Source of the DNA: a virus | Taxonomy: Duplodnaviria; Caudoviricetes | Length of the DNA stretch: 64,000 bases | IMG/VR virus record: IMGVR_UViG_2747842453_000003 | Coordinates: 1-64,000 of that record | Direction: 5' to 3' (one strand) | In this document: one piece after another, positions 1 to 64,000 of the stretch | Layout: each line of letters begins with the position of its first letter | Position numbering within the stretch: the first letter of the stretch is position 1 | The notes under the pieces: generated by a model | What the model was told of the DNA's origin: nothing | The model's input: only the letters and a program-made list of their open reading frames with translations | The model's database searches: none | Position numbers and translations under genes: made by a program

Positions 1-587
1 GCTGGACCTGTATCGCCAGTGTCACCTTTTTCTCCGGCGCCGCCACCACCACCAGAAATACTTGATAAGTCTACGGTATTGCCATCAGATATACTTAACT
101 CATTACCATTGAGAGCAAGTTGCTGAGAAGAAATTTGATTTATCGCTTCAGATAGTTCGGCATCCGTTGCCATTACATCCTGAATTTCCTTTAAAGTATC
201 AAATGCTTCTGATGCTCCCCCCGTCACATCGGCTACTGCCTGTACTGCTGCTGCGGTTGCTTTTGTTTCTGCTTCCACTGAGGCGGCTGCAACTGCTGCG
301 GCTTGCGCGGCATCTGCTTTTTGCTGTGCATCTGCGGCCGCTGCTGCTTGGGCTTCATCTGCTTTTTGTTGTGCATCGGCTGCCGCTGTTGCTTCGGCTG
401 CTGCTTGTGCCACATCTGCTTTTTGTTGTGCTTCTGCTGCAGCGGCTTCTACTACTTCCTCAACAACTGCTGCTGGAGCAGGCTGTGAATTTACTAGTCT
501 TCCAGATGCAGCAGACCATTGCATTTTTTTACCACTTGGTAAGGTAATAATTTGACCATCGGTGAACGGCGGGGTGGGGATTGCCAT
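1..587 (-). CDS. Fibre-like structural protein, 3' end outside window (Ala/Gln-rich coiled coil, then Gly-X-Y-like start)
   Basis: Not in ORF track because it is truncated. ATG at 587 after an AGGAG RBS; translates MAIPTPPFTDGQII...AQQKADEAQAAA repeats...GGASEAFDTLKEIQDVMATDAELSEAI...GEKGDTGDTGP; GATAAATA box at 622-629. Confidence 0.75.
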   Translation of the reverse strand, partial: MAIPTPPFTDGQIITLPSGKKMQWSAASGRLVNSQPAPAAVVEEVVEAAAAEAQQKADVAQAAAEATAAADAQQKADEAQAAAAADAQQKADAAQAAAVAAASVEAETKATAAAVQAVADVTGGASEAFDTLKEIQDVMATDAELSEAINQISSQQLALNGNELSISDGNTVDLSSISGGGGGAGEKGDTGDTGP

Positions 588-621
588 TTATTTCTCCTAA
601 TTATATATCAGTATCTTACAG

Positions 622-629
622 TATTTATC
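622..629 (-). promoter_or_regulatory. T4-like late promoter box (one of about 11 in the window)
   Basis: GATAAATA; also 6752, 11887, 21430, 26518, 40840, 40956, 48745, 52142, 54352, 60153, each at or near a gene boundary upstream of a gene or candidate RNA start. Confidence 0.65.
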
Positions 630-657
630 TTTTAAATACAATTATGAGATAAAAAAT

Positions 658-3219
658 TTAACCTTTGAGTGAACCAGTAGGTGGTGAGAAGAAGCTAGCG
701 GTATATCTTGCTAAACCTTTTGTAATACGGAAGTCCGCCATATAACCATTTATACTACTGTTATCATTTCCTCCTATATCTATAGAAGTTAAGGTATGAT
801 CAAATCCTGGTGTTGGAATCGTGGTGACAGTTTGACCATTTACATATAGAGTATGATCTGAATATGCAATATGATACCATGTATTAGCTACAGTACTATT
901 TTCATAATTAATCATCTGGGACGCCCCCCGCCATACTTGAATTGTTGTTCCTTGAAGAAACATTCTAAATGCATTGCCACTATTTCCTTGTGAGCAAATA
1001 CATCTATAAGCAGAATCTATAGAATTAGCATAAATCCATGTTTCTACCGTAAAATCGCCATCGCCTAGTATAGATGAACTTGCGGATGCGAATATATAAT
1101 CTGCATTGCCATCAAAATAAATCGACTTACTATTTGAAAACTTAACTTGTGCAGTTGAACCGCTAGTATTTCCAATCAGATTTAGGTTACTAGTTTGAGA
1201 TTTATCTATAATAGAAGCATCTGTTCCTTTGATATGTATAGATGCACCAGATGAAGATAATGGAGCAGTAGGTGGTGTAAAGTTTGCAGTATATATTGCT
1301 TGCCCTTTTGTGACTTTAAGGTCTGACACATAACCAATCATATTTTTAGTAACAGAGCCAACAGCACCATTGTTATGATAACTGCCTATACTAAAAGGAG
1401 CAGTTGCTCCGTAATCGTGACCGTCTGCATATGTTGCACCTGTTTGATTGCCATCAATGTAAAGTTTTGTATTTCCACTTGATCTAACAAGTGCAATATG
1501 ATGCCATTCTTTTACACTAACAGCAGAACTTACAATACGATCCGCCCCAGCATTATAGAATCTAATTGTGTTAGCCGATACCCAAAGATGTACGCCCACT
1601 CCAGATAGCGAATTTAAAGTAGATAGAATAGTTGAACCATTGCCGCCTGTAAAGGCTCCATTATCATCGAAATTAAACCAACCTTCAATTGTAAAATCAC
1701 CTGTGCCAAAACCAAAACTAGCATCTGATGGTGTGAATGAAGCAGAGGCGGCACCAGGAAAATACACAGATCCTCCGTTACTTGTTGCTGAGTATCCTGT
1801 ATAGTCGTAGGGTGATGTTGGCTTTGTGGAAACATCGCCTGTCTTTGACATTGAGTGATCGTTAGTAGAGACATCATGAATGTATGGCCCTTGAGCAGTT
1901 AATAATTTTGTATTAGTAACTTCTGTTAAAGGTTCAGTTGGTGGGGTAAAATTTGCACCATATACTGCGGTACCTGAAACAATTCTTAGATCTCGAATAT
2001 AACCATTATATGAATAACCCCCGACACCATGATCTCCTACAATAATGGCTTGTGACCCATAGTTATGACCATCAGACCCACTTGATCCTACAACACCATT
2101 AATGTACAATGTGGTTGTTCCACTGGATCTTACAACTGCAACATGATTCCAGGTATTATATGAAATTGTTCCACCAGTAGTATAAAGAGAACTTCCTGTA
2201 CCTGTTGTAGTATTATAATATCTAACTTTAGTATTTGCAATGTTTATGGTTCCACCATTAGAACCATGATCTAAAACATAGTGATTAGCTTTTGCTTCAG
2301 GAACATATAGCCAGGCTTCCCAAGTGAAGTCAGAAGTACCATATGCAAAATCAGCATTACTTGCTATTGAAAATGTATCGCCTGTACCATCAAAATATAC
2401 ACTGTATCCACCACTTCTATAAGGACTAAATGTACCAGCATAAGGATTGCCATTAAATGTAATACTATGATTATTAGTAGATGAATCAGTTATATTGTTA
2501 TTATCAGAATCTTCTGTTGCTGTTACAAGTAATGTTGTATATCTACTATTAGCAACGATGAAAAAAAGAGATATGGATATAACTTTATTTACTATGCCAG
2601 ATGATCCTCCATCAGTTGCAGATATAGTCAACGTAAAGTTACCAGCGTCTGCTGAATTAGTACTTGGAGTAATTGTAAAAACATTATCTGCTTGTGATAT
2701 TGTAGCAGTTGATCCAAGTGATCCAGATGTTATTGCATAACTCCATGTAAGTGGGAACCCTTCTGGGTCAGTTGATGTTGCAGTAATTACAGTAGGTGTA
2801 CCATCCAGAGAAAGATCATATGATGAATTAACATTTGTAATTGCAGTAGGTGAATTATTAACCATCGTTGCGATTAAATACCATGCAGACCCGGTATACA
2901 TAAACAGTTTGTTATTGTCCAGTACTAATCCTTGGTCTCCTGCATTCATTCCGGTTTTTGCAATCAATGCTGCCATATCTGCAAAAATTTCAGTAGATGA
3001 TGCAGATGATACGGATGTAAATGAAAAATTATTATTACCGTCAGTTGTTAATAATTGGCCTGACGTTCCATCACTAATATTTAAATCAGTTAACGTACTT
3101 GCACTAGCGCCCGGTACAGGAGGTTTCCAAGAGTTTGCACTTGCAGTGTATGTATATGTTACTCCGCCAATGGTAGCGATATCGCCATCTGATGGATTAT
3201 CTGGAAAATTTATTGCCAT
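658..3219 (-). CDS. Virion fibre/adhesin protein with cadherin/Ig-like and three LamG (concanavalin A-like) domains
   Basis: MAINFP..P N-terminus; repeated DFTxExW...WHHIAxVR...LYI(D/N)G...GYxxDLR(I/V)xKG...FTPPT modules. Confidence 0.8.
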   Translation of the reverse strand: MAINFPDNPSDGDIATIGGVTYTYTASANSWKPPVPGASASTLTDLNISDGTSGQLLTTDGNNNFSFTSVSSASSTEIFADMAALIAKTGMNAGDQGLVLDNNKLFMYTGSAWYLIATMVNNSPTAITNVNSSYDLSLDGTPTVITATSTDPEGFPLTWSYAITSGSLGSTATISQADNVFTITPSTNSADAGNFTLTISATDGGSSGIVNKVISISLFFIVANSRYTTLLVTATEDSDNNNITDSSTNNHSITFNGNPYAGTFSPYRSGGYSVYFDGTGDTFSIASNADFAYGTSDFTWEAWLYVPEAKANHYVLDHGSNGGTINIANTKVRYYNTTTGTGSSLYTTGGTISYNTWNHVAVVRSSGTTTLYINGVVGSSGSDGHNYGSQAIIVGDHGVGGYSYNGYIRDLRIVSGTAVYGANFTPPTEPLTEVTNTKLLTAQGPYIHDVSTNDHSMSKTGDVSTKPTSPYDYTGYSATSNGGSVYFPGAASASFTPSDASFGFGTGDFTIEGWFNFDDNGAFTGGNGSTILSTLNSLSGVGVHLWVSANTIRFYNAGADRIVSSAVSVKEWHHIALVRSSGNTKLYIDGNQTGATYADGHDYGATAPFSIGSYHNNGAVGSVTKNMIGYVSDLKVTKGQAIYTANFTPPTAPLSSSGASIHIKGTDASIIDKSQTSNLNLIGNTSGSTAQVKFSNSKSIYFDGNADYIFASASSSILGDGDFTVETWIYANSIDSAYRCICSQGNSGNAFRMFLQGTTIQVWRGASQMINYENSTVANTWYHIAYSDHTLYVNGQTVTTIPTPGFDHTLTSIDIGGNDNSSINGYMADFRITKGLARYTASFFSPPTGSLKG

Positions 3220-3252
3220 TATTTAATTCCTTTTTTATTTAAATTCATGTTA

Positions 3253-4527
3253 TTAATGACCAACAAATCCAGTCGGCACAGAATGATTGAAAGTTTGTGA
3301 ACCAGTGATAATATTACCTACGAAAGTCGTGACGCCGCCTTCAGTACCGAGTACCAGACGGAATGGTTGTCCAGCCGTACCATTAACCGAATATCCAGAA
3401 CCACTGGCTGGATTATTTGGCCACCATGTACCGCCATCTTTATTAAACCAAACTTCATCTGTTGTATTGTCGTATGCAATTTGCAGTACAGCACCTGCAT
3501 TCAGGCTACCAACCCCACCACCTATGTTGCTATTGGTCACGTTGTCAATCACGCCCCCAGACCTGTAATTGACAACGACACCAGTATCAAAATGACCAGT
3601 GTTCCATTGTGGAATATCACTACGTGCTATGCCAATATAGAACTGTGAGCTACCAGATACCATTTCAACTTCAAAATATTTTCTGCCAGATGCCAATTCA
3701 CTACTTGCAGCCATGTTAAAGTCACTGGTGCTTCCCCAATTTCCAAACGCCCAATCAACAGAATTAGTAGAATTCGTTGTTATTCCCATCTCACTAGAAT
3801 CGAATGTAATATCTTCGCTGAAGGCCAAACTTACAGTAGTGACTGTAGATATGACCTGTAATCCATCATTCGATCTAGCACGGAATGTAAAATTGCCGGA
3901 GTCTGATGCAGATGTACTGGGCGTTAATGTAAATGTACCATCATTATTATTTGCAATTGTTGCTTGGGTTTGATTGCTTGGGCTAGTGTCATATGCATAT
4001 GTTACATCAAATCCTTCTGCGTCGGTTGCTGCAACAGTTAATGTAGTCGCTGTGCCGTCTGAATTTAATACTGTATTATCTGATAATTCTGTTGTCCATG
4101 TAGGTACAGAATCTGCTCCTGCCCAAATTCTATCCCATTCGCTACTATCCCAAATATAAAGTCCACCTGTTGATGTGATATAAGCAAGATCACCCGTACT
4201 GGGCGTTGCAGCATTGCGGGCTGTAATATCAGTATATGATGTTACCCCACCATCGGCGCCTGTTGCACCGGTTGCACCACTAATACCTACCCATTGTGAA
4301 GATGTGCCATCATCGTAATATATATACATTGTTCCATCAGTAGTATCAAACCATAAATCGCCGTCTACGGGATTGCTGGGTGATGTCGTAGATGTTGCAA
4401 TACTTGCTGTCTCACTACCTCCGCCACTACCGGTTTCATCTAATAATGTTGTTTCAACACCGTTACTATCAACAACAAATTGTTTCTTTTGAACATTATC
4501 CCACTTAAATCCTCTTGCCCTTGCCAT
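3253..4527 (-). CDS. Virion structural protein with Ig-like and C-terminal SPRY-like domain
   Basis: GDLWFDT motif; TDAEGFDVTY Ig-like segment; SGRKYFEV...IGIA...AYD...VWFNKDG SPRY-type pattern. Confidence 0.65.
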   Translation of the reverse strand: MARARGFKWDNVQKKQFVVDSNGVETTLLDETGSGGGSETASIATSTTSPSNPVDGDLWFDTTDGTMYIYYDDGTSSQWVGISGATGATGADGGVTSYTDITARNAATPSTGDLAYITSTGGLYIWDSSEWDRIWAGADSVPTWTTELSDNTVLNSDGTATTLTVAATDAEGFDVTYAYDTSPSNQTQATIANNNDGTFTLTPSTSASDSGNFTFRARSNDGLQVISTVTTVSLAFSEDITFDSSEMGITTNSTNSVDWAFGNWGSTSDFNMAASSELASGRKYFEVEMVSGSSQFYIGIARSDIPQWNTGHFDTGVVVNYRSGGVIDNVTNSNIGGGVGSLNAGAVLQIAYDNTTDEVWFNKDGGTWWPNNPASGSGYSVNGTAGQPFRLVLGTEGGVTTFVGNIITGSQTFNHSVPTGFVGH

Positions 4528-4538
4528 CTTCTAATCCT

Positions 4539-6677
4539 TTACTGTGCCACTTCTGTAGTTTTTACTACCGCAGTCCATCTAAATGTTTTACTTGCTTCGC
4601 CCGTTACTGAAATTTTAATAGCATCATTTGTATCATCTGCAGTTGCTTCAACTACTAAATTTGTATTATCACTTGCTACCAGAATTTCATATAGATCGCC
4701 AACATCTGCTACTGTTCCTGCAAAATTGTCAACAACACCTTTAAGTTCAAATCCTGCACTTTCACCGGTCGCATCTGTTCTACGTGCTACAAAAGAAATA
4801 TCATAGAATATTGTTGTATCTGTTGCTACTGGTATTCTTTCATTGGGCGCACCACGAACAAATAATTCGGTTTCAGTTGCATCAGTTGTTGTGCCTGATA
4901 ATACATATTGTTTTGTGTAATGATCAGCACTTATTGCTTGTTGTGTTAGTGTTCTAACAATAGTAGGATTTTTAACAGTTAAATCATCTATTGATGCGGT
5001 TGTGACATCCAATTGAGAATCGTTATTGCCGGTACCAACTGTTAGTACTGGAGAATTTGCTAATGTATCACCAATGTCACCGTATAATGATCCTGTTAGA
5101 TGAGCATTGTGTCCAAAAAATGTATCTGCTCCAGTAGTGTTAATTATTGTTGCACCTGCTACTCCACCAACAGTTGGTGCTTTTAGTTTTTCAATTTCAG
5201 CATCGTGAATTGTTAATAGGTCTCGCGTTGGACCAGTAGTAATAATTGGTGTATTTTGAGTAGGTGAAATTACATCTCCATATAAGTCGCCTGCTACATT
5301 ACCTGTTAGTGTGTATTGAGGTTGCGAAGCGTTTAATACCGTTGCACCAGTAGTTGGATTTATAATGTTACCTCGGAAAGTTGCTGAGGTAGTAGCATCA
5401 CCTGGATTTAAAACAATTGATGATGTATCTGTTTCATCTGCTAAATTGTAACCGACCTTTGTTGCATAATATGAACTATTACCAAGTAAACTCGAACCGT
5501 CAGTGAAATCAGAAATATCCAGTGTAGCAAAACTAAACCCGGCGGCGCCATTCGTTTGTAAAACTTGTCCATTTGTACCATCTACAATAGTATTCAAATC
5601 AAGTAATGATGACGGAATACTAGGTGTATTAGTTAATGATCCATAATCTCCATCAAATGCATCTGTAATTCCATAACCTGCAATTGTTGTTGGTGTTCCA
5701 GTAAGGTCATTCCATGTAATTACATACGCACTTAGATCAGGTGGAATATATGTAAATACACCAGTTGAATTATCGTATGTAATACCACCTATACCATTTG
5801 GTGCAATTGGACTGCCAACACTTAAATTAAGTGTGGAAAATTCGTTACCAGGTACAAATTTATTATTGACTCCATCCCATATTAGTATCTGTTTATCTAC
5901 TGGCGCAGATGTTGTCAAGTCTACATCTGCTAAGTCATCAATAGATGAATTTGCTATTCGTGCATCTACTTTTGAATCATCATAAAATTCATTGGATGAT
6001 CCTTCTGCTATATCATCACTATCTACGATTAAATTATAATATGTTGTTCCATCGTTTGTAAATGTCCAACGATCAGTAGATTCGTTCCAAGCGATGGAAA
6101 CATTTGTTGATGTTCCTCTTTCAATTTCTAAACCAGCATCTTCTGTTGGTGTGCCAGTAACATCATTATTCAAAACAATTATATTATCAGATACCGTTAG
6201 ATTTGTAGTATCAATAGTGGTGACTGAGCCACTAACGATCAAATCTCCACTAACTGTTAAATTGTTAATATTACCGGTTGATGCCCAAATATTATTCCAA
6301 ACTTTTGTCGAACTTCCTATATCATATGTATTTGTTGTTGTTGGTATAATATTACTTGCAACTGAGGTAAGATCACTAAAATCTGCCGGTATAAATTTAC
6401 TATTGGAATTATCCCATACTAGTGTTTGACCGTCAGTAGGAGCATTACTTGAAATATCTACATCGGTTAAATCATTTATAGAATCTAGTTGTACATGCCA
6501 GACACCGTTCACATCTCTAAATTTTAGTTTTTCATTGGTACGATCTATCCATAAATCACCAGTATTAATACTATATGTATTTGCCGGATCATTATTACCC
6601 TGGTATATAGTCACGCCGCCCTTACCTATTTTGAAGGATGGAACGGTTGTGCCACGAGCATTCAGTGTTACTGCCAT
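4539..6677 (-). CDS. Virion structural/tail fibre-like protein
   Basis: ATG at 6677 follows a GAGGA RBS; DLTDVD...LVWD repeats, DNIIVLN...AGLEIERG motif, PTTIAGYGITD motif. Confidence 0.75.
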   Translation of the reverse strand: MAVTLNARGTTVPSFKIGKGGVTIYQGNNDPANTYSINTGDLWIDRTNEKLKFRDVNGVWHVQLDSINDLTDVDISSNAPTDGQTLVWDNSNSKFIPADFSDLTSVASNIIPTTTNTYDIGSSTKVWNNIWASTGNINNLTVSGDLIVSGSVTTIDTTNLTVSDNIIVLNNDVTGTPTEDAGLEIERGTSTNVSIAWNESTDRWTFTNDGTTYYNLIVDSDDIAEGSSNEFYDDSKVDARIANSSIDDLADVDLTTSAPVDKQILIWDGVNNKFVPGNEFSTLNLSVGSPIAPNGIGGITYDNSTGVFTYIPPDLSAYVITWNDLTGTPTTIAGYGITDAFDGDYGSLTNTPSIPSSLLDLNTIVDGTNGQVLQTNGAAGFSFATLDISDFTDGSSLLGNSSYYATKVGYNLADETDTSSIVLNPGDATTSATFRGNIINPTTGATVLNASQPQYTLTGNVAGDLYGDVISPTQNTPIITTGPTRDLLTIHDAEIEKLKAPTVGGVAGATIINTTGADTFFGHNAHLTGSLYGDIGDTLANSPVLTVGTGNNDSQLDVTTASIDDLTVKNPTIVRTLTQQAISADHYTKQYVLSGTTTDATETELFVRGAPNERIPVATDTTIFYDISFVARRTDATGESAGFELKGVVDNFAGTVADVGDLYEILVASDNTNLVVEATADDTNDAIKISVTGEASKTFRWTAVVKTTEVAQ

Positions 6678-6801
6678 TTTTGTTTTCCTCAACGTCTGTG
6701 CGTAAAAAGTCAGATAGTTATATCTGTCGTTAAGTTATTTAATTCTTAATCTATTTATCATATAATATTAATATAGCATATTATAATTACTGTGTCAAGG
6801 C

Positions 6802-6831
6802 AAAAAAGAGGGGCCTCTTTCGAAGCCCCTC
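6802..6831 (-). terminator. Rho-independent terminator after the 1625-aa gene
   Basis: Minus strand GAGGGGCTTC-GAAA-GAGGCCCCTC followed by TTTTTT. Confidence 0.85.
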
Positions 6832-6871
6832 CTGTATTTTAAGTTTTAATTAAACTAGTTAAAGTTTAATT

Positions 6872-9800
6872 TTACGTATTAATTGCTTTGTACTCAACAG
6901 AAACAATTGCTCGACCAACCGTTGGTGATGCCGTTGAACCGCCATTACCTAGTGTTGCTGTAATTGTTGCATTTTGTGCTGATGTGTTTTCATAGCCTTG
7001 TTCAATAATGAATAGACCTTCTTCTGACATATCAACATCAATAGTAGTAACAAGATCATTCGTACCATCTGACACTGTGATTTCATCACATCCAACAAAC
7101 GCTGTTAGAATTTTGATTGTTACAGATTTTACATAATATAGTTTACCTGAAACATTTTTGATGTTACCAACTGTGAAAGTACCACTGCCATTTGCTGTGA
7201 AATCTTGACGAAGGAAGTTATCACCAACTTTGGCAATTTCATCATCGACATATTTCTTAGTAGATACAACCATATCATCTGAATTATCAAAATCAATGTG
7301 TGTATTTGCTGGTAGCATAACCATACCGCCAGTGCCATTAGTATTATCTGCAGTTTTTGGAGCTAATACAAGATTAACTTCTGTACCACCGACTGCTGCT
7401 AGTTCAATACCACCAGTGCCGTTTTTGATTTCTAATGAATCTGTTGTATCAGTTGCTGTTTCAACAAACGTTGCGATTAGCGTGTCATTTGAGCCATAAA
7501 CCTGAGTTTTGCCTTCTGTGCCGCCACCTGTGCCGCCTTTGATGATAACATCACCTGAAGCGTGTGTAGATGAACCGTTACCGCCTTTAAGAACCAGATC
7601 ACCTGCGTCACCTGCTACAGACACACCGCCTGAAACAGTTAAATCAGTGTCATCATCACCTTGAAGAACAGCTTCGCCTGATTGACCAACTAGGAAAACA
7701 TCGCCGCCATCTTGACCTTGTAGATACATATCTACAACACCTGTGCCGCCTGCATTTTTAGCAGTTAGTGTTACACTACCTGTTGCACTTGACATATCTA
7801 GATATTCAGCAGTTGTCATACCAGAAGTTTGAATTGCAACATCGCCTGCTGCAGTACGTAGAGTTTCTTGGTATCCATATACCAATGCACCCGATCCATC
7901 TGTGATTAGAACTTGATGCTCTAGACCACTTACTGAGATACCTGTACCACCATTTGCGATTGGTGTAATACCAGTGATATCTGCAGTCATATCGACTTTT
8001 GCATATCCTAGTGCACCAGAAGCGTTAACTTTTAGTACTGTTGAATTTGCACCTTTTGCTAGTTCTGCTACTGCGCCTGCTGCCGCCATGACCATTAGTG
8101 AGTCATTTGCGAATGCAGACGTATCAGTGCCAGTACCACCATCAGTTCTTGCGATTTGACCAGTTAGACCGAAACTTGCCGCTTGGATTTCACCAACTTT
8201 GATGTTAGCCATTGCACCATTAGCATCTTCAGATGACCATACATCGTCTGTTTCATCCCAATACCATTGTGCATTATCTGATGAACCACGATTTACTACA
8301 AGACCTGAATCTTCTGTTGGTGCAGCGTTTGCAGCAACATTTGAATTCAATTCAATCATGTTATCTTCGATAGCAACTGTTTCTGAAAGTGTAGTTGTTA
8401 CTGCACCTGAAACTGTTAGATTACCGTTGATTACCGCATCACCTGTTACTGTTGCAGATGCTAGAGTTGTTGCGCCTGCTGCAAGTGTGTTCGCACCAAA
8501 GTCACCATTCACACCGAATGTTGCCGCTGTGTCTGTTAGTGTCATTTTTGTTGCTGTTGCGTTATCATCAATACCAGTTGAAGCAAAATCTGAGATTGTG
8601 CCACCTTGGATTTTATCACCTGAGATTTGATCATCTGCAAGTGTTAATGTTCCTGCTGATACGTCTAATGCAAAGTTTGCACCCACAGTAATATCATAAC
8701 GTGATATTGTTGAATGTGGAACTCCTACAGCGTGAACTTTACCCAATAGTGATGAATCTGAAATCGTTCCAGCGTGAACTGCGTCACCTGAAATTTGATC
8801 AGCATCAAATGTAAGTGTAACACCGCCTAGGTTAATGTCTGTACCAGAAATCGAACCACCAGTAATTGTAACATTACCTGAGTTTAGGTTTGTTGCAGTA
8901 ACAGTTGTCATGCCAGTAGCAGTACCACCTGTTAAAGTAACATTGTTTGAACCTAGTGTTGAGAACGTACCTGCTGCTGATGTGTTTGCACCAATAATAA
9001 CTGCGTCCATTTCACCGCCACCAAAATCAACAATGTCTGAAGTCAAGGATGCACCTGAAATTGCACCACCAGTAATTGCTGCGGATACTGAAGTCAATGT
9101 TGAGAATGTACCTGCTGCTGATGTAGTTGCACCAATAATTGTACCATCAACATTGCCACCTGTTACGGTTGCTGCTGCAGTTGTCATTGTTGAGAATGTA
9201 CCTGCTGCTGATGTAGTTGCACCAATAATTGTACCATCTACTGCGCCACCGTTTAGATCAACTGAGTCTGATACTAATGTTGAGAATGTACCTGCTGATG
9301 ATGTAGTTGCACCGATAGTTGTACCATCTATTGTACCACCAGTAACTGCAATTCCGCTTGTTGTTAATGAATCGATTTGAATTGAACCGATTACACCACC
9401 TTCGATAGCATCACCTGAAATTTGGTCGTCTGCTAGAACTAGAGATGCGGCTGATACGTTTACTGTATCCCCTGCTTCTGCAGTTAGTCCACCAGTTACA
9501 ACGCCATCTTTTAGACTTACACCATCAACTGTTACACCAACATCTGTTGAATATTCAGCGATTGTATCTACTGTAACTGTACCAGAGAATGTAGCATCTG
9601 AACCTGCTACCTCATCGGTAAATGTAATACCTGCATTTGGAGTTAGTTCACCGATGTTATCAACTGCGATTGCATCCATAGATTGTGAACCAATTTTTAG
9701 GTCTGCTAGTGCTGTACCTACTTTGAATTCCCAAACGTCAAGAGTTTCATTCCACTGTAGTGATGCATTATCTGCTGAACCACGATCAACTTCAATACCT

Positions 9801-11749
9801 GCTGAACCACTTGTTACACCTGCGCCAACTTCACCAGCATTTAATGTGATTAAGTTATCTGCTACTAGTGTTTCTGACGAATTAACAGTAGTAGTTGTAC
9901 CTGTTACTGTTAGGTCACCATTTACGATTAGGTTTGCATCAAATGTTGCATCTGTATCCGCTAGTGTTAAGATTGTACTAGTTGTTCTAGTTTCTGTACC
10001 ACCATCTGCTACTAATACGCCTAGTGGAGTTACATTATCATCAATACCCTGTGATGCGAAGTCAGAAATTAAACCACCGTTGATTTTATCACCTGAAATT
10101 TGATCATCATCAAGTAAAAGTGTTTGACCAGTCAAATCAAGATCGGTATCTGCAATTGTACCACCAGTGATAGTTACTGCTGCACTTGCCATTGTTGAGA
10201 ATGTTGCCGCCGCTGATGTTGTTACACCAATTGCTACATCATCCATATGCCCGCCATTGATATCTGCAGTTGTGATTGTTGCATTTGTAAATGATGAAAT
10301 ACCTGTTGCAGTTACACCACCGTCTTTTAATAGAACACTATCAACTGTGACACCAGCATCTAGTGTTTTTTCACCGATAATATCCGCTGTAATACCACCT
10401 GATCCAACAGAAGCGCCGCCGAAGTCAATGCCTGCTGCAGCAATAATTTTACTATTAAATGTAATATCGCCTGCTGATGTGAATGCTTCTACTGTATCTG
10501 CTTTGAATAAAGTAGTTGCACTTAGGTTTGTAAATTTACCAGTTGATGCAACTGCATTACCAATAGCAGTATTATCAATCGCACCGCCATTTAAATCTAC
10601 TGTATCAGAAGTTAATGTTGTGAAGATTGCTGCTGCTGATGTTGTTGTACCAATTGCAACATTGTCGATTGCTGAACCTGCTGCAGCGTCTACGTCTAGT
10701 ACACCGTCTACGTCTAGTGTTTTGCCAGCGCCAACTGTAATATCATAACCTGATAAAGTGTTGCCAGATGCACCTAGTAGATTTGCACCGTCAATAGTAC
10801 CATTACCAACTGAATCACCGTTGATTTGGTTAGCTGCTAGAGTTAGTGTACCACCTGAAATGTCAATTGTGCCACCAGTGATAGCGACTGTTGCAGCATC
10901 TTGTACTGCCATTGAACCTAGACCTAGGTTTGTACGTGCAGTTGCTTTTCCTGATACATCAGAAGCGTCTACACCTAGACCACCATTTGCTAGTGGTAGT
11001 GCACCTGAAATTGCGCCTGAGTTAGTGATATCTAATGCACCATATACTACGCCGCCTTGACCGTCTGATTTTAGAATCTCGCCAGTGACTGAAGTGCCTT
11101 TGATTGTTAGAGCATCATTCGCATTAATTTTAATGAATGCATCATCTACATTGATATCGATTGTGTTGCCTATTTTTGATAGACCATCGCCTGCTGTTAA
11201 CTGACCAGTACCTGTGAACTGTGCAAACTCAACTGCTGTTGAACCTGGTGTCACTGTACCGTTAGTTGTACATACAAAACCTTGGTCTGAGTTTACAGTA
11301 CCTTCTTCTACGAAGAAGAATGAACCAGTAAATTCACCTGTTGCATCCATATCAATCGCACGTACTAGTGGCGCAGTTCCTGCTGCCCATACATAGATAC
11401 CATTTTGTGATGCAGTTGCCTGGTCTTTCAATAGAATGCGGTCGCCTTGTACAAGGTTAACACTATCGATTGTTGATCCTGGACTTGTTATTGTGATGTC
11501 ACCAGTAGTTGCTGCACGAACAGATTCTTTTACGTCAAGACCTTGTGCAACTGAGTCAACATATGCTTTTGAAGTAGCATGGTTGTCATCTGTTGGCGTT
11601 GTTTCTACTGACATGTGGGTCAGTGTAGTACCATCGGTTGTGATTTTGAACAGTGAGTTACTAGTATCGTATACGACTTTACCGCCGCCTTTACCATACT
11701 GTACCGACTGACCAATACCAGCAATACCGAAATTTTTAATTAAAGCCAT
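6872..11749 (-). CDS. Large virion structural protein (1625 aa) with Gly/Thr/Ala-rich repeats
   Basis: KAYVDSVAQGLDVKESVRAAT...GDRILLKDQ...QNGIYV motif typical of phage fibre/decoration proteins; many GGxIDGTxIGATTSAAGTFSTL repeats; GGAGA RBS. Confidence 0.8.
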   Translation of the reverse strand: MALIKNFGIAGIGQSVQYGKGGGKVVYDTSNSLFKITTDGTTLTHMSVETTPTDDNHATSKAYVDSVAQGLDVKESVRAATTGDITITSPGSTIDSVNLVQGDRILLKDQATASQNGIYVWAAGTAPLVRAIDMDATGEFTGSFFFVEEGTVNSDQGFVCTTNGTVTPGSTAVEFAQFTGTGQLTAGDGLSKIGNTIDINVDDAFIKINANDALTIKGTSVTGEILKSDGQGGVVYGALDITNSGAISGALPLANGGLGVDASDVSGKATARTNLGLGSMAVQDAATVAITGGTIDISGGTLTLAANQINGDSVGNGTIDGANLLGASGNTLSGYDITVGAGKTLDVDGVLDVDAAAGSAIDNVAIGTTTSAAAIFTTLTSDTVDLNGGAIDNTAIGNAVASTGKFTNLSATTLFKADTVEAFTSAGDITFNSKIIAAAGIDFGGASVGSGGITADIIGEKTLDAGVTVDSVLLKDGGVTATGISSFTNATITTADINGGHMDDVAIGVTTSAAATFSTMASAAVTITGGTIADTDLDLTGQTLLLDDDQISGDKINGGLISDFASQGIDDNVTPLGVLVADGGTETRTTSTILTLADTDATFDANLIVNGDLTVTGTTTTVNSSETLVADNLITLNAGEVGAGVTSGSAGIEVDRGSADNASLQWNETLDVWEFKVGTALADLKIGSQSMDAIAVDNIGELTPNAGITFTDEVAGSDATFSGTVTVDTIAEYSTDVGVTVDGVSLKDGVVTGGLTAEAGDTVNVSAASLVLADDQISGDAIEGGVIGSIQIDSLTTSGIAVTGGTIDGTTIGATTSSAGTFSTLVSDSVDLNGGAVDGTIIGATTSAAGTFSTMTTAAATVTGGNVDGTIIGATTSAAGTFSTLTSVSAAITGGAISGASLTSDIVDFGGGEMDAVIIGANTSAAGTFSTLGSNNVTLTGGTATGMTTVTATNLNSGNVTITGGSISGTDINLGGVTLTFDADQISGDAVHAGTISDSSLLGKVHAVGVPHSTISRYDITVGANFALDVSAGTLTLADDQISGDKIQGGTISDFASTGIDDNATATKMTLTDTAATFGVNGDFGANTLAAGATTLASATVTGDAVINGNLTVSGAVTTTLSETVAIEDNMIELNSNVAANAAPTEDSGLVVNRGSSDNAQWYWDETDDVWSSEDANGAMANIKVGEIQAASFGLTGQIARTDGGTGTDTSAFANDSLMVMAAAGAVAELAKGANSTVLKVNASGALGYAKVDMTADITGITPIANGGTGISVSGLEHQVLITDGSGALVYGYQETLRTAAGDVAIQTSGMTTAEYLDMSSATGSVTLTAKNAGGTGVVDMYLQGQDGGDVFLVGQSGEAVLQGDDDTDLTVSGGVSVAGDAGDLVLKGGNGSSTHASGDVIIKGGTGGGTEGKTQVYGSNDTLIATFVETATDTTDSLEIKNGTGGIELAAVGGTEVNLVLAPKTADNTNGTGGMVMLPANTHIDFDNSDDMVVSTKKYVDDEIAKVGDNFLRQDFTANGSGTFTVGNIKNVSGKLYYVKSVTIKILTAFVGCDEITVSDGTNDLVTTIDVDMSEEGLFIIEQGYENTSAQNATITATLGNGGSTASPTVGRAIVSVEYKAINT

Positions 11750-11923
11750 TAAAGTTCTCCTATTATATAGCTATTAAATAAGAACACGAATACTATTCGA
11801 GTCTTACATTGGTTAAAGTTTTCATGAAAAATCTATCCGGGAAGAACACATCAGATAAATTATGCAAGATTGACATCTTACAATTGTATTTATGCTTCAT
11901 GTATTTTGTATTTTATACGAATA

Positions 11924-13957
11924 TTAAACGTAAGTTACGATTACTTTTATTTCGCCTTCTGTTGCATCGAAATGTGATAACTTCGCTTTTATCTCTATTT
12001 CAGTTGCACCCTCATAATGATAATCTGGATTTGTCACATATGATCCGCTAGATTCTAAATCATTAGAATCTGCGCTCATAAGACGATCTGATTCTGCGGT
12101 CGTGCCAATCACTAACGAAGGGATATTTGTTGGGGTATAGCCAGCCATTGGATTAATAACTTCAACCAATACACTAACAACTTTTGAGTTATTAGACATT
12201 CTTCCTAATACAACCGTATCAGATGTTCCAAATCCAGATATTGGACAATTGAATGTATATGACAATGTGCTTGCATCTGTTGCAGCACTATCTTGGTCTG
12301 CTACCAACGACCATGCTGACCCATCCCAAATAAATAGTGCCCACTCACCTTCGCCGCTGTCAAGAACATATGCTGCATCACCAACCAGCACACCAGTAAG
12401 TGCATCTCTTTCTGCCATTCCAGCAACAACAGTTGTACCTGCTTTGCGTACACCTTGTTCAACATTGAGACCAATAGCATATGATCCATTATGTCCAGAT
12501 AATACTCCAAAATCAACTGTTGGTGATCCGATTTCATCAGTTATTATTATCTCGCCGCCATCATCTCTTCTAAGTTGTAACACAAATGCACTTGCGGCAG
12601 CAGGATATGTTAGTCCCAATGCAGCGATAGAATTAGTTCCTGCAAAATTATTTCCATTCGCATCAGGCGATACATTTACAATTGTAATACTTCCACCTGA
12701 TGCTTCAAATATTATTAAATTTCCATTTGCATGACTTGCAGTTATATTATTAATTCCTGCTGCATTAATATCATTCGCCATGTCTTCTGCAATAGCAACT
12801 GCCATTCCAAATGAACCTTGTCCTGCTGTTGTAGTGGTAAAATCAACTGCTGATCCATTAATAGTTGCTGAAAACGGTGCAAAGCCACCAACAAGTCCAT
12901 ATGCATTTCCATATGTTCCTGAGTCTGATTCAATCTCATTAGGTGCAGGGCTTGCTTCTGCAATTACGTTATGTTCTACGGTTAAAGCATTAATATCATC
13001 CCTTGCATTTGCTACACTCACTACGCCACCACTACTTGTCAAGAATTGAACATCGATACCATTGATACCCATCTTATCACCTGCAGTACAAGAACCATTT
13101 GTAATAGTTCCACGTGATACACTTGGTATTTGATCTTTAATTTTTAGAAAAATAGCAACATTTTGTTTTTCAGTCGTTAGTTCACCTGTACCATCAATTG
13201 CTGGATATATAAAATCACCTGCTGTACCTGGTAGTCCAGGCACAAAATCAATAACTCCATTTGCAGGTCTTAGAAGAAAATTATTTGGACCAGGACCTGG
13301 ATGTGTTACTGTACCAACTAGTCTATCCATGTTATCTTGCCCTGCAACTTCAAATTCGCCAGTATCAGGATTCATACAAATCACATCGCCTTCATCAAAT
13401 CCATGTGTGTCTTGATTCAAAAGATAGTTATTAGATGGATTGAGATACTTAAATCGTGAGTTGACATTAGGATAGAAATCGCTAGAAACTGAGCCAACTG
13501 GTAGCGGATCAATCATAGGATCACCATTTTCATTAAGTTGAAATACGATTGCACTGCCTGGAATATTGAATATACCTGTACCAGCAGCACTTCTAAAAGT
13601 GTTGTATCTGAGTCTATCTTCAACCTGACAAGTAACTGACAATGCGGTTTTTTCTATTATTGAAACAATTTGCAATGCTCTGCCATCTGTTGCACCAGCA
13701 ATGAAATCACCAACAGTTATGTCAAATCCATCAAATCTAAATGGAGTACGTGTTAAATGTGAACCATGATTTACCTGTGTGACACCCATTGTTATTTCCC
13801 AACGGTATGCTTTGGCGTTACTTGCACCAGCCCACCAATTATCACCTAGGCCATCATCGTACGGCCAGGATGCAATATTTTTAGCACTTATTACAGTACA
13901 TGATATAACTTTTGCCGGAACATTTAAATCTATTGCACTTGTCTTATAATTAATCAT
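11924..13957 (-). CDS. Virion structural protein (677 aa)
   Basis: Long ORF in the structural cluster with AAGGA RBS; no specific family recognised. Confidence 0.65.
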   Translation of the reverse strand: MINYKTSAIDLNVPAKVISCTVISAKNIASWPYDDGLGDNWWAGASNAKAYRWEITMGVTQVNHGSHLTRTPFRFDGFDITVGDFIAGATDGRALQIVSIIEKTALSVTCQVEDRLRYNTFRSAAGTGIFNIPGSAIVFQLNENGDPMIDPLPVGSVSSDFYPNVNSRFKYLNPSNNYLLNQDTHGFDEGDVICMNPDTGEFEVAGQDNMDRLVGTVTHPGPGPNNFLLRPANGVIDFVPGLPGTAGDFIYPAIDGTGELTTEKQNVAIFLKIKDQIPSVSRGTITNGSCTAGDKMGINGIDVQFLTSSGGVVSVANARDDINALTVEHNVIAEASPAPNEIESDSGTYGNAYGLVGGFAPFSATINGSAVDFTTTTAGQGSFGMAVAIAEDMANDINAAGINNITASHANGNLIIFEASGGSITIVNVSPDANGNNFAGTNSIAALGLTYPAAASAFVLQLRRDDGGEIIITDEIGSPTVDFGVLSGHNGSYAIGLNVEQGVRKAGTTVVAGMAERDALTGVLVGDAAYVLDSGEGEWALFIWDGSAWSLVADQDSAATDASTLSYTFNCPISGFGTSDTVVLGRMSNNSKVVSVLVEVINPMAGYTPTNIPSLVIGTTAESDRLMSADSNDLESSGSYVTNPDYHYEGATEIEIKAKLSHFDATEGEIKVIVTYV

Positions 13958-13981
13958 TTTAATTATTCCTTAAATAAATTA

Positions 13982-16900
13982 TTATATCATTGACACCACG
14001 ATCCATGCATGTGTATCTGTCCCGAAACTTCTACCGGCACCAGTGTCTGCTTCTCGTAATACTAAGTTCATAGTAAGTGATCCTAGTGAACCAAATGCAA
14101 TTGGTGATCCAGGAGATCCGCCTGCGTTTAGAGTACGAGTAGTCATATCTTTATTAAGTGGCATAATTATATACTGATTTGTTGTTCTAGAATATCCGTA
14201 AACAAGTACGTTTGATGGTGGGAATGAATATCCACTAAATGTCACAGTAACTTCGCCTGAGTTTGCATCCTCAATATTTGCTGATATTCCACTTGTTGTA
14301 TTCGAAATACTAGACAATGAACCATTTGTCGCATAGTTAAGTTTGAAATACTCTGTGGTACTACCGCCACCACCGCCACCACCGCCGGTTGCCGGTGCTG
14401 CAGGTGCCCATTCGCTACTTGTAGCATCCCAAGTAAGAACATCACCATTTGTTGGAACAGTTGCATCGACATTACCTAAATCACCTAGTGATTCTGTTGA
14501 TAAATCCACAGTTCCGCCGCTTGCTGGGACGAATTTACTACCATCCCATTCTAAGAATTGACCTGTTTGGACACCGGAAATGTCAACATTATTCAGTTCG
14601 CCAATAGATGAACTTGAAAGATTTGCTGCTGCTGGAGCAGTTGGTTGCCATTGTGTGCCAGACCATGCTAGTAATTGTCCTAATGCTGGAGCACTAGACG
14701 AAACATTGTTTAAATCACCTAAATTAGAGTCTATTGAAACAACCAAATTATCTACACTAATGCCTGTTCCTGCTGTATATACATTATGAGCAAGAAGACC
14801 GTTACTATCTCCTAGTTGAGAAACATCATTCGGAATTGTAGGCTTATCTGTTAAATCATTGTACGATGAAACTCCGCCGCCGCCGCCTGATACAGTAGCG
14901 AATGAGAAGTTACCTGAACCATCGGTTGTTAGCACCTGTCCAGATGTTCCATCATTAATAGATAAGTCAGTTAATTCTAATCCGTTAATTGTATTACCAG
15001 TAAAATCAACTGTTCCACTAAATGTAGTTGTTTGTGAACCTGATGAATTTGTGAATGCGATGTGTGTTGATTTGCTACCAGAACCGTTATCACTCTGAAT
15101 TACCATTGGTTGTGAAGCATTATCTGCGCCTACCCAATAGTTTGTTTTAATCTTACCGCCACCTATTGGTCCAATAATTAGAGCGCCAGCGCCACTCGCA
15201 TCATATTCAAAGCCAGCAACACCGCCCAAACTACCATTATCGTTATATTGAATTGAGCCGTTGCTACCTTGTGGAGTAACTTCTGCACTTGCCATATCAG
15301 CAGGTGCATATGTAAATACGCCGTCACTTGAATTAAATGTCAGTGACCCGCCACCTGATTTAGTTACAGTGTTTACACTTACTGATGAACGTGTTTCTGA
15401 TGAGATATCTGGTGGAATAAACGTAAATACACCAGTCTGTGCACTATATTGCAACGAACCAGACGCACTTCCAATTGATTGATTTGTTACACTAAGATCA
15501 GAAAGAGCAATACCGCCGCCTGTGCCGCCACCGCCGCCGGAACCTAATAGACCATCTGCATCTGATAATTCATTTACATCTGACGGGATAGTTGGTGCAC
15601 CGTTCAAGTCTGAATAGTTGCCTGAGAATGGAACTGAAGAAACCTGTAACCATGTAAAGAATCCACCCAAATCATAGTTTATGAACATTTCAGATGTACT
15701 ATCATCATACCACAATTGTCCTGCCACCGCATCTGTCGGAGGGGTTGAGCCAACTGGTATTCCAGGAATATTTCTGTTTTCCCATTCGCCAGATGTATTA
15801 TTATATGTTAGAACCTGTCCTTCTTCTGTAGAAGATACGGAAACATCATCTAAATCATCAATTGTTGTTCTCGCTACTGCTGATGTCAGCGTAAATGTAC
15901 CGGTTACGTCATTATATTCTAAAAGTGTCTCATCGCCGCTTGCTGTTGCGTTTGATATACTTAGATCAGTTAAAGATATGCCAGAGCCACCAGATGACGT
16001 TGAATCAGATGCTGGTGCCCAAGAACTACCATTCCATTTTAGTACTTGGCCTGTACTGGCTGCAGAAGCACTCACATCAGTTAAATCACCCAATACTGTG
16101 GCACCGCCTCCACTTAATAGTTCATTTGTATCGGTTAAATCACTGATATCTGCTGGAGCATCAGTGATGCCATATCCTGCTAGTGTAGTTGGAGTGTCAG
16201 TCAAATCTGCCCAAGCACTTGAACCACCGTCAGTGATGCCATATCCTGCTAGTGTTGTCGGCGTTGTTCCCAAGTCAGCAAAGTTTACTACTGCGTCAGT
16301 AATTCCATATCCTGCTAGAGTAGTTGGTGTATCTGTGATATCTGCCCATGCACTTGAACCACCATCAGTAATTCCATATCCTGCTAGAGTAGTTGGCGTG
16401 CCAGTTAATTCATCCCATGTACTTGCACCTGAAATACCTGATAAATCTACCGAATTACCACCAGATATTTGTAAACTTGATCCAACAAGTGTTAAACTTT
16501 GACTATCTGTATTTGCCGCTTGAATGATGCCAGTACTATCTGTTAGTTCTGATATATCTTGTGGAATAGCAGGTTTATTAATTAAATTTGCATAATCTTT
16601 TAAATCTTCATCATTGAATAATAGTGTTGTCCCTGCTGTTTTTAATGTATTGCCTGCGGAGCCGAAATAAATTGTAGTATCACTTATGTATAAATCTTTT
16701 ACCATATTTGTTGGACTACCAATATTAAATCCGGCATTTGTCGATGGAACAAGATCGAAATCCCAACCTCCGTTCAAATATGATTTTACGTCAGCATCTG
16801 TATAATTTGAACCACCGCCGCCACCTAATCCACTTAAATCTACAGAGTTGCCATTAGCAATAGTAAGTGTTGTGCCATCCAATGTTAGATTTTGATAATC

Positions 16901-19900
16901 TGGTGATGATGACTGTGGGTTCAATTCGATCCAGAATGGGAATCCACCTAAATCATAGTTTATTAGTAGAGCAAAGTTTGCGGAATCAAACCATAATTCA
17001 CCATCTAATGGTGCGGTTGGCGCGGTATCTGATATATTAACAGTATACAACTCGGTTAAATCAACTGAATTTCCAGTTGATATTTCTAATGTTTTAGTAT
17101 CATGTGTATATGTTAGATTTTGTGGTGCTGGAATATCTGATAGTTTGGCTAATTTATTACCATTCCAGGTTACATCATTTGCGGAGTCTGCTGCTAATGT
17201 ATTTCCAGCAAGTTTAACTTCACCAACATGAATGTCTTTCCAGCGTCTACCATCTGAGCCTAAATGCTGCGAATTATTTATTTCAGGAACAAAGTTCCAA
17301 CTCGCATCTAGTGCCAATGTTGTTGTTGGTAGATTAGATGTTAATCCATCTATTCCAAGACCAGATAGATCAACTGTGTTACCACCCGAAATTGTTAAAT
17401 CGGTATCTACTAGTGCTAGAGTTTGTGGTATGCCTTCACCACCACCGCCATTGCCATCGCCTCCAGTTGGGGCTGCTGCTACCCATGTAGTGCCGTTGTA
17501 TGTTAGTACATCTCCTATATCGCCTTCTAATGTAAGATTGTCTGATAAAACTGCAGTACCATGGAATCTTTCACCATACACATCATTAAATCGTAGTTCT
17601 GCACTACCTATATCCCATAGATTATCTTCTGATGGTGCACTATGTCCATCCAATTTTATATAGTTATCAACATCATTATATACTGGTAGGGTAATACTAT
17701 TGCCATCGGAGATAGTAATTTCATTACCAGAGATTGATAGTGACTGTGTTGCTATGAAAGCGCCTAGGTCCGTTAACTCAATTGAATTACCGTTGGATAT
17801 AAATAGTTTTCCTTCTGCTATTGACAAGTTTTGATAATCAGCATCCAATCTGGCTGCTAGTTTATCATCAACCCATTGTTCAGTAGCATATCCAGTTAAA
17901 TCGGTTGCAGCATCTACCAGTGATACGAGATCAACTGAATTACCATTTCCTGAACCACTTGATATTGAAAGAATAGTTCCAGAAAATGTTAGTTCTTGTC
18001 CATCACTATCACCCAATGAGTTGATAGTATTAACAACATAATCCTGTGTTGCATATTGAGTTAAGTCAACATCTTCAACTAAACTAGAAAGATCAACGGA
18101 GTTACCACCTGATATCGTAAGTGTTTTATCATTCAATGATAATACTTGTTCATCGGTATTAACGTATTCAGATAAGTCTACCGAATTACCACCTGATATT
18201 GTAACTAAATTATTTGCAAGTGTTAATAATTGTGATTCGGGCACAAGTAAATTAGTTGTATCAGTTAGTTCGGAAATATCAGTTGGCGCACCAGTTAAGT
18301 CTGAATATACACCACTGAATGCTTCTGGTATTGTTGGTGTATCAGTAAGATCATCATATGACCCACTGAATGCTTCTGGTATTGTTGGTGTATCTGTAAG
18401 ATCATTATATGACCCACTAAATGCTTCTGTTTTTAGAGCATAATCGGATAAGTCTTGATGACTTGTTAGATACCCACTATCATTTGATAGTTGGCTAACA
18501 TTAGTTGGAATACTTAAATTACTTATTGCTGACGAAAGTTCAGCATCAGTTGCCATTGAATCTTGAATTTCTTTGAACGTGTCAAATGCTGCATCTGCCC
18601 CACCAATTAGATTACTGATAGCATTATCTACATATGCCTTGTTTGCAATTGTTGAATCTAATGAAAACTCTGTTCCAGTTAACTCTAGTCCATTGCCAGC
18701 AGTATATGTTGTATCAAAATTAGTGTCTGTCCAAGGAACATTGACAAACATTTCTGCGCCATTTAACTCTACTGGATAATTTGTGCCATTTGCACTGTAC
18801 CCAATCTTAACTAATCCAAGTGTTTCAGCAGTTGCAGTTGTATATGTTGTATCTGTATAACTAGTTAAATAGCCGCTGTCATTTGTGAATGCACTGACAT
18901 TTGTTGGTATTGCAGGAATAGTAGGTGTATCAGTAAGATCATTATATGACCCACTGAATGCTTCTGTTTTTAGAGTATAATCTGTTAAATCCTGATGTGC
19001 TGTCAAGTAACCACTATCATTCGTAAATGCACTAACATCTGTTGGTATTGTAGGAATAGTAGGTGCATTTGTCAGATCATTATATGATCCACTGAAAAGA
19101 CCAGATTCTAATATACCTATCGAATTAATAACATAATCTTGAGTTGCGTACGGTGATAGATCCACTGTTGTAGCCAATGAAGAAAGATCAATGGTATTAC
19201 CACCTGAAATCGTCAGTTCTGTGCCATTTAAAGTGATTTGCTGTGCATCAACATTGGCATATTCAGATAAGTCAATAGAATTTCCACTTGATATACTAAG
19301 TAAATTGTTAGAAAAAGATAATACTTGTGATTCTGCAAGTAGATTTGTTGTATCTGTGAATGCACTTATATCTGTTGGTGATCCTGTCAAATCTGCATAC
19401 GCGCCACTAAATGATTCTGATATTGTGGGTTTGTTTGTAAGGTCATTATAATCACCACTAAACGCAGTGACATGATCCAGTAGATTTGTTGTATCTGTTA
19501 GGTCGCTCACATCGGTTGGAATAGTTGGTGCACCTGTCAGATCATTGTAAACGCCACTAAACGCAGTTACCAATAGATTTGTTGTATCTGTTAGATCAGA
19601 AATGTCAGTGGGTAGGGTTGGTTTATTTTGTAATGTATTCCAATCTGCATATGGAATATCAATATTATCAATTGCAGTGGTTAGCGCAGTTGTAGTAACG
19701 TAATTTCCTAAATTTAGGCTGACACTATTGCCGTCTGTGATACTTAGAACATTTCCATCCCATGTTAACTCTTGGTATGCTTTTGGACCAGCAACCCATG
19801 CTGCACCGTTATATGTTAGAACTTCACCTACTTCGCCATTTACTGATAAATTATTTGCAAGAATTGCAGTACCATAAAAAGTCTCTGCATAAATGTCATT

Positions 19901-20833
19901 GAAACGATAATCGCTTGAACCTATATCCCATGTTTTATTTAAATTTGGTAAAGAGTGTCCATCTGTTTTAATAAAGTTATCAACGTCAACTGGTGATGGC
20001 AGAGTAATTGAATTACCACCAGTTATAGATAGTGTTTGGCCATTTATTACAAGAGTTTGTGGAGTTGCATTAAATTCATTTTGGCCAGCACCGGCAGGTG
20101 CAGATACCCAGGTTGAACCGTTCCATGTTAGAACATCGCCATTATTTGAACCTACAACTGTTAAATTGTCTGCCAGAACTGCTGTACCATGCAATGTTTT
20201 CGCATATATATCATTATATCTGAAATCACTGCTGCCTAGATTGAATGTATCATCAATTGTAGGAGCATTATTTGCATTAAGTCTCATATAGCGGGCATCA
20301 CTATCTGCTTGACTGATTGCGCCAATATTTGTTCTTGCTAACGATTTATTTGGAACGTCGGATAAGTTATTTGAATTTACTAAAAATTGTGTAGTATCAA
20401 TATTTGCAGATAAAGTTATGGTTTCACCATCGTCTGCTACGATTATTCCATTACCACCTGCGATACTTTTAAAACTAAATGTACCTTCAGAATCTATGCC
20501 AGATAGCAACGCACTACCTGATCCAAGATTAGTACCACTTTGTAGGTTAGTTGATAAATCTGCAGATATTATCAGTCCATTGCCACTATCTGTTATTGTT
20601 ACATTTGTACCGGCTGTTATGGTTTGTAATACAAGTGATGATCCAGTTATTGAACCTAGTTGATTGCCAGCGCCGGTATGACTAACCGAATCCAAGCCAG
20701 CACCGCCTGCAGAACTTGTTCCTGCTGCATTGATAAATGCACCTTCAGATGTGTTATATACAAGAACTTGATCTTCTTGTAAATTTCCAACTAGTTTGAA
20801 GGTTGGATTAAATGGTGTTGCGTTGATACTCAT
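13982..20833 (-). CDS. Very large tail-fibre-like protein (2283 aa) with multiple internal repeats
   Basis: FSGSYNDLTDTPTIP, QxLxLxGxxLxISGGNSVDLS, PTTLAGYGITD and DLxDV...GQVLxWxG repeats. Confidence 0.8.
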   Translation of the reverse strand: MSINATPFNPTFKLVGNLQEDQVLVYNTSEGAFINAAGTSSAGGAGLDSVSHTGAGNQLGSITGSSLVLQTITAGTNVTITDSGNGLIISADLSTNLQSGTNLGSGSALLSGIDSEGTFSFKSIAGGNGIIVADDGETITLSANIDTTQFLVNSNNLSDVPNKSLARTNIGAISQADSDARYMRLNANNAPTIDDTFNLGSSDFRYNDIYAKTLHGTAVLADNLTVVGSNNGDVLTWNGSTWVSAPAGAGQNEFNATPQTLVINGQTLSITGGNSITLPSPVDVDNFIKTDGHSLPNLNKTWDIGSSDYRFNDIYAETFYGTAILANNLSVNGEVGEVLTYNGAAWVAGPKAYQELTWDGNVLSITDGNSVSLNLGNYVTTTALTTAIDNIDIPYADWNTLQNKPTLPTDISDLTDTTNLLVTAFSGVYNDLTGAPTIPTDVSDLTDTTNLLDHVTAFSGDYNDLTNKPTISESFSGAYADLTGSPTDISAFTDTTNLLAESQVLSFSNNLLSISSGNSIDLSEYANVDAQQITLNGTELTISGGNTIDLSSLATTVDLSPYATQDYVINSIGILESGLFSGSYNDLTNAPTIPTIPTDVSAFTNDSGYLTAHQDLTDYTLKTEAFSGSYNDLTDTPTIPAIPTNVSAFTNDSGYLTSYTDTTYTTATAETLGLVKIGYSANGTNYPVELNGAEMFVNVPWTDTNFDTTYTAGNGLELTGTEFSLDSTIANKAYVDNAISNLIGGADAAFDTFKEIQDSMATDAELSSAISNLSIPTNVSQLSNDSGYLTSHQDLSDYALKTEAFSGSYNDLTDTPTIPEAFSGSYDDLTDTPTIPEAFSGVYSDLTGAPTDISELTDTTNLLVPESQLLTLANNLVTISGGNSVDLSEYVNTDEQVLSLNDKTLTISGGNSVDLSSLVEDVDLTQYATQDYVVNTINSLGDSDGQELTFSGTILSISSGSGNGNSVDLVSLVDAATDLTGYATEQWVDDKLAARLDADYQNLSIAEGKLFISNGNSIELTDLGAFIATQSLSISGNEITISDGNSITLPVYNDVDNYIKLDGHSAPSEDNLWDIGSAELRFNDVYGERFHGTAVLSDNLTLEGDIGDVLTYNGTTWVAAAPTGGDGNGGGGEGIPQTLALVDTDLTISGGNTVDLSGLGIDGLTSNLPTTTLALDASWNFVPEINNSQHLGSDGRRWKDIHVGEVKLAGNTLAADSANDVTWNGNKLAKLSDIPAPQNLTYTHDTKTLEISTGNSVDLTELYTVNISDTAPTAPLDGELWFDSANFALLINYDLGGFPFWIELNPQSSSPDYQNLTLDGTTLTIANGNSVDLSGLGGGGGSNYTDADVKSYLNGGWDFDLVPSTNAGFNIGSPTNMVKDLYISDTTIYFGSAGNTLKTAGTTLLFNDEDLKDYANLINKPAIPQDISELTDSTGIIQAANTDSQSLTLVGSSLQISGGNSVDLSGISGASTWDELTGTPTTLAGYGITDGGSSAWADITDTPTTLAGYGITDAVVNFADLGTTPTTLAGYGITDGGSSAWADLTDTPTTLAGYGITDAPADISDLTDTNELLSGGGATVLGDLTDVSASAASTGQVLKWNGSSWAPASDSTSSGGSGISLTDLSISNATASGDETLLEYNDVTGTFTLTSAVARTTIDDLDDVSVSSTEEGQVLTYNNTSGEWENRNIPGIPVGSTPPTDAVAGQLWYDDSTSEMFINYDLGGFFTWLQVSSVPFSGNYSDLNGAPTIPSDVNELSDADGLLGSGGGGGTGGGIALSDLSVTNQSIGSASGSLQYSAQTGVFTFIPPDISSETRSSVSVNTVTKSGGGSLTFNSSDGVFTYAPADMASAEVTPQGSNGSIQYNDNGSLGGVAGFEYDASGAGALIIGPIGGGKIKTNYWVGADNASQPMVIQSDNGSGSKSTHIAFTNSSGSQTTTFSGTVDFTGNTINGLELTDLSINDGTSGQVLTTDGSGNFSFATVSGGGGGVSSYNDLTDKPTIPNDVSQLGDSNGLLAHNVYTAGTGISVDNLVVSIDSNLGDLNNVSSSAPALGQLLAWSGTQWQPTAPAAANLSSSSIGELNNVDISGVQTGQFLEWDGSKFVPASGGTVDLSTESLGDLGNVDATVPTNGDVLTWDATSSEWAPAAPATGGGGGGGGSTTEYFKLNYATNGSLSSISNTTSGISANIEDANSGEVTVTFSGYSFPPSNVLVYGYSRTTNQYIIMPLNKDMTTRTLNAGGSPGSPIAFGSLGSLTMNLVLREADTGAGRSFGTDTHAWIVVSMI
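16140..16410 (-). repeat. Four tandem copies of a W/FADLxxTPTTLAGYGITD module inside the 2283-aa gene
   Basis: ccatatcctgctag recurs at about 16170, 16239, 16305 and 16374. Confidence 0.8.
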
Positions 20834-20844
20834 AAGTATGCCCC

Positions 20845-21213
20845 TTAATAATTCAAATATATTTTATCAATATATCCAACTGTGCTTATGTCTGTTTGTC
20901 CTAAGGATGTTCTGTCTAGTATTGCACGTAAAAATACCAAATTTGCAGTGAAGGTGTATCCTTCAACTCCAGTAAATTCGTTATAATCTTTAAACGGTAA
21001 GCCATCAATTAATACATTGAACCAATCTTCGTCTGTAGGATTAGTTGCAAGTGTGCCTTGAATTTTTACTCTGCCTGTCAAGTCTTGGCCATAGATTGCT
21101 ATTGTATGAAGACCGTCAGTAAATCCATAGTAACTATCTCCCGGAACTGCTTCTCCAATAAGATCGAGATTTGTACCTGAATTAGGTAAAAGAGTTATTG
21201 TTTTGCGTGCCAT
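20845..21213 (-). CDS. Hypothetical (probable structural) protein
   Basis: 122-aa ORF with AGGA RBS, co-oriented with the structural cluster. Confidence 0.65.
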   Translation of the reverse strand: MARKTITLLPNSGTNLDLIGEAVPGDSYYGFTDGLHTIAIYGQDLTGRVKIQGTLATNPTDEDWFNVLIDGLPFKDYNEFTGVEGYTFTANLVFLRAILDRTSLGQTDISTVGYIDKIYLNY

Positions 21214-21221
21214 TTTTATTC

Positions 21222-21392
21222 CTATTCTTCTGCTGTGTCAACTTCAACAATAGCGGCAGATCCAATTAATTCCGCAACGACTTGTTCAATCGTCTGCGAA
21301 ACTTCATCGTTGATAAGATTTGCTTTATCTTCGCCGCTTTTGGAAAGTTGTGATACTCGAATTATTAGAATTTCTTCTTTTATATTCGCCAT
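21222..21392 (-). CDS. Small hypothetical protein (56 aa)
   Basis: Below track cutoff; MANIKEEILIIRVSQLSK...VEVDTAEE with GAGGA RBS and GATAAATA box at 21430-21437. Confidence 0.65.
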   Translation of the reverse strand: MANIKEEILIIRVSQLSKSGEDKANLINDEVSQTIEQVVAELIGSAAIVEVDTAEE

Positions 21393-21440
21393 AATTTATC
21401 CTCATAATTTGCTAATTAGTTATATAAACTATTTATCAAT

Positions 21441-22151
21441 TTAGAATATTTCATGCCGTAATAATGCTTTGGTAATTTTAATAATATTTTCACTTGCAAT
21501 AAATGCCATTAATTGCATATCAATGTGTTCTTTGCAATATATCACATAGGAATTATAGTTACTATGTCGAAATACATAGGATAAATTATATCCTGTAGAA
21601 GAATAGACAGTAGAAGAATAATTTGGATCTTTATTGAACTTTCTTAAATTATTATTCAAAAAATAATTATCATTATCAATGTATGATTCATTTAATAACG
21701 GTCCTAGTGTAACATGTAGATTATTATTGTATCTTAACTGAATTTTGTATCTGAATTTTTTATGATACAGTTTATTTTTTATTTCAACATTATCTTCATA
21801 TCGTTCAAACTGTTCTGCCAAATTATCAATGAAAGGAACATGATGCTCTTTTTGTAAATCGGGATACCGATTTGTGGCACGTTCAAATACTTTCTTGTCC
21901 TCAAAATATACATGTGTCATTGAACTATTTGTAAACTTTGTCCCTGGTTGACTTCTAAGAAATCGTATACAATTTGCCCTAGAAACTTGATCCTCTACAT
22001 TTGTGGGATAATCAAACCACCAACCATATCCAGTTCTATTTTTATATGATTCAATAATTTCCTTAGATGGAAATCCATATAGGCGTTTATATGCTATTTT
22101 ATAAGGATATTTTTTGTAAAATAATTTTGTAGACTCAAAAGTTCTAATCAT
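21441..22151 (-). CDS. Hypothetical protein
   Basis: 236-aa ORF overlapping the clpA stop; two KL(F/Y)xKK(Y/F)xYKI motifs. Confidence 0.65.
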   Translation of the reverse strand: MIRTFESTKLFYKKYPYKIAYKRLYGFPSKEIIESYKNRTGYGWWFDYPTNVEDQVSRANCIRFLRSQPGTKFTNSSMTHVYFEDKKVFERATNRYPDLQKEHHVPFIDNLAEQFERYEDNVEIKNKLYHKKFRYKIQLRYNNNLHVTLGPLLNESYIDNDNYFLNNNLRKFNKDPNYSSTVYSSTGYNLSYVFRHSNYNSYVIYCKEHIDMQLMAFIASENIIKITKALLRHEIF

Positions 22152-24387
22152 AATTAAACACTATTTCATCTTCATGAACTTTAACAACTACTTTGCCTCC
22201 ATTCATTAGTTTTCCAAAAAGAATTTCTTTGGATAATGGCTTTTTAATATTGTCATTAATAACTCGTTGAAGAGGTCTTGCTCCCATATCTGGTATGTAG
22301 CCACGTTCACGCAACCATGCCTTGGCGCCAAGAGTCAATTCAATTACTACACGTTTGTCTGTTAACATCACATTTAATTCTTTAATTGATTTATCAACAA
22401 TCATATCAATATGTTCACGCTGCAATGAAACAAATTCAACCATCGCATCTAATCTATTTCTGAATTCAGGTGAAAAGAACTTTTTTACAGCCTGTAGTGA
22501 TGCATCGTCATTATCATTACTAAACCCAATTGCCAACTTAGATTTCTGTGATGCACCTAGATTACTAGTCATAATTAGAATAGCATTACTGAAATCAGCA
22601 ACTTTGCCGGTTGAACTTGTTAGTCTACCATCATCCATGACTTGTAAAAGTAAGTTCATAACACTAGGATGTGCTTTCTCAACTTCGTCTAGCAGAATAA
22701 TACAATTTGGTGTTTCTTCTACATCATTGATCAATTTGCCAGACCCAGCACCACCTTCTGCATGTCCAACATATCCGGGAGGTGCACCTATTAGTTTCGA
22801 TACACTGTGTTGTTCCATGTATTCACTCATATCATATTTTCGAAGTGTTACATCTAAATTACTTGCGAGTTGGCGACATAGTTCTGTTTTTCCTGTGCCG
22901 GTAGGACCTACAAATAAGAAACTACCAATTGGTTTATTTGTTGGTCGCATTCCTGATTTAGCAACTAGAATAGATTCTACTAATGTGCTTACTGCTTTAT
23001 TTTGACCAAATAAATTTGTTCTTATATTTGATTCCAGATTTGCATAATTCGTATTTTCTTTTGCATCAATCATGTCTAATGGTATGCGTGTAATCTTTGA
23101 TACTGCATGTTCAATTGCACTGTTGTCAATGATACCTGAAATATTATTTAATTTTTGCCTTGCACCCGCAACATCAATAATATCAATTGCACGATCTGGA
23201 TTAAATTTGCCATGCATATAACGTTCTGCCAAGTCTACAGCATAATCAAGTGCATTATCATCATATGGATTACCATGAAATTCTTCGTAGTACTTTTTAA
23301 GACCTTTAACAATAAGTTTAGTATCTTCTTTGCTGGGCTGCTCAACTAATACTTTTTGAAAGCGGCGCTGTAATGCTCTATCTTTTTCAAAGTTTTCACG
23401 ATATTCTTCGCTTGTTGTCGCACCTATACATAGCAACTTACCACCTGCCAATAGTGGCTTCAATAAATTAGCGATATCAATATTTGATCCACCTGCTGAT
23501 CCTGCACCCATAATCATATGAATCTCATCCATAAAAAGAATTATATTATCTTTTTCTGAGAGTTGTTCAAAAACTATTTTAGCACGTTCTTCAAATTCGC
23601 CACGGTATTTAGTTCCTGCTACCATACCTGTAATATCAAGTGAGTACACTATTTTGTTTTTTAGAATGTCTGGACAGTTATCATTTACAATATTTAATGC
23701 AATACCTTCTGCTATTGCAGTTTTACCTACTCCCGGCTCACCTACAATAATGACATTATTTTTCTTTCTTCTCGCCAACACTTCAGTAATTTCAATGATT
23801 TCTTCACTTCTACCAATTACAGGATCAATTTTTCCGTCTGCTGCTGCTTTATTCAAATTTTCACAAAAATCTTCAAATTTAATTTGCCCTTGCCCTTGTG
23901 GTCCTGCCATGCCTGCTGGTCCACGTTGCGTTCTAGCCTGAAAGATTTCATAAAAATCTTTTTCAATAATACTAATGACTTTATCACGTGATGCACCATT
24001 TTTCTTTAAAATATAATAAGCATGGGATGATGGTTCACTTAATAATGAGACAATTAAATCTTTACAGAACATTTCTTTTCTGCCAGTAAAAATAACTTGT
24101 GCAACTGCACGATTAAAAACACGATCTATTGCTAAAGTATGTCTTGGACCAGTGGGCTCCATTATCTCCACTGTGAGATCATCCCGTTGTGCCAAGTTTT
24201 CTTCAAGTTCTCTAATAATATTAATAATATCACACTTCATTTTTTCTAATAATGCTAGAACATCTTTTTCCTCTATAAGAGTATAAAGTAAATGTTCTAA
24301 TGTCACATATTCATGTGACAATGATGCCGCCTTAATAATCGATTGATCTAAGACCCAATTAACTCTATTACTATAATTACTACTCAT
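22144..24387 (-). CDS. clpA: ATP-dependent Clp protease ATP-binding subunit ClpA
   Basis: Clp N-domain (HEYVTLEHLL), two AAA+ modules (GEPGVGKT/DEIH; GPTGTGKT/DEVEKAH), KYRGEFEER pore loop, GAPPGYVG, IGF ClpP-docking loop, no ClpB M-domain. Confidence 0.92.
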   Translation of the reverse strand: MSSNYSNRVNWVLDQSIIKAASLSHEYVTLEHLLYTLIEEKDVLALLEKMKCDIINIIRELEENLAQRDDLTVEIMEPTGPRHTLAIDRVFNRAVAQVIFTGRKEMFCKDLIVSLLSEPSSHAYYILKKNGASRDKVISIIEKDFYEIFQARTQRGPAGMAGPQGQGQIKFEDFCENLNKAAADGKIDPVIGRSEEIIEITEVLARRKKNNVIIVGEPGVGKTAIAEGIALNIVNDNCPDILKNKIVYSLDITGMVAGTKYRGEFEERAKIVFEQLSEKDNIILFMDEIHMIMGAGSAGGSNIDIANLLKPLLAGGKLLCIGATTSEEYRENFEKDRALQRRFQKVLVEQPSKEDTKLIVKGLKKYYEEFHGNPYDDNALDYAVDLAERYMHGKFNPDRAIDIIDVAGARQKLNNISGIIDNSAIEHAVSKITRIPLDMIDAKENTNYANLESNIRTNLFGQNKAVSTLVESILVAKSGMRPTNKPIGSFLFVGPTGTGKTELCRQLASNLDVTLRKYDMSEYMEQHSVSKLIGAPPGYVGHAEGGAGSGKLINDVEETPNCIILLDEVEKAHPSVMNLLLQVMDDGRLTSSTGKVADFSNAILIMTSNLGASQKSKLAIGFSNDNDDASLQAVKKFFSPEFRNRLDAMVEFVSLQREHIDMIVDKSIKELNVMLTDKRVVIELTLGAKAWLRERGYIPDMGARPLQRVINDNIKKPLSKEILFGKLMNGGKVVVKVHEDEIVFNYD

Positions 24388-24757
24388 TGTATTCCTTAAA
24401 TGTTATTTTTAGTATCGTATCTGGTAATATATTTTTAACAACCAATGTATCGCCAAACTTTGTATCTTTTGGAACAAAAACATCAAAAACTATTAGATTA
24501 TCATACATAAATGCAGATGTTTCTCCCTGACAATATCGCATTTCTAATTGATCTAGTTTGACTGTTAAGTTTATTATAATGATTTTGTTTTTTACATAAT
24601 TATTTTTTACCTGTATATATGCAAGTCTGACTGCATTAAATTCGTCATTTGATCCGCCATGATCTGGATGAGATTTCAATAAACATCTTTTGTATGCTTG
24701 TCGTATTGCTTCTTCACTGGAGTATTTATTTATTCCTAATATACTATATGCTTCCAT
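24380..24757 (-). CDS. J-domain (DnaJ-like) protein
   Basis: YSILG...IRQAYKR...HPDHGG J-domain signature. Confidence 0.85.
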   Translation of the reverse strand: MEAYSILGINKYSSEEAIRQAYKRCLLKSHPDHGGSNDEFNAVRLAYIQVKNNYVKNKIIIINLTVKLDQLEMRYCQGETSAFMYDNLIVFDVFVPKDTKFGDTLVVKNILPDTILKITFKEYNE

Positions 24758-24763
24758 TTATTA

Positions 24764-25135
24764 CTACTGTATACTATCGGTGATATCGTTTTCATTACCA
24801 TTTGAATAATAATCTTCATATGCAACGATGATTGCATTTTGTTCGCTTAGTTTTTTAAGAATTTTTGCCATGTCTAATGCAAGTGCTTCATACCCAGAAT
24901 TAGTTAATGCATATACAACAACTGGTTTTCCACTTGCTTTTATTTTATCAAATTCTTCTGTGGCATTATCAGGTGTAATAATTATCCAATCGATCTTAGA
25001 TAATCTTAGTTCCTCAGATACTGGCAATATTAGTTCTGGTCTGTCAATAGGCTGTGGTGTATATTCTAGTTCTCTTGGTGTTCTACTACATGCACTAAGG
25101 CTTATAGTTAGGGTTAGCAATATCAGAACATTCAT
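24764..25135 (-). CDS. Outer-membrane spanin (o-spanin, Rz1-like lipoprotein)
   Basis: Likely start MNVLILLTLTISLSAC (lipobox), Pro-rich segment; overlaps the 3' end of the upstream TM/coiled-coil gene. Confidence 0.7.
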   Translation of the reverse strand: MNVLILLTLTISLSACSRTPRELEYTPQPIDRPELILPVSEELRLSKIDWIIITPDNATEEFDKIKASGKPVVVYALTNSGYEALALDMAKILKKLSEQNAIIVAYEDYYSNGNENDITDSIQ

Positions 25136-25559
25136 TGTTGATTTGTGAAGGTTTCGTAGCATTGATTTCATCCTTTGTTAGTGGTGATCCACCCACTATC
25201 TCTAAACATCTTAACATATTATCACTTGCTTTGTCAATGATTTTTTGAACATCTTTGGGTCTACTGGCTGCTAGAAAATCTAACTCATGTCTTGCTAATT
25301 TATTTTCTAATTTGCGAACACGACTGTCGGCTGCTTTGAATTTTGAGTTTGCTTTATCAAATTCTATTCTAACACGTTTTAAATCTTCTTGTGTTTTATT
25401 CAAGGCTGCCTGAGTTGCCTTTTGTGCCATTTCAGATTTGGCAGCATTCTCTGCATATATTCTTATCTGGTTTTGTGTGTAAGTGTAGTACTGCCATAGC
25501 GCAAAGCCTGCTGCAGCAAGTACCGCAGCAATAATTAAATATTTTTTTATTGTGAACAT
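25095..25559 (-). CDS. Inner-membrane spanin (i-spanin, Rz-like)
   Basis: N-terminal TM helix, long coiled coil, C-terminal cysteines; paired with the lipoprotein gene. Confidence 0.7.
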   Translation of the reverse strand: MFTIKKYLIIAAVLAAAGFALWQYYTYTQNQIRIYAENAAKSEMAQKATQAALNKTQEDLKRVRIEFDKANSKFKAADSRVRKLENKLARHELDFLAASRPKDVQKIIDKASDNMLRCLEIVGGSPLTKDEINATKPSQINNECSDIANPNYKP

Positions 25560-25564
25560 CTAAA

Positions 25565-25978
25565 TCACTCTTTGTTGTTTTTAAGCCAATTATTAATATC
25601 ATCGTTGGATACAGTTATCGATTTACCGTTAAAGAAATCAATTGTCCAATCGTTAATATCAATCAATCTACTTACATCTTCTAAAATTGCGAATACTTTA
25701 TGCATTAGATTTTCATTTTTAATTTCAACAAAAACTAGATAGTATCCATTGTCGTCTGCAACTGGCGAAACTTCGGTGTCCAGAATATCAACTATACTTC
25801 TTTCTAAAAAACGTGCTAAATCGTCTGCCGGTCTTTCATCTTTTGTATAAAATGAAACAACAGTAACCTCATTTACAGATGCCACTTTAGGTTCAAAATC
25901 TGCAACAGAAATTGTTGGTTTAACCAATGACTGTAATTCATTATATTTTACACCCTCATTTAATTGTTTAAATTTCAT
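25565..25978 (-). CDS. Hypothetical phage protein
   Basis: 137-aa ORF coupled by an ATGA overlap to the upstream gene. Confidence 0.65.
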   Translation of the reverse strand: MKFKQLNEGVKYNELQSLVKPTISVADFEPKVASVNEVTVVSFYTKDERPADDLARFLERSIVDILDTEVSPVADDNGYYLVFVEIKNENLMHKVFAILEDVSRLIDINDWTIDFFNGKSITVSNDDINNWLKNNKE

Positions 25979-26493
25979 GAGTCGATCTCCTGACTATTAA
26001 TATTTGTATCATCATCTAGTCCTGAAGCATATGCATCTTGAAGGTCTGACATATCAACCTCACCGTTATCAGTTTTTACTTTTTCATCACTAAAATCATC
26101 AATATATTTTCGTGGCATAAAAATATCTATCAACCATACTACTTCATTTTTTAGTTTAGGATTGCCATCACTATCTATATCATCTGGTGATTCTGGTATA
26201 ACCGGTGTTTTTAATATACCTTTTTCAAATTTGATTTCACAATCTATTTTTTCTAGTCGTAAGCCGCCCTTAGGATCAGGCATACCTTTATATGGATACA
26301 TTAATTTCACATGAAGCCAATAGCGTGACAAATCTGGACCTTCGATAATCTCACCTAGATCCCAATTTTTATATGCATACATGCCAGTATCTTCTAGAAT
26401 TTTTTCAAATTCCATTAATATATCTAGTAAGGTTTTATTCTTATTGATATCACGTAGATTATCAAGTATATCATCTTTCATTATGTCAGACAT
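25975..26493 (-). CDS. Hypothetical phage protein
   Basis: 172-aa ORF with GGAG RBS and GATAAATA box at 26518-26525. Confidence 0.7.
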   Translation of the reverse strand: MSDIMKDDILDNLRDINKNKTLLDILMEFEKILEDTGMYAYKNWDLGEIIEGPDLSRYWLHVKLMYPYKGMPDPKGGLRLEKIDCEIKFEKGILKTPVIPESPDDIDSDGNPKLKNEVVWLIDIFMPRKYIDDFSDEKVKTDNGEVDMSDLQDAYASGLDDDTNINSQEIDS

Positions 26494-26654
26494 TAGTTAA
26501 ACTCCATTTGTTAATAGTATTTATCACATAAAAACTTTTTTGTCAATATGTAATAATATCATACAATTAGATAATTTAATTGATAAGTATTGTTATGGGA
26601 GCAATAAAATTATCTCATACTTTGAAATAACCTTTCACAAGGAGGAATCCAAAT

Positions 26655-27410
26655 ATGGCACGAAAGAAGCGTGTTGAAAGTAAACCAACTAAAACTAACC
26701 GTGAAACTTATCATCCAGATAGCCAGCGTAGCGGTATCATACCATTAAGAAAAAAATCAATCCCCACAATTTTACCACGTAATATAGCACAAGAAGATTA
26801 TCTATATCAACTGGCAGATCCAAAAAATAATATATGTTTTGCGATTGGACCAGCAGGTACAGGTAAAACTTTATTGTGTACACTTATGGGCGTAAAAGCG
26901 TTTATGGAAAGAGAGGTAAAAAAGATTATTATTACTCGTCCTGCTGTATCAGTAGACGAACAACATGGTTTCTTGCCAGGTGATCTAAATGAAAAAATGG
27001 CACCATGGACAAGACCAATTTTTGATATATTCGAAAAGCATTTTTCGGTGGCTGAAATTGAATCAATGTTAGCAGAGAACATTATAGAAATCGCACCACT
27101 TGCATATATGCGTGGCCGAACGTTTGAGGACGCTTGGATCATTGCAGATGAAATGCAGAACGCTACAAAGTCACAAATGAAAATGCTATTAACTAGAATT
27201 GGTAATAATACTAAAATGATTGTTACTGGTGACTTAAAACAACATGACAGAGGTTTTTCAGAGAACGGCCTTTCAGATTTTATGGAACTTACTAGACGTT
27301 ATGAACTTGCAAATATGAATCATATTGCTATCTCACGTTTTGATATGATGGATGTAGAAAGACATCCAGCAGTTGTGGAAGTTCTTAAAATTTACGGAGA
27401 AGACGAATAA
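26655..27410 (+). CDS. phoH: PhoH-family ATPase
   Basis: GPAGTGKT, TRPAV, GFLPGDL.EK, APLAYMRGRTF, DEMQN, GDLKQHD, RHP motifs; AGGAGG RBS. Confidence 0.93.
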   Translation: MARKKRVESKPTKTNRETYHPDSQRSGIIPLRKKSIPTILPRNIAQEDYLYQLADPKNNICFAIGPAGTGKTLLCTLMGVKAFMEREVKKIIITRPAVSVDEQHGFLPGDLNEKMAPWTRPIFDIFEKHFSVAEIESMLAENIIEIAPLAYMRGRTFEDAWIIADEMQNATKSQMKMLLTRIGNNTKMIVTGDLKQHDRGFSENGLSDFMELTRRYELANMNHIAISRFDMMDVERHPAVVEVLKIYGEDE

Positions 27411-27437
27411 AAAAAGGGGAGCGCAATGCTCCCCTTT
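27409..27437. terminator. Bidirectional Rho-independent terminator between convergent phoH and HAD genes
   Basis: AAAAAAAGGGGAGC-GCAAT-GCTCCCCTTT. Confidence 0.85.
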
Positions 27438-27468
27438 ACATTTGAATTAGTTAGAAAGAGAGAAACAT

Positions 27469-28056
27469 CTAACCCAGAACAGTGTGCACAATTGCATTCC
27501 AATCTTCGCACCGAATGATTTCTTTGTTATCACAATCTTCATTGTGTGGATGTGAAATCAACACGCTTTTCAAACCAAACTGTAAACCACATTCAGCATT
27601 TTCAGTTTTATCTTCTAACCAATATTCAGCAGTTGGATACTTTGCTGTAAATTCAGCAAGAGCATCATCTTTGTCTGCGCCTGTATCAAGGCAAATAACT
27701 TCTTTGCATACATCCATACCAAATACATTCTTTAAGTTGGAGATACGAAGTAGCCGTGCTTTTTCATCAAGTGAAAGAGAAGTGATAACAACAAACTGGT
27801 AGCCAGCTTCAACTAACCGAGCAACCCCACTCCGAGCATCACGAAATGCTGGAAGGAATCCCATCCACGCACTTTCATTGAATTCTTTTACTAAACGCTT
27901 ACCATCAGCCTTTTCAATGCCGTATGTAATGCTCATGTCATATACGTTTTCTACTTTTTTCGAATAACCTTTCTGAATCATCCACTCGGAGAACATACCC
28001 TCCCAGTTAAGCATAACACCATCACAGTCAGTAAAGATAATTTTTTCGTTTGTCAT
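27469..28056 (-). CDS. HAD-superfamily hydrolase (5'-nucleotidase-like)
   Basis: Motif I DCDGV, motif II ITS, motif IV WLEDK..N. Confidence 0.8.
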   Translation of the reverse strand: MTNEKIIFTDCDGVMLNWEGMFSEWMIQKGYSKKVENVYDMSITYGIEKADGKRLVKEFNESAWMGFLPAFRDARSGVARLVEAGYQFVVITSLSLDEKARLLRISNLKNVFGMDVCKEVICLDTGADKDDALAEFTAKYPTAEYWLEDKTENAECGLQFGLKSVLISHPHNEDCDNKEIIRCEDWNAIVHTVLG

Positions 28057-28084
28057 ATTGATACTTTCTTCTTATTACTCTTAC

Positions 28085-28113
28085 TTTATATAGTGATTCG
28101 TTCAGAATGTCAA
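28085..28113 (-). promoter_or_regulatory. Early sigma70 promoter with GANTC motif in the spacer
   Basis: TTGACA-17-TATAAA; TGATTCG (+ strand) at 28094-28100. Confidence 0.8.
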
Positions 28114-28136
28114 CCTTTATTTTACGTAGTTTTGCA

Positions 28137-29963
28137 TCAAGCCGCTATAACCGCTGCAAACTTTTTCTGTGTGCGTAGTTCTGCATCAAGGCGATGATGC
28201 ATAGGCTTGCATACTGTAATCAGTTTATCTGCATCATTCATAGTAGCACTGTCTTCTCGACCTTCAATGTGATGCACATCTAAACTAGCAAAGTATTCGT
28301 CTTCAGTCCATTCTCCATACACTACAGGAATCTTACAAGTAGGCACTGTTTGGCCTAGTATCTCACGCTTGGCACAGTGTTCGCACTCTGGGTGACTATG
28401 CTTGTAGTTTTTGTAGTTTTGCGAGCCAGCTTGTGCGTGTGCTGTCTTAGCAGTAACGCCGTAGACTTTTACACGCTTCTTCTGTTCTGCAATACACTCG
28501 TAGATCAGCCTAGACTTGTAATCTGCCCACTCTTGCGGATTGTAAGTATGACGCTGAAAGAACGCTAGAATGCCATATAGATTGTTTTCTGAAAAAGACA
28601 TATGTACTTCATACTCAAATACTGTACTAATCCATTTGTACATTACTTCGCGAGGCACACCCTGTGCGATGCGGTTTTCTGCATACGCAATAGCATCTTT
28701 CCAGTTCTTAATTCCGTCTACATCTGGCCAACGAATCATTCTTCCAAGCAACTGTTCTACACTATGTGTGACTGCATTATCTTGTACACTATTACGCTCA
28801 TGGAAACTAACCATACTGTTAAGATTGGGAATGTTAACTGCTTCTCCAATTAGCTTGTTAGCAACCATTACATTAGTAGAATTAGATTTATTGTTTACAT
28901 GATTGATCATGTCTTGACTTCTAATGTAGTGCGGAAAGTTACGCAAATAATCGTTGCGATTATATCCAAACACTTTCTTGTCTGCACCTGTATTAATCGA
29001 AGTATTTTCAGCAAGGCTGCGATACAGATTTCTTGCATGCCACTGATTATTTGCCTGCACTGCTCTAGCTGGCTTGGCAACAGGAAGTTTATATTCTTGT
29101 GTAACTTTTTCTAACCAAGCATCTTCATCGGACCACTTGTTGTTTAGTTTATCTAACGCACCATCCATATGTACAAGCGTATATCTAATATACTCAGAAA
29201 TACGCTTGTATATTGGAAATGGGTCTTCATATGGATCAACATGGTGGCGAAATTCTTCCACGAGCATCTCGGGACTAAAACCCGGAAAATATGGCGAATA
29301 AACTGTTACATTCTTAACTGCGGCTTGCTCTGCGCACAACACATCCTTATCAAAGTATTCGCTGATGTGTGCAAACTCGTTGCCGCTAAATGTTGTACGC
29401 AAAGGAGTAGCACTAAGCAAGAACCATGCCACATGTGGAATCGCATACAAACACTGATGCCACTCTGCTGTGTATTCGCTGATTGAGTAACCAAACGCTT
29501 CAAATGTATCTTCTGCATTCGAACACATAAAGCCTTTGTGAGCTTCGTCGCTGAACAAAACTAGTTTGCGCTTTTTAGCCCATTTACTAATTGCAAAATT
29601 CTGCTGACTAAGGAATGTAGGATGGCACAATATAATAACACGTTTGTCTGTAACAGGTGCTACGAAATGTTCTGCGCCAGCAAATCCTGTTTCTATTATA
29701 ATATATGCATCAGGATACCGTACAACCATTTCGTCCTTTACTTCCTCAAGGCTTGCGCCGTTGGGACTAGTAAGGATTACATCGCACCCGTTGTCTAAAC
29801 AATACTGTACACAAAAGTTAGTTACAGTGAAAGTTTTGCCTGCACTTGTGCTTAGTGCTAGTACACTGTACTTCGGATTTCTTTTAGATGTTTGGAGGTT
29901 TTGGTTAATCACATCAACAATAGGATTATAGATATGGTCTGTCTGATATTCTCGTAGTTGCAT
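28137..29963 (-). CDS. SF2 (DEAH) helicase/ResIII-like ATPase fused to a C-terminal HNH-like nuclease domain
   Basis: LREYQ Q-motif, TSAGKT, DEAH, SATP, QLLGRMIR; C-terminus CEHC...C...LDVHHIEG...LITVCKPMH. Confidence 0.7.
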   Translation of the reverse strand: MQLREYQTDHIYNPIVDVINQNLQTSKRNPKYSVLALSTSAGKTFTVTNFCVQYCLDNGCDVILTSPNGASLEEVKDEMVVRYPDAYIIIETGFAGAEHFVAPVTDKRVIILCHPTFLSQQNFAISKWAKKRKLVLFSDEAHKGFMCSNAEDTFEAFGYSISEYTAEWHQCLYAIPHVAWFLLSATPLRTTFSGNEFAHISEYFDKDVLCAEQAAVKNVTVYSPYFPGFSPEMLVEEFRHHVDPYEDPFPIYKRISEYIRYTLVHMDGALDKLNNKWSDEDAWLEKVTQEYKLPVAKPARAVQANNQWHARNLYRSLAENTSINTGADKKVFGYNRNDYLRNFPHYIRSQDMINHVNNKSNSTNVMVANKLIGEAVNIPNLNSMVSFHERNSVQDNAVTHSVEQLLGRMIRWPDVDGIKNWKDAIAYAENRIAQGVPREVMYKWISTVFEYEVHMSFSENNLYGILAFFQRHTYNPQEWADYKSRLIYECIAEQKKRVKVYGVTAKTAHAQAGSQNYKNYKHSHPECEHCAKREILGQTVPTCKIPVVYGEWTEDEYFASLDVHHIEGREDSATMNDADKLITVCKPMHHRLDAELRTQKKFAAVIAA

Positions 29964-30204
29964 TGTATGCTCCTTTGTTTCAATCTATACTTACTTTATG
30001 ATTATTACCGTAAATTTACACGGACGCATCTTTATACCATCAGCCCACCAACTAGTAACTTGTTGTAGTTCGGTCATCAACACTAACACACTCCGCTGTG
30101 CGACAATACTCTGCATCGACATTTTTTTGTATGAGAACAACCTCACTTCATTCATATGGGATCTTGTAACCCATACTAGCAAGTAGTAACTCTTGCGTGG
30201 CTCT

Positions 30205-30292
30205 TGGCAGACAGTGTGGGATTCGAACCCACGGAACCTCTCGGTTCGCCGGATTAGTAATCCGGTGCCTTCGACCACTCGGCCAACTGTCC
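30205..30292 (-). tRNA. tRNA-Ser(ACT)
   Basis: GGACAGT acceptor, G73, CCA, long variable arm; anticodon arm CCGGA-TTACTAA-TCCGG. Confidence 0.85.
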
Positions 30293-30299
30293 ACATTAT

Positions 30300-30376
30300 T
30301 GGTCGGAGTATAAGGATTCGAACCTTAGACCTCTGCGTCCCAAACGCAGCGCACTACCAGACTGTGCTATACTCCG
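30300..30376 (-). tRNA. tRNA-Pro(TGG)
   Basis: CGGAGTA acceptor, CTGCG-TTTGGGA-CGCAG, GTTCGAATC, CCA. Confidence 0.95.
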
Positions 30377-30382
30377 TATTAA

Positions 30383-30457
30383 TGGCATCCCGTAGGGGAA
30401 TTGAACCCCTCTTTCCAGGTTGAAAACCTAGCGTCCTAACCGATAGACGAACGGGAC
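30383..30457 (-). tRNA. tRNA-Glu(TTC)
   Basis: GTCCCGT acceptor, CTAGG-TTTTCAA-CCTGG, CCA. Confidence 0.92.
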
Positions 30458-30548
30458 AAATAATGTCAAGCAGTTTATGGTCGTGCTTAGGACATTCTGG
30501 GCACCATTTGTTCAATTATTTTAAAAGAGGAACAAAACCCTTTAACTA

Positions 30549-30625
30549 TGGCGCGGTTGACGGGACTCGAACCCGCGACCCTCGGCGTGACAGGCCGATA
30601 CTCTAACCAACTGAGCTACAACCGC
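30549..30625 (-). tRNA. tRNA-Asp(GTC)
   Basis: GCGGTTG acceptor, TCGGC-CTGTCAC-GCCGA, CCA. Confidence 0.95.
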
Positions 30626-30631
30626 TTGTTA

Positions 30632-30874
30632 TTATTCTCCAATATCAAATGACAATTGACGTTCTGCATCTGCCTCTTCTTTGCGTTCTGAAATAATCAT
30701 ATCGACAATTTCATTAAATGATTCATAAAATTGTTCATCGTCTTTCCAGAATGAGCGACACGCAGCATATGCATCAGCATCTACGAAATTCCAGTTGATT
30801 GAATAATCTTCATTGAGGTTTTCTGATTTCTCAACTGCATCACGGATTTCGATTTCAAGCATTGAATGGATCAT
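30632..30874 (-). CDS. Hypothetical protein
   Basis: 80-aa ORF downstream of a TTGACA-17-TATAAA promoter (about 30906-30934). Confidence 0.65.
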   Translation of the reverse strand: MIHSMLEIEIRDAVEKSENLNEDYSINWNFVDADAYAACRSFWKDDEQFYESFNEIVDMIISERKEEADAERQLSFDIGE

Positions 30875-31096
30875 TGTGATTCTCTCTTATCGTTTCTATG
30901 CATATTTTATAGCATGGTAGAAATAGATTGTCAAGAGTTATTTTAAATTATTTGTCTATTTCTAAACATGGAATAAGAATTGACTGCTTACAATTATCTG
31001 GATATGCAATTGCTGAAACAATGATCGGCATACCCAGCATAAAGAAAGAAATAATAATAAAAGATAGTAATAGTTTCATAAGTTATAATCCTAATT

Positions 31097-31180
31097 TGGT
31101 GGGCGACCCTGGAATCGAACCAGGCATGAGTCACCTCGGCGGAGTTACAGTCCGCTGCCGCACCTTGCAGCACGCCGCCC
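31097..31180 (-). tRNA. tRNA-Tyr(GTA)
   Basis: GCGGA-CTGTAAC-TCCGC, long variable arm, A73, CCA. Confidence 0.9.
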
Positions 31181-31191
31181 AACATTTTATG

Positions 31192-31395
31192 TTAGTCTAA
31201 AAATTCAATCATTTTCAGAATACGTGTACGATTCTCTTCATCGCTGACAATGTTCTCCATCATTTCTTCAATGGTAGCGTCCTCAGCATCAATATCGTTT
31301 AACCATCCATCAATATTTAATGGATCGTCTTCCAAATTTTCACGTTCATACACTTCGTCTGCTAATAGTCTTTCTAATGCTTCAAAATCTGTCAT
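31192..31395 (-). CDS. Small acidic hypothetical protein
   Basis: 67-aa ORF between tRNAs. Confidence 0.55.
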   Translation of the reverse strand: MTDFEALERLLADEVYERENLEDDPLNIDGWLNDIDAEDATIEEMMENIVSDEENRTRILKMIEFLD

Positions 31396-31432
31396 TTTAA
31401 TTCATTGCCTATTTTTGTTTCATTTTAATATT

Positions 31433-31523
31433 TGGTAGAAGTGGGTGGATTCGAACCACCTCAAAGGCGCTAATCTGGCGCAAAGAGCATATAAGACTCC
31501 TCTGACTACCAAGTCTCACTTCC
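31433..31523 (-). tRNA. Non-canonical tRNA with TAT anticodon (Ile, AUA-reading)
   Basis: GGAAGTG/CACTTCT acceptor plus ACCA, canonical T-arm GGTGG-TTCGAAT-CCACC, tiny D-arm GACT-TGGT-AGTC, loop CTTATAT, long variable arm. Confidence 0.75.
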
Positions 31524-31530
31524 AATTCGT

Positions 31531-31607
31531 TGGTGCTCCCGGTAGGACTCGAACCTACGACCGACCCGTTATGAGCGGGTGGCTCTAACCAACTGAGCTA
31601 CAGGAGC
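31531..31607 (-). tRNA. tRNA with CAT anticodon, probably Ile2 (lysidine type) rather than Met
   Basis: ACCCG-CTCATAA-CGGGT; G1-C72 (not initiator); C4-G69 and C5-G68 pairs, which are TilS determinants in E. coli tRNA-Ile2. Confidence 0.85.
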
Positions 31608-31620
31608 GTTATTATTAATA

Positions 31621-31800
31621 CTATCGTTCCACTAATGGCGTTGATGAAATATAGTCATGATAGTCACCACTTTCATAATAGTCACGATATGCAGTTTCTT
31701 TTACCATTATTCCGTTCTTCATACGATATGTAACAATTTCTCTACGAATGACACCAGCAGTATCAGCATCAAATGCATTTTTAAATGGTCCCTCTGTCAT
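31621..31800 (-). CDS. Small hypothetical protein (59 aa)
   Basis: MTEGPFKNAFDADTAGVIRREIVTY... with AGGAG RBS; below track cutoff. Confidence 0.6.
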   Translation of the reverse strand: MTEGPFKNAFDADTAGVIRREIVTYRMKNGIMVKETAYRDYYESGDYHDYISSTPLVER

Positions 31801-31823
31801 ATTGTATTCTCCTTAATAATATT

Positions 31824-31910
31824 TGGTACTCGTACCCGGACTTGAACCGGGACGCCTATAAAGGCAACAGATTTTAAGTCTGGCGTGTCTACCGATTCCA
31901 CCATACGAGC
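31824..31910 (-). tRNA. tRNA-Leu(TAA)
   Basis: GCTCGTA acceptor, loop CTTAAAA, long variable arm, CCA. Confidence 0.92.
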
Positions 31911-31919
31911 ATATTTCAA

Positions 31920-32180
31920 TTAGATGATATAATCATCGTGTTCATTTTCCCATTGACTGATGGCATTACGTAATCCCATTGCTAACCAATCGCCACCTGA
32001 CATATCAAGCATTTCGCTCCATTGTTCAACAACTTCATCAATTTGTTCACGTTCCAATTCATCGGGCGAATCTACACCAAAGTGTTCCTGAATTAATCCA
32101 AATGCCCATTCAGTAACTTCACCTTCTAACCAATCAAGCATTTTGTGTGGTCGATGAATTTCAAATTTATCTTCACTCAT
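31920..32180 (-). CDS. Hypothetical protein
   Basis: Start MSEDKFEIHRPH after a GGAGG RBS. Confidence 0.65.
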   Translation of the reverse strand: MSEDKFEIHRPHKMLDWLEGEVTEWAFGLIQEHFGVDSPDELEREQIDEVVEQWSEMLDMSGGDWLAMGLRNAISQWENEHDDYII

Positions 32181-32535
32181 GTTCGCCTCCATTTCCACGT
32201 CCGGTATACTTACGACCAGACTGTAATAATTTGTTTAGTGATCCAGGATTTTTTTCTGCTTGTCGAAAAGTAACTGCAGTAATTGTAATCCCACTAATTA
32301 GAAGAATATGAAACGCTGCACTAATACCAAAAGCAAACATACTACCTACCATTACTGCGAAGATGCCACTCCAAATAAAGAATAGGCATTGAAATACCAT
32401 ATGTCCTACCATTGGATCTAAATTGCGTAGTGGTGATTTTTCAACTGTCATTACACTATCCCACATTTCTTTAGGTAGTGTAAAAAGAGTTGTCAGAGTG
32501 TTTGCCCAGCCAATGGGCTTATTAGAGGGTTTCAT
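32173..32535 (-). CDS. Hypothetical membrane protein
   Basis: Two hydrophobic helices; AGGAG RBS. Confidence 0.7.
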   Translation of the reverse strand: MKPSNKPIGWANTLTTLFTLPKEMWDSVMTVEKSPLRNLDPMVGHMVFQCLFFIWSGIFAVMVGSMFAFGISAAFHILLISGITITAVTFRQAEKNPGSLNKLLQSGRKYTGRGNGGEHE

Positions 32536-32555
32536 TTTCTTCTCCTTATTTAATT

Positions 32556-32632
32556 TGGCGGTCCCTATAGGATTCGAACCTATGACCTACTGCTTAGAAG
32601 GCAGTTGCTCTATCCAGCTGAGCTAAGGAACC
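32556..32632 (-). tRNA. tRNA-Arg(TCT)
   Basis: ACTGC-CTTCTAA-GCAGT, GTTCGAATC, CCA. Confidence 0.95.
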
Positions 32633-32638
32633 ACACTA

Positions 32639-32878
32639 TTAATCTTCTTGCCAATCCCAAAAGGGATCATAAATTTCCATTCCTGTAAAACCTTCTTGTG
32701 TCCAACCACGTGATTCTGCATATGCATGAATAATATCTTTAAGTGTGGTTCCCTTAGGCCAGGATGTATTCGCTTTCCAAGCCAACATATCCATTTCAAC
32801 CATACGTGATTGTTGGCCTTGAGCAGTTCCAGCATTAACCTTGTTTGATTCGTCCCAAACCATTTTTGCATCTGACAT
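32639..32878 (-). CDS. Hypothetical protein
   Basis: 79-aa ORF with AAGGA RBS after the promoter at 32907-32935. Confidence 0.6.
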   Translation of the reverse strand: MSDAKMVWDESNKVNAGTAQGQQSRMVEMDMLAWKANTSWPKGTTLKDIIHAYAESRGWTQEGFTGMEIYDPFWDWQED

Positions 32879-32906
32879 CGTGTGTTCCTTTTTATCTTAT
32901 ATACAA

Positions 32907-32935
32907 GTTATAGCATATTGATTCTAGATTGTCAA
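32907..32935 (-). promoter_or_regulatory. Early sigma70 promoter (GANTC shifted by 3 nt) upstream of the tRNA array
   Basis: TTGACA-17-TATAAC with GAATC in the spacer. Confidence 0.7.
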
Positions 32936-32938
32936 CCT

Positions 32939-33070
32939 TTAATTTCCAAAATAGTTAATTAAATTCCACCATGTATATTCGGTTCCCTGACCAAAGTCCA
33001 TCCAGCCCAATGCAAATACACCGACCATAGCATAGCAAATAAATTCATCAAGTTTTTCACGCTTACTCAT
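32939..33070 (-). CDS. Small hypothetical membrane peptide (43 aa)
   Basis: MSKREKLDEFICYAMVGVFALGWMDFG...; overlaps the upstream stop. Confidence 0.45.
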   Translation of the reverse strand: MSKREKLDEFICYAMVGVFALGWMDFGQGTEYTWWNLINYFGN

Positions 33071-33230
33071 TTGGCGCATACTCTGCTTCAAAGTCAGATA
33101 CGATATCTTTCTTGGCAATCAACATTTGTTCAAGACTACACATTGCAGCAAACTTTTCGTCACTCGCACCTTCGGTAAATGCAATAATTGCATTTTCTAG
33201 AACTTGTATATCGTTTAGAACATCATTCAT
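33063..33230 (-). CDS. Small hypothetical protein (55 aa)
   Basis: MNDVLNDIQVLENAIIAFTEGASDEKFAA... with GAGG RBS, directly after an early promoter. Confidence 0.6.
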   Translation of the reverse strand: MNDVLNDIQVLENAIIAFTEGASDEKFAAMCSLEQMLIAKKDIVSDFEAEYAPNE

Positions 33231-33258
33231 AATAGACCTCTTTTGTTATTACTATTAT

Positions 33259-33287
33259 GTTATACAGTGATTCGTTCTAAATGTCAA
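33259..33287 (-). promoter_or_regulatory. Early sigma70 promoter with GANTC motif in the spacer
   Basis: TTGACA-17-TATAAC; TGATTCG at 33268-33274. Confidence 0.8.
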
Positions 33288-33984
33288 GATATATTTCGTT
33301 TAACCAATCAAAATCATTTATTTTTTGTAAGGCTTCTGGCGAATTACGATAGAATTCACCAAAGTCTTCTCCCATCGTTGCACCAACAGAAATTAATTCC
33401 CAGTGTTCAATGGGTAATGGTGATTTCCAGCGTTCAAGTCTTGATTGTATATCATCAGATGCCACTCCACTTGCTAGTTTAACGCATTCTCTAAACGCAC
33501 CTTTCCATGCATTAAATGGAGTCGTTGCAAATCTAGTTTCATTTGAAGGTTTGTCTATACGATAATATGGATAGCCAAGTTTTGCAACACCAGTTGTTAC
33601 ATCAACTAATTTTGTGGAAGTTTTAACAAAGAATGAATTTCGATTAAATAATTTAACACCACCATATCCTGTAAGTTCACCTGTTGCTGGGTTTAATGCT
33701 CTCCAAACGTGAGTACACTGCGTCTGTGGCACAGTAGGATATACATCTATGCTATCTGATGGTATATATGAAAAATCAAAATCATCAATTATCCAAGCAT
33801 CACCATCAACTACATAAAAGTTTTCAGTAGCACTTTGTTCTGCACACGTTAGATGCGCCTCATATACTCCATCGATATCAGCAGTATTAATAACTCGCTG
33901 ATTCTTTGCAACCTTAGATAATATTCTGTTTAAATTGTTATCTGAATAATCATCATGGTAAGTAAGATAGAATACATCTATCAC
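33277..33984 (-). CDS. Putative glycosyltransferase-like (GT-A) protein
   Basis: FYVVDGDA DxD motif, YGGVKLF, AWKGAFRE. Confidence 0.55.
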   Translation of the reverse strand: MIDVFYLTYHDDYSDNNLNRILSKVAKNQRVINTADIDGVYEAHLTCAEQSATENFYVVDGDAWIIDDFDFSYIPSDSIDVYPTVPQTQCTHVWRALNPATGELTGYGGVKLFNRNSFFVKTSTKLVDVTTGVAKLGYPYYRIDKPSNETRFATTPFNAWKGAFRECVKLASGVASDDIQSRLERWKSPLPIEHWELISVGATMGEDFGEFYRNSPEALQKINDFDWLNEIYLDI

Positions 33985-34316
33985 GCCACTTGTATCTCTG
34001 GTGGTTTGCCATTATCGCTGACGCCTAAAATGCCTTCTGGATCGCCTAGCCAAAAACGAATTGATTCTGTTTCTGATAATCGGAGGTCTTGCCCTTGTGA
34101 CCATCTACCGTGTTGCATAAGAACCCAATCGCCAACTGCAACATCAGTTTGCTCTGGTCCTACTGCATATACTTCTGCCCAGCGTGGTCTAATGCCTCTG
34201 TCACCTGCTTCTGCTGTACTATCATCCAAATGAATAATTCCATTTAGTTTTTTAAATCCTGTATCCATATTAGTAAGAATAATTTTATTTCCAACTGGAG
34301 ATAACGTTTTCATCAT
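33981..34316 (-). CDS. groES: Co-chaperonin GroES-like protein
   Basis: LSPVGNKII...GIIHL...AEVYAVGP...VAVGDWVL...ILGV. Confidence 0.8.
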   Translation of the reverse strand: MMKTLSPVGNKIILTNMDTGFKKLNGIIHLDDSTAEAGDRGIRPRWAEVYAVGPEQTDVAVGDWVLMQHGRWSQGQDLRLSETESIRFWLGDPEGILGVSDNGKPPEIQVA

Positions 34317-34323
34317 TGTTTCC

Positions 34324-34803
34324 TTATTTTGATTTTTTAGATTTATTTTTCTTTAGTTCTTCTGCTTTTACAAAATTGCCATCTGCATCTTCTACCCATT
34401 CATCATCATTATTATATTCTTCGGGTATTGGACCAGGGCTAACATTTTCAAATACTGGTTCTACTTTTGTTTCTTTTTGAGCAGGTGGTGCTGGCTCAGG
34501 TGCTGGCTCAGGTGCTGGCTCAGGTGCTGGCTCTTGCCAATCATCTTCCATTGGAACTTCTTGGTTCTTTGGTTTAGGAGTATCATCTAATTTAATAGAT
34601 GCCTGTTTAACTGCATTTGGATTATTTTGATTATAATGTTCTCTTGCAATTTCATCTGCGGCTTTCATAACCCTACCACCACGGCCTAGTTTGTCACCTC
34701 TTGCATTCGATGATGTATTGCCAACGGTAATATTTTTTTCTTGTTTTGATAGTAATTTTCCAAGGTCTAGTTCCACCCCTCGCATACTTCTATATTTTTT
34801 CAT
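34324..34803 (-). CDS. Hypothetical protein with EPAP repeat
   Basis: 160-codon ORF; NARGDKLGRGG motif. Confidence 0.7.
   Translation of the reverse strand: MKKYRSMRGVELDLGKLLSKQEKNITVGNTSSNARGDKLGRGGRVMKAADEIAREHYNQNNPNAVKQASIKLDDTPKPKNQEVPMEDDWQEPAPEPAPEPAPEPAPPAQKETKVEPVFENVSPGPIPEEYNNDDEWVEDADGNFVKAEELKKNKSKKSK
34487..34533. repeat. 12-bp tandem repeat (ggtgctggctca, about 4 copies) encoding EPAP
   Basis: Directly visible. Confidence 0.9.
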
Positions 34804-34815
34804 TTCTTTGCCTTT

Positions 34816-35382
34816 CTATCTAAGGAATTCTTGCCAATCTAACTCATAGTAAACACTATTTATTCGATGTATACCGATTATGTATAACACATAACTTGCG
34901 ACACTACTGCCACGCCCTACACCCCATACAATGTTATTTTCACGCATAAAATCTACCAGATAAACCATATATTGTAGTAATGGTAGCATATCACGTTTAT
35001 TAAATTCATCAAGTTCTTCTATACATCTATTCTGATTTTCTGTAGGAGTTAATTCTAGTACATAATCAATTATATTTAAGTTCTTATATTTTTCTGGAAT
35101 AAACCAATCTGTTTGAAGTCTACGATCAAAATCTTCAATATCTCCTGTTAATTCTTCTATGGCTGTTATTTCTGGTATGTTAATATAATTACTTGTATTT
35201 GCCTTATTATATTTTTCGAAATCTTCATGCCAGTCAACATATTTTATCTGACTAATATCTTCGCCATTGTATAACATCTCATATAGGTCATGTCTATTAT
35301 ATATAACACGTCCGTATTGATCTTTTAATGAATCAATCTTCAACGATTTTTGGCTGCCAATCATGTATCTTAATAACCTCAC
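34816..35382 (-). CDS. Stand-alone fragment of DNA polymerase III alpha (DnaE-like); true start may be TTG at 35343
   Basis: RCIEEL...YMVYLVDFMRENNIVWGVGRGSSVASYVLYIIGI matches the DnaE G.GRGS..GS...Y.L.I palm-entry region. Confidence 0.75.
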   Translation of the reverse strand: MRLLRYMIGSQKSLKIDSLKDQYGRVIYNRHDLYEMLYNGEDISQIKYVDWHEDFEKYNKANTSNYINIPEITAIEELTGDIEDFDRRLQTDWFIPEKYKNLNIIDYVLELTPTENQNRCIEELDEFNKRDMLPLLQYMVYLVDFMRENNIVWGVGRGSSVASYVLYIIGIHRINSVYYELDWQEFLR

Positions 35383-35998
35383 CTGGGTGATCTACCAATT
35401 CTAACTCACCCAGTATTACTTGTTGTATTTCATCTAATACATTATCATATTCCGGCGGCGTTGTCAAGTCTGTTTCTTCATCAACATCATAATCATGTGT
35501 TTCTGGTGTATTACGGAACCACCACGGTGTTTTATAATAATATTCTTTTTGTCCTACCCAAGTTTCAAGACTCGGCATAGCAGGATAATCTTCATCTGCA
35601 TATGTATAACTCATTACCGGATTTTCAAATTTACTTGTTATCTTTACACTTACAATATCAATGTTACCTTCCGCAATTGCATTTAATTTAGCACTTATTG
35701 TCATCGCAATAATATCACTTGTTGGTAAATATGGAAACATTACGATGTTATTAGATAAATTATCCATATTAATAAGTGCTGATTTATGTGTAAAAACACT
35801 TTGATGTAATATCTCTTCTAAAAAGAATTTTATTTTTAAAAATGCAGCATTGCCCATAGCGAGATCAGATGTGCACCATACAAAATCTATTTCAGCATCA
35901 AAAATTTCTGAATATAGTGATGCTTCTGCTCCTATAAGTGTTGCACTAAATGTTGCTTTAAATGTGGTATAACTATTTACAGTAAAATTATCTGTCAT
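35333..35998 (-). CDS. Hypothetical phage protein
   Basis: 221-aa ORF in a tightly overlapping operon. Confidence 0.65.
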   Translation of the reverse strand: MTDNFTVNSYTTFKATFSATLIGAEASLYSEIFDAEIDFVWCTSDLAMGNAAFLKIKFFLEEILHQSVFTHKSALINMDNLSNNIVMFPYLPTSDIIAMTISAKLNAIAEGNIDIVSVKITSKFENPVMSYTYADEDYPAMPSLETWVGQKEYYYKTPWWFRNTPETHDYDVDEETDLTTPPEYDNVLDEIQQVILGELELVDHPGEVIKIHDWQPKIVED

Positions 35999-36380
35999 TT
36001 TTATAATCTCTATTTAAATTATCTTTTTTCATATTAATGTTGCCATCATACATCCAATATATATTATCCTCATTATTTTTAGATTTATTATCTAATGCAT
36101 GTTCATATGTAAAAAACGACTCAGGTAACATTATAGTTATTTCTTTTAATTTTTCAACTAAATTTATATGACTACTAAAAGTTTCAAAACTTAAAACATT
36201 ATTTCCATTGTCCCACCGAATGTTTTTAAAATTTAATAATGATTCATTATTATTAATCCATTTGTTTTTCATAAATTCGTAAAATCTGGTGACTTCAACA
36301 TCTGACCCATCAATAATAATAGTATGAAATACTTTGATTGGAATATTAGTCGGTGTCGGAATCGTCTGCGTGTTCATCAT
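35988..36380 (-). CDS. Hypothetical protein
   Basis: 130-aa ORF with GGAG RBS. Confidence 0.55.
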   Translation of the reverse strand: MMNTQTIPTPTNIPIKVFHTIIIDGSDVEVTRFYEFMKNKWINNNESLLNFKNIRWDNGNNVLSFETFSSHINLVEKLKEITIMLPESFFTYEHALDNKSKNNEDNIYWMYDGNINMKKDNLNRDYKNDR

Positions 36381-36603
36381 CTTCTCCTACAATTAAAGAT
36401 TCTGGTGTGCGGTCATTAATAATATCAAATCGTTGTCGATCTAATCTGGCAGTTAATTCCATATGCAAATTTTCTAATATACTTTGCAGTTGTTCAACTA
36501 CTCCGTCTAACCCCATTGAGTTTGCCATATTAATCTTTTTGCTGACATCACCCATCTTAGTGTCCAGTTCCTCTTCGGAGAGATTCTTATACTCTTGAAA
36601 CAT
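36346..36603 (-). CDS. Hypothetical protein
   Basis: 85-aa ORF, AAGGA RBS, TAAATA box upstream. Confidence 0.6.
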   Translation of the reverse strand: MFQEYKNLSEEELDTKMGDVSKKINMANSMGLDGVVEQLQSILENLHMELTARLDRQRFDIINDRTPESLIVGEDDEHADDSDTD

Positions 36604-36652
36604 TATATTATATTCCTTATGTCTCTTTCTTATAGTTATTTAGTATAAGAAT

Positions 36653-37009
36653 TTATTTAATGAATTGTTTTAATTCTGGTGCTTTCCATCCTTCTGGCTT
36701 TAATACCTTACCATCTTCTCTTTTAATAACTTTGCCAGTTGTAGGATTAATTTTGGCAAAGTTAGTATTCATTACTTCATTCCATGCTGCTTCTGCATCC
36801 CAGCCAGCAGCACGAATAGCACCGATAGTAACAACCAGAATATCAACTAATGCATCAAGTTGTTCAACATGATCATTCGCTACCACTGCATCTATTAATT
36901 CACCATACTCTTCATCAATTAACCCCAGGTACATTTTGTAATTTTCTGGTGATGATGGTTGGTCACATGCTTCCGCAAATTTATTAATGTCTTCAAATAC
37001 GTTTGTCAT
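36653..37009 (-). CDS. MazG-like/all-alpha NTP pyrophosphohydrolase
   Basis: LIDEEYGEL...LDALVDI...EVMNTNFAK...REDGKVLKP. Confidence 0.8.
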   Translation of the reverse strand: MTNVFEDINKFAEACDQPSSPENYKMYLGLIDEEYGELIDAVVANDHVEQLDALVDILVVTIGAIRAAGWDAEAAWNEVMNTNFAKINPTTGKVIKREDGKVLKPEGWKAPELKQFIK

Positions 37010-37235
37010 ATTCTGCTACTTTCTTTTCTAATTCAATTATGTATTCAGCAGCCTTCCAAGCATAATGCTCAGTGCATCTTGTTTTCCACTCGTTACCTGC
37101 TTGATTTTTTAATGCTACTACCCATTTACTTTGTTTAATTCGTGGCTTGATATTAGGGTAATCTTTATCAATTACATCGTGTTCGTTTTCTTCTAATTCA
37201 AAACTCTGAGTATTCTGTTCTGATGAATCTACCAT
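36993..37235 (-). CDS. Hypothetical protein
   Basis: 80-aa ORF with GAGGA RBS. Confidence 0.55.
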   Translation of the reverse strand: MVDSSEQNTQSFELEENEHDVIDKDYPNIKPRIKQSKWVVALKNQAGNEWKTRCTEHYAWKAAEYIIELEKKVAEYDKRI

Positions 37236-37300
37236 TTGTCCTCATATATTTCTAAATTTAATATAATCATTATACAGTATTTCAAATGATTATGCAACAC

Positions 37301-37441
37301 CTATTTTTGTTTTTTTAAAAAGGCTCTTGCTATTATTCCACTTTTTGTTATTATAATTATACGATCATTTTCATCAAGTACTACATAATATAATACTCTA
37401 TGTCCTGTCTTATTTCTATGTTCTTCTATTCTTGTAGTCAT
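37301..37441 (-). CDS. Small hypothetical protein
   Basis: Likely start MTTRIEE after the putA stop. Confidence 0.45.
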   Translation of the reverse strand: MTTRIEEHRNKTGHRVLYYVVLDENDRIIIITKSGIIARAFLKKQK

Positions 37442-37454
37442 ATTATCTTCACTC

Positions 37455-40298
37455 TCATTTTGATAATAATACAGTATTGCCTCCAATTGCAGTAGTATTA
37501 ATACTCACATGCTTCTCCCAAACATATGATTTTAAATAATCTGGTCCACCTGCTTTGGGCCCAGTACCTGACAATCCAATACCACCAAATGGCTGTGTTT
37601 CTACTATTGCTCCAATTTGATCACGATTGATGTAAATATTACCAACATTAACATTATTAGTAATTTCATCATAAAAAGATGCTATTCTGGAATGAATACT
37701 CATGGTTAAACCAAATTTGGTTTCATTAATATCTGATATAATGCCATCTAGTTCATCAACATCATATTCATATACATGTAACAGAGGTCCGAATATTTCC
37801 TTATCAAAATATTTTTTATAATCTGATACTAGATAAGCACTTGGTGGAATTGTTAAAGCAGGTAATTCAACACCATTTCTTGATCTTGTCGCTATCAGTA
37901 TTTCATTTTCTTCAAGTACTGCAATACGTTTTTGTATACTTGCAAAAGCGGCACCATCAATGACACGTGTAACATCAGTATTCAAATCATCACTGAACCC
38001 CATCTGTACAACTTTAATAGCATTTCCCAACATCTTTAAAATAGTATTAGCATTATCTTTTTGTACAAATAAAAATCTTGTTGCACTACAACGCTGTCCT
38101 GCACTATCAAATGCACCGTGTATTACATCTTTAACTAATTGTTCTGGTAAACACGTACTATCAGCAATCATACAATTAATGCCTCCAGTCTCTGCAATAA
38201 ACGGTATAATAGGTCCGTCACGGTCTGCTAACACACGTTGAATACGCTTTGCAGTTTTATGTGAACCAGTAAATGTTATACCGTTAATTCTTTCATCTGA
38301 TACTGCAAGTTCTGCATCCTTAGGATCAGTGGGACATAATCTAATAGCATAATCTGGTATACCGCATTCAAGCATACAACTAACTGCAGTCTCAGCAACC
38401 TTAATTGTTTGTGGCGCAGATTTTGCTAATACAGTATTACCTGTTAGCAATGCTGCTATAATTGGTCCTACAAAAATAGCAAGTGGAAAATTCCATGGTG
38501 CTATAACCATCCACACACCGTGTGCCTGATATGTAGTTGTATTAATTTCGCCTGTATAACTTAACGTATCGCCTTGATTATATAATTTTTCTGCTTGTTC
38601 AGCATAGTATCTAATAAAATCTATGGCTTCCCGAACTTCGCCAATAGCGTTAGGATATGTTTTATTTGCATGTGTAACTAAATTACTTGCTGCTTGTTCC
38701 ATATGTGTTTCCAAATGATCAGCATATTCAAGAACTACTTTCTTTCGTTCATTAAATGTAGTTTTACTCCATTCTTTGCGACCTTTCTCTAGCACTACAA
38801 TACTATCGGTTACTGATAATTGTTCAGGTACAATAAATTCATAACTTGGTCTTCCCACTAGATTTACAATAGATGCAGGATCAGTTAAATCATATCCACG
38901 ACTATTCTTTCGGTTGGGATATAAATCTTTGTATGTTGGTAATTTTTCTTTGTCTTTTTTTGCTTCTATAAATGGATCCACCAGTTGTTGATTAAAAACA
39001 AAACTAGTGTTTGCTCCATTTTCTAATAATCTACGGACAAGATATGCAAGTAAATCTTTGTATTCACCTACAGGCGCATATACTCTAATACTTGTGTTGT
39101 ATGTATTCTGTAGATGGTCAAATAATCCATCACCCATACCATATAACTTTTGAAACTCAAATTCACCTCCTAGGGTTTCGTGGTAAAAGTATATGGCTGC
39201 CACAGTGAATGGATTGTGCGTGGCATAGGCAGGCTTGATATACTCTGATAACATAATCTTTCTTGCACATGCTAGATAACTTATGTCGGTATATTCCTTT
39301 CGTGAGAATACAGGATAGTGTAAGCCTTCTTGTTGTGCTATCTTTATTTCTGTATCCCAATATGCCCCTTTAACTAAACGGACACATATTGATGTATTGG
39401 ATTCTTCTGCAATATGTTCTAATGTTTCTATTGCCCAGAACGCACGTTTTTGATATGCTTGAACTGCGAACCCAATCGTATTTTTTTTAAATTTATGTGT
39501 TAATAATAATTCTTCCAATACCATTATACTTAGATCTAAACGTGATGCTTCCTCAGCATCAATAAACATTGTGGTATTTTTCTCTTCGCATAGCCTGGCA
39601 ATTGCTGCCAATTTTGGTACTAAATGAAGTAATACATCAGCATGATTTTTCAACTCATATCTTGGGTGAATGGCACTTAGTTTAATACTAATGCTATCTT
39701 CAAACCACGCAGCCGCTTGTATATACTTTTCATAATAATCATTTGCATCTGGCCAATTTGTTGCTGCTTCGCCCAACATATCAACTGAATATGTGTATGA
39801 CTCATTTATTGCTTTTTTTGCCTCTTCAATAGTCTCGCCCATTACAAATATGTTGCCCATCCGTTTAACAGATTCTTTAACAATCTTACGAACAGTGGGC
39901 CATCCCAATCTACTAATTAAATTATTATATGCTGCAAAACTCTGGGCTTGAGTTAATACTTTACCACTTAAAGTTGCATAGAAACTATTTTGTGATAGAA
40001 GGTTCCAATCAGCATTTGTTAGTTTTTCTTTAATTAATTTATCTTGTGTTTTTTTATCCGGTGTTCTTAGTAAACATTCGCATAGTGTCATTAACGCAAT
40101 TCCTTCATTGCCTGATAATTCATATGCAGTCATAAGTTGATGTATCATACTAGATTCATTAAATGCAGAATTAATTACATTCGATGTTTCTAATATTTCG
40201 GTTCGGTCATCTTTATTTAATCTGGCTGCCAATATTAACTTAGGCATGATTTCGTTTTCATCAATGCGATAATACATATTATGTTGATATACTTTCAT
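37455..40298 (-). CDS. putA: Bifunctional proline dehydrogenase / P5C (glutamate semialdehyde) dehydrogenase PutA
   Basis: PRODH motifs DMLGE, SIKLS, IDAEE, VRLVKGAYWDTEIK, ATHN, YLVRRLLENGANTSF; ALDH motifs PWNFP, FTGS, AETGG, SAGQRCSA, EIFGP, QPFGG.GLSGTGPKAGGP. Confidence 0.93.
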   Translation of the reverse strand: MKVYQHNMYYRIDENEIMPKLILAARLNKDDRTEILETSNVINSAFNESSMIHQLMTAYELSGNEGIALMTLCECLLRTPDKKTQDKLIKEKLTNADWNLLSQNSFYATLSGKVLTQAQSFAAYNNLISRLGWPTVRKIVKESVKRMGNIFVMGETIEEAKKAINESYTYSVDMLGEAATNWPDANDYYEKYIQAAAWFEDSISIKLSAIHPRYELKNHADVLLHLVPKLAAIARLCEEKNTTMFIDAEEASRLDLSIMVLEELLLTHKFKKNTIGFAVQAYQKRAFWAIETLEHIAEESNTSICVRLVKGAYWDTEIKIAQQEGLHYPVFSRKEYTDISYLACARKIMLSEYIKPAYATHNPFTVAAIYFYHETLGGEFEFQKLYGMGDGLFDHLQNTYNTSIRVYAPVGEYKDLLAYLVRRLLENGANTSFVFNQQLVDPFIEAKKDKEKLPTYKDLYPNRKNSRGYDLTDPASIVNLVGRPSYEFIVPEQLSVTDSIVVLEKGRKEWSKTTFNERKKVVLEYADHLETHMEQAASNLVTHANKTYPNAIGEVREAIDFIRYYAEQAEKLYNQGDTLSYTGEINTTTYQAHGVWMVIAPWNFPLAIFVGPIIAALLTGNTVLAKSAPQTIKVAETAVSCMLECGIPDYAIRLCPTDPKDAELAVSDERINGITFTGSHKTAKRIQRVLADRDGPIIPFIAETGGINCMIADSTCLPEQLVKDVIHGAFDSAGQRCSATRFLFVQKDNANTILKMLGNAIKVVQMGFSDDLNTDVTRVIDGAAFASIQKRIAVLEENEILIATRSRNGVELPALTIPPSAYLVSDYKKYFDKEIFGPLLHVYEYDVDELDGIISDINETKFGLTMSIHSRIASFYDEITNNVNVGNIYINRDQIGAIVETQPFGGIGLSGTGPKAGGPDYLKSYVWEKHVSINTTAIGGNTVLLSK

Positions 40299-40834
40299 AG
40301 CCTTTTACTCGCCTTGCTTTTAAAAATATTTCTTTCAATATATCTGATATGGCGAAGTATATCTAAGTTTATATCAAATTTGGCCCTAATCTCTCCCAGT
40401 GTTTGGTTCTTATATGAGTCAAAGTTAATTTTATGTATATTTTTAGTACGACGAGTCTTGCCGTAAACAATCCCCATATCAAATGCTATTAATTCTCTTT
40501 CGCCAAAACGATATATCTTTGGAAATATATGTGATGCATAGTATTTATACATTGATATTTGCCAATTCTTTAGTGTGATTGCATTTCCCATAGTATAGCC
40601 TATTACAAATGCTTCGTCTTGATTTAGTAGTCCTCTTCCTAATAATACATGTATACAATCGTGGGACTCTAAACATATAGAACCAGGAAGACTCAATGGT
40701 GACCGAGGATTTTCTATTATCTTTACTTTCCAACTAATATTTACACTATCACTACCCGGCAATGTGTCTAACACAGAATTAAGTGTGTCATTGCCATTGT
40801 CAATGCCTGGATTCCAATCACCATAGTTTATCAT
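40295..40834 (-). CDS. Coq4-like HDxxH-x11-E metal-binding protein
   Basis: HDCIH-VLLGRGLLNQD-E spacing equals the Coq4 zinc motif; ATGA overlap with putA. Confidence 0.55.
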   Translation of the reverse strand: MINYGDWNPGIDNGNDTLNSVLDTLPGSDSVNISWKVKIIENPRSPLSLPGSICLESHDCIHVLLGRGLLNQDEAFVIGYTMGNAITLKNWQISMYKYYASHIFPKIYRFGERELIAFDMGIVYGKTRRTKNIHKINFDSYKNQTLGEIRAKFDINLDILRHIRYIERNIFKSKASKRL

Positions 40835-40852
40835 AATTATATTTATTCATTA

Positions 40853-40953
40853 AACAAAAGAACCCGACTACCTAAGTAGCCGGGCCAAGTTTGCGAAGAG
40901 GACTATAGGGCGAATTATTCACCCTAAAGTACAGAGAAATGAATCTCTGCACC
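40853..40953 (-). ncRNA. Candidate ~100-nt late small RNA
   Basis: TAAATA box at 40956-40961, two hairpins (40929-40952, 40906-40926), unpaired linker, terminator hairpin 40863-40884 plus U-rich tail; no ORF. Confidence 0.55.
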
Positions 40954-40987
40954 AGTATTTAAAGCAAACCGATAAAAAGATAACTAT

Positions 40988-41320
40988 CTATAAAACTTTT
41001 TCTTGTAATAATGAATATACACACTCAATTACTTGTGTTGAGAACCCACCAATGTGCCAGTCATATTCGTCCATTGGGGTTGAAGGCCGTTTCCAATCAT
41101 AAATTGTCGCAACAACAACTTCTTCTATAAAACTGCCAGGCGCATCTTGTAATTGAATTACAAATTCCAAGTTCCACTCAACATTGGTCTTGTCACCATG
41201 AGTATAAGTAGGCTCACCAAAAGCAGCAACAATGTCAGCATATGTGGTATTAACATATCCTTGCAGCCCAGTACCATTGACGTTAACACTTTCATCATTT
41301 GTAATATTAATAATTTTCAT
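40988..41320 (-). CDS. Hypothetical phage protein
   Basis: TGLQGYV...FGEP...ATIYDWK...WHIGG; AGGAG RBS. Confidence 0.7.
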   Translation of the reverse strand: MKIINITNDESVNVNGTGLQGYVNTTYADIVAAFGEPTYTHGDKTNVEWNLEFVIQLQDAPGSFIEEVVVATIYDWKRPSTPMDEYDWHIGGFSTQVIECVYSLLQEKVL

Positions 41321-41463
41321 TACACATCTCCTACTGTGAGATTTACTCGTTTTACACCATTACGCTTTCCAATATAAAAGAAGAACTTCTTTGCGCTTTC
41401 ATATGTTTTGAATTCTTTTGTCTTTTTAGGATAGTTGTAGTAGCCATATTCAACAGTAAACAT
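41320..41463 (-). CDS. Small hypothetical protein (47 aa)
   Basis: MFTVEYGYYNYPKK... with GAGGG RBS directly after an early promoter. Confidence 0.55.
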   Translation of the reverse strand: MFTVEYGYYNYPKKTKEFKTYESAKKFFFYIGKRNGVKRVNLTVGDV

Positions 41464-41490
41464 AATTATTCCCTCTCAACTTATACACTC

Positions 41491-41519
41491 TTTATATAGT
41501 GATTCGTTTAAGATGTCAA
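41491..41519 (-). promoter_or_regulatory. Early sigma70 promoter with GANTC motif in the spacer
   Basis: TTGACA-17-TATAAA; TGATTCG at 41500-41506. Confidence 0.8.
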
Positions 41520-41644
41520 GTATTAATTATGTAATTATCATTAAAACGGTAATCGTGGGCATCAATACGAAAATTATAGATGCCATAATAACATGAATAC
41601 AATGCCAAACTGTCTTTTCCATAGTATTATCATTCCTCTGGTTA

Positions 41645-42304
41645 TTAGAAATAATTCGCAGTATATTTCATTAACTGTTTAATTTGTTTTGATTCGATTG
41701 CAAAGTATTCCCGATAACGTTTATATACTGGGAGTTCTTCTAAGAACCTTTCTGGACCTCTCAGTGCGTCTAGTGGTACATCAGTATCTCGTATCTCTGC
41801 TGCTAAATCATGACCATACGCCATCAATTCATGCGGATCACGTAAGTAACTACGCATCAAATCACGTTCGGTGCCACCAGCCTTCTTTAACTCAACACCC
41901 TTCATATAACCTGATTTGTATGTAACCAACACCGTTGGATCAAATTTGTCATACTGTTTCCAATGAATAGTTTCATGAGCCAACATACGCATGATTACCT
42001 TTTTAAATGTTTTTGGTCCCCATACTTTTACTAAGTTAGTAGCGTGTAAAAATACTCTTACACTTTTACCTTCAATGGGATCCCAATCGGCTGCAGCACT
42101 AACCCATTCATCTGGGTCTTTACGAACTGAATGGTCAGTAATAAATTCAATAGGCAAATCATCGAAATTGTTAGCATTTAAAATCTCCTCAAGTTCATCA
42201 ATATCATCAACATCATTATGATCAGAAAGATATTCAGAATATTCTGAACATCCTTCATCAATCATTATTTCTACTTGGTCAAGGAAATCTAAATCAGGTT
42301 GCAT
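41645..42304 (-). CDS. Putative zincin-type metalloprotease
   Basis: LAHETIHWKQ (HExxH) and downstream PHELMAY. Confidence 0.6.
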   Translation of the reverse strand: MQPDLDFLDQVEIMIDEGCSEYSEYLSDHNDVDDIDELEEILNANNFDDLPIEFITDHSVRKDPDEWVSAAADWDPIEGKSVRVFLHATNLVKVWGPKTFKKVIMRMLAHETIHWKQYDKFDPTVLVTYKSGYMKGVELKKAGGTERDLMRSYLRDPHELMAYGHDLAAEIRDTDVPLDALRGPERFLEELPVYKRYREYFAIESKQIKQLMKYTANYF

Positions 42305-42313
42305 ATTTTATCC

Positions 42314-42652
42314 TTAGCGTAAGTAGTTAGGACCAGTCCACTGAACTGTATAATCATTTGAAAGAATATTGCCACGGGCAGAATTTCGTGCAGGAGCATT
42401 GAAGCCTGCTGCTTTTAGAATATCGCCGCGCTTGAATTTCTTATCGTTGTCAGTGTTGACAATAAAACCCCAAACACCATTATTAATAATTTTAATGTAT
42501 TTGCTACCAGTCTTAACAGTAAGACGATTGTTAAACTCATTAATCATATTCTGAACGTGTGTTTCAGCATCGGCAAAAGACTTACCACGAAGTAACCATT
42601 TGGCATAGTCTGCTTTGATTGTAGCGATAAGAGTGTCAATTTGATTTTGCAT
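42314..42652 (-). CDS. Hypothetical phage protein (early)
   Basis: GSKYIKI...GDILKAAGFNAPARNSARGNI; AAGGA RBS. Confidence 0.75.
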   Translation of the reverse strand: MQNQIDTLIATIKADYAKWLLRGKSFADAETHVQNMINEFNNRLTVKTGSKYIKIINNGVWGFIVNTDNDKKFKRGDILKAAGFNAPARNSARGNILSNDYTVQWTGPNYLR

Positions 42653-42683
42653 TGTGAGATCCTTTGTTTCAATCTATACTTAC

Positions 42684-42712
42684 TTTATATAGTGATTCGT
42701 TTAGAATGTCAA
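42684..42712 (-). promoter_or_regulatory. Early sigma70 promoter with GANTC motif in the spacer
   Basis: TTGACA-17-TATAAA; TGATTCG at 42693-42699. Confidence 0.8.
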
Positions 42713-42716
42713 GTGT

Positions 42717-42893
42717 TTAATCATAAAAATTGCCCAATACCCAAATAAATTTTGTTTCGCTTACTTGATTCCATATCCCATCTTGCCAATTAGACCATAA
42801 TAATGCACGATTGGCATCTTCCATTATATCAATTCCATTTTCTGCATCAGCAGTAAATGTTTTGCCCATGGCTTCAAACGTAAATTTTTTCAT
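42717..42893 (-). CDS. Small hypothetical protein
   Basis: Likely start MKKFTFE after an AAGG RBS. Confidence 0.55.
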   Translation of the reverse strand: MKKFTFEAMGKTFTADAENGIDIMEDANRALLWSNWQDGIWNQVSETKFIWVLGNFYD

Positions 42894-42903
42894 AATCGCA
42901 ACC

Positions 42904-43395
42904 TTAATCCCATAAGTTTTCATAGTATTTGCCGAACAATGCAAATGCATTTGTAAGGCGTTCTTGTGTTTCTTTCATGCAAGCCTTGCATACTGGATCA
43001 CCAAAGTTTGCACATTTGTCTGCACAAATGTCGCCAGCATCCATTTCTTTTGACTTGTGTTCAAATGCCCAAATCATTTCACCTAGGATCCAATCCCAAC
43101 GTTCAAAGTGTTTAGGATCGGTATCGCCGCCTTTGCCGTATGCGTCTAGTTGTTTTTTAGTAGCACGTAGTTCTTTTGGAACGTCTTTCATGTCAACCAT
43201 CGGAGCACCGTGTTTGGTCTCTTTCAACTGTACAAGCATAGGCAAAATGATAGGAGCAAGGGTATGATCCATACTCCACGTGTCCCATTTGTGAATCTTT
43301 ATACTTGTTTTTTGTTTAGGAGAATATCCAAACCAATTATATAACCAGTTGTGATAGAACCTATGATTAGGATAGTTTCCAATTTTTACTCGCAT
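42904..43395 (-). CDS. Hypothetical phage protein
   Basis: WDTWSMDHTLA...WDWILGEMIWAF...LFGKYYENLWD. Confidence 0.75.
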   Translation of the reverse strand: MRVKIGNYPNHRFYHNWLYNWFGYSPKQKTSIKIHKWDTWSMDHTLAPIILPMLVQLKETKHGAPMVDMKDVPKELRATKKQLDAYGKGGDTDPKHFERWDWILGEMIWAFEHKSKEMDAGDICADKCANFGDPVCKACMKETQERLTNAFALFGKYYENLWD

Positions 43396-43407
43396 AGTTT
43401 ATACTTT

Positions 43408-43608
43408 CTAATTTATTAGTTTTGGACCAGAAGAAGTAAATTCCATGCCATGGGCATTTCCAACATATACTTTGCCATTCCAAAACATTCTAATTTTATT
43501 AGATGCAATATAAGCATCAAATGATTTACCTGGACGCATTTGGTCTGCGTCTACTTCAACACTGATGTTATTCATTGTGTTGGTAAGAATTGCGATATTA
43601 TCATACAT
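43408..43608 (-). CDS. Hypothetical protein
   Basis: 66-aa ORF with AAGGA RBS. Confidence 0.6.
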   Translation of the reverse strand: MYDNIAILTNTMNNISVEVDADQMRPGKSFDAYIASNKIRMFWNGKVYVGNAHGMEFTSSGPKLIN

Positions 43609-43647
43609 TAATTATTCCTTATTAAAGTTACCTTGTATCCAATAAAA

Positions 43648-43983
43648 TTATAACAATTTTTGTAGATAATAATATTCATCAACTGCAAAATAACATTTTT
43701 TATTAGTTCTTCCTCGAATAGGATTTATTGTATTTCGAGTGTATGCCGTTATTTCATAATAATAGTCTAGCCAAACTATACGATTTGTTCTTATGAATAC
43801 TCTATAATCATCTGGTATCATTGAATGAATTACCGATGTGCTATCTTCGTACTCCCATAGAACATGTGGTATCTTTGCAAATCTTTTTATAATTTTCCAT
43901 TCATGCATAGGTTCATAGTACGATATGTCATATGGAGTTGTTGCTATTCTAGCCACAGCATTTTTTGGTATATTTAATATCAT
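43648..43983 (-). CDS. Hypothetical protein
   Basis: ATGA overlap with the Smr gene. Confidence 0.55.
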   Translation of the reverse strand: MILNIPKNAVARIATTPYDISYYEPMHEWKIIKRFAKIPHVLWEYEDSTSVIHSMIPDDYRVFIRTNRIVWLDYYYEITAYTRNTINPIRGRTNKKCYFAVDEYYYLQKLL

Positions 43984-44273
43984 CGTGGATGAAACTTTTT
44001 GTATAGTTGTAGTAAATTAACAGGCTCAGGTTTTTTATCTGTAGATTGTGATTTGCGTATATACACTCGCCATGCCCCGGTGTTAGGATCGAGTCGTTCA
44101 CATTTTATTGAATATGGATCTGCACTTACCCAGCCTATAAATTCTCTTGCCATAATACCATGTCCAGTTATTACTACTGTTTTTTTTACTTTGTTAAAAT
44201 AACACAGTTGTGTATGACTTCTATACTTTTGCCATGCATTGTGTACCGTTAGTCCATGTAAATCTAAAGCCAT
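43980..44273 (-). CDS. Stand-alone Smr (small MutS-related) domain protein
   Basis: LDLHG...VVITGHG...NTGA. Confidence 0.8.
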   Translation of the reverse strand: MALDLHGLTVHNAWQKYRSHTQLCYFNKVKKTVVITGHGIMAREFIGWVSADPYSIKCERLDPNTGAWRVYIRKSQSTDKKPEPVNLLQLYKKFHPR

Positions 44274-44282
44274 CGGTGTTCA

Positions 44283-44732
44283 TTAATCTGCGTGTTTATT
44301 AACATTCCAGTTAAACATACCAGACATAAGCATTGTTTTTGAATCATTAGTCACAGAGATTGTGTAGGGATATCTATGATTAACGAATATAATACGATTT
44401 TTAACTATAGGATATGTTCTGCCGTCAATGGTTATTTCAGGATCAGATATAGGAGATACGTTTATAATAAATCTAGAGTTAGTATCTAATATTTTTTGTG
44501 TATCATGATAATCATTATTAAAGGCTACTTCATGGTATTCTATTTTAATATCCGAAATTATTTCTTGTAATACTTTCTCAATATTATCTTTAATTGAATT
44601 AATATTGCCCGTACCATTATTAAGAATATATTTTTTAATATCTATTTCTGTCTTAGACGAAATACTTCCCATTACTTTATACATAGGCATACGAAATTCT
44701 AATGCCTCAATTTTGTCAACAATTCTACTCAT
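44283..44732 (-). CDS. Hypothetical protein
   Basis: 149-aa ORF in operon. Confidence 0.55.
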   Translation of the reverse strand: MSRIVDKIEALEFRMPMYKVMGSISSKTEIDIKKYILNNGTGNINSIKDNIEKVLQEIISDIKIEYHEVAFNNDYHDTQKILDTNSRFIINVSPISDPEITIDGRTYPIVKNRIIFVNHRYPYTISVTNDSKTMLMSGMFNWNVNKHAD

Positions 44733-45051
44733 TATTATTGCCTTTCATAACAAGGCCTTCATCCTTGCATTCTTTTAAAAAATCGTTATAATGTTTTGGA
44801 TATGCAAGTATTACATGTTGCATAATATCTTTATAATCACGTGTTTCACTGCGATTGGTTTCTATTTTACCAGCAGTAATATTAATTATTGTGGTTGCCT
44901 CTTGCCACCAACGCTTACGAATTCGTGTTACGAAAAATACTTCTTCAAACATTTCCCAATTGCCTTCATTCAGAAAATTTTTCATTGATGTGTTTTCGCC
45001 TGCAGCTGGTCTAAATTTATGAACCAGAACAATATATGCATTTTTTGCCAT
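44725..45051 (-). CDS. Hypothetical protein
   Basis: 108-aa ORF in operon. Confidence 0.6.
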   Translation of the reverse strand: MAKNAYIVLVHKFRPAAGENTSMKNFLNEGNWEMFEEVFFVTRIRKRWWQEATTIINITAGKIETNRSETRDYKDIMQHVILAYPKHYNDFLKECKDEGLVMKGNNNE

Positions 45052-45052
45052 A

Positions 45053-45472
45053 TTAAATTACTACCAACTTATTATTTTCTATAATTAATTTATTTCTATC
45101 TTTTATATTTATCGTACATATAATCCAATCTTTTGTTTGAATTAATTTAGTATAATATTTAATATCTTTGCACATATGCTGCAGCGACTCATATTTATAA
45201 CCAATTGAGTTAGGATCTCCAATTATAACATATTCGTGTTTTTTTAGGTCTATTTGTTTTTCAAAATACTTTAATGCATAATGTAAATCATTTGTATCAT
45301 TTACCACTGTTTTAACATTGTCTTCTACAATTTTTTCACGAAACGGATTTGGAGAATCTCGATCTTCTGCTATACAACTTGCAACAATTTCACGATGTAA
45401 TTGTAAAAGATATGAATCATAATAGGCATCATCAATAATTATTCTTGGTTCATATTCATTTGTATATTCCAT
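45053..45472 (-). CDS. Hypothetical protein
   Basis: 139-aa ORF in operon. Confidence 0.55.
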   Translation of the reverse strand: MEYTNEYEPRIIIDDAYYDSYLLQLHREIVASCIAEDRDSPNPFREKIVEDNVKTVVNDTNDLHYALKYFEKQIDLKKHEYVIIGDPNSIGYKYESLQHMCKDIKYYTKLIQTKDWIICTINIKDRNKLIIENNKLVVI

Positions 45473-45475
45473 TTT

Positions 45476-46405
45476 TTAATTATTACCAATATGCTGAAGT
45501 TCAAGTAGTGTTGCACTAAGATTAATTTCAGGATCTGCCACTAATGCATGATTTACTAGTCCATCACGGATACAAATGAGCGCGCGTCCTTGCGTAATAT
45601 CATCTTCGCCGAACCATGTTAGATTTTCATATAACTTTCTATATACACCTTCATACTCTTGTGCTTGTGCTTTAGAAACAATTAGTTTACGTGCCTCTGC
45701 AATCTTACCAATCTGAAATAAGGCAACATATTCTAGTACCCAATCGCTTTCGCCACTCTCACCTTGTCCTGGCTGCTGTAGTTTATTATCAACGATTGAT
45801 TGCTGTACCATATTAATACATTTACGTAAATCTGGATAGGCTGATTTAACATAAACATCAAGTGTATCAATATCTAAATCAATGCCTTCGCTAATAAGAA
45901 TAGTTGCAACTCTTGCTGCAAATTCTTGTTCGTCTAATTTCTCAATATGATATCCCTGGCATCGTGAATGAATTGCAGGAATTACTTTGTTGGGATAATT
46001 ACATGTAAGAATAAATCTACAAGTCATAGAAAATGCTTCCATCATATTACGCAAGATTGCTTGTGCACTTGGTGATAGATAGTCGGCTTCATCTAATAGT
46101 ACATACTTGAAGTCACCACCAAATGGTAGACTACTTGCAAAGCCATTAATCTTGTTTCTCATTGTATCTACATTATTTTCATTTGATGCATTAATAATCA
46201 TGATATCGCCGCCATCAACGTCCAATTCATTTAATAGAACTTTTGCGAGTGTGGTTTTTCCTGTGCCGGCAGCACCACTGAATAATAAATGTGGAATTGC
46301 TCCACTATCTACCCATGATTTAACTTGACGTTTTTGTTTCTCGTCCCGAAATACGTAATCTTTTGTCGTGTTCGGCCGATACTTTTCTACCCATAATTCT
46401 TTCAA
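45476..46405 (-). CDS. Sliding-clamp loader AAA+ subunit (T4 gp44 / RFC small subunit-like)
   Basis: LWVEKYRP, HLLFSGAAGTGKTT, LLDEAD, AIHSRC; TTG start at 46405 follows GGAG. Confidence 0.9.
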   Translation of the reverse strand: MKELWVEKYRPNTTKDYVFRDEKQKRQVKSWVDSGAIPHLLFSGAAGTGKTTLAKVLLNELDVDGGDIMIINASNENNVDTMRNKINGFASSLPFGGDFKYVLLDEADYLSPSAQAILRNMMEAFSMTCRFILTCNYPNKVIPAIHSRCQGYHIEKLDEQEFAARVATILISEGIDLDIDTLDVYVKSAYPDLRKCINMVQQSIVDNKLQQPGQGESGESDWVLEYVALFQIGKIAEARKLIVSKAQAQEYEGVYRKLYENLTWFGEDDITQGRALICIRDGLVNHALVADPEINLSATLLELQHIGNN

Positions 46406-46521
46406 GTTCTTCTCCGTATTGCTCTTCAAATTTTTGTTCTAATTGATTCATGTATTGACTATTATCGTCTAACATTTCACTTAGTTTAACACATTTTATT
46501 TTCATTGTCAAGTTTCTTTCT

Positions 46522-46878
46522 TTATAACGCACTTTGAACTAAGTTCATCATTACCGCAGTACCACTAATACTACTACCAATCATAATTGCACGGTCACTC
46601 CACGCCATACCCACATACACCCATCCTATTGAACTAATTACATATGAAACTTGTCCTAAAAATGCCATATTTGCACTAATAAGAAATACACCGGTAACTG
46701 CTAAAATCATACTAAGCCATTTAACATACCAATCGATAGTACCAGTTGGTGTCGTTGGTGTGAGGTCCTCGACTTCTGTTTGTAGTTCTGATAGTTCTTG
46801 CTTTAATCTCTTGCGTTCTTGTGCATATTCAATCGCAAGTTTTTTAGCGTTACTTTCTTTTAATTCTGTATCTACCAT
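46522..46878 (-). CDS. Hypothetical membrane protein
   Basis: N-terminal coiled coil plus three hydrophobic segments. Confidence 0.65.
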   Translation of the reverse strand: MVDTELKESNAKKLAIEYAQERKRLKQELSELQTEVEDLTPTTPTGTIDWYVKWLSMILAVTGVFLISANMAFLGQVSYVISSIGWVYVGMAWSDRAIMIGSSISGTAVMMNLVQSAL

Positions 46879-46887
46879 TTTAATCTC

Positions 46888-47202
46888 TTATGTTATTCTT
46901 TTTCTCACGGTGCCTGACTTGGTATAGTATGTCTGTCTGACACTCTGTAGTCCGCCTAGTACTCTACCTGGATAATCGCCCAAGTATGTACCTGCACGTA
47001 AATCATCGGGATTAATTAATTCTTTATGAAAATGATCGATATCATCCCACACACTTAGCATTGTTTTTCCCATTTCATCAAAAAAACTGTCACTAAAAAT
47101 AGGGTTATCATCTTTGTAATATGCATATGCCGCCATTAAATACCACGGTATCATCATATTAACATTGTTAGCAAATATTTTTGCTGCGTGAGTATCTAGC
47201 AT
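46888..47202 (-). CDS. Stand-alone NAD-dependent DNA ligase domain Ia-like protein
   Basis: AYAYYKDDNPIFSDSFFD resembles the LigA YY..D.P.ISD..YD segment. Confidence 0.6.
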   Translation of the reverse strand: MLDTHAAKIFANNVNMMIPWYLMAAYAYYKDDNPIFSDSFFDEMGKTMLSVWDDIDHFHKELINPDDLRAGTYLGDYPGRVLGGLQSVRQTYYTKSGTVRKRIT

Positions 47203-47323
47203 TACTTTACCTGTTTGAAGGTTAATGGGATATAGTGTGCATCCAAATCATCACGGTATTCCATGGCGTCAAGCACACAATCAAATGTGCGACTTATAGT
47301 TTTACCATTTATTGTTCCGATTA

Positions 47324-47554
47324 TTACATACATTTTACACCAATATCTGTGAGCATTATTTTTGCTAGAGAGGTTTTATCTAATGTTTGACCTTCTAGTG
47401 TATCTTCTAGTAGCATTTGAAAAAGAGTTTCAAACATTAATTGTTCACTATATAATAGTTTATCTTTGAAATCTCTCATTTGTTCAGGTGTTTCTAATTG
47501 CCAGATAGCATCCATCATTAGACATTGTTCTTGTGTTAAATTATAAAGAGTCAT
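47324..47554 (-). CDS. Hypothetical protein
   Basis: 76-aa ORF. Confidence 0.55.
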   Translation of the reverse strand: MTLYNLTQEQCLMMDAIWQLETPEQMRDFKDKLLYSEQLMFETLFQMLLEDTLEGQTLDKTSLAKIMLTDIGVKCM

Positions 47555-47565
47555 CTTATTACCTA

Positions 47566-47820
47566 TTAGAGTAATGATTTAAATAAATCAATAGAATTAT
47601 TCCATAGTGCGACCAACATATTAAATAGATCGGTTGAAATCCATGTGATAATATCGATTGATAGTGTCGCTAAAAGATTTGCAGCGAGTAAAATTATGAT
47701 AAGATTTAACTTGAATTTGAGACCTCGCCACATGTTTTTACGAATCGTCAACGCTTTTTCTAATTCTAGAGGACTTGCATCATCTAGTCCATATACTACT
47801 GCTTGTGTTTTTTTATCCAT
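47566..47820 (-). CDS. Hypothetical membrane protein
   Basis: 84-aa ORF with hydrophobic segment. Confidence 0.55.
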   Translation of the reverse strand: MDKKTQAVVYGLDDASPLELEKALTIRKNMWRGLKFKLNLIIILLAANLLATLSIDIITWISTDLFNMLVALWNNSIDLFKSLL

Positions 47821-47827
47821 AATATGT

Positions 47828-48031
47828 TTAGTCCATTCTATCTATGCCACTGTCTTGGCAGGGCCACGTATCTTCATCTTTGGGAAATAAATCATTTAGT
47901 ATATCATTTACTTCATATATAGTAATCATATTCTGTTCTTCAACTGACAAATAATTGTTTCTGTGATTTCTTATCATTTTCATCAAATGATTTGGAACCT
48001 CACTTAAACATTTATAATTAAAATTATTCAT
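47828..48031 (-). CDS. Hypothetical protein
   Basis: 67-aa ORF. Confidence 0.5.
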   Translation of the reverse strand: MNNFNYKCLSEVPNHLMKMIRNHRNNYLSVEEQNMITIYEVNDILNDLFPKDEDTWPCQDSGIDRMD

Positions 48032-48239
48032 CGAACTTCATATATTCTACTTGTTGGTCACCGTTCTCTAATGTTCTACGACTTTTAACACGAATAAATT
48101 TTAACTCTTCTAGTTCTGTTAATATAAAATCAGTAGCACTAATTGCACCAATTTTACGACCATGGTGCCTTCCCATAAGAAAGATAACTCCTGCAATTAA
48201 TACGGCCCACCAGCCCGACGGTTCTGTAAACATTTCCAT
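48024..48239 (-). CDS. Small membrane-anchored hypothetical protein
   Basis: AGGAG RBS; N-terminal TM segment; early promoter upstream. Confidence 0.6.
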   Translation of the reverse strand: MEMFTEPSGWWAVLIAGVIFLMGRHHGRKIGAISATDFILTELEELKFIRVKSRRTLENGDQQVEYMKFDE

Positions 48240-48260
48240 TTTTATCTCCTATACATTAGT

Positions 48261-48289
48261 AATATATATTGATTCTATTACAATGTCAA
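48261..48289 (-). promoter_or_regulatory. Early sigma70 promoter with GANTC in the spacer
   Basis: TTGACA-17-TATATT; TGATTCT at 48270-48276, same offset as the TGATTCG copies. Confidence 0.7.
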
Positions 48290-48293
48290 GTAG

Positions 48294-48722
48294 TTATTTT
48301 TTTAATCTATTAATTTCTTCTGCATTCTTTGCAATATTATCATCCTGTGTCTGATCAATAATGGTTTTTAGTTTTTGTGCTTTCTCTTCTTCACTATCAA
48401 TGTGTAGGTCTTTCTTTATAACCTTTTCTAATTTTAGCATAGGAATACGCTCATTAGGAACATATCTCCATGTATATCCTCGGTCTGAGTAGACACCGAA
48501 TACAGTTTCAGTCATTCCTATTTTAACTATCATGGCTAATTCGCCATCTAGTAATACCTCGTGACCTTCTTGAAATGCTGGATTAGTTTTGAACTTTAGA
48601 CCTTTAGCAAGTCCGGTTGCGAAGTCTTTAAACCATATTGCAACTACCAATGAAATTAGTACACCAACCCACGGTAGTAATAAATCACTAAATTCCATAC
48701 TCAAAGTATCCAAACTTGCCAT
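48294..48722 (-). CDS. MscS-like (small mechanosensitive channel TM3/beta-domain) protein
   Basis: TM helix then FKDFATGLAKG...FQEGHEVLLDG...IVKIG...T...YVPNE. Confidence 0.6.
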   Translation of the reverse strand: MASLDTLSMEFSDLLLPWVGVLISLVVAIWFKDFATGLAKGLKFKTNPAFQEGHEVLLDGELAMIVKIGMTETVFGVYSDRGYTWRYVPNERIPMLKLEKVIKKDLHIDSEEEKAQKLKTIIDQTQDDNIAKNAEEINRLKK

Positions 48723-48764
48723 ACTTATCCCCTATAATATAAGGTATTTATATAAATTGACAAT

Positions 48765-48791
48765 AAAAAAGCGCCCAGAAGGACGCTTTTT
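48765..48791 (-). terminator. Rho-independent terminator of fibre cassette 2
   Basis: GCGTCC-TTCT-GGGCGC-TTTTTT. Confidence 0.8.
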
Positions 48792-48818
48792 AGTTTTTAT
48801 AGAACTTTAATCTTGTTG

Positions 48819-51800
48819 TTATGCCTGCTTTCTTGCTGGCGGAGTAAAGCCTGGTGGTGTTTCAAGAAGATCTGGATTATGAATTCCACCACCCGTATAA
48901 ACTTCTATATCGGTCATCCATGAGTTTACGCTTGCAAAATGGACGTTCGCCTTGTTTGTAAGACCGGATATATCACTTGCATCTTCGTTTACAACTACTT
49001 CACCATTTATATAATGAACTATACGCCCATTTGATTGAAGTTCAATTGCAAAATGAAGCCATCCCTGAGTATCCAATCTTGTAGTACCATTAGCACTATG
49101 CGTATAATAGTCAAACTGTCCATTGGAAAGCCATGCAAGCGTATGAGGATAGTTGCTGTCAGAAGTGAGATATTGAGCATAGGAATATAGCGCGCTACTG
49201 CCCGAAGTAATCGTAGTCATATCTTCCCACATTGTGGGTTGAGCGGTTCCAAACTTTATGTAATATTGGTAGGTCATTCCTTCACTAAGATCATCAGTTG
49301 ACCAAATGTGAACTGATTTGCCGGGCGCAGGGTCATTCAATACGTTTGGATTGTTGCGCATGGCATATGAGCCGTCTTCAAGACCCCAACTATTTCCCCA
49401 ACCTGTAGGATGGTGTAATGCAACATAATCTGTAGCATTTGTATCTAATTTAGAGTCACTGACGGCTGCAAATGACTCACTATCTCCACTCAATGACCAC
49501 ATCGGAGTTGGGACTGTATTAACTGATTCTTCTTCAGCAACTTCATTCGAGCCTAAAGATTTAGTTGGTGGTGTGAAATCTGCAGTGTATAACACGGAGC
49601 CACTAGTAATTCTAAAATCTTGTATATATCCACTGAACTTTTCGTAATCGCCCGCTCTTGCACCTATTCCTAAATCTCTTGTGGTTGTCATTGGACTGCC
49701 AGTTTTGGCTATGACATGTCGAAGTACTCCATCAACATAGAATGTGTAATTACTGCCGTCCCATGTATATGCTATATGATACCAGGTATTTGGTAATAAT
49801 GTATCAATCCCACTAGAACCAATGTCTGAACGAGTATCTAAAGTATAACTTGAGCCGCTGTGCGATGCAAGTGCATGTAATTTATCACCTAACAATGAAA
49901 GGTATATTGGTCCATATACGCCTGATGTGCCTTGATTACAAATTGTTCTCCATGTACTACCTGAAAGATCAGTTGCATTTATCCATGTTTCTAGTGTATA
50001 TGATTCCCCATTACTAAAATCTATCAAATTCAATGGGTCTTCAACAAGTAAACGATCATCGGAACCGTCAAAATACATTGAATATGAATTAGCAAATTTT
50101 GATTCTGTATTTGATCCTGTCGCACCGCCTATTAATTGTATTCTATTCCCTGATTGTGATTTATCTATAATAGAAGCATTGGTACCTGTAATATGTAACT
50201 CGGCAGCAGATGAAGATAATGAAGCAGTGAGGGGTGTAAAATCTCCATCATATACATATGATCCAGTGACTAATCTTATGGATGAAACCTGAGATTTGAC
50301 TCCATTAAAAAATGTTCTAGAAGTTGAAGAGCCTGTCAAATCTGCACCATCACTAAAAGTTGAATTTTCGTTATAAGTAGTAAGTGTTTGATTCACACCA
50401 TTTACATAAATTTCAACAGTGCCATTTCTTCGTTGGGCTACAACATGTGTCCATTGTTTTTGTGGTAACCAATAGTTATTAACAAATTTTCCTACAGTGT
50501 AACTACCGTATAGACCATAAGCAAAAGTTAAACCATTATATCCAGCGTAAGTTGATTGAGTTAAACTCCACCCCACACCACTGCCATTGTATTCGGTACT
50601 TATAAAAATTCGAGCAGTATTCGTAAAATCTTCCTCGGGATAAATCCAGAATTCAAATGTAAAATCATCAGTGCCTAAATTAAGAGCATCCGATACTACC
50701 AAATTATCACCACTGCCATCAAAATATACAGACCCGCCGTGGTCTGTTGAAACATATTCTGTATAGTCATATGGTGCAAATGGCAATGTGGAAACGATGC
50801 CATTTACTGTAATTGAGTGATCATTCGTTGATCCATCTGAAATGTATGGAAGATGACAAGTAAGTAGAGAGGTGTTTGTTACAGCAGTCAGGCGTTCAGT
50901 TGGTGGAGTAAAGTCATCGGTATAAATTGCAGAACCTTTTACAATTCTAAAATCTGAAATATATCCATTATACCCAGTAGTCGGACCATTTACACCCTGG
51001 CCTATTAATACAGACTTGGTACTGCCCAAATCGCCAATACTGGTTCTTGAAGCTGCAAGGGTTCCATTAATAAATATTCTCCATACTCCGCTCTCTCTAG
51101 TAAGGGCAATGTGTGTCCATTCTCTAGTTATAGTAACTCCAGAACTAACCACCACATTGTGAGGCCCATCATAGAACTGAATTACACCGGATGTATCCAA
51201 GTATATGCCAGTTCCCTCTGCCGCAACGGCATCCCGAATGTCTATAATAGCGCCACCAGATAATGAACTTAATGTACCACCCCAATAAGTCCATAATTCT
51301 ATTGTAAAATCACCAGTACCAAAGCCAAATGCAGGGTCGCTTGCAATACTTAAATTTTCAGTCGGATCAAAATATGTACTATACCCGCCGCTTCTATAAG
51401 GACTAAATGTACCAGAAACAGCATCACCATTTGTTGTCACTGTGTGGTTATTAGTAGATGAATCTATTATACTATTATCAGATGCTCCTGTTGCTGTTAC
51501 AAGTAATACTGTATTACTTGAATTTAAAGAAGGAAGATCTGGTGCTGCAGCAGCAACAGAACCCATTCCACTATGTATTTCACAGTAATAGTATAGCGTA
51601 GGTGCACCAACTTCTACTGTAATTTCTGTGTATGCGTCTGCTTGCCCAGGCACCCCATTATAAGTAACACCGGTTGTATATTCACTTCCGCTATCATGTG
51701 CACCGTTTGCAGTTGTGCTAAACTTTAATGGATGTCCGGTATTAGTACTGTCACTTTGATCAAATCTATAGGTTTCACCTTCAGTTAATGTAACTGTTGG

Positions 51801-52115
51801 ACTAGCGCCTGTCAAATCAGTAATATAATATTTGTTACCAGTACTATATGCGTTTGTTCCACTAGCAACTGTGACTACATAGGTTGTTCCGCTAAATGCT
51901 GTTCCTTCACCAACCAAATTTCCATCAACATCAGTTAGATCGGTTAAATCAACTGGCACATCACTTAATTTTGCCATTGGAATACCACCTGCAGTAGTAC
52001 CATCATGTAATATTATTGTATTGTTTGTTGTATCAAATGTTACTTCTGCCATTTCGCCTGTAAAGGCCTCATGTTCAGTATCAGTTCCTTGACGTAGTTT
52101 TACCGATCTTGCCAT
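48819..52115 (-). CDS. Fibre/receptor-binding protein: Mtd-N-like anchor, cupredoxin-like domain, LamG repeats
   Basis: KLRQGT..EHEAFTG..AEVTFDT....LHDG.TAGG anchor; GHPL...YYCEIHSGMG; three to four LamG modules. Confidence 0.8.
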   Translation of the reverse strand: MARSVKLRQGTDTEHEAFTGEMAEVTFDTTNNTIILHDGTTAGGIPMAKLSDVPVDLTDLTDVDGNLVGEGTAFSGTTYVVTVASGTNAYSTGNKYYITDLTGASPTVTLTEGETYRFDQSDSTNTGHPLKFSTTANGAHDSGSEYTTGVTYNGVPGQADAYTEITVEVGAPTLYYYCEIHSGMGSVAAAAPDLPSLNSSNTVLLVTATGASDNSIIDSSTNNHTVTTNGDAVSGTFSPYRSGGYSTYFDPTENLSIASDPAFGFGTGDFTIELWTYWGGTLSSLSGGAIIDIRDAVAAEGTGIYLDTSGVIQFYDGPHNVVVSSGVTITREWTHIALTRESGVWRIFINGTLAASRTSIGDLGSTKSVLIGQGVNGPTTGYNGYISDFRIVKGSAIYTDDFTPPTERLTAVTNTSLLTCHLPYISDGSTNDHSITVNGIVSTLPFAPYDYTEYVSTDHGGSVYFDGSGDNLVVSDALNLGTDDFTFEFWIYPEEDFTNTARIFISTEYNGSGVGWSLTQSTYAGYNGLTFAYGLYGSYTVGKFVNNYWLPQKQWTHVVAQRRNGTVEIYVNGVNQTLTTYNENSTFSDGADLTGSSTSRTFFNGVKSQVSSIRLVTGSYVYDGDFTPLTASLSSSAAELHITGTNASIIDKSQSGNRIQLIGGATGSNTESKFANSYSMYFDGSDDRLLVEDPLNLIDFSNGESYTLETWINATDLSGSTWRTICNQGTSGVYGPIYLSLLGDKLHALASHSGSSYTLDTRSDIGSSGIDTLLPNTWYHIAYTWDGSNYTFYVDGVLRHVIAKTGSPMTTTRDLGIGARAGDYEKFSGYIQDFRITSGSVLYTADFTPPTKSLGSNEVAEEESVNTVPTPMWSLSGDSESFAAVSDSKLDTNATDYVALHHPTGWGNSWGLEDGSYAMRNNPNVLNDPAPGKSVHIWSTDDLSEGMTYQYYIKFGTAQPTMWEDMTTITSGSSALYSYAQYLTSDSNYPHTLAWLSNGQFDYYTHSANGTTRLDTQGWLHFAIELQSNGRIVHYINGEVVVNEDASDISGLTNKANVHFASVNSWMTDIEVYTGGGIHNPDLLETPPGFTPPARKQA
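51916..52103. repeat. 188-bp direct repeat, copy 1 (identical to 54107-54294)
   Basis: Base-by-base comparison found no mismatch; offset 2191 bp. Confidence 0.9.
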
Positions 52116-52141
52116 ATACTTTGCTCCTAAATTGTTACATG

Positions 52142-52149
52142 TATTTATA
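52142..52149 (-). promoter_or_regulatory. T4-type late promoter TATAAATA of the 1098-aa fibre gene
   Basis: Exact gp55 consensus 27 nt upstream of the ATG. Confidence 0.7.
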
Positions 52150-52161
52150 TTTTTAAGAATT

Positions 52162-52188
52162 AAAAAAAGCGCCCATTGGACGCTTTTT
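52162..52188 (-). terminator. Rho-independent terminator of fibre cassette 1
   Basis: GCGTCC-AAT-GGGCGC-TTTTTTT, near-identical to 48765-48791. Confidence 0.8.
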
Positions 52189-52221
52189 AGTTTTTATAGA
52201 ACATTATTTTAAATAATGGTC

Positions 52222-54306
52222 TTAGGTACCTATGTCATATGATATAATTTCACTAGTTCCTGATGAATACACGATTAGTGTTCTACCATCAGTTGATATT
52301 GTTATTTTACGTAAAGGATCATCAATTCCCGGAGCCATGAAATTCGTTAAAACAGGTGCGGGATTGAAGTCGATACCGCCTCCACCGGGATTTGCATCCC
52401 ACGGCGATAAATCCCACGGACCTGGATTGGTTTTTCTTTTAAAATTCGTTCCAGACCAATTTCTAAACTCATACATTCCATCTGCAGACATACCATTAGC
52501 AGTGTTAGTGCCTTCATTTCGCTCCCAACCAGTATAATATGCAGTTGACATTTCCCATGGTGTTGCTAATTTATATTTCCTCATATGCCGAACACTGCCT
52601 CCCTTTAGAAACATTATTTTACCATCATATGATATATTAAAATTGCATTCATCACCTCCAAATATATCTGAATATAAATACTGTCCCTCTGTACGTGAGA
52701 AAGATGAGATATCATATGGAGTTACTAGATTATATTGTACTATTGAATTAGTATCCCTATCAAATGAATAAAATTTGGTTCCATCAGTTGATATTGAAAT
52801 ATCATGATGCTCTATGCCACTCCATGCAGGACCACCGTTGGGCGGTGTTGCATTTAAATCTTGATATCTAACGTGTGACATTGTACTAATATCCCATGCA
52901 GTGGTCAAAGCAAGCTGTCTTACAGTTTTAATATCCCTCGCACTTGAACCAGATGTATAATAGCAATGCATTCCATCCGCCGAAAACGTAAGTCCGTATA
53001 CATCATTTGCACTAAAGACAGTCTTGCCAGGTAAATTCGCTCTTGATGCCCAAACACTGGAAAATTTAGTTTCATCCATATAACTTGCAGGTGCACCCAT
53101 ATCGTCTTCAACCAATAATCCTTGCGAAGTCAAATTATGTGCAAACGTACCCGAAACATCATATTGGAATATTGTTTGACCGCCAATATACAACTTTTTC
53201 CCATCAGGAGAGAAGTTTATACTGGAAATACCAGCGCCATTTCTTTCGCCAGTGTTTTGATCTAGATGTGGATCATATGCTGGGTTTCCTGGGGTCAAGG
53301 GCGCTAGATCAATTAATTCAGATGGTGTCTCAGTTGCAGTGCTAAGATCCCAAGCAGATGTCATTGTCCATTTTGCAATTATTGGGCCACTCGGTGCACT
53401 TAGTGCAGACACATATATATGTAATCCATCATTCGTTACGAAAATTTCCCAGTAATGTGGGCCACCTGTGACTCTGAGATAATCATACTCAGCATCAAGT
53501 TGCGCGGAGTCCTTCGTTGCTACACTGTTTCCAGTTGGAGACATTGTAGTTACGTCTCCTGGAGTTGACATAGAATATTCTCTAATCTGGTGGTTGTATC
53601 TACCTATTAAAAACATTTTCGTTTCATCTTGTGATACCGCCATAGATGTCCAGCGAAAATCTTTATTGGCTGTATCAGCTATAGTCCATGTATTAAATGT
53701 ACCTGTAGCGGTTAATGATGCAGTTGTGATATCATACGGAGTTGATAATTCATGTGTTTCTACAGTTTCAACTGTTATGAGATATAATCTTGTACCATCA
53801 CTGTTAATATGCAAATCAATCATTTTAGTAGGAGTTGCTCCACCCCATTGGGTACTAGTTGCTACAAGCTGTGTAGTTGAAATATCCCATGCGGTACCAA
53901 CATCAAATTGATCCACTCTTGCTTCTGGAAACTGGTGATTCATTCCAAAACCTTCGTGGGTTAAAGTATATAATTTAGTTCCATCATTTGACCAACAACT
54001 ATGTTTCGAGTATGGATAACTCAAATCTCGGAGACTTTTGAATTCATGTACGATATTACTAGGAACAATTGGTACCCATTCAAATGGCGCAGCAGATTGG
54101 CCAAGTAAATTTCCATCAACATCAGTTAGATCGGTTAAATCAACTGGCACATCACTTAATTTTGCCATTGGAATACCACCTGCAGTAGTACCATCATGTA
54201 ATATTATTGTATTGTTTGTTGTATCAAATGTTACTTCTGCCATTTCGCCTGTAAAGGCCTCATGTTCAGTATCAGTTCCTTGACGTAGTTTTACTGACTT
54301 TGCCAT
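52222..54306 (-). CDS. Fibre/receptor-binding protein: Mtd-N-like anchor plus beta-propeller repeats
   Basis: Same N-terminus as the 1098-aa gene; repeated S.DGTK.Y...Y.L.T(A/P)(W/Y)DIST blades. Confidence 0.8.
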   Translation of the reverse strand: MAKSVKLRQGTDTEHEAFTGEMAEVTFDTTNNTIILHDGTTAGGIPMAKLSDVPVDLTDLTDVDGNLLGQSAAPFEWVPIVPSNIVHEFKSLRDLSYPYSKHSCWSNDGTKLYTLTHEGFGMNHQFPEARVDQFDVGTAWDISTTQLVATSTQWGGATPTKMIDLHINSDGTRLYLITVETVETHELSTPYDITTASLTATGTFNTWTIADTANKDFRWTSMAVSQDETKMFLIGRYNHQIREYSMSTPGDVTTMSPTGNSVATKDSAQLDAEYDYLRVTGGPHYWEIFVTNDGLHIYVSALSAPSGPIIAKWTMTSAWDLSTATETPSELIDLAPLTPGNPAYDPHLDQNTGERNGAGISSINFSPDGKKLYIGGQTIFQYDVSGTFAHNLTSQGLLVEDDMGAPASYMDETKFSSVWASRANLPGKTVFSANDVYGLTFSADGMHCYYTSGSSARDIKTVRQLALTTAWDISTMSHVRYQDLNATPPNGGPAWSGIEHHDISISTDGTKFYSFDRDTNSIVQYNLVTPYDISSFSRTEGQYLYSDIFGGDECNFNISYDGKIMFLKGGSVRHMRKYKLATPWEMSTAYYTGWERNEGTNTANGMSADGMYEFRNWSGTNFKRKTNPGPWDLSPWDANPGGGGIDFNPAPVLTNFMAPGIDDPLRKITISTDGRTLIVYSSGTSEIISYDIGT
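54107..54294. repeat. 188-bp direct repeat, copy 2
   Basis: Identical to 51916-52103. Confidence 0.9.
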
Positions 54307-54354
54307 CTATTATTCTCCAAATAAAATATATGTAAATTGGTTATTTACATCTAT

Positions 54355-54603
54355 TTATCTATCACTTTCGGAAAAAAATAGCGCAAGTTTATCATATCCT
54401 CCGATATACTTGTTATTAAGCCATATTTGTGGCACAGTACGAGGAACTATATTTTCAAGTGCTGCTGCTTCCAATAACTCAGTTTTTTTATCAGGTTGGC
54501 TAGACATATTGTATTCAACATAACTAATGCCTTTTTGGTCTAATAGATTTTTTGCTGCTACACAAAACCCACACCCATCTTTACTATATATTACTGCATT
54601 CAT
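54355..54603 (-). CDS. grx: Glutaredoxin
   Basis: CGFC active site, RTVPQI, YIGGYD. Confidence 0.9.
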   Translation of the reverse strand: MNAVIYSKDGCGFCVAAKNLLDQKGISYVEYNMSSQPDKKTELLEAAALENIVPRTVPQIWLNNKYIGGYDKLALFFSESDR

Positions 54604-54623
54604 GTAATTCTCCTTTTATTTTA

Positions 54624-55703
54624 TTACCATCCAATACGTTCCCAAGGAACATCTTTGTTGCCAAAATGTCCATAAGTACAGTTCTCACTATAATTATTAA
54701 AGTTAAACAAATCGAACCTATCAATGATTCCTTTGGGAGTCATATCAATACTACTCTCAATAAACTTTTGAATTGAGCGATTATGTCCGTTTGAATCTAT
54801 ATAGATACTTGTGGGTTGTTTAACACCAATAGCATATGATAATTGTATTTGGCACCAATCAGCCATTTCATCTGCTACAACATTTTTAGCAAGCCAACGA
54901 GCCATATAGGCTGCAGAGCGGTCGACTTTAGTAGGATCCTTGCCACTAAAAGCACCGCCACCATGAGGAGCGAAACCGCCATAAGTGTCCACGATAATCT
55001 TTCTTCCTGTGACACCAGCATCACCGTCAGGACCACCGATAACAAAATTACCTGTAGGATTAAGATGCCATATAGTGTTGTCATCTACTAAATCTCCTAA
55101 TACACTCATTGTCGCAACTTTACTTATATTTCTTGCTTGCTCAATTTGACCTTCGTCATGCTGTGTACTTATCACAACTTGGTCAATACGCTTAACTTTG
55201 CCACCTTCATATTCGACACTTACTTGTGACTTTGCATCCGGTCCCAATATGTTCTGGCGTTGTAGTTTAAGTGTTTTAAGTATTTCATGACTGTAGTAAA
55301 TAGGTGCAGGCAAATATGCATCATTATTGTTACATGCATAACCAAACATAATACCCTGATCTCCTGCGCCGAAGTTATCAGTTCCCAATGCAATGTCTGC
55401 ACTTTGTGCATGAATTTCATTATAAATTTTTAATTTGTCCCAATGAAATCCATCCTGTTCATATCCAATTTCACGAACTTTATTTCTAACAATTTCTTTA
55501 ACTTGATCTTCAGTTACATTAAAGTTTTTTACTTCGCCTGCTAATGTTACCATGTTGGTAGTTACAAGTGTTTCAATGGCAACACGGGTTGTTTCATCGC
55601 CTGCTCTTAATCCTGCATCAACTAATGCATCTGATATTTGGTCTGCTACTTTATCAGGATGACCATCACTCACACTTTCACTCGTAAAAATATAGTTGTT
55701 CAT
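54624..55703 (-). CDS. metK: S-adenosylmethionine synthetase
   Basis: FTSESVSDGHPDK, GAGDQG, PDAKSQV, GGPDGDAGVTGRKI, GGGAFSGKDPTKVDRS. Confidence 0.96.
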   Translation of the reverse strand: MNNYIFTSESVSDGHPDKVADQISDALVDAGLRAGDETTRVAIETLVTTNMVTLAGEVKNFNVTEDQVKEIVRNKVREIGYEQDGFHWDKLKIYNEIHAQSADIALGTDNFGAGDQGIMFGYACNNNDAYLPAPIYYSHEILKTLKLQRQNILGPDAKSQVSVEYEGGKVKRIDQVVISTQHDEGQIEQARNISKVATMSVLGDLVDDNTIWHLNPTGNFVIGGPDGDAGVTGRKIIVDTYGGFAPHGGGAFSGKDPTKVDRSAAYMARWLAKNVVADEMADWCQIQLSYAIGVKQPTSIYIDSNGHNRSIQKFIESSIDMTPKGIIDRFDLFNFNNYSENCTYGHFGNKDVPWERIGW

Positions 55704-55720
55704 TTAGTTTCTCTTTTCTT

Positions 55721-55846
55721 TTATTTTATTTTATGAATATACATATATATTTTTACATAATATGCAAATGTTTTTGGATATGTTTCTGGATCGGGTAGTA
55801 GACCTTCGAAATATTCTATGAAATCTTTTATTTGTTCATCTGTCAT
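55721..55846 (-). CDS. Small hypothetical protein (41 aa)
   Basis: MTDEQIKDFIEYFEGLLPDPETYPKTFAYYVKIY...; fills the gap and overlaps the upstream stop. Confidence 0.5.
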   Translation of the reverse strand: MTDEQIKDFIEYFEGLLPDPETYPKTFAYYVKIYMYIHKIK

Positions 55847-56252
55847 TTTTTGCATTACATACAATTTTTCTTAATTCACTCGAACTAAATCTATGGTCTC
55901 GTTCATTAAAATATATTTCAATATCTCTTTTTTTGCAAATATCTCTACCAGTGAAATCTTTATCACGATATTCTACCCCTAGAATGCGAATATCAATATG
56001 CATTCCACTCAAAATGTCTTCCAAATCTTGTTCAGTAGCATATGGAATAATTTCATCCACATATTTACATGCCCGTAATTGTAGATATCTTTCTACTATA
56101 GTTTGTACCGGTTTATTTTTTGTGTCGCGGTCTATTGTTGGATCTATTTGTAGTCCCACAATTAAATGGTCACAATGTGATTTTGCCTCTTCTAACATAA
56201 GAGTATGACCTGCGTGTAGCAAGTCAAATGTGGATGCGGTGAAACCTATCAT
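55836..56252 (-). CDS. Cytidylyltransferase (TagD/glycerol-3-phosphate cytidylyltransferase-like)
   Basis: TFDLLHAGH (HxGH), RDHRFSSSELR. Confidence 0.85.
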   Translation of the reverse strand: MIGFTASTFDLLHAGHTLMLEEAKSHCDHLIVGLQIDPTIDRDTKNKPVQTIVERYLQLRACKYVDEIIPYATEQDLEDILSGMHIDIRILGVEYRDKDFTGRDICKKRDIEIYFNERDHRFSSSELRKIVCNAKNDR

Positions 56253-56255
56253 TAA

Positions 56256-56480
56256 TTATAACCTCATTAAAAAATCTGCTGCATCAATTTCATTTCTGAA
56301 ATTAATAGTAGCAGTACTAATATATTTGTCTATATGACAAGAAAAGTCTCTCGATTCATACCGAGAGACTAATTCGTTTCTTAGAATCATATCACTTGTG
56401 CCATCGTAAATAACAACTACTGTATACGGTAGTTTTACATTTTTAATAGTTAGTGATTTTACCAGTTTTATTCTAGGCAT
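56256..56480 (-). CDS. Hypothetical protein
   Basis: 74-aa ORF. Confidence 0.5.
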   Translation of the reverse strand: MPRIKLVKSLTIKNVKLPYTVVVIYDGTSDMILRNELVSRYESRDFSCHIDKYISTATINFRNEIDAADFLMRL

Positions 56481-56503
56481 ATTGTTTCTAATCTAAGTTT
56501 ATC

Positions 56504-57619
56504 TTAATTGCTGTTAGCATATACTGTATTAAATTGATTATTAACTTTAACAAATGTAGTGCACTTTGTCAACTGTTTTATTTTTTCAGCACCGGCATAG
56601 GTGCACGTTGAACGAATACCGCCTAGAATGTTCTGAATTGTAGATAATACTTCTCCACGGAATGGTACTAGAACTTCACGTCCTTCACTGCTACGATAAT
56701 CTTTAAGTCCACCAAAATGCTTTGTATTTGCTGCATCACTACTCATACCATAAAATTGTACAAACTTTTTTTCTTTGTATACAGTTTCATAAAAATCATC
56801 ATCTGTTCTTGTTACTTCTGATGTTTCATACATTTTGGTGATAACATTACCACCACCTTCAATGTGTCCAGCAAGCATACCACCAAGCATTACAAAGTCA
56901 GCGCCAGCGGCAAAGGCTTTGGCTACATCGCCAGGACAAGTGCAGCCACCATCCGCAATGATATGGCCGCCAAGACCATGAGCAGCATCAGCGCACTCAA
57001 TAACAGCGGAAAGCTGAGGGTAACCAACACCAGTTTGGATCCGTGTTGTACAAACACTTCCAGGGCCGATGCCCACTTTAACAATATCTGCGCCATTTAG
57101 TATCAACTCCTGTGTTTGATCTGCGGTAACAACATTACCGGCAATGATTACTAATTGAGGAAATTCTGTGCGCACTTTGTAAATGTGTTCAACGAAATGT
57201 TCACTATATCCATTTGCAATATCCATACATACGTATTTTAATCCATCACCAACGTCATGGATCACTTCAACTAATTTTTTAAAATCATCATCGCTTGTGC
57301 CAATACTCATAGCAACATTTTCTGTACGCTCTTCTCTATTGCTATTAAAATGATCAAAATATTCTATAAGTTGTTCTGCCGAGTATGTTTTTACAAGACA
57401 TGTAAAAATATTCTGACTGGCTAAAGTATCTGCCATTTCAAATGTACCAACCCCATCCATATTGGCTGCCATAATAGGTAACCCACTATACTCAATGGTG
57501 CTATTTCTAAATGTAAACTGTCTATTCAAGTCTACATCTTTACGAGATCCTAATGTACTGCGTTTAGGACGAATTAGGACATCACTATAATCTAGTAATA
57601 CTTCATTCTCAATGCGCAT
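56504..57619 (-). CDS. guaC: GMP reductase
   Basis: [57 protein letters not shown]. Confidence 0.93.
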
Positions 57620-58224
57620 TAAACAATTGCCTCTACGTCTTGGACTTGACCATGTTCATCACACTCAACAACAGTAACATTACAATGAATTTCAAACTGA
57701 TTATCAAGGAATTCCCAACCTAGTTCTTCAACACCTTCTTCATATTCTTCATTGTATGCTTCTTCGATTTCTTCCATCATCTCGTCAACGTCTGATAGTA
57801 CTGGTCCATTTGTTTTGATATTCCAATCTTCCCAGCAACCATCCCAGCAGTCTAACATTTCTGCATTTGGATGGTCTTCTGTTAAATCAATCCATTCATC
57901 ATTGGTTGATGGAAGTAGAACGTCTGCCATAGAAAAGTTTTCTTGTAAAATAACTTTATCATCTACACAAATGGTGCAACCATGTGCATCAGCAAATTCG
58001 AATACACTATCATATCCTTCTTCTTCGATATATTCATCGATTTCTTCTTGTGTATCTGGAACGGAAATCATAAACGATCCCCATCGCCATCCTAACTCTT
58101 TATGAAGAAACGCAAACTTACCTTTATCTTCATCATTATTAGTTAATTCTTCAAGAGGTCTACGGAAGTATGTAAACTCTACTACTGATTTTTTATATGT
58201 TGGTTCAATTCGAAAATATTTCAT
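57619..58224 (-). CDS. Acidic hypothetical phage protein
   Basis: 201-aa ORF coupled to guaC. Confidence 0.65.
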
Positions 58225-58303
58225 TATACACCTATTTTATTATAAAAGCCTTCCCAGGCGAAGTCTAACCGGTTAGGATCTCCGCCTGGGGTCATGAGAT
58301 TTA

Positions 58304-58579
58304 TTATTGAGAGTTTGATCCCATGATTTCTTTAAACTCAGTGATGATTTCACTATCTACAAGTTCAGAACGATATAGCGCATATCGTTTTGTATTACCG
58401 TTATATACGCCGATTTCGGTTACATCACCTCGATCATTTGTAGACATCATTCCGTAAAGTTTATTACGGCCTTTCAAATTTTTAACTAACCGCGTTGCTT
58501 CTTCCATAGTGGGAGACATTCTACGATTGTAACGTTTACTCTTGGAACTATTTCCTTGAGTGGTAGGTTGATTTGTCAT
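58304..58579 (-). CDS. Hypothetical protein
   Basis: GAGGA RBS; TTGACT-type promoter upstream at about 58626-58654. Confidence 0.6.
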   Translation of the reverse strand: MTNQPTTQGNSSKSKRYNRRMSPTMEEATRLVKNLKGRNKLYGMMSTNDRGDVTEIGVYNGNTKRYALYRSELVDSEIITEFKEIMGSNSQ

Positions 58580-58662
58580 TTATACATTCCTCTTATGACA
58601 AGTTTCATTTAAGTTTAACAATATAATTATTGCATATATTGTAGGTTAAGTCAAGAACTTTT

Positions 58663-59292
58663 TTAGTTCCAACGATAAAAAATATGTGATCCAATACGTC
58701 CAATCAAATCCATACCACGATCACTTCGCCATGCAGGGTTAACATAGGTAGCGTGATAATGTGTGGCACCTTCTGTGATACCACGAAAACGTTCATCGTG
58801 AATCATTTCCCAAGCAACCATTTGTGCACGAACCCAGTTCTCGGAACCTTCTGGTACTTTATCTGATTTACCATCACAATACCAAGAGAATTGGCATCTA
58901 TTTCGACGCATATTACCATTACTATCTTTTTGCCCATCGTAGACCACTTCACATACCGTATTAGGATAATGAGAATGTAACACACGATTCAAAACCACAT
59001 CAGCAACCGCTGCCATGCCAGCATGATTATCTATGCCACTTTCAAAGAAAATATTCTGTGCCATACAAAACTCTTGCTTATATTTTTCAGGAGAATATAG
59101 AAAAAATTCCTTATCTTTACGTGATTTATAATTGGATAATGCAGCCAATACTACAGTGTTTTCTATTGTTTGTTCAATAGTTTGTGTAATAGGAGTTTCG
59201 TTTTTTACACTTGCCTGTGGGGTTGTTACACTTACAAGTGTTGCTATAATTGCTGCGTTGACTGAGTATGCTATTACATTTTTCAGTTTCAT
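58663..59292 (-). CDS. Cell wall hydrolase, SleB/Hydrolase_2 family, with N-terminal signal-like segment
   Basis: CMAQNIFFES...AVADVVLNRV...YPNTVCEVV...CQFSWYCDG...GATHYHA..V.P.W...IGSHIFY. Confidence 0.9.
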   Translation of the reverse strand: MKLKNVIAYSVNAAIIATLVSVTTPQASVKNETPITQTIEQTIENTVVLAALSNYKSRKDKEFFLYSPEKYKQEFCMAQNIFFESGIDNHAGMAAVADVVLNRVLHSHYPNTVCEVVYDGQKDSNGNMRRNRCQFSWYCDGKSDKVPEGSENWVRAQMVAWEMIHDERFRGITEGATHYHATYVNPAWRSDRGMDLIGRIGSHIFYRWN

Positions 59293-59326
59293 TTTATACC
59301 TGCTCGGTTGTTTCTGCTATATAAGT

Positions 59327-59355
59327 TTTATACAGTGATTCGTTTTAAATGTCAA
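59327..59355 (-). promoter_or_regulatory. Early sigma70 promoter with GANTC motif in the spacer
   Basis: TTGACA-17-TATAAA; TGATTCG at 59336-59342. Confidence 0.8.
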
Positions 59356-59642
59356 CCATTATTATACCATTCTGCCTTATATTCTTCAACAATAGAAATT
59401 TCAACAATACTATCACACCGAAAACTGCGCCAACCTGCTGCATCTGTATCCCAAACTACTTGTATATTTTTATTTGGTTCACGATTTCTATTAACTTCAC
59501 TATTAGTTGCAGCTGGTGTTGGTATAATATCTGTTCTCAACGTGCAATTCATGGTTCTTTTGTCTCCATTGACTTTTATGAAATCAACTGTCAATACATT
59601 CTGTTCTAGACGTTGTTGAATATTTGTAACATCTACACTCAT
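59352..59642 (-). CDS. WYL-like (SH3-fold) phage protein
   Basis: VDFIKVNGDKRTMNCTL...VWDTDAAGWRSFR. Confidence 0.7.
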   Translation of the reverse strand: MSVDVTNIQQRLEQNVLTVDFIKVNGDKRTMNCTLRTDIIPTPAATNSEVNRNREPNKNIQVVWDTDAAGWRSFRCDSIVEISIVEEYKAEWYNNG

Positions 59643-60115
59643 GACATATCCTTTGCGTATATTTCTAAAACTTCATATTCAATAACATCATCGCCGCGAA
59701 TTAACTCGGCAACATCACCAACACAAAGACCTAAAAGTTCACGACCAAGTGGTGATTTAAAACTAATGCTACCTTCGCTTGGATTACTTTCACTTTCGCC
59801 AAGTATCGTATATGTTACGATTTTATCAACAAAAAAGTTTTCTAATTTTACTGTTAATCCTGGTGCAACTTTATCATAGTTTCCTGGAGATGGAATTACA
59901 AGAAGTGTACTATTCTGAACAATTGTTTGTAATCTGCTGATTTCGATTTCAACACGATTCATTTCATCAAGTGACATATGTAATTCTTCGTTTTCTTCTA
60001 TCCCGCCATTTTCTCTTGCCGCTGCGATCTGTTCTGCTATCAACGGACGTTTTTTATTTAAAATAGAAATCTTTTTTTCTAGATCAGTCAGACCCAATTT
60101 TGTTATTAAATCCAT
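59639..60115 (-). CDS. greA: Transcription elongation factor GreA-like protein (158 aa)
   Basis: ITKLG...IAAARENGGIEENEE...YTILG..ESNP..GSISFKSPLGRELLG...GD; ATG at 60115 gives canonical GreA length; GATAAATA at 60153-60160. Confidence 0.85.
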   Translation of the reverse strand: MDLITKLGLTDLEKKISILNKKRPLIAEQIAAARENGGIEENEELHMSLDEMNRVEIEISRLQTIVQNSTLLVIPSPGNYDKVAPGLTVKLENFFVDKIVTYTILGESESNPSEGSISFKSPLGRELLGLCVGDVAELIRGDDVIEYEVLEIYAKDMS

Positions 60116-60189
60116 ATTTGTATTATATTCCTGATCGTTTTTATTATCGGTATATTTATCATTGTCGTTGATTTTAAATGCAGTTGAAA

Positions 60190-60633
60190 TCATTGTGTAC
60201 TATCTTTCGTTTTATTTAATTCTTTTCTAATTTTTACAAACCAACGGTAAAATTCATTTTCTTTGCCATCACTTGTTTCCCAAGCAGACGATATATGTTC
60301 AATAACTGCGGAATGATATAGCATTGTTAAAATAACCATATCATCTGAGATTTTATTTTCTGCGGGATTAAGTCCAACTGTACGTAAATCTTTAATTACA
60401 AATCGTGACATAGACTCCATTGGCGAAGATGATGTAATATCATCTGATATGTATTCATCCCAGAAAAAATCAGGCCATAAAATATCGGTATTATTTTCAC
60501 TGCCTATGAAAATATCTCCGGCATCATCTTGTATAAGATCAGCGATATTTTGCCAAAAATCATCTTCTTTTTTTATTTTTTCATCACGAATTTTTTTAAT
60601 ATCACTAAAATTAATAATCTTAACATCAGACAT
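60190..60633 (-). CDS. Hypothetical protein
   Basis: Likely start MSDVKII after an AGGAG RBS. Confidence 0.6.
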   Translation of the reverse strand: MSDVKIINFSDIKKIRDEKIKKEDDFWQNIADLIQDDAGDIFIGSENNTDILWPDFFWDEYISDDITSSSPMESMSRFVIKDLRTVGLNPAENKISDDMVILTMLYHSAVIEHISSAWETSDGKENEFYRWFVKIRKELNKTKDSTQ

Positions 60634-60818
60634 TATCGTTTCAACTCCTGTTTTACTCGGAATGAAGTATAGGTAGTATTCCATAGATTCATTATCAAGT
60701 ATATACCAGCCGCACCCATGAGTGACATAATAAGATTGCCGCTTAGGGCTAATTTTAAATTCACAATAATGAAATCTGCGGCAATAAATGCCAACGGATA
60801 ATCATACCATCTAATCAT
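60633..60818 (-). CDS. Small membrane protein
   Basis: 61 aa, two hydrophobic segments. Confidence 0.55.
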   Translation of the reverse strand: MIRWYDYPLAFIAADFIIVNLKLALSGNLIMSLMGAAGIYLIMNLWNTTYTSFRVKQELKR

Positions 60819-60982
60819 TTAAACTTCCTATCTATCCATTTCTTTCCAATATATAATATCGCAATTACAAAGACAATAACACCGAGTAAAATACTTTCTA
60901 ATATTATATCACCCTGGCTACTATCAATTTCAATACCATCTGTTGTTACGGCAATACGACAATCATCACATGTATTATTCAT
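60815..60982 (-). CDS. Small membrane protein (55 aa)
   Basis: MNNTCDDCRIAV...ILLGVIVFVIAILYIGKKW; ATGA overlaps on both sides. Confidence 0.55.
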   Translation of the reverse strand: MNNTCDDCRIAVTTDGIEIDSSQGDIILESILLGVIVFVIAILYIGKKWIDRKFK

Positions 60983-61371
60983 CGGCGCATACTTGCAATA
61001 TCTTTTGCATCTTCTTTTTTATCGGCAAAAATGGGAACCATATTTGATTTATGCATTGTAGCAATACCGAGCAGTTGACGTTCACCGCTATATGTATGTG
61101 ATTCTTTTGCCGGTCCATGTGATGAAATTTTATTACTTAGGTTAACATTCGGCTTATTCTCTGTATAATCAGGAATATTATTTACATGCTTACGCTTGCC
61201 ATATTTGTCATATAGTTTGCCATCAAGTTGGTCTTGACTTACACCCATCTTACGCATAAACTTTTCATGTTCTGCTTCTGCCGCTATAAGTTTTTTTGAT
61301 TTTTTATTGGGTTTGCGCTTACGTGTGTTTGTAGTATTGTAAGCATGTCCCATTAAATGCATACCTGACAT
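60979..61371 (-). CDS. Basic hypothetical phage protein
   Basis: GIATMHKSNMVPIF...DIASMRR; GAGG RBS; TTGACA promoter at about 61402-61430. Confidence 0.75.
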   Translation of the reverse strand: MSGMHLMGHAYNTTNTRKRKPNKKSKKLIAAEAEHEKFMRKMGVSQDQLDGKLYDKYGKRKHVNNIPDYTENKPNVNLSNKISSHGPAKESHTYSGERQLLGIATMHKSNMVPIFADKKEDAKDIASMRR

Positions 61372-61444
61372 ATAATATACCTCTCATTTATATATGCCAT
61401 AAATATAGCATATATGATTTAGATTGTCAAGAATTAATTTGAAG

Positions 61445-61837
61445 TTACTTACAAAGTCCTGCAATCATTTGATAATGATTCCATGCTTGCTTTACTGATG
61501 GCAAGTTTTCTAGATCATCAACCGGAACTGCACAATCTAACCAAACATACGGAACTATTGGAAAACTATCGATTGATCCTGATGCACGTGGCATATGCAA
61601 CTTTCCCAAATCATCTAATGTTATAACTAATTTTCTAAATTCATTTGGTAATGTATCGTATAGACTACGTGATTCCTTGATACCATCTAAAAAAGAATGC
61701 CATGCACGATTCCATTCACTAGTCTTTCTGGGATCAAATCTATATATTCTAACCATAATAACTAATACTTCGTCTGGTGTAACACGACCCTCATATAAAT
61801 CAATCAGACATTGACTAAAATTCATCCCTATTTTCAT
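61445..61837 (-). CDS. Hypothetical protein (paralog of the next gene)
   Basis: MKIGMNFSQCLIDL...PSVKQAWNHYQMIAGLCK. Confidence 0.7.
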   Translation of the reverse strand: MKIGMNFSQCLIDLYEGRVTPDEVLVIMVRIYRFDPRKTSEWNRAWHSFLDGIKESRSLYDTLPNEFRKLVITLDDLGKLHMPRASGSIDSFPIVPYVWLDCAVPVDDLENLPSVKQAWNHYQMIAGLCK

Positions 61838-62241
61838 TTACATAATCCTGCCAACAACTGATAATGATCCCACGCTAGTTTAACTGCAGGTTCCATATCT
61901 TTTTCTCTTAAATTTATCTGATACCAGTGATCGGATGATGCCATAGTCTGAATTTCTATCGCTCTACTAGGATTAATTTTATCTCTTGTAACAATAGTTC
62001 CGTTATCTTTTAACTCAATAATTAAATTATACACAGTATCATAATCGAACAAGTGCAATAAATTTTTACCTTGACTCCAATGTACTGTCATTGGATCTAA
62101 CTGATTATTCCACCAATTTTCTGCCATACTTGAGTTAGAGAAATTAATATTATAAGTTATAATTGAAAACACTTCGGAGATATCTACTTTTTCACAAAGT
62201 AAATCACTCACGCAAAATTCAAGATTTGTACCCAATATCAT
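61834..62241 (-). CDS. Hypothetical protein (paralog of the previous gene)
   Basis: MILGTNLEFCVSDL...PAVKLAWDHYQLLAGLCK. Confidence 0.7.
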   Translation of the reverse strand: MILGTNLEFCVSDLLCEKVDISEVFSIITYNINFSNSSMAENWWNNQLDPMTVHWSQGKNLLHLFDYDTVYNLIIELKDNGTIVTRDKINPSRAIEIQTMASSDHWYQINLREKDMEPAVKLAWDHYQLLAGLCK

Positions 62242-62250
62242 TATGTAAGT

Positions 62251-62994
62251 CTACCTTTTTGATTTTGCACCTCGAAGTCTATTATTTGTCTCAATTACCT
62301 GTTTAATAATTTCGCTATTAGAAAAATTAAGAAACGCCTCAGTATCTTTTGGAAAACAATGTCCACTATATCCTAATCCACCTTCATCATTCGGTGCAGA
62401 CATATGCGATGGTCCAATGTTTTCAAACTTACTTAATATATTAATCATGGTTTCGTGATTGTATTCATTACCCATATTATAATACATTTCGTGAAAGAAT
62501 GCAACCTTTAATGCTAACCAATTGTTATGTACATATTTTGTCATACTCGCGGTAGTTCGGTCAGTATAGATAAACTCTACATGTGGAAGATAATTAAATA
62601 ATTGTTCCCATTTATAACATTGTATTTGTTGTCCGCCAAGAATAAAGACAGTTTGATTGTTAAAATCTTCTTTAGCAGTTTTTGCTCTTAAAAATTCGGG
62701 ACTATAAGTTACTGTATTTGCATATGATTCTAGCATTGTGAATGGCACTGTACTCTTTAGTAGTACAGGTAGTTCTCCTAGTTGCTCTAGTACACTTCTA
62801 ACAATGCTATCATCACATTTACCATCAACAGAAGGTGTAGGAACACAAACGATAGCACTAGTAGCCTTGTCCAAATAATCTTCTATTTTATTGTTGTTGT
62901 ACTTGGGATCAATTCGCACTACATTTGTATTATTACCTTCTAAACTTTGTGCTACTGCTTCACCTACATAACCACAACCAATAATGAGTATCAT
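62251..62994 (-). CDS. UDP-glucose/GDP-mannose dehydrogenase-like protein (no C-terminal domain)
   Basis: IIGCGYVG, CVPTP, LKSTVP, SPEFL, GYSGHCFPKD. Confidence 0.85.
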   Translation of the reverse strand: MILIIGCGYVGEAVAQSLEGNNTNVVRIDPKYNNNKIEDYLDKATSAIVCVPTPSVDGKCDDSIVRSVLEQLGELPVLLKSTVPFTMLESYANTVTYSPEFLRAKTAKEDFNNQTVFILGGQQIQCYKWEQLFNYLPHVEFIYTDRTTASMTKYVHNNWLALKVAFFHEMYYNMGNEYNHETMINILSKFENIGPSHMSAPNDEGGLGYSGHCFPKDTEAFLNFSNSEIIKQVIETNNRLRGAKSKR

Positions 62995-63191
62995 TTATCA
63001 TCCTCTTTACGTTCTTGTTCAACGATGTAATCTTTTAGTTTCATAATTTCATTGCAATAGTAAGTGTATTTTCGTAACGATTCAATACTTCCAGTTTCAA
63101 TAAACTCCCGACTATACTTATCTGCCTGTTTGGTTAATTCAACTATTTTTGGTTCAAATCTCCTTCTGAAGGAGAGACTGTTACTACTCAT
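62991..63191 (-). CDS. Hypothetical protein
   Basis: Likely start MSSNSL after an AAGGA RBS. Confidence 0.55.
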   Translation of the reverse strand: MSSNSLSFRRRFEPKIVELTKQADKYSREFIETGSIESLRKYTYYCNEIMKLKDYIVEQERKEDDK

Positions 63192-63471
63192 TGTCCTTTT
63201 CATTTTTCAATTCTTGCAATGTTTTCTTTTCTCTAATTGCATCCTGCAAGTCTAAGATTTGTTCATTCTCTATCATTTTAATAATAGTATTTGTTGTACC
63301 AATCTCTTGTTGAACCATGCCCAACTTGAACATTAATTTTTCTAATTCTATCTGATAAAATTCAAGTTCTTTTTCTTTTAGTGCACGTTTTTCATAAATG
63401 TCTGCCAAATTAATTATTAATTTTGGTGTGGGTATTTCTATTTCTGTTTCAGGTTGTATTATTTTCTTCAT
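63184..63471 (-). CDS. Hypothetical coiled-coil protein
   Basis: 95-aa ORF with AGGAG RBS. Confidence 0.65.
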   Translation of the reverse strand: MKKIIQPETEIEIPTPKLIINLADIYEKRALKEKELEFYQIELEKLMFKLGMVQQEIGTTNTIIKMIENEQILDLQDAIREKKTLQELKNEKDNE

Positions 63472-63502
63472 AATGAATTACTCCTATTACTATTAGTAAT
63501 TA

Positions 63503-63733
63503 TCATTTTTTTAAAATAGACCACATCTCTTCGATTTTATGATTTTTAATATATTCATCTTCATTGGCATATGTGCCTGTTCGTTTTAGTTTTTCTTCAA
63601 CATACCATAAAATTTGATATAATTCTTTTTTGGCATGCCAACAGTTGTATCCATCCATAGCGTGGTTACTTTCTTGAAATGAAATCTTATCTATTTCATT
63701 CTTAATATTTTGTAAGTTCCAATCTTTAATCAC
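63503..63733 (-). CDS. Hypothetical protein
   Basis: 76-aa ORF overlapping the DHFR stop. Confidence 0.6.
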   Translation of the reverse strand: MIKDWNLQNIKNEIDKISFQESNHAMDGYNCWHAKKELYQILWYVEEKLKRTGTYANEDEYIKNHKIEEMWSILKK

Positions 63734-64000
63734 ATTCTAGACCATACATCAACATACACACCATCTTTGTGTCCACTGTCAGTCAATGTGAAATTCTCTT
63801 CAATCAACGTGCTGGGCAAAAAGGTATCACACTCATATGAACCACTAATGCGGCTCAAATGAAATTCATCAATAATTGAAAATAATCCCATAACTAATTT
63901 TGCACCACCAATGATCCAAACATCCTGCAGTTTATTCATGTTGGTAAGTTCAGTTATAGCCTTGTCAAACTTAATATAATGATATCCACCCTTATCTTTA
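63730..64000 (-). CDS. folA: Dihydrofolate reductase, 5' end outside window
   Basis: DVWIIGGA...FHLSRISG.YECDTF; frame stays open to the window edge. Confidence 0.8.
   Translation of the reverse strand, partial: KDKGGYHYIKFDKAITELTNMNKLQDVWIIGGAKLVMGLFSIIDEFHLSRISGSYECDTFLPSTLIEENFTLTDSGHKDGVYVDVWSRM

Follow-up and report, generated by a model that had tools for sequence, protein, structure and literature searches.

In Caulobacter, GcrA stabilises the binding of RNA polymerase and stimulates open-complex formation. At extended −10 promoters, sigma region 3.0 itself reads the TGn element at −15/−14, and T4-type phages carry promoter-early stem-loop (PeSL) cassettes, in which early promoters are repeated before small ORFs of unassigned function. 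The consensus site of GcrA is TGATTCG, within the broader YGAKTCK, and its sites are tightly centred about −20 (Haakonsen 2015, PMC4647560). The DNA-binding domain of GcrA touches all seven bases (Wu 2018, PMC5887438), and in the promoter PcsM the sequence Gm6AATC lies at −22 to −18, in a GcrA upstream-box class given as '−20 ± 1' (Wu 2023, PMC9976885). Full-text literature searches found no account of phage promoters with GANTC or GcrA boxes. Here we describe promoters of an uncultured marine jumbo phage (contig of 146,030 bp) that carry this word at a fixed position; the window is the whole 64,000-nt stretch of DNA that was analysed.

Results

The seven promoter sites with a GANTC word that the preliminary description listed all lie at the coordinates given there, on the minus strand. 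Five of them read TTGACA-N7-CGAATCA-N3-TATAA(A/C) with a 17-nt spacer, and the fixed CGAATCA is hereafter called the box. They are located at 28085..28113 (−10 TATAAA), upstream of a 195-aa gene (27469-28056); at 33259..33287 (−10 TATAAC), upstream of a small ORF (33063-33230); at 41491..41519, upstream of another small ORF (41320-41463); at 42684..42712, upstream of a 112-aa gene (42314-42652); and at 59327..59355, upstream of a cell-wall hydrolase gene (58663-59292). The preliminary description had these five right in coordinates, spacer length and sequence blocks, but its N8 and N2/3 were off by one from the actual N7 and N3, and the literal N8 pattern therefore has no match. A sixth site (48261..48289) carries AGAATCA, which is TGATTCT on the other strand and within YGAKTCK, at the unchanged offset, just as claimed. 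At the seventh (32907..32935), GAATC does sit 3 nt further upstream (centre about −22), and this promoter belongs to a second class together with those at 30906..30934 and 61402..61430, also on the minus strand, which had rightly been said to lack the GANTC word. The pattern of the second class is TTGACAATCTA..ATGCTATAA, and in 3/3 of its members TG stands at −15/−14 before the −10 hexamer (ATGCTATAA), forming a TGC extended −10.

The fixed word is, as had been proposed, exactly the top GcrA site TGATTCG (consensus from PMC4647560). The extended YGAKTCK context holds as well, with TGATTCG in 13/13 copies of the contig and CGATTCG and TGATTCT as the only variants. Counting back 7 nt from the first base of the −10 hexamer gives the centre of the box, at about −19 when the hexamer is taken as −12 to −7, and by this inferred numbering it falls within the GcrA upstream-box position of −20 ± 1. 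The conserved stretch is limited to the same 7 bp that GcrA contacts (PMC5887438).

Across the whole contig, the exact promoter frame holds 13 of the 26 CGAATCA words, all 13 on the minus strand, and a gene starts 28-35 nt downstream of the promoter end for 12 of these copies and 119 nt downstream for the thirteenth. Such framed copies numbered 0 in 200 dinucleotide shuffles. The box occupies 13 of the 19 TTGAC(A/T)-N17-TATAA sites of the contig, while its chance per promoter spacer is about 6e-5. Overall, GANTC is enriched neither in the window (149 observed vs 172 expected) nor in the contig (340 vs 392). The enrichment envisaged in the preliminary description is thus found in the promoter spacer and not in the total count: the position of GANTC, not its abundance, is the unusual feature, and the fixed-position box is real, far beyond chance.

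The limits of the box were observed directly in 94 unique IMG/VR promoters picked without regard to the spacer. Spacer positions 8-14 read CGAATCA in 56 of them, CGAATCG in one and AGAATCA in one, so the central base of GANTC is invariant there and both variants stay inside YGAKTCK; in another 15 the spacer contains GANTC at a different place, either displaced by a few nt or in the inverted form GATTCG. Across the 7-mer the information content is about 2 bits, against 0.1-0.4 bits at spacer positions 1-6. Whole-spacer identity had been named beforehand as the mark of simple promoter duplication, and what we found is a fixed 7-bp block in an otherwise variable spacer, by which simple duplication is rejected. 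The carriers form two marine phage lineages, one of jumbo phages of about 340 kb, whose large terminase subunit (TerL) is 79-98% identical to that of the source phage, and one represented by a T4-like phage (G313), whose TerL is 34% identical to it. Carrier contigs include IMGVR_UViG_3300020182_000010 and 3300027757_000397. The presence of the box in two unrelated lineages argues for a host factor or a host-imposed element.

The box and TGn tend to exclude each other: 145 promoters have the box only, 7 have both, 54 have TGn only and 63 have neither (Fisher p = 2e-16), so that TGn occurs in 7/152 box promoters vs 54/117 box-less ones. The −7T is missing from 11/11 box promoters of the source phage and from 11/11 of its relative G001, and it is usually missing from TGn promoters too; the G001 promoters with neither element are mostly TATAAT. 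Given the exclusion and the usual lack of −7T in both groups, the box looks like an element that aids RNA polymerase. The promoters would follow a three-way design rule (consensus −10, or TGn, or box) that can be tested even if the reader is not GcrA. Frequent absence of −7T is a reported alphaproteobacterial trait (Henry 2020, PMC7703639).

Discussion

The best explanation of the box, which we put forward tentatively, is that it is read by a GcrA-type host cofactor. On this view the promoters are of the host sigma-70 type and probably early or delayed-early. Each combines a perfect −35, a −10 that mostly lacks −7T and a 7-bp spacer element (TGATTCG on the template strand, at about −19). This element would most likely bind a host sigma-70-associated GcrA-type cofactor that reads N6-methylated GANTC, and the cofactor would compensate for the weak −10, as TGn does in the other promoter class of the phage. 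We infer the alphaproteobacterial host, the methylation of the site, GcrA as its reader and the early timing. With still more reserve, we suggest that uncultured marine phages, widespread and from at least two unrelated lineages, tie their first transcription to the GcrA/CcrM module of an alphaproteobacterial host. Expression of phage genes would then hinge on how the injected genome is m6A-methylated and on the cell-cycle cofactor of the host.

A somewhat doubtful but possible alternative is that the 7-bp block is read by a factor other than GcrA and matches the GcrA site by coincidence. The reader could be RNA polymerase itself, through a basal spacer contact, a protein of a host outside the Alphaproteobacteria, or a protein that the phage encodes or delivers with its virion. 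This alternative is favoured by Melnitz, the closest cultured relative of the T4-like carrier (TerL 86.5% identical), whose host OM43 is not an alphaproteobacterium; no region of Melnitz was found to be orthologous to the box promoters of G313. The alternative is also favoured by the absence of the box from 10/10 cultured phages, eight with alphaproteobacterial hosts (Atu_ph07, Phosso, HTVC008M, Mosig, Cr30, phiM12, PAU and OC) besides PA5oct and Melnitz; Caulobacter and SAR11 phages are among them, and the host of Cr30, Caulobacter, is the model for GcrA. Nor is the exact architecture enriched in 301 alphaproteobacterial genomes (10 matches vs 9 in reversed controls), and the invariant central base of GANTC means that the sequence, not mere methylatability, has been selected. 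Several small proteins of unassigned function are common to the jumbo phage and the T4-like carrier and are possible readers, but every shared protein to which Pfam gives a name is an enzyme or a structural protein and none is DNA-binding. Moreover, chance is unlikely to have produced an exact copy of the best GcrA 7-mer that also agrees with GcrA sites in its 7-bp limits and its position (about 1e-4 for the word alone by our estimate). A phage factor specific to one lineage is hard to reconcile with an element common to lineages whose TerL are 34% identical, and the promoters, if early, must act before phage-made proteins exist.

The host question bears on the GcrA-type reading in other ways as well. 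The source phage has an alpha-type two-piece tmRNA (Rfam RF01849, 115 bits), which is weak host evidence because the OM43 phage Melnitz carries an alpha-type tmRNA too (PMC9004378). In favour of the GcrA-type reading, low-GC marine Pelagibacter genomes are GANTC-methylated (PMC9516812), and of 301 alphaproteobacterial genomes sampled, 191 have GcrA, many of them no larger than 1.1-1.4 Mb; the sample includes two unpublished genomes (G050, G250), on which none of the specific claims depends. Against that reading, neither the contig nor any of five relatives, of which one is 92% complete, has a match to the GcrA family (PF07750), and the phage methylase described below is missing from box-bearing G001 and G313. 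Three phage proteins were considered as host clues and rejected: PutA falls in an old phage-family clade whose members, 64-100% identical, are encoded on marine contigs as long as about 470 kb (≤44% identity to named cellular proteins), IF3 also belongs to an old phage-family clade, with homologues down to 58% identity in the same ClpX-IF3-S21-Hsp20-ClpS block on phage contigs of about 335 kb, and the 52-57% identity of ClpX to its best matches among many sampled alphaproteobacterial genomes is no closer than general conservation allows and is uninformative. Against cultured phages, megablast of 20 kb returned tRNA genes only and BLAST of a 37-nt promoter returned chance matches only. Scanning 185,579 bacterial and archaeal genomes for the pattern yielded 79 matches, mostly Firmicutes TGnTATAAT promoters, which are background and provide no host clue.

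It is improbable that GANTC acts as a methylation-state timer without a dedicated reader, in which methylation by host CcrM or a phage methylase directly changes sigma-70/RNA polymerase affinity or spacer geometry, so that methylated incoming and unmethylated newly replicated DNA are transcribed differently. In favour of such a timer is a beta-class N6/N4 methylase (contig 116875-117741; PF01555, E = 3.8e-32) that the source phage shares with its near-twin G003 and whose operon lies behind a box promoter at contig 118492-118520. Its FTDPPYG aligns with FADPPYN of CcrM, as expected of a beta-class N6/N4 catalytic domain, and its best solved relative is CcrM (E = 2.5e-20), the next-best structures having other or unstated specificities. 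However, the enzyme has 288 aa vs 366 aa in CcrM, the alignment ends at CcrM residue 249 and the CcrM-type C-terminal domain is missing; its similarity to GANTC enzymes is distant, and it is at most a candidate GANTC methylase. Of the homologues that the preliminary description had in mind, a methylase is present, though as a distant relative of CcrM. The MetK proposed earlier is a real S-adenosylmethionine synthetase gene (54624..55703, minus strand, three Pfam domains), which agrees with a timer, while its link to the promoters is conjecture and a switch timed by S phase or methylation is speculation. The timer is further opposed by the absence of the methylase from the box-bearing G001 (92% complete) and G313 (95% complete), by an S-adenosylmethionine lyase encoded by a related jumbo phage, and by selection over all 7 bp, central base included, beyond what a GANTC methylase needs.

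Very improbable, and already largely refuted by the position-specific conservation, is a mobile promoter cassette, of the kind of the PeSL cassettes, copied by duplication or recombination with no selection on the 7-mer: several promoters do share 50-60 nt including a 5′ leader (TATAAAGnnnGTATAAGTT), and one copy at contig 97209-97237 keeps the −35, −10 and leader without GANTC, but the 7-mer stays fixed amid free variation in the flanks and at spacer positions 1-6, the same box occurs in two lineages with different leaders, and box and TGn are mutually exclusive.

If a GcrA-type host cofactor does read the box, how well phages infect abundant marine alphaproteobacteria would be linked to the host cell cycle and DNA methylation. 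Such a dependence on the host would be of a new kind and might help to determine host range. The box might then serve as a sequence marker predicting the hosts of uncultured phages. GcrA biology would reach viruses, beyond Caulobacter and rhizobia, and, as far as literature searches showed, no viral promoter class based on a host methylation reader has been described before.

Among known systems, PeSL cassettes resemble the box promoters as repeated promoter units ahead of small ORFs; unlike them, the box promoters show conservation that is specific to the 7-mer and common to unrelated lineages. To our knowledge, CarD has no DNA sequence motif, whereas a specific 7-mer is conserved in the phage. 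CarD-dependent alphaproteobacterial promoters likewise have a −10 without −7T and need a helper bound to RNA polymerase (Henry 2020, PMC7703639). In extended −10 promoters, TGn, like the box, sits just upstream of a −10 that here lacks −7T, which suggests that the two do an equivalent job in stabilising RNA polymerase, although TGn is at −15/−14 and the box is 7 bp at −22 to −16. The GcrA/CcrM sigma-70 promoters of Caulobacter crescentus differ from the box promoters, which are phage DNA known from sequence alone, with a perfect −35, an AT-rich context and many near-identical copies per genome. Nevertheless, both are of the sigma-70 type and have a weak −10 for which help in opening would be an advantage, and the box promoters have the same TGATTCG in the same spacer location, centred within −20 ± 1, with GAATC on the top strand as in PcsM.

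Results

Reverse-complementing gave clean promoters, exemplified by GGTTGACATTCTGAACGAATCACTATATAAAG, at 28085-28113, 33259-33287, 41491-41519, 42684-42712 and 59327-59355 on the minus strand, each reading TTGACA, 7 variable nt, CGAATCA (the box), 3 nt and TATAA(A/C) with a 17-nt spacer. The fixed-position word of the preliminary description was confirmed and strengthened: 13 of the 26 CGAATCA words in the contig stand in this promoter frame, all 13 on the minus strand, versus none in 200 dinucleotide shuffles. The N8 spacing first assigned was off by one (7 nt precede CGAATCA and 3 follow), so that pattern, taken literally, has no match. The framed promoters end 28-35 nt from the start codon in 12 cases and 119 nt upstream in the thirteenth, and the word is present in 13 of the contig's 19 TTGAC(A/T)-N17-TATAA sites. 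GANTC, whose positional enrichment in promoter spacers had been proposed as a check, is slightly under-represented overall; the signal is positional. The sixth site (48261-48289), described as TGATTCT at the same offset, indeed has AGAATCA there. The sites at 30906 and 61402, rightly described as lacking the word, make up with the seventh site (32907-32935) a distinct promoter class that has a TGn extended -10, TTGACAATCTA...ATGCTATAA. Outside the window, a cassette at contig 97209-97237 (minus strand) has the -35, -10 and leader of the box class with ACATACGACTGA replacing the box, a natural box-less variant usable as a control. AGAATCA also recurs downstream of the -10 hexamer (within 50 nt), frequently beside the ribosome-binding site (GAGAATCAC..ATG), in related loci and at window 30874-30934 (21 in 120 box-less promoters versus 13 in 154 box promoters); it could be a GcrA-type box of the +2 to +30 class or merely ribosome-binding-site context.

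Scanning IMG/VR for the complete pattern gave at least 115 stretches (G+C 31 to 45% among the matches listed), and the word is kept across many viral contigs. To avoid circularity, a second scan fixed only the -35, the -10 and a downstream GTATA, yielding 94 unique promoters. CGAATCA occupied spacer positions 8-14 in 56 of these, CGAATCG and AGAATCA in one each, and no other central base occurred at the box position among the 94. GANTC lay elsewhere in the spacer in 15 more, either as the word displaced a few nt or in inverted form (GATTCG); the remainder mostly had TGC-TATAAAG in place of the box. Information content was ~2 bits per position over the 7-mer and 0.1-0.4 bits at spacer positions 1-6. 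The whole-spacer identity that had been named as the sign of simple promoter duplication was therefore not found, which makes such duplication very unlikely.

The box and TGn are nearly exclusive among 269 pooled TTGACA-N17-TATAA sites (both, 7; box only, 145; TGn only, 54; neither, 63; Fisher p = 2e-16). Box promoters have TATAA(A/C) as their -10, and -7T was found in 0 of 11 in this phage and 0 of 11 in its jumbo relative G001, whose promoters with neither box nor TGn are mostly TATAAT. Comparable sites of cultured phages have -7T in 9/9 (PA5oct), 8/10 (Melnitz), 3/3 (Mosig) and 6/9 cases (HTVC008M), so a -10 lacking -7T is accompanied by either TGn or the box. We infer that the box supplies binding or opening energy, as GcrA does in Caulobacter. 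A frequently missing -7T is reported to be typical of Alphaproteobacteria, where it is present in 30-43% of promoters versus 90-99% elsewhere (PMC7703639).

The window covers the opening 64 kb of an IMG/VR virus record of 146,030 bp (35.6% G+C; contig completeness ~40% by CheckV), in which nearly all genes are on the minus strand. Among cultured phages, the large terminase subunit (TerL) is most similar to those of Pseudomonas phage PA5oct (55% identity), Agrobacterium phage Atu_ph07 (53%) and Sinorhizobium phage Phosso (50%). In uncultured relatives TerL is 79-98% identical, and these genomes extend to 342 kb at 92% completeness; the contig is thus part of a marine jumbo-phage genome of ~340 kb. 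Many host-like genes are carried: PutA, a ClpB-like ATPase, MetK, an IMPDH/GMP-reductase-family protein, PepA, a ClpX-IF3-S21-Hsp20-ClpS block, ClpP, a plastocyanin-like protein, ribonucleotide reductase and a TET-associated glycosyltransferase, besides nine tRNA genes and a two-piece alpha-type tmRNA. PutA is full-length (947 aa; window 37455-40298, minus strand) and joins proline dehydrogenase to aldehyde dehydrogenase. Its homologues make up a clade found on marine contigs as long as ~470 kb (64-100% identity), and the nearest named cellular PutA proteins reach no more than 44% identity, which marks it as an old auxiliary gene of this contig group. The ClpP protease gene (contig 121234-121920, minus strand, outside the window; L004:17234-17920) completes a full Clp set with ClpX, ClpS and the ClpB-like ATPase (window 22144-24387). 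An Mtd_N (major tropism determinant N-terminal) domain starts three proteins (window 48819-52115 and 52222-54306; contig 110170-111387), one of which also bears three LamG-like domains; all three probably serve as exchangeable receptor-binding proteins. In the related jumbo phage L324 (ENA contig, 331,692 bp), an S-adenosylmethionine (SAM) lyase (5528-6061) adjoins the same ClpX-IF3-S21 block, whereas MetK is encoded here; the handling of SAM is thus opposite between relatives.

Discussion

Members of the jumbo family (G001, G003, G005 and G312; TerL 79-98% identical) carry the box, as does G313, an unrelated T4-like phage (145 kb, 95% complete) with only 34% TerL identity. Leaders after the -10 differ between the two lineages, which favours a host-imposed element. 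Of the proteins common to both, those with a Pfam name are enzymes or structural proteins; a few small ones have none. An IMPDH/GMP-reductase-family protein (window 56504-57619) and a cytidylyltransferase-like protein (55836-56252) are ~60% identical to G313 proteins, suggesting gene exchange between these lineages.

The proposed search for gcrA and ccrM homologues was answered in part: no GcrA family member was found in the contig or five relatives, and a beta-class methylase (contig 116875-117741), whose operon is preceded by a box promoter, has CcrM as its best solved relative (E = 2.5e-20) and lacks the CcrM C-terminal domain. It occurs only in this phage and the near-identical G003; being absent from box-bearing G001 and G313, it is not a required partner of the box. 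About 2 kb from this N6/N4 methylase lies the TET-associated glycosyltransferase (PF20691, E = 3e-43; contig 119795-120742, minus strand, outside the window; L004:15795-16742), a hint of DNA hypermodification in this phage. Among the proteins scanned in the 40% fragment (neighbouring and large ones), none matched a TET/JBP family.

The host is the weak point of the GcrA reading. The alpha-type tmRNA fits an alphaproteobacterial host but is also found in Melnitz, a phage of OM43 (PMC9004378); PutA, IF3 and ClpX gave no host signal. By TerL identity, the cultured phage nearest to G313 is likewise Melnitz (86.5%), with Pelagibacter phage Mosig second (69%). The box is missing from all ten cultured phages checked: eight that infect alphaproteobacteria (Atu_ph07, Phosso, HTVC008M, Mosig, Cr30, phiM12, PAU and OC), plus PA5oct and Melnitz. 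The early promoters of Melnitz (L334, 1-50000) instead combine TTGAC(A/T)T, an A-rich spacer run that ends in C at ~-25 to -20, and (T)GTATAAT, in which -7T is present; GANTC is absent from them. In 301 sampled alphaproteobacterial genomes, including the unpublished G050 and G250, on which no claim is based, the exact architecture is at background (10 matches versus 9 in reversed controls). GcrA is present in 191 of the 301, many of 1.1-1.4 Mb, and Pelagibacter is GANTC-methylated in nature and culture (PMC9516812); therefore, a suitable low-GC marine host class exists, with no member tied to this phage.

Because of these negative controls in cultured alphaproteobacterial phages, a reader other than GcrA is a serious rival, with an appreciable if minority chance of being correct. 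GcrA-type reading is the best single explanation, unproven and approaching an even chance, since word, 7-bp limits, position and apparent function all agree with GcrA. The S-phase or timing switch and the MetK link attached to these promoters are conjecture. Literature searches returned no description of GANTC or GcrA boxes in phage promoters, so the phenomenon is apparently unpublished.

The proposal that the word is the motif preferred by GcrA holds in detail. The GcrA consensus is 'TGATTCG or, more broadly, YGAKTCK' (Haakonsen et al., PMC4647560); the phage box reads exactly TGATTCG on the template strand, with GAATC on the top strand, and its only flank variants observed, CGATTCG and TGATTCT, both fall within YGAKTCK. 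The invariant central base shows that selection acts on more than methylatability, in keeping with a 7-bp reader; the box is exactly 7 bp long, and the GcrA DNA-binding domain contacts all seven bases (Wu et al., PMC5887438). If the -10 hexamer is taken as -12 to -7, the box is centred at -19. GcrA-regulated promoters have their sites 'narrowly centred around -20' or within the +2 to +30 interval (PMC4647560); upstream GcrA boxes lie at -20 +/- 1 or -30 +/- 2, and in PcsM the box, Gm6AATC, covers -22 to -18 (PMC9976885).

What the first reader, a model, noticed from the sequence alone, without database searches (positions are those of the whole stretch)
37455..40847. Phage-encoded full PutA translationally coupled to a Coq4-motif protein: a proline-to-quinone module
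Seen: a 947-aa PutA with the recognisable PRODH and ALDH catalytic motifs (including GQRCSA Cys and AETGG Glu) and phage-like AT-rich composition. It overlaps (ATGA) a 179-aa gene with HDxxH-x11-E, which starts just 6 nt after an ATAAATA late-type box. Known: PutA oxidises proline to glutamate and passes electrons to ubiquinone; HDxxH-x11-E is the metal motif of Coq4, a ubiquinone-biosynthesis protein; proline is a common osmolyte. Inference: a two-gene auxiliary module that burns the host proline pool for respiration and nitrogen late in infection. PutA is not a commonly cited phage auxiliary gene, and this copy is shorter than typical cellular PutAs.
Basis: partly seen in the sequence, partly recalled or inferred. 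Interest (0 to 1): 0.78.

Follow-up and report, generated by a model that had tools for sequence, protein, structure and literature searches.

The report
Phage PutA with Coq4-like partner gene
A lineage of very large marine phages carries its own intact proline-burning enzyme (PutA), in most members coupled to a small, previously unannotated relative of the quinone-pathway protein Coq4 that also sits next to putA in some bacteria, which points to an unrecognised helper of proline oxidation.

Summary
ORF 37455-40298(-) is a complete, minimalist (type-A) bifunctional PutA. ORF 40295-40834(-) overlaps it by ATGA and carries HDxxH-x11-E. The window is the first 64 kb of a 146-kb phage contig.

The same gene pair, with the same 4-nt overlap, occurs in at least 10 independent assemblies, so it is not a chimera. 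Both genes are under purifying selection (dN/dS 0.06-0.14).

The 179-aa protein matches no Pfam, NCBIfam or PHROG model. It is nevertheless a distant Coq4-superfamily member: hhalign 96% against Pfam-positive Coq4 proteins, and the only two solved Coq4-type structures are its top fold hits.

Its bacterial homologues lie directly beside putA in Cellvibrionaceae and in one Rickettsiales MAG. With the phages, that makes three separate arrangements.

Two near-complete 342-kb relatives keep PutA but lack the Coq4-like gene, so it is an accessory.

The quinone role and the "late" timing remain inference. Fusions to an amino-acid-binding regulatory fold suggest a substrate-side role is as likely.

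A conserved, covarying ~100-nt RNA precedes PutA in every relative.

This scan already reported PutA in giant marine phages on other DNA (e1-5402536). The Coq4-like link is the new part.

The parts
37455..40298 (-). putA: 947-aa bifunctional proline dehydrogenase / glutamate-gamma-semialdehyde dehydrogenase. Minimalist type A, with no RHH domain and no C-terminal ALDH-like domain.
   Evidence: Pfam and NCBIfam matches. Full-length alignment to 3HAZ, E 1e-199. dN/dS 0.10-0.14.
40295..40834 (-). 179-aa Coq4-superfamily protein with HDxxH-x11-E (H58, D59, H62, E74) and no match to any curated family model.
   Evidence: AF2 pLDDT 91. Fold hits 6E12 at Z 7.7 and 3MSQ at Z 7.0, next hit 3.4. hhalign 96.1% against Pfam-positive Coq4 proteins. 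dN/dS 0.06-0.13.
40295..40298 (-). ATGA stop/start overlap, implying translational coupling of the two genes.
   Evidence: The same 4-nt overlap occurs in L098, L099, L100, L101 and L102.
40840..40846 (-). ATAAATA promoter-like box 5 nt before the Coq4-like ATG, with no Shine-Dalgarno sequence in between. This suggests a possible leaderless start.
   Evidence: TAAATA at the same spacing in 7 phages.
40853..40952 (-). Conserved structured RNA: two hairpins, an invariant unpaired C/U-rich linker (UAGUCCUCUUCGC) and an intrinsic terminator (stem 40861-40886).
   Evidence: 14 of 28 pairs carry compensatory changes; 94.5% of cells are paired against 40-50% in slid controls. One copy per phage genome, always upstream of putA.
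40956..40961 (-). Invariant TAAATA box a few nt before the first hairpin of the RNA; a candidate promoter for it.

Best explanation
This is a genuine auxiliary operon of a marine jumbo-phage lineage.

PutA oxidises the infected cell's proline to glutamate. This follows from established PutA chemistry; activity was not tested here. The FAD-dependent proline dehydrogenase half passes electrons to the membrane quinone pool. The aldehyde dehydrogenase half reduces NAD+. The net yield is respiratory energy plus glutamate carbon and nitrogen.

The 179-aa gene in front encodes a trimmed, divergent Coq4-superfamily protein that keeps the HDxxH-x11-E metal site. The ATGA overlap means it is made together with PutA. 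I read it as an accessory of proline oxidation, not an unrelated passenger. It is useful but dispensable, since some relatives lack it.

Its biochemical step is inferred, not shown. My committed guess, at odds of about 0.3, is a metal-dependent protein working at PutA's lipid/quinone side. This is by analogy with Coq4 proteins, whose metal site adjoins a hydrophobic tunnel that held a lipid in the crystal. A substrate-side or amino-acid-responsive role is about equally likely.

The operon is preceded by a conserved structured RNA with its own terminator. The operon probably starts at a TAAATA-type box directly before the ATG.
For: Phage origin:
- The window lies in a 146-kb virus record with baseplate, tail-fibre and other phage genes, nine tRNA genes and a ClpA-like ATPase related to those of cultured jumbo phages.
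- PutA relatives occur on 10 viral contigs, including a 342,607-bp genome with terminal repeats.

PutA:
- It is intact: searches show conserved DAEE, VKGAYWDTE, RRLLENGAN, AETGG and GQRCSA blocks.
- The phage PutAs form one clade with 100% support on a long stem. Identity is 64-100% within the clade and at most 44% to anything else.

Linkage in phages:
- The Coq4-like gene lies directly upstream of PutA in 11 phage loci; the 4-nt overlap is confirmed in the window and in L098-L102.
- Both genes are under purifying selection.

Coq4 relationship:
- AF2 model with pLDDT 91.
- The two solved Coq4-type structures are the top two hits, well above background. They recur for a second family member.
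- hhalign gives 96.1%, E 3.3e-9, with the HD..H motif aligned.
- Published work says this motif binds metal and is needed for COQ4 function, and that a hydrophobic tunnel adjoins it (PMC10680789).

Linkage outside phages:
- putA is the immediate neighbour of the homologue in 13 of 80 bacterial loci.
- Twelve are Cellvibrionaceae, where putA and the Coq4-like gene form a two-gene unit sitting between ruvC and ruvAB.
- One is a Rickettsiales MAG with convergent orientation.
- These fall in separate clades of the family tree, and the phage proteins form a third clade.
Against: - Two near-complete relatives (G001 at 100%, G002 at 92% completeness) keep PutA and the RNA but have no Coq4-like gene anywhere. 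PutA therefore works without it.
- 67 of 80 bacterial homologues are not next to putA, and their contexts vary.
- No Pfam Coq4 hit, even at E 10.
- The fold match is moderate: Z 7-8, rmsd 4-5 A, 121-123 residues.
- The protein lacks roughly the first 65-80 residues of the cyanobacterial Coq4 homologues.
- No quinone-pathway genes were seen nearby.
- The family occurs in taxa that do not make ubiquinone (plus my own knowledge of their quinones).
- At least 11 bacterial clusters fuse the domain to a LeuA/citramalate-synthase-type regulatory fold.
- No expression data and no protein-protein evidence could be obtained.
Confidence: 0.6

Rival explanations
1. The Coq4-like protein works on the substrate side or as a sensor. 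It would be a metal-dependent enzyme or an amino-acid-responsive effector acting on a proline-related metabolite or on PutA regulation, with no link to quinones.
For: - At least 11 representative clusters of about 410-430 aa fuse the domain to an N-terminal fold matching the leucine/isoleucine-binding regulatory domains of LeuA and citramalate synthase. Foldseek gives E 5e-5; VIA gives Z 10.3 and 9.8.
- One form is fused to a histidine kinase.
- One homologue lies beside arginase and an aminotransferase. Another lies before a kinase/response-regulator set.
- The family is present in taxa without ubiquinone.
- The COQ4 metal site resembles that of binuclear metallohydrolases (PMC10680789).
Against: - The only experimentally known function in the superfamily concerns prenylated quinone precursors.
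- The regulatory-domain match is at fold level only, with no Pfam hit.
- The neighbourhoods cited are single cases.
Confidence: 0.25
2. The Coq4-like gene is an unrelated passenger (moron) that landed between the RNA element and PutA. The bacterial adjacencies are coincidence or hitch-hiking.
For: - The gene is absent from complete relatives.
- The presence pattern needs at least 2 gain or loss events on the PutA tree.
- The window's copy is 100% identical in protein to that of L005/L006 while PutA is only 82% identical. The junction is therefore a recombination point.
- Most bacterial homologues are not near putA.
Against: - There are three independent immediate adjacencies to a single-copy gene.
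- The same 4-nt overlap is kept in phages whose proteins have diverged to about 70% identity.
- The gene is under strong purifying selection.
- In Cellvibrionaceae the two genes form an isolated two-gene unit.
Confidence: 0.15
3. PutA is host DNA joined to phage DNA by mis-assembly, or it is an inactive relic.
For: None found beyond the general rarity of PutA in phage records. The PutA-like hits in the phage collection are mislabelled bacterial contigs.
Against: - Synteny is the same in at least 10 assemblies from different samples and pipelines.
- The gene is present inside a complete genome with terminal repeats.
- GC content equals that of the flanks.
- Identity to any cellular PutA is at most 44%.
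- dN/dS is 0.10-0.14.
- The catalytic blocks are intact.
Confidence: 0.01

Closest known systems
Type-A 'minimalist' PutA, e.g. Bradyrhizobium japonicum PutA (PDB 3HAZ, 1001 aa)
   Same: - Same domain order: arm/alpha domain, PRODH barrel, linker, ALDH.
- Full-length alignment, E 1e-199.
- Conserved FAD/proline-site and Cys/Glu catalytic blocks.
- No RHH domain and no C-terminal extra domain.
   Different: - Encoded by a phage.
- About 50 residues shorter, through small loop and linker deletions.
- At most 44% identical to any cellular PutA, forming its own clade.
- Preceded by a conserved RNA and, in most members, by a Coq4-like gene.
Coq4 family (Pfam PF05019): eukaryotic COQ4 and the cyanobacterial homologues Alr8543 (PDB 6E12) and Npun02000094 (PDB 3MSQ)
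   Same: - HDxxH-x11-E with identical spacing.
- A shared C-terminal '...IR..LG(I/L)' block.
- Helical fold, with these two structures as the best hits.
- Profile-profile probability 96%.
   Different: - Not detected by the Pfam model.
- 179 aa against about 205-260 aa; it aligns only from about residue 80 of 6E12.
- It has its own invariant blocks: WNPG near the N-terminus, GRGL-x2-QDEAF, and a C-terminal S-x-R-L.
- Genomic partner is putA, not quinone-pathway genes.
Phage auxiliary metabolic genes in general
   Same: A host-type metabolic enzyme kept under selection inside a lytic-type phage genome, next to other metabolic genes. These include metK at 54624-55703 and a MazG/PRA-PH-like gene at 36653-37009.
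   Different: - Proline catabolism is not among the commonly described classes.
- I found no paper in the held library linking proline dehydrogenase with jumbo phages.
- 'putA' with 'AMGs' and 'proline' gave no paper. The one paper holding 'proline dehydrogenase' with 'auxiliary metabolic genes' concerns giant viruses of algae.
- This scan did report it once before, on another genome (e1-5402536).
Neisseria sibling sRNAs NmsR / NgncR_162/163 (Rfam RF02877). This applies to the upstream RNA only.
   Same: - Architecture: hairpins, an exposed C/U-rich anti-Shine-Dalgarno-like stretch, then a terminator.
- Weak full-length Rfam alignment, 25.4 bits, E 0.066.
   Different: - The score is far below the gathering score of 52, so this is resemblance of layout only, not membership.
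- That literature shows control of the TCA cycle and amino-acid uptake, not a tested link to putA (PMC9973317).

Membership tests
Bifunctional PutA (NCBIfam NF008869) | Whole-protein score above the curated cut-off | tested here: met
   1007.6 bits against a cut-off of 747
Bifunctional PutA | Proline dehydrogenase (FAD) domain with conserved substrate and FAD blocks | tested here: met
   Pfam Pro_dh 2.8e-80. The DAEE, VKGAYWDTE and RRLLENGAN blocks align with 3HAZ and are invariant in 33 PutAs.
Bifunctional PutA | ALDH domain with catalytic Cys and general-base Glu | tested here: met
   Pfam Aldedh 1.3e-84. GQRCSA and AETGG are aligned and invariant.
Bifunctional PutA | Enzymatic activity: proline to glutamate, with quinone reduction | not testable with these tools
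   Sequence evidence only
Type-A PutA (no RHH, no C-terminal ALDH-like domain) | Absence of the N-terminal ribbon-helix-helix domain and of the C-terminal extra domain | tested here: met
   Residues 10-946 align to 14-998 of the 1001-aa type-A enzyme 3HAZ. The trifunctional model NF008772 scores 785.8, below its cut-off of 1750.
Coq4 (Pfam PF05019) | Match to the family HMM above the gathering score | tested here: not met
   No hit at E<=1 for the protein and none at E<=10 in the whole phage record. The same model finds three paralogues in an Anabaena genome.
Coq4 superfamily | HDxxH-x11-E metal-binding motif | tested here: met
   H58, D59, H62 and E74, conserved across 38 homologues. The spacing is the same as in Pfam-positive Anabaena Coq4 proteins.
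Coq4 superfamily | Detectable homology by profile-profile comparison | tested here: met
   hhalign probability 96.1%, E 3.3e-9, 145 columns. The template alignment has only 3 sequences.
Coq4 superfamily | Shared fold with solved members (6E12, 3MSQ) | tested here: met
   Top two of 48,161 chains, Z 7.7 and 7.0 against 3.4 for the next. Foldseek probability 0.99, E 0.11. Repeated with a second family member at Z 7.2 and 6.0. The absolute scores are moderate.
Coq4 family function (ubiquinone C1 oxidative decarboxylation) | Acts on a prenylated quinone precursor and binds metal | not testable with these tools
   Function known from PMC10680789; nothing here tests it.
Phage auxiliary metabolic gene | Lies inside a bona fide phage genome, flanked by phage genes, and is conserved among relatives | tested here: met
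Rfam NmsRb (RF02877), for the upstream RNA | Score above the gathering threshold | tested here: not met
   25.4 bits against 52

The most novel reading that the evidence does not exclude
The 179-aa protein defines an undescribed branch of the Coq4 superfamily. About 460 representative clusters match the family profile, and none of the members tested matched a curated model. Its physiological job would be tied to PutA, either by presenting or handling membrane quinone for the flavoenzyme, or by catalysing an unknown metal-dependent step on a proline-related compound. On this reading, marine jumbo phages deploy a three-part unit (structured RNA, Coq4-like protein, PutA) to take over host proline catabolism.
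Probability: 0.3. Interest if true: 0.75.

Novelty: new variant of a known kind. Interest (0 to 1): 0.6.

Why it matters
- Proline is a major osmolyte and a respiratory fuel. A phage-borne PutA conserved across a widespread marine jumbo-phage clade adds amino-acid respiration to the metabolic steps that phages take over.
- Bacterial Coq4-like proteins have no assigned function. A recurring, independently evolved adjacency to putA gives a concrete, testable handle on one branch of them. It may also reveal a missing accessory of PutA enzymology, in quinone delivery, regulation or an extra catalytic step.
- The conserved RNA in front of the operon is a candidate phage regulatory RNA.

Tried and rejected
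- **Phage DNA search:** megablast of the region against the phage collection found nothing. The tblastn PutA 'phage' hits are mislabelled bacterial contigs.
- **PDB sequence profile search** with the family found only a chance hit, E 0.41.
- **Pfam on ten fusion forms** gave nothing useful except a histidine-kinase ATPase domain.
- **Contexts of fusion proteins** were uninformative.
- **Succinate dehydrogenase adjacency,** seen once, is not repeated in the 80 bacterial loci. I dropped it as support for a quinone role.
- **Seed complementarity:** the RNA linker has 11 nt of complementarity to the GRGL codons of the Coq4-like gene in the window. This is not conserved in relatives, so I rejected it as coincidence.
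- **Rfam** gives no family for the RNA.
There are therefore no expression or read-level data.
- **Host identity** was not resolved.
Full report
**What is there**

On the minus strand, ORF 40295-40834 (179 aa) ends in an ATGA that is also the start of ORF 37455-40298 (947 aa).

The long ORF is a complete bifunctional PutA:
- Pfam gives Pro_dh-DNA_bdg, Pro_dh and Aldedh.
- NCBIfam PutA model NF008869 scores 1007.6 bits against a cut-off of 747.
- It aligns end to end with the minimalist type-A enzyme of Bradyrhizobium (3HAZ, E 1e-199).
- The proline/FAD-site blocks and the AETGG and GQRCSA catalytic blocks are conserved. They are invariant in an alignment of 33 PutAs.
- There is no RHH DNA-binding domain and no C-terminal extra domain. 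The roughly 50 missing residues are small loop and linker deletions.

**It is a phage gene, not a chimera**

- The window is the first 64 kb of a 146-kb virus record that CheckV rates 40% complete.
- It carries baseplate and tail-fibre genes, a ClpA-like ATPase shared with cultured jumbo phages, metK and nine tRNAs.
- GC content of putA equals that of its flanks.
- Close PutA relatives lie on 10 other viral contigs, among them a 342,607-bp genome with terminal repeats. More occur on Tara Oceans and other assemblies with the same neighbours.
- In the protein database the ~947-aa PutAs form a block at 64-100% identity, on contigs up to 472 kb, and then drop to 44% or less.
- In a tree they are one clade with 100% support on a long stem.
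- The sister clade, at 43-44% identity, also looks phage-like. There PutA follows a second aldehyde dehydrogenase.
- dN/dS is 0.10-0.14.

**The 179-aa protein**

It matches no Pfam, NCBIfam or PHROG model, and the Pfam Coq4 model finds nothing in the whole phage record. It does have homologues: 275 in a word-based search and 457 representative clusters in an exhaustive profile search.

Conserved positions in the family alignment:
- Invariant H58, H62, G66-R67-G68-L69, Q72-D73-E74-A75-F76 and a C-terminal S-x-R-L.
- D59 conserved in at least 90% of sequences.

Evidence for Coq4-superfamily membership:
- An AlphaFold model built on this alignment is confident (pLDDT 91).
- Against 48,161 PDB representatives its two best matches are the only solved Coq4-type proteins. 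These are Alr8543 (6E12, Z 7.7) and 3MSQ (Z 7.0), with the next hit at 3.4. Foldseek ranks the same entries first.
- A model of a different family member again found both.
- I fetched three Pfam-positive Coq4 paralogues from an Anabaena genome. A profile-profile comparison gave 96.1% probability, E 3.3e-9, over 145 columns with the HD..H motif aligned.

I therefore file it as a distant member of the Coq4 superfamily, not of the curated Coq4 family. It lacks about the first 65-80 residues of the cyanobacterial proteins.

**Is it linked to PutA?**

In phages, the gene sits directly upstream of PutA in 11 loci whose proteins have diverged to about 70% identity. The 4-nt overlap is confirmed in the window and in L098-L102. 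It is under purifying selection (dN/dS 0.06-0.13).

It is absent from two near-complete 342-kb relatives that keep PutA. On the PutA tree the pattern needs at least two gain or loss events. The phage Coq4-like proteins are monophyletic, so one gain followed by loss is the simplest history.

The window's copy is 100% identical in protein to that of L005/L006, although their PutAs are only 82% identical. Recombination therefore shuffles the pair.

Outside phages, I fetched the 80 best of 356 bacterial genome loci. putA is the immediate neighbour in 13 of them:
- Twelve are Cellvibrionaceae. There putA and the Coq4-like gene form an isolated two-gene unit on one strand, wedged between ruvC and ruvAB.
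- One is a Rickettsiales MAG, with the two genes convergent.
- These lie in different, well-supported parts of the family tree, and the phages form a third clade.

Three independent immediate adjacencies to a single-copy gene are hard to ascribe to chance. This is my main argument for a functional tie. Other contexts are diverse and unrepeated.

**What it does**

This is inference. Published work shows three things (PMC10680789):
- The HDxxH-x11-E site of COQ4 binds metal and is required for oxidative decarboxylation of a prenylated quinone precursor.
- The cyanobacterial homologue has a hydrophobic tunnel beside the metal site.
- The site resembles those of binuclear metallohydrolases.

PutA hands its electrons to membrane quinone, so a quinone- or lipid-side helper is attractive.

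Against this reading:
- The family occurs in lineages that do not make ubiquinone.
- At least 11 bacterial clusters fuse the domain to a fold matching the amino-acid-binding regulatory domains of LeuA and citramalate synthase. Foldseek gives E 5e-5; VIA gives Z 10.3 and 9.8.
- One form is fused to a histidine kinase.

These fusions fit an enzyme or effector in amino-acid metabolism at least as well. I put about 0.3 on the quinone-side role, about 0.25-0.3 on a substrate-side or sensor role, and about 0.15 on an unrelated passenger.

**Regulatory surroundings**

The 150-nt gap upstream is more conserved than the proteins. In order, it holds:
- A TAAATA box.
- Two hairpins.
- An invariant unpaired C/U-rich stretch.
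- A strong terminator.
- A second TAAATA box 5 nt before the ATG, with no Shine-Dalgarno sequence.

On the structure itself:
- Covariation is clear. 14 of 28 pairs carry compensatory changes, and 94.5% of cells are paired against 40-50% in slid controls.
- A covariance model finds exactly one copy per phage genome, always upstream of PutA. This includes the relatives that lack the Coq4-like gene, where about 300 nt of further non-coding sequence fills the gap.
- Rfam offers only a sub-threshold resemblance to Neisseria NmsRb.

Whether this is a separate small RNA or a regulated leader cannot be decided without transcript data.

ATAAATA is not enriched overall. It is, however, strongly concentrated in intergenic positions on the coding strand. 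That fits a promoter element but says nothing about timing.

**Prior knowledge**

- The held literature has no paper linking proline dehydrogenase with jumbo phages.
- 'putA' with 'AMGs' and 'proline' gave no paper. The one paper holding 'proline dehydrogenase' with 'auxiliary metabolic genes' concerns giant viruses of algae.
- No paper links Coq4 with PutA beyond general CoQ reviews.
- This scan had already reported PutA in giant marine phages on another genome (e1-5402536). It had also flagged the RNA separately (e1-5758299).
- The new content here is the Coq4-superfamily assignment, the recurrent putA adjacency in bacteria, and the finding that the RNA, not the Coq4-like gene, is PutA's constant companion.

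Noticed in passing
window 40853-40961 (-); also L008:5599-5701, L009:5644-5744: A conserved ~100-nt structured RNA: TAAATA box, two hairpins, an invariant UAGUCCUCUUCGC linker and a terminator. It is single-copy per genome and always upstream of putA, even where the Coq4-like gene is missing. Covariation is strong. The scan had already flagged it as e1-5758299.
   Followed up: partly
L008:5700-6000 and L009:5745-6000: In the relatives without the Coq4-like gene, about 300 nt of non-coding sequence with further hairpins lies between the RNA and putA. L009 holds a stretch (TTGGCGAACGAGGGA) nearly complementary to the RNA's invariant linker.
   Followed up: no
window 40295-40834 versus L005/L006:5465-6001: Mosaicism: the Coq4-like protein is 100% identical to that of L005/L006 while the adjoining PutA is only 82% identical. 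Conversely, against L002, dS is 0.27 for putA and 1.57 for the Coq4-like gene.
   Followed up: partly
proteins P0129, P0131, P0132, P0134 and others (alignment A6); P0136: In bacteria the Coq4-like domain is fused to an N-terminal fold like the amino-acid-binding regulatory domain of LeuA and citramalate synthase. In one case it is fused to a membrane histidine kinase.
   Followed up: partly
L038:917-7903 and eleven other Cellvibrionaceae loci: The putA plus Coq4-like pair sits on the opposite strand between ruvC and ruvA-ruvB, splitting the usual ruv gene neighbourhood.
   Followed up: partly
L103:5595-9832, L104:5148-9385: A second, phage-like lineage has a 943-aa PutA (43-44% identical) directly preceded by a separate 467-aa aldehyde dehydrogenase. 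It lacks the RNA element.
   Followed up: partly
window 36653-37009 (-): A MazG/PRA-PH-like pyrophosphohydrolase gene lies downstream of putA (the next annotated gene). It keeps this position in L098 and L101.
   Followed up: no
window 22144-24387 (-), 54624-55703 (-), 56504-57619 (-), 30205-32632 (-): Other host-type genes in the window: a ClpA-like ATPase about 46% identical to those of jumbo phages Phosso, PA5oct and Atu_ph07; a SAM synthetase; a dehydrogenase (phrog_9582); and a block of nine tRNA genes.
   Followed up: no
window, minus strand: 52148, 48751, 26524, 21436, 11893, 6758, 628: ATAAATA boxes lie upstream of gene starts, 22-37 nt upstream in four of these cases and farther in the others. 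8 of 17 coding-strand copies fall in the ~7% of the strand that is non-coding.
   Followed up: partly
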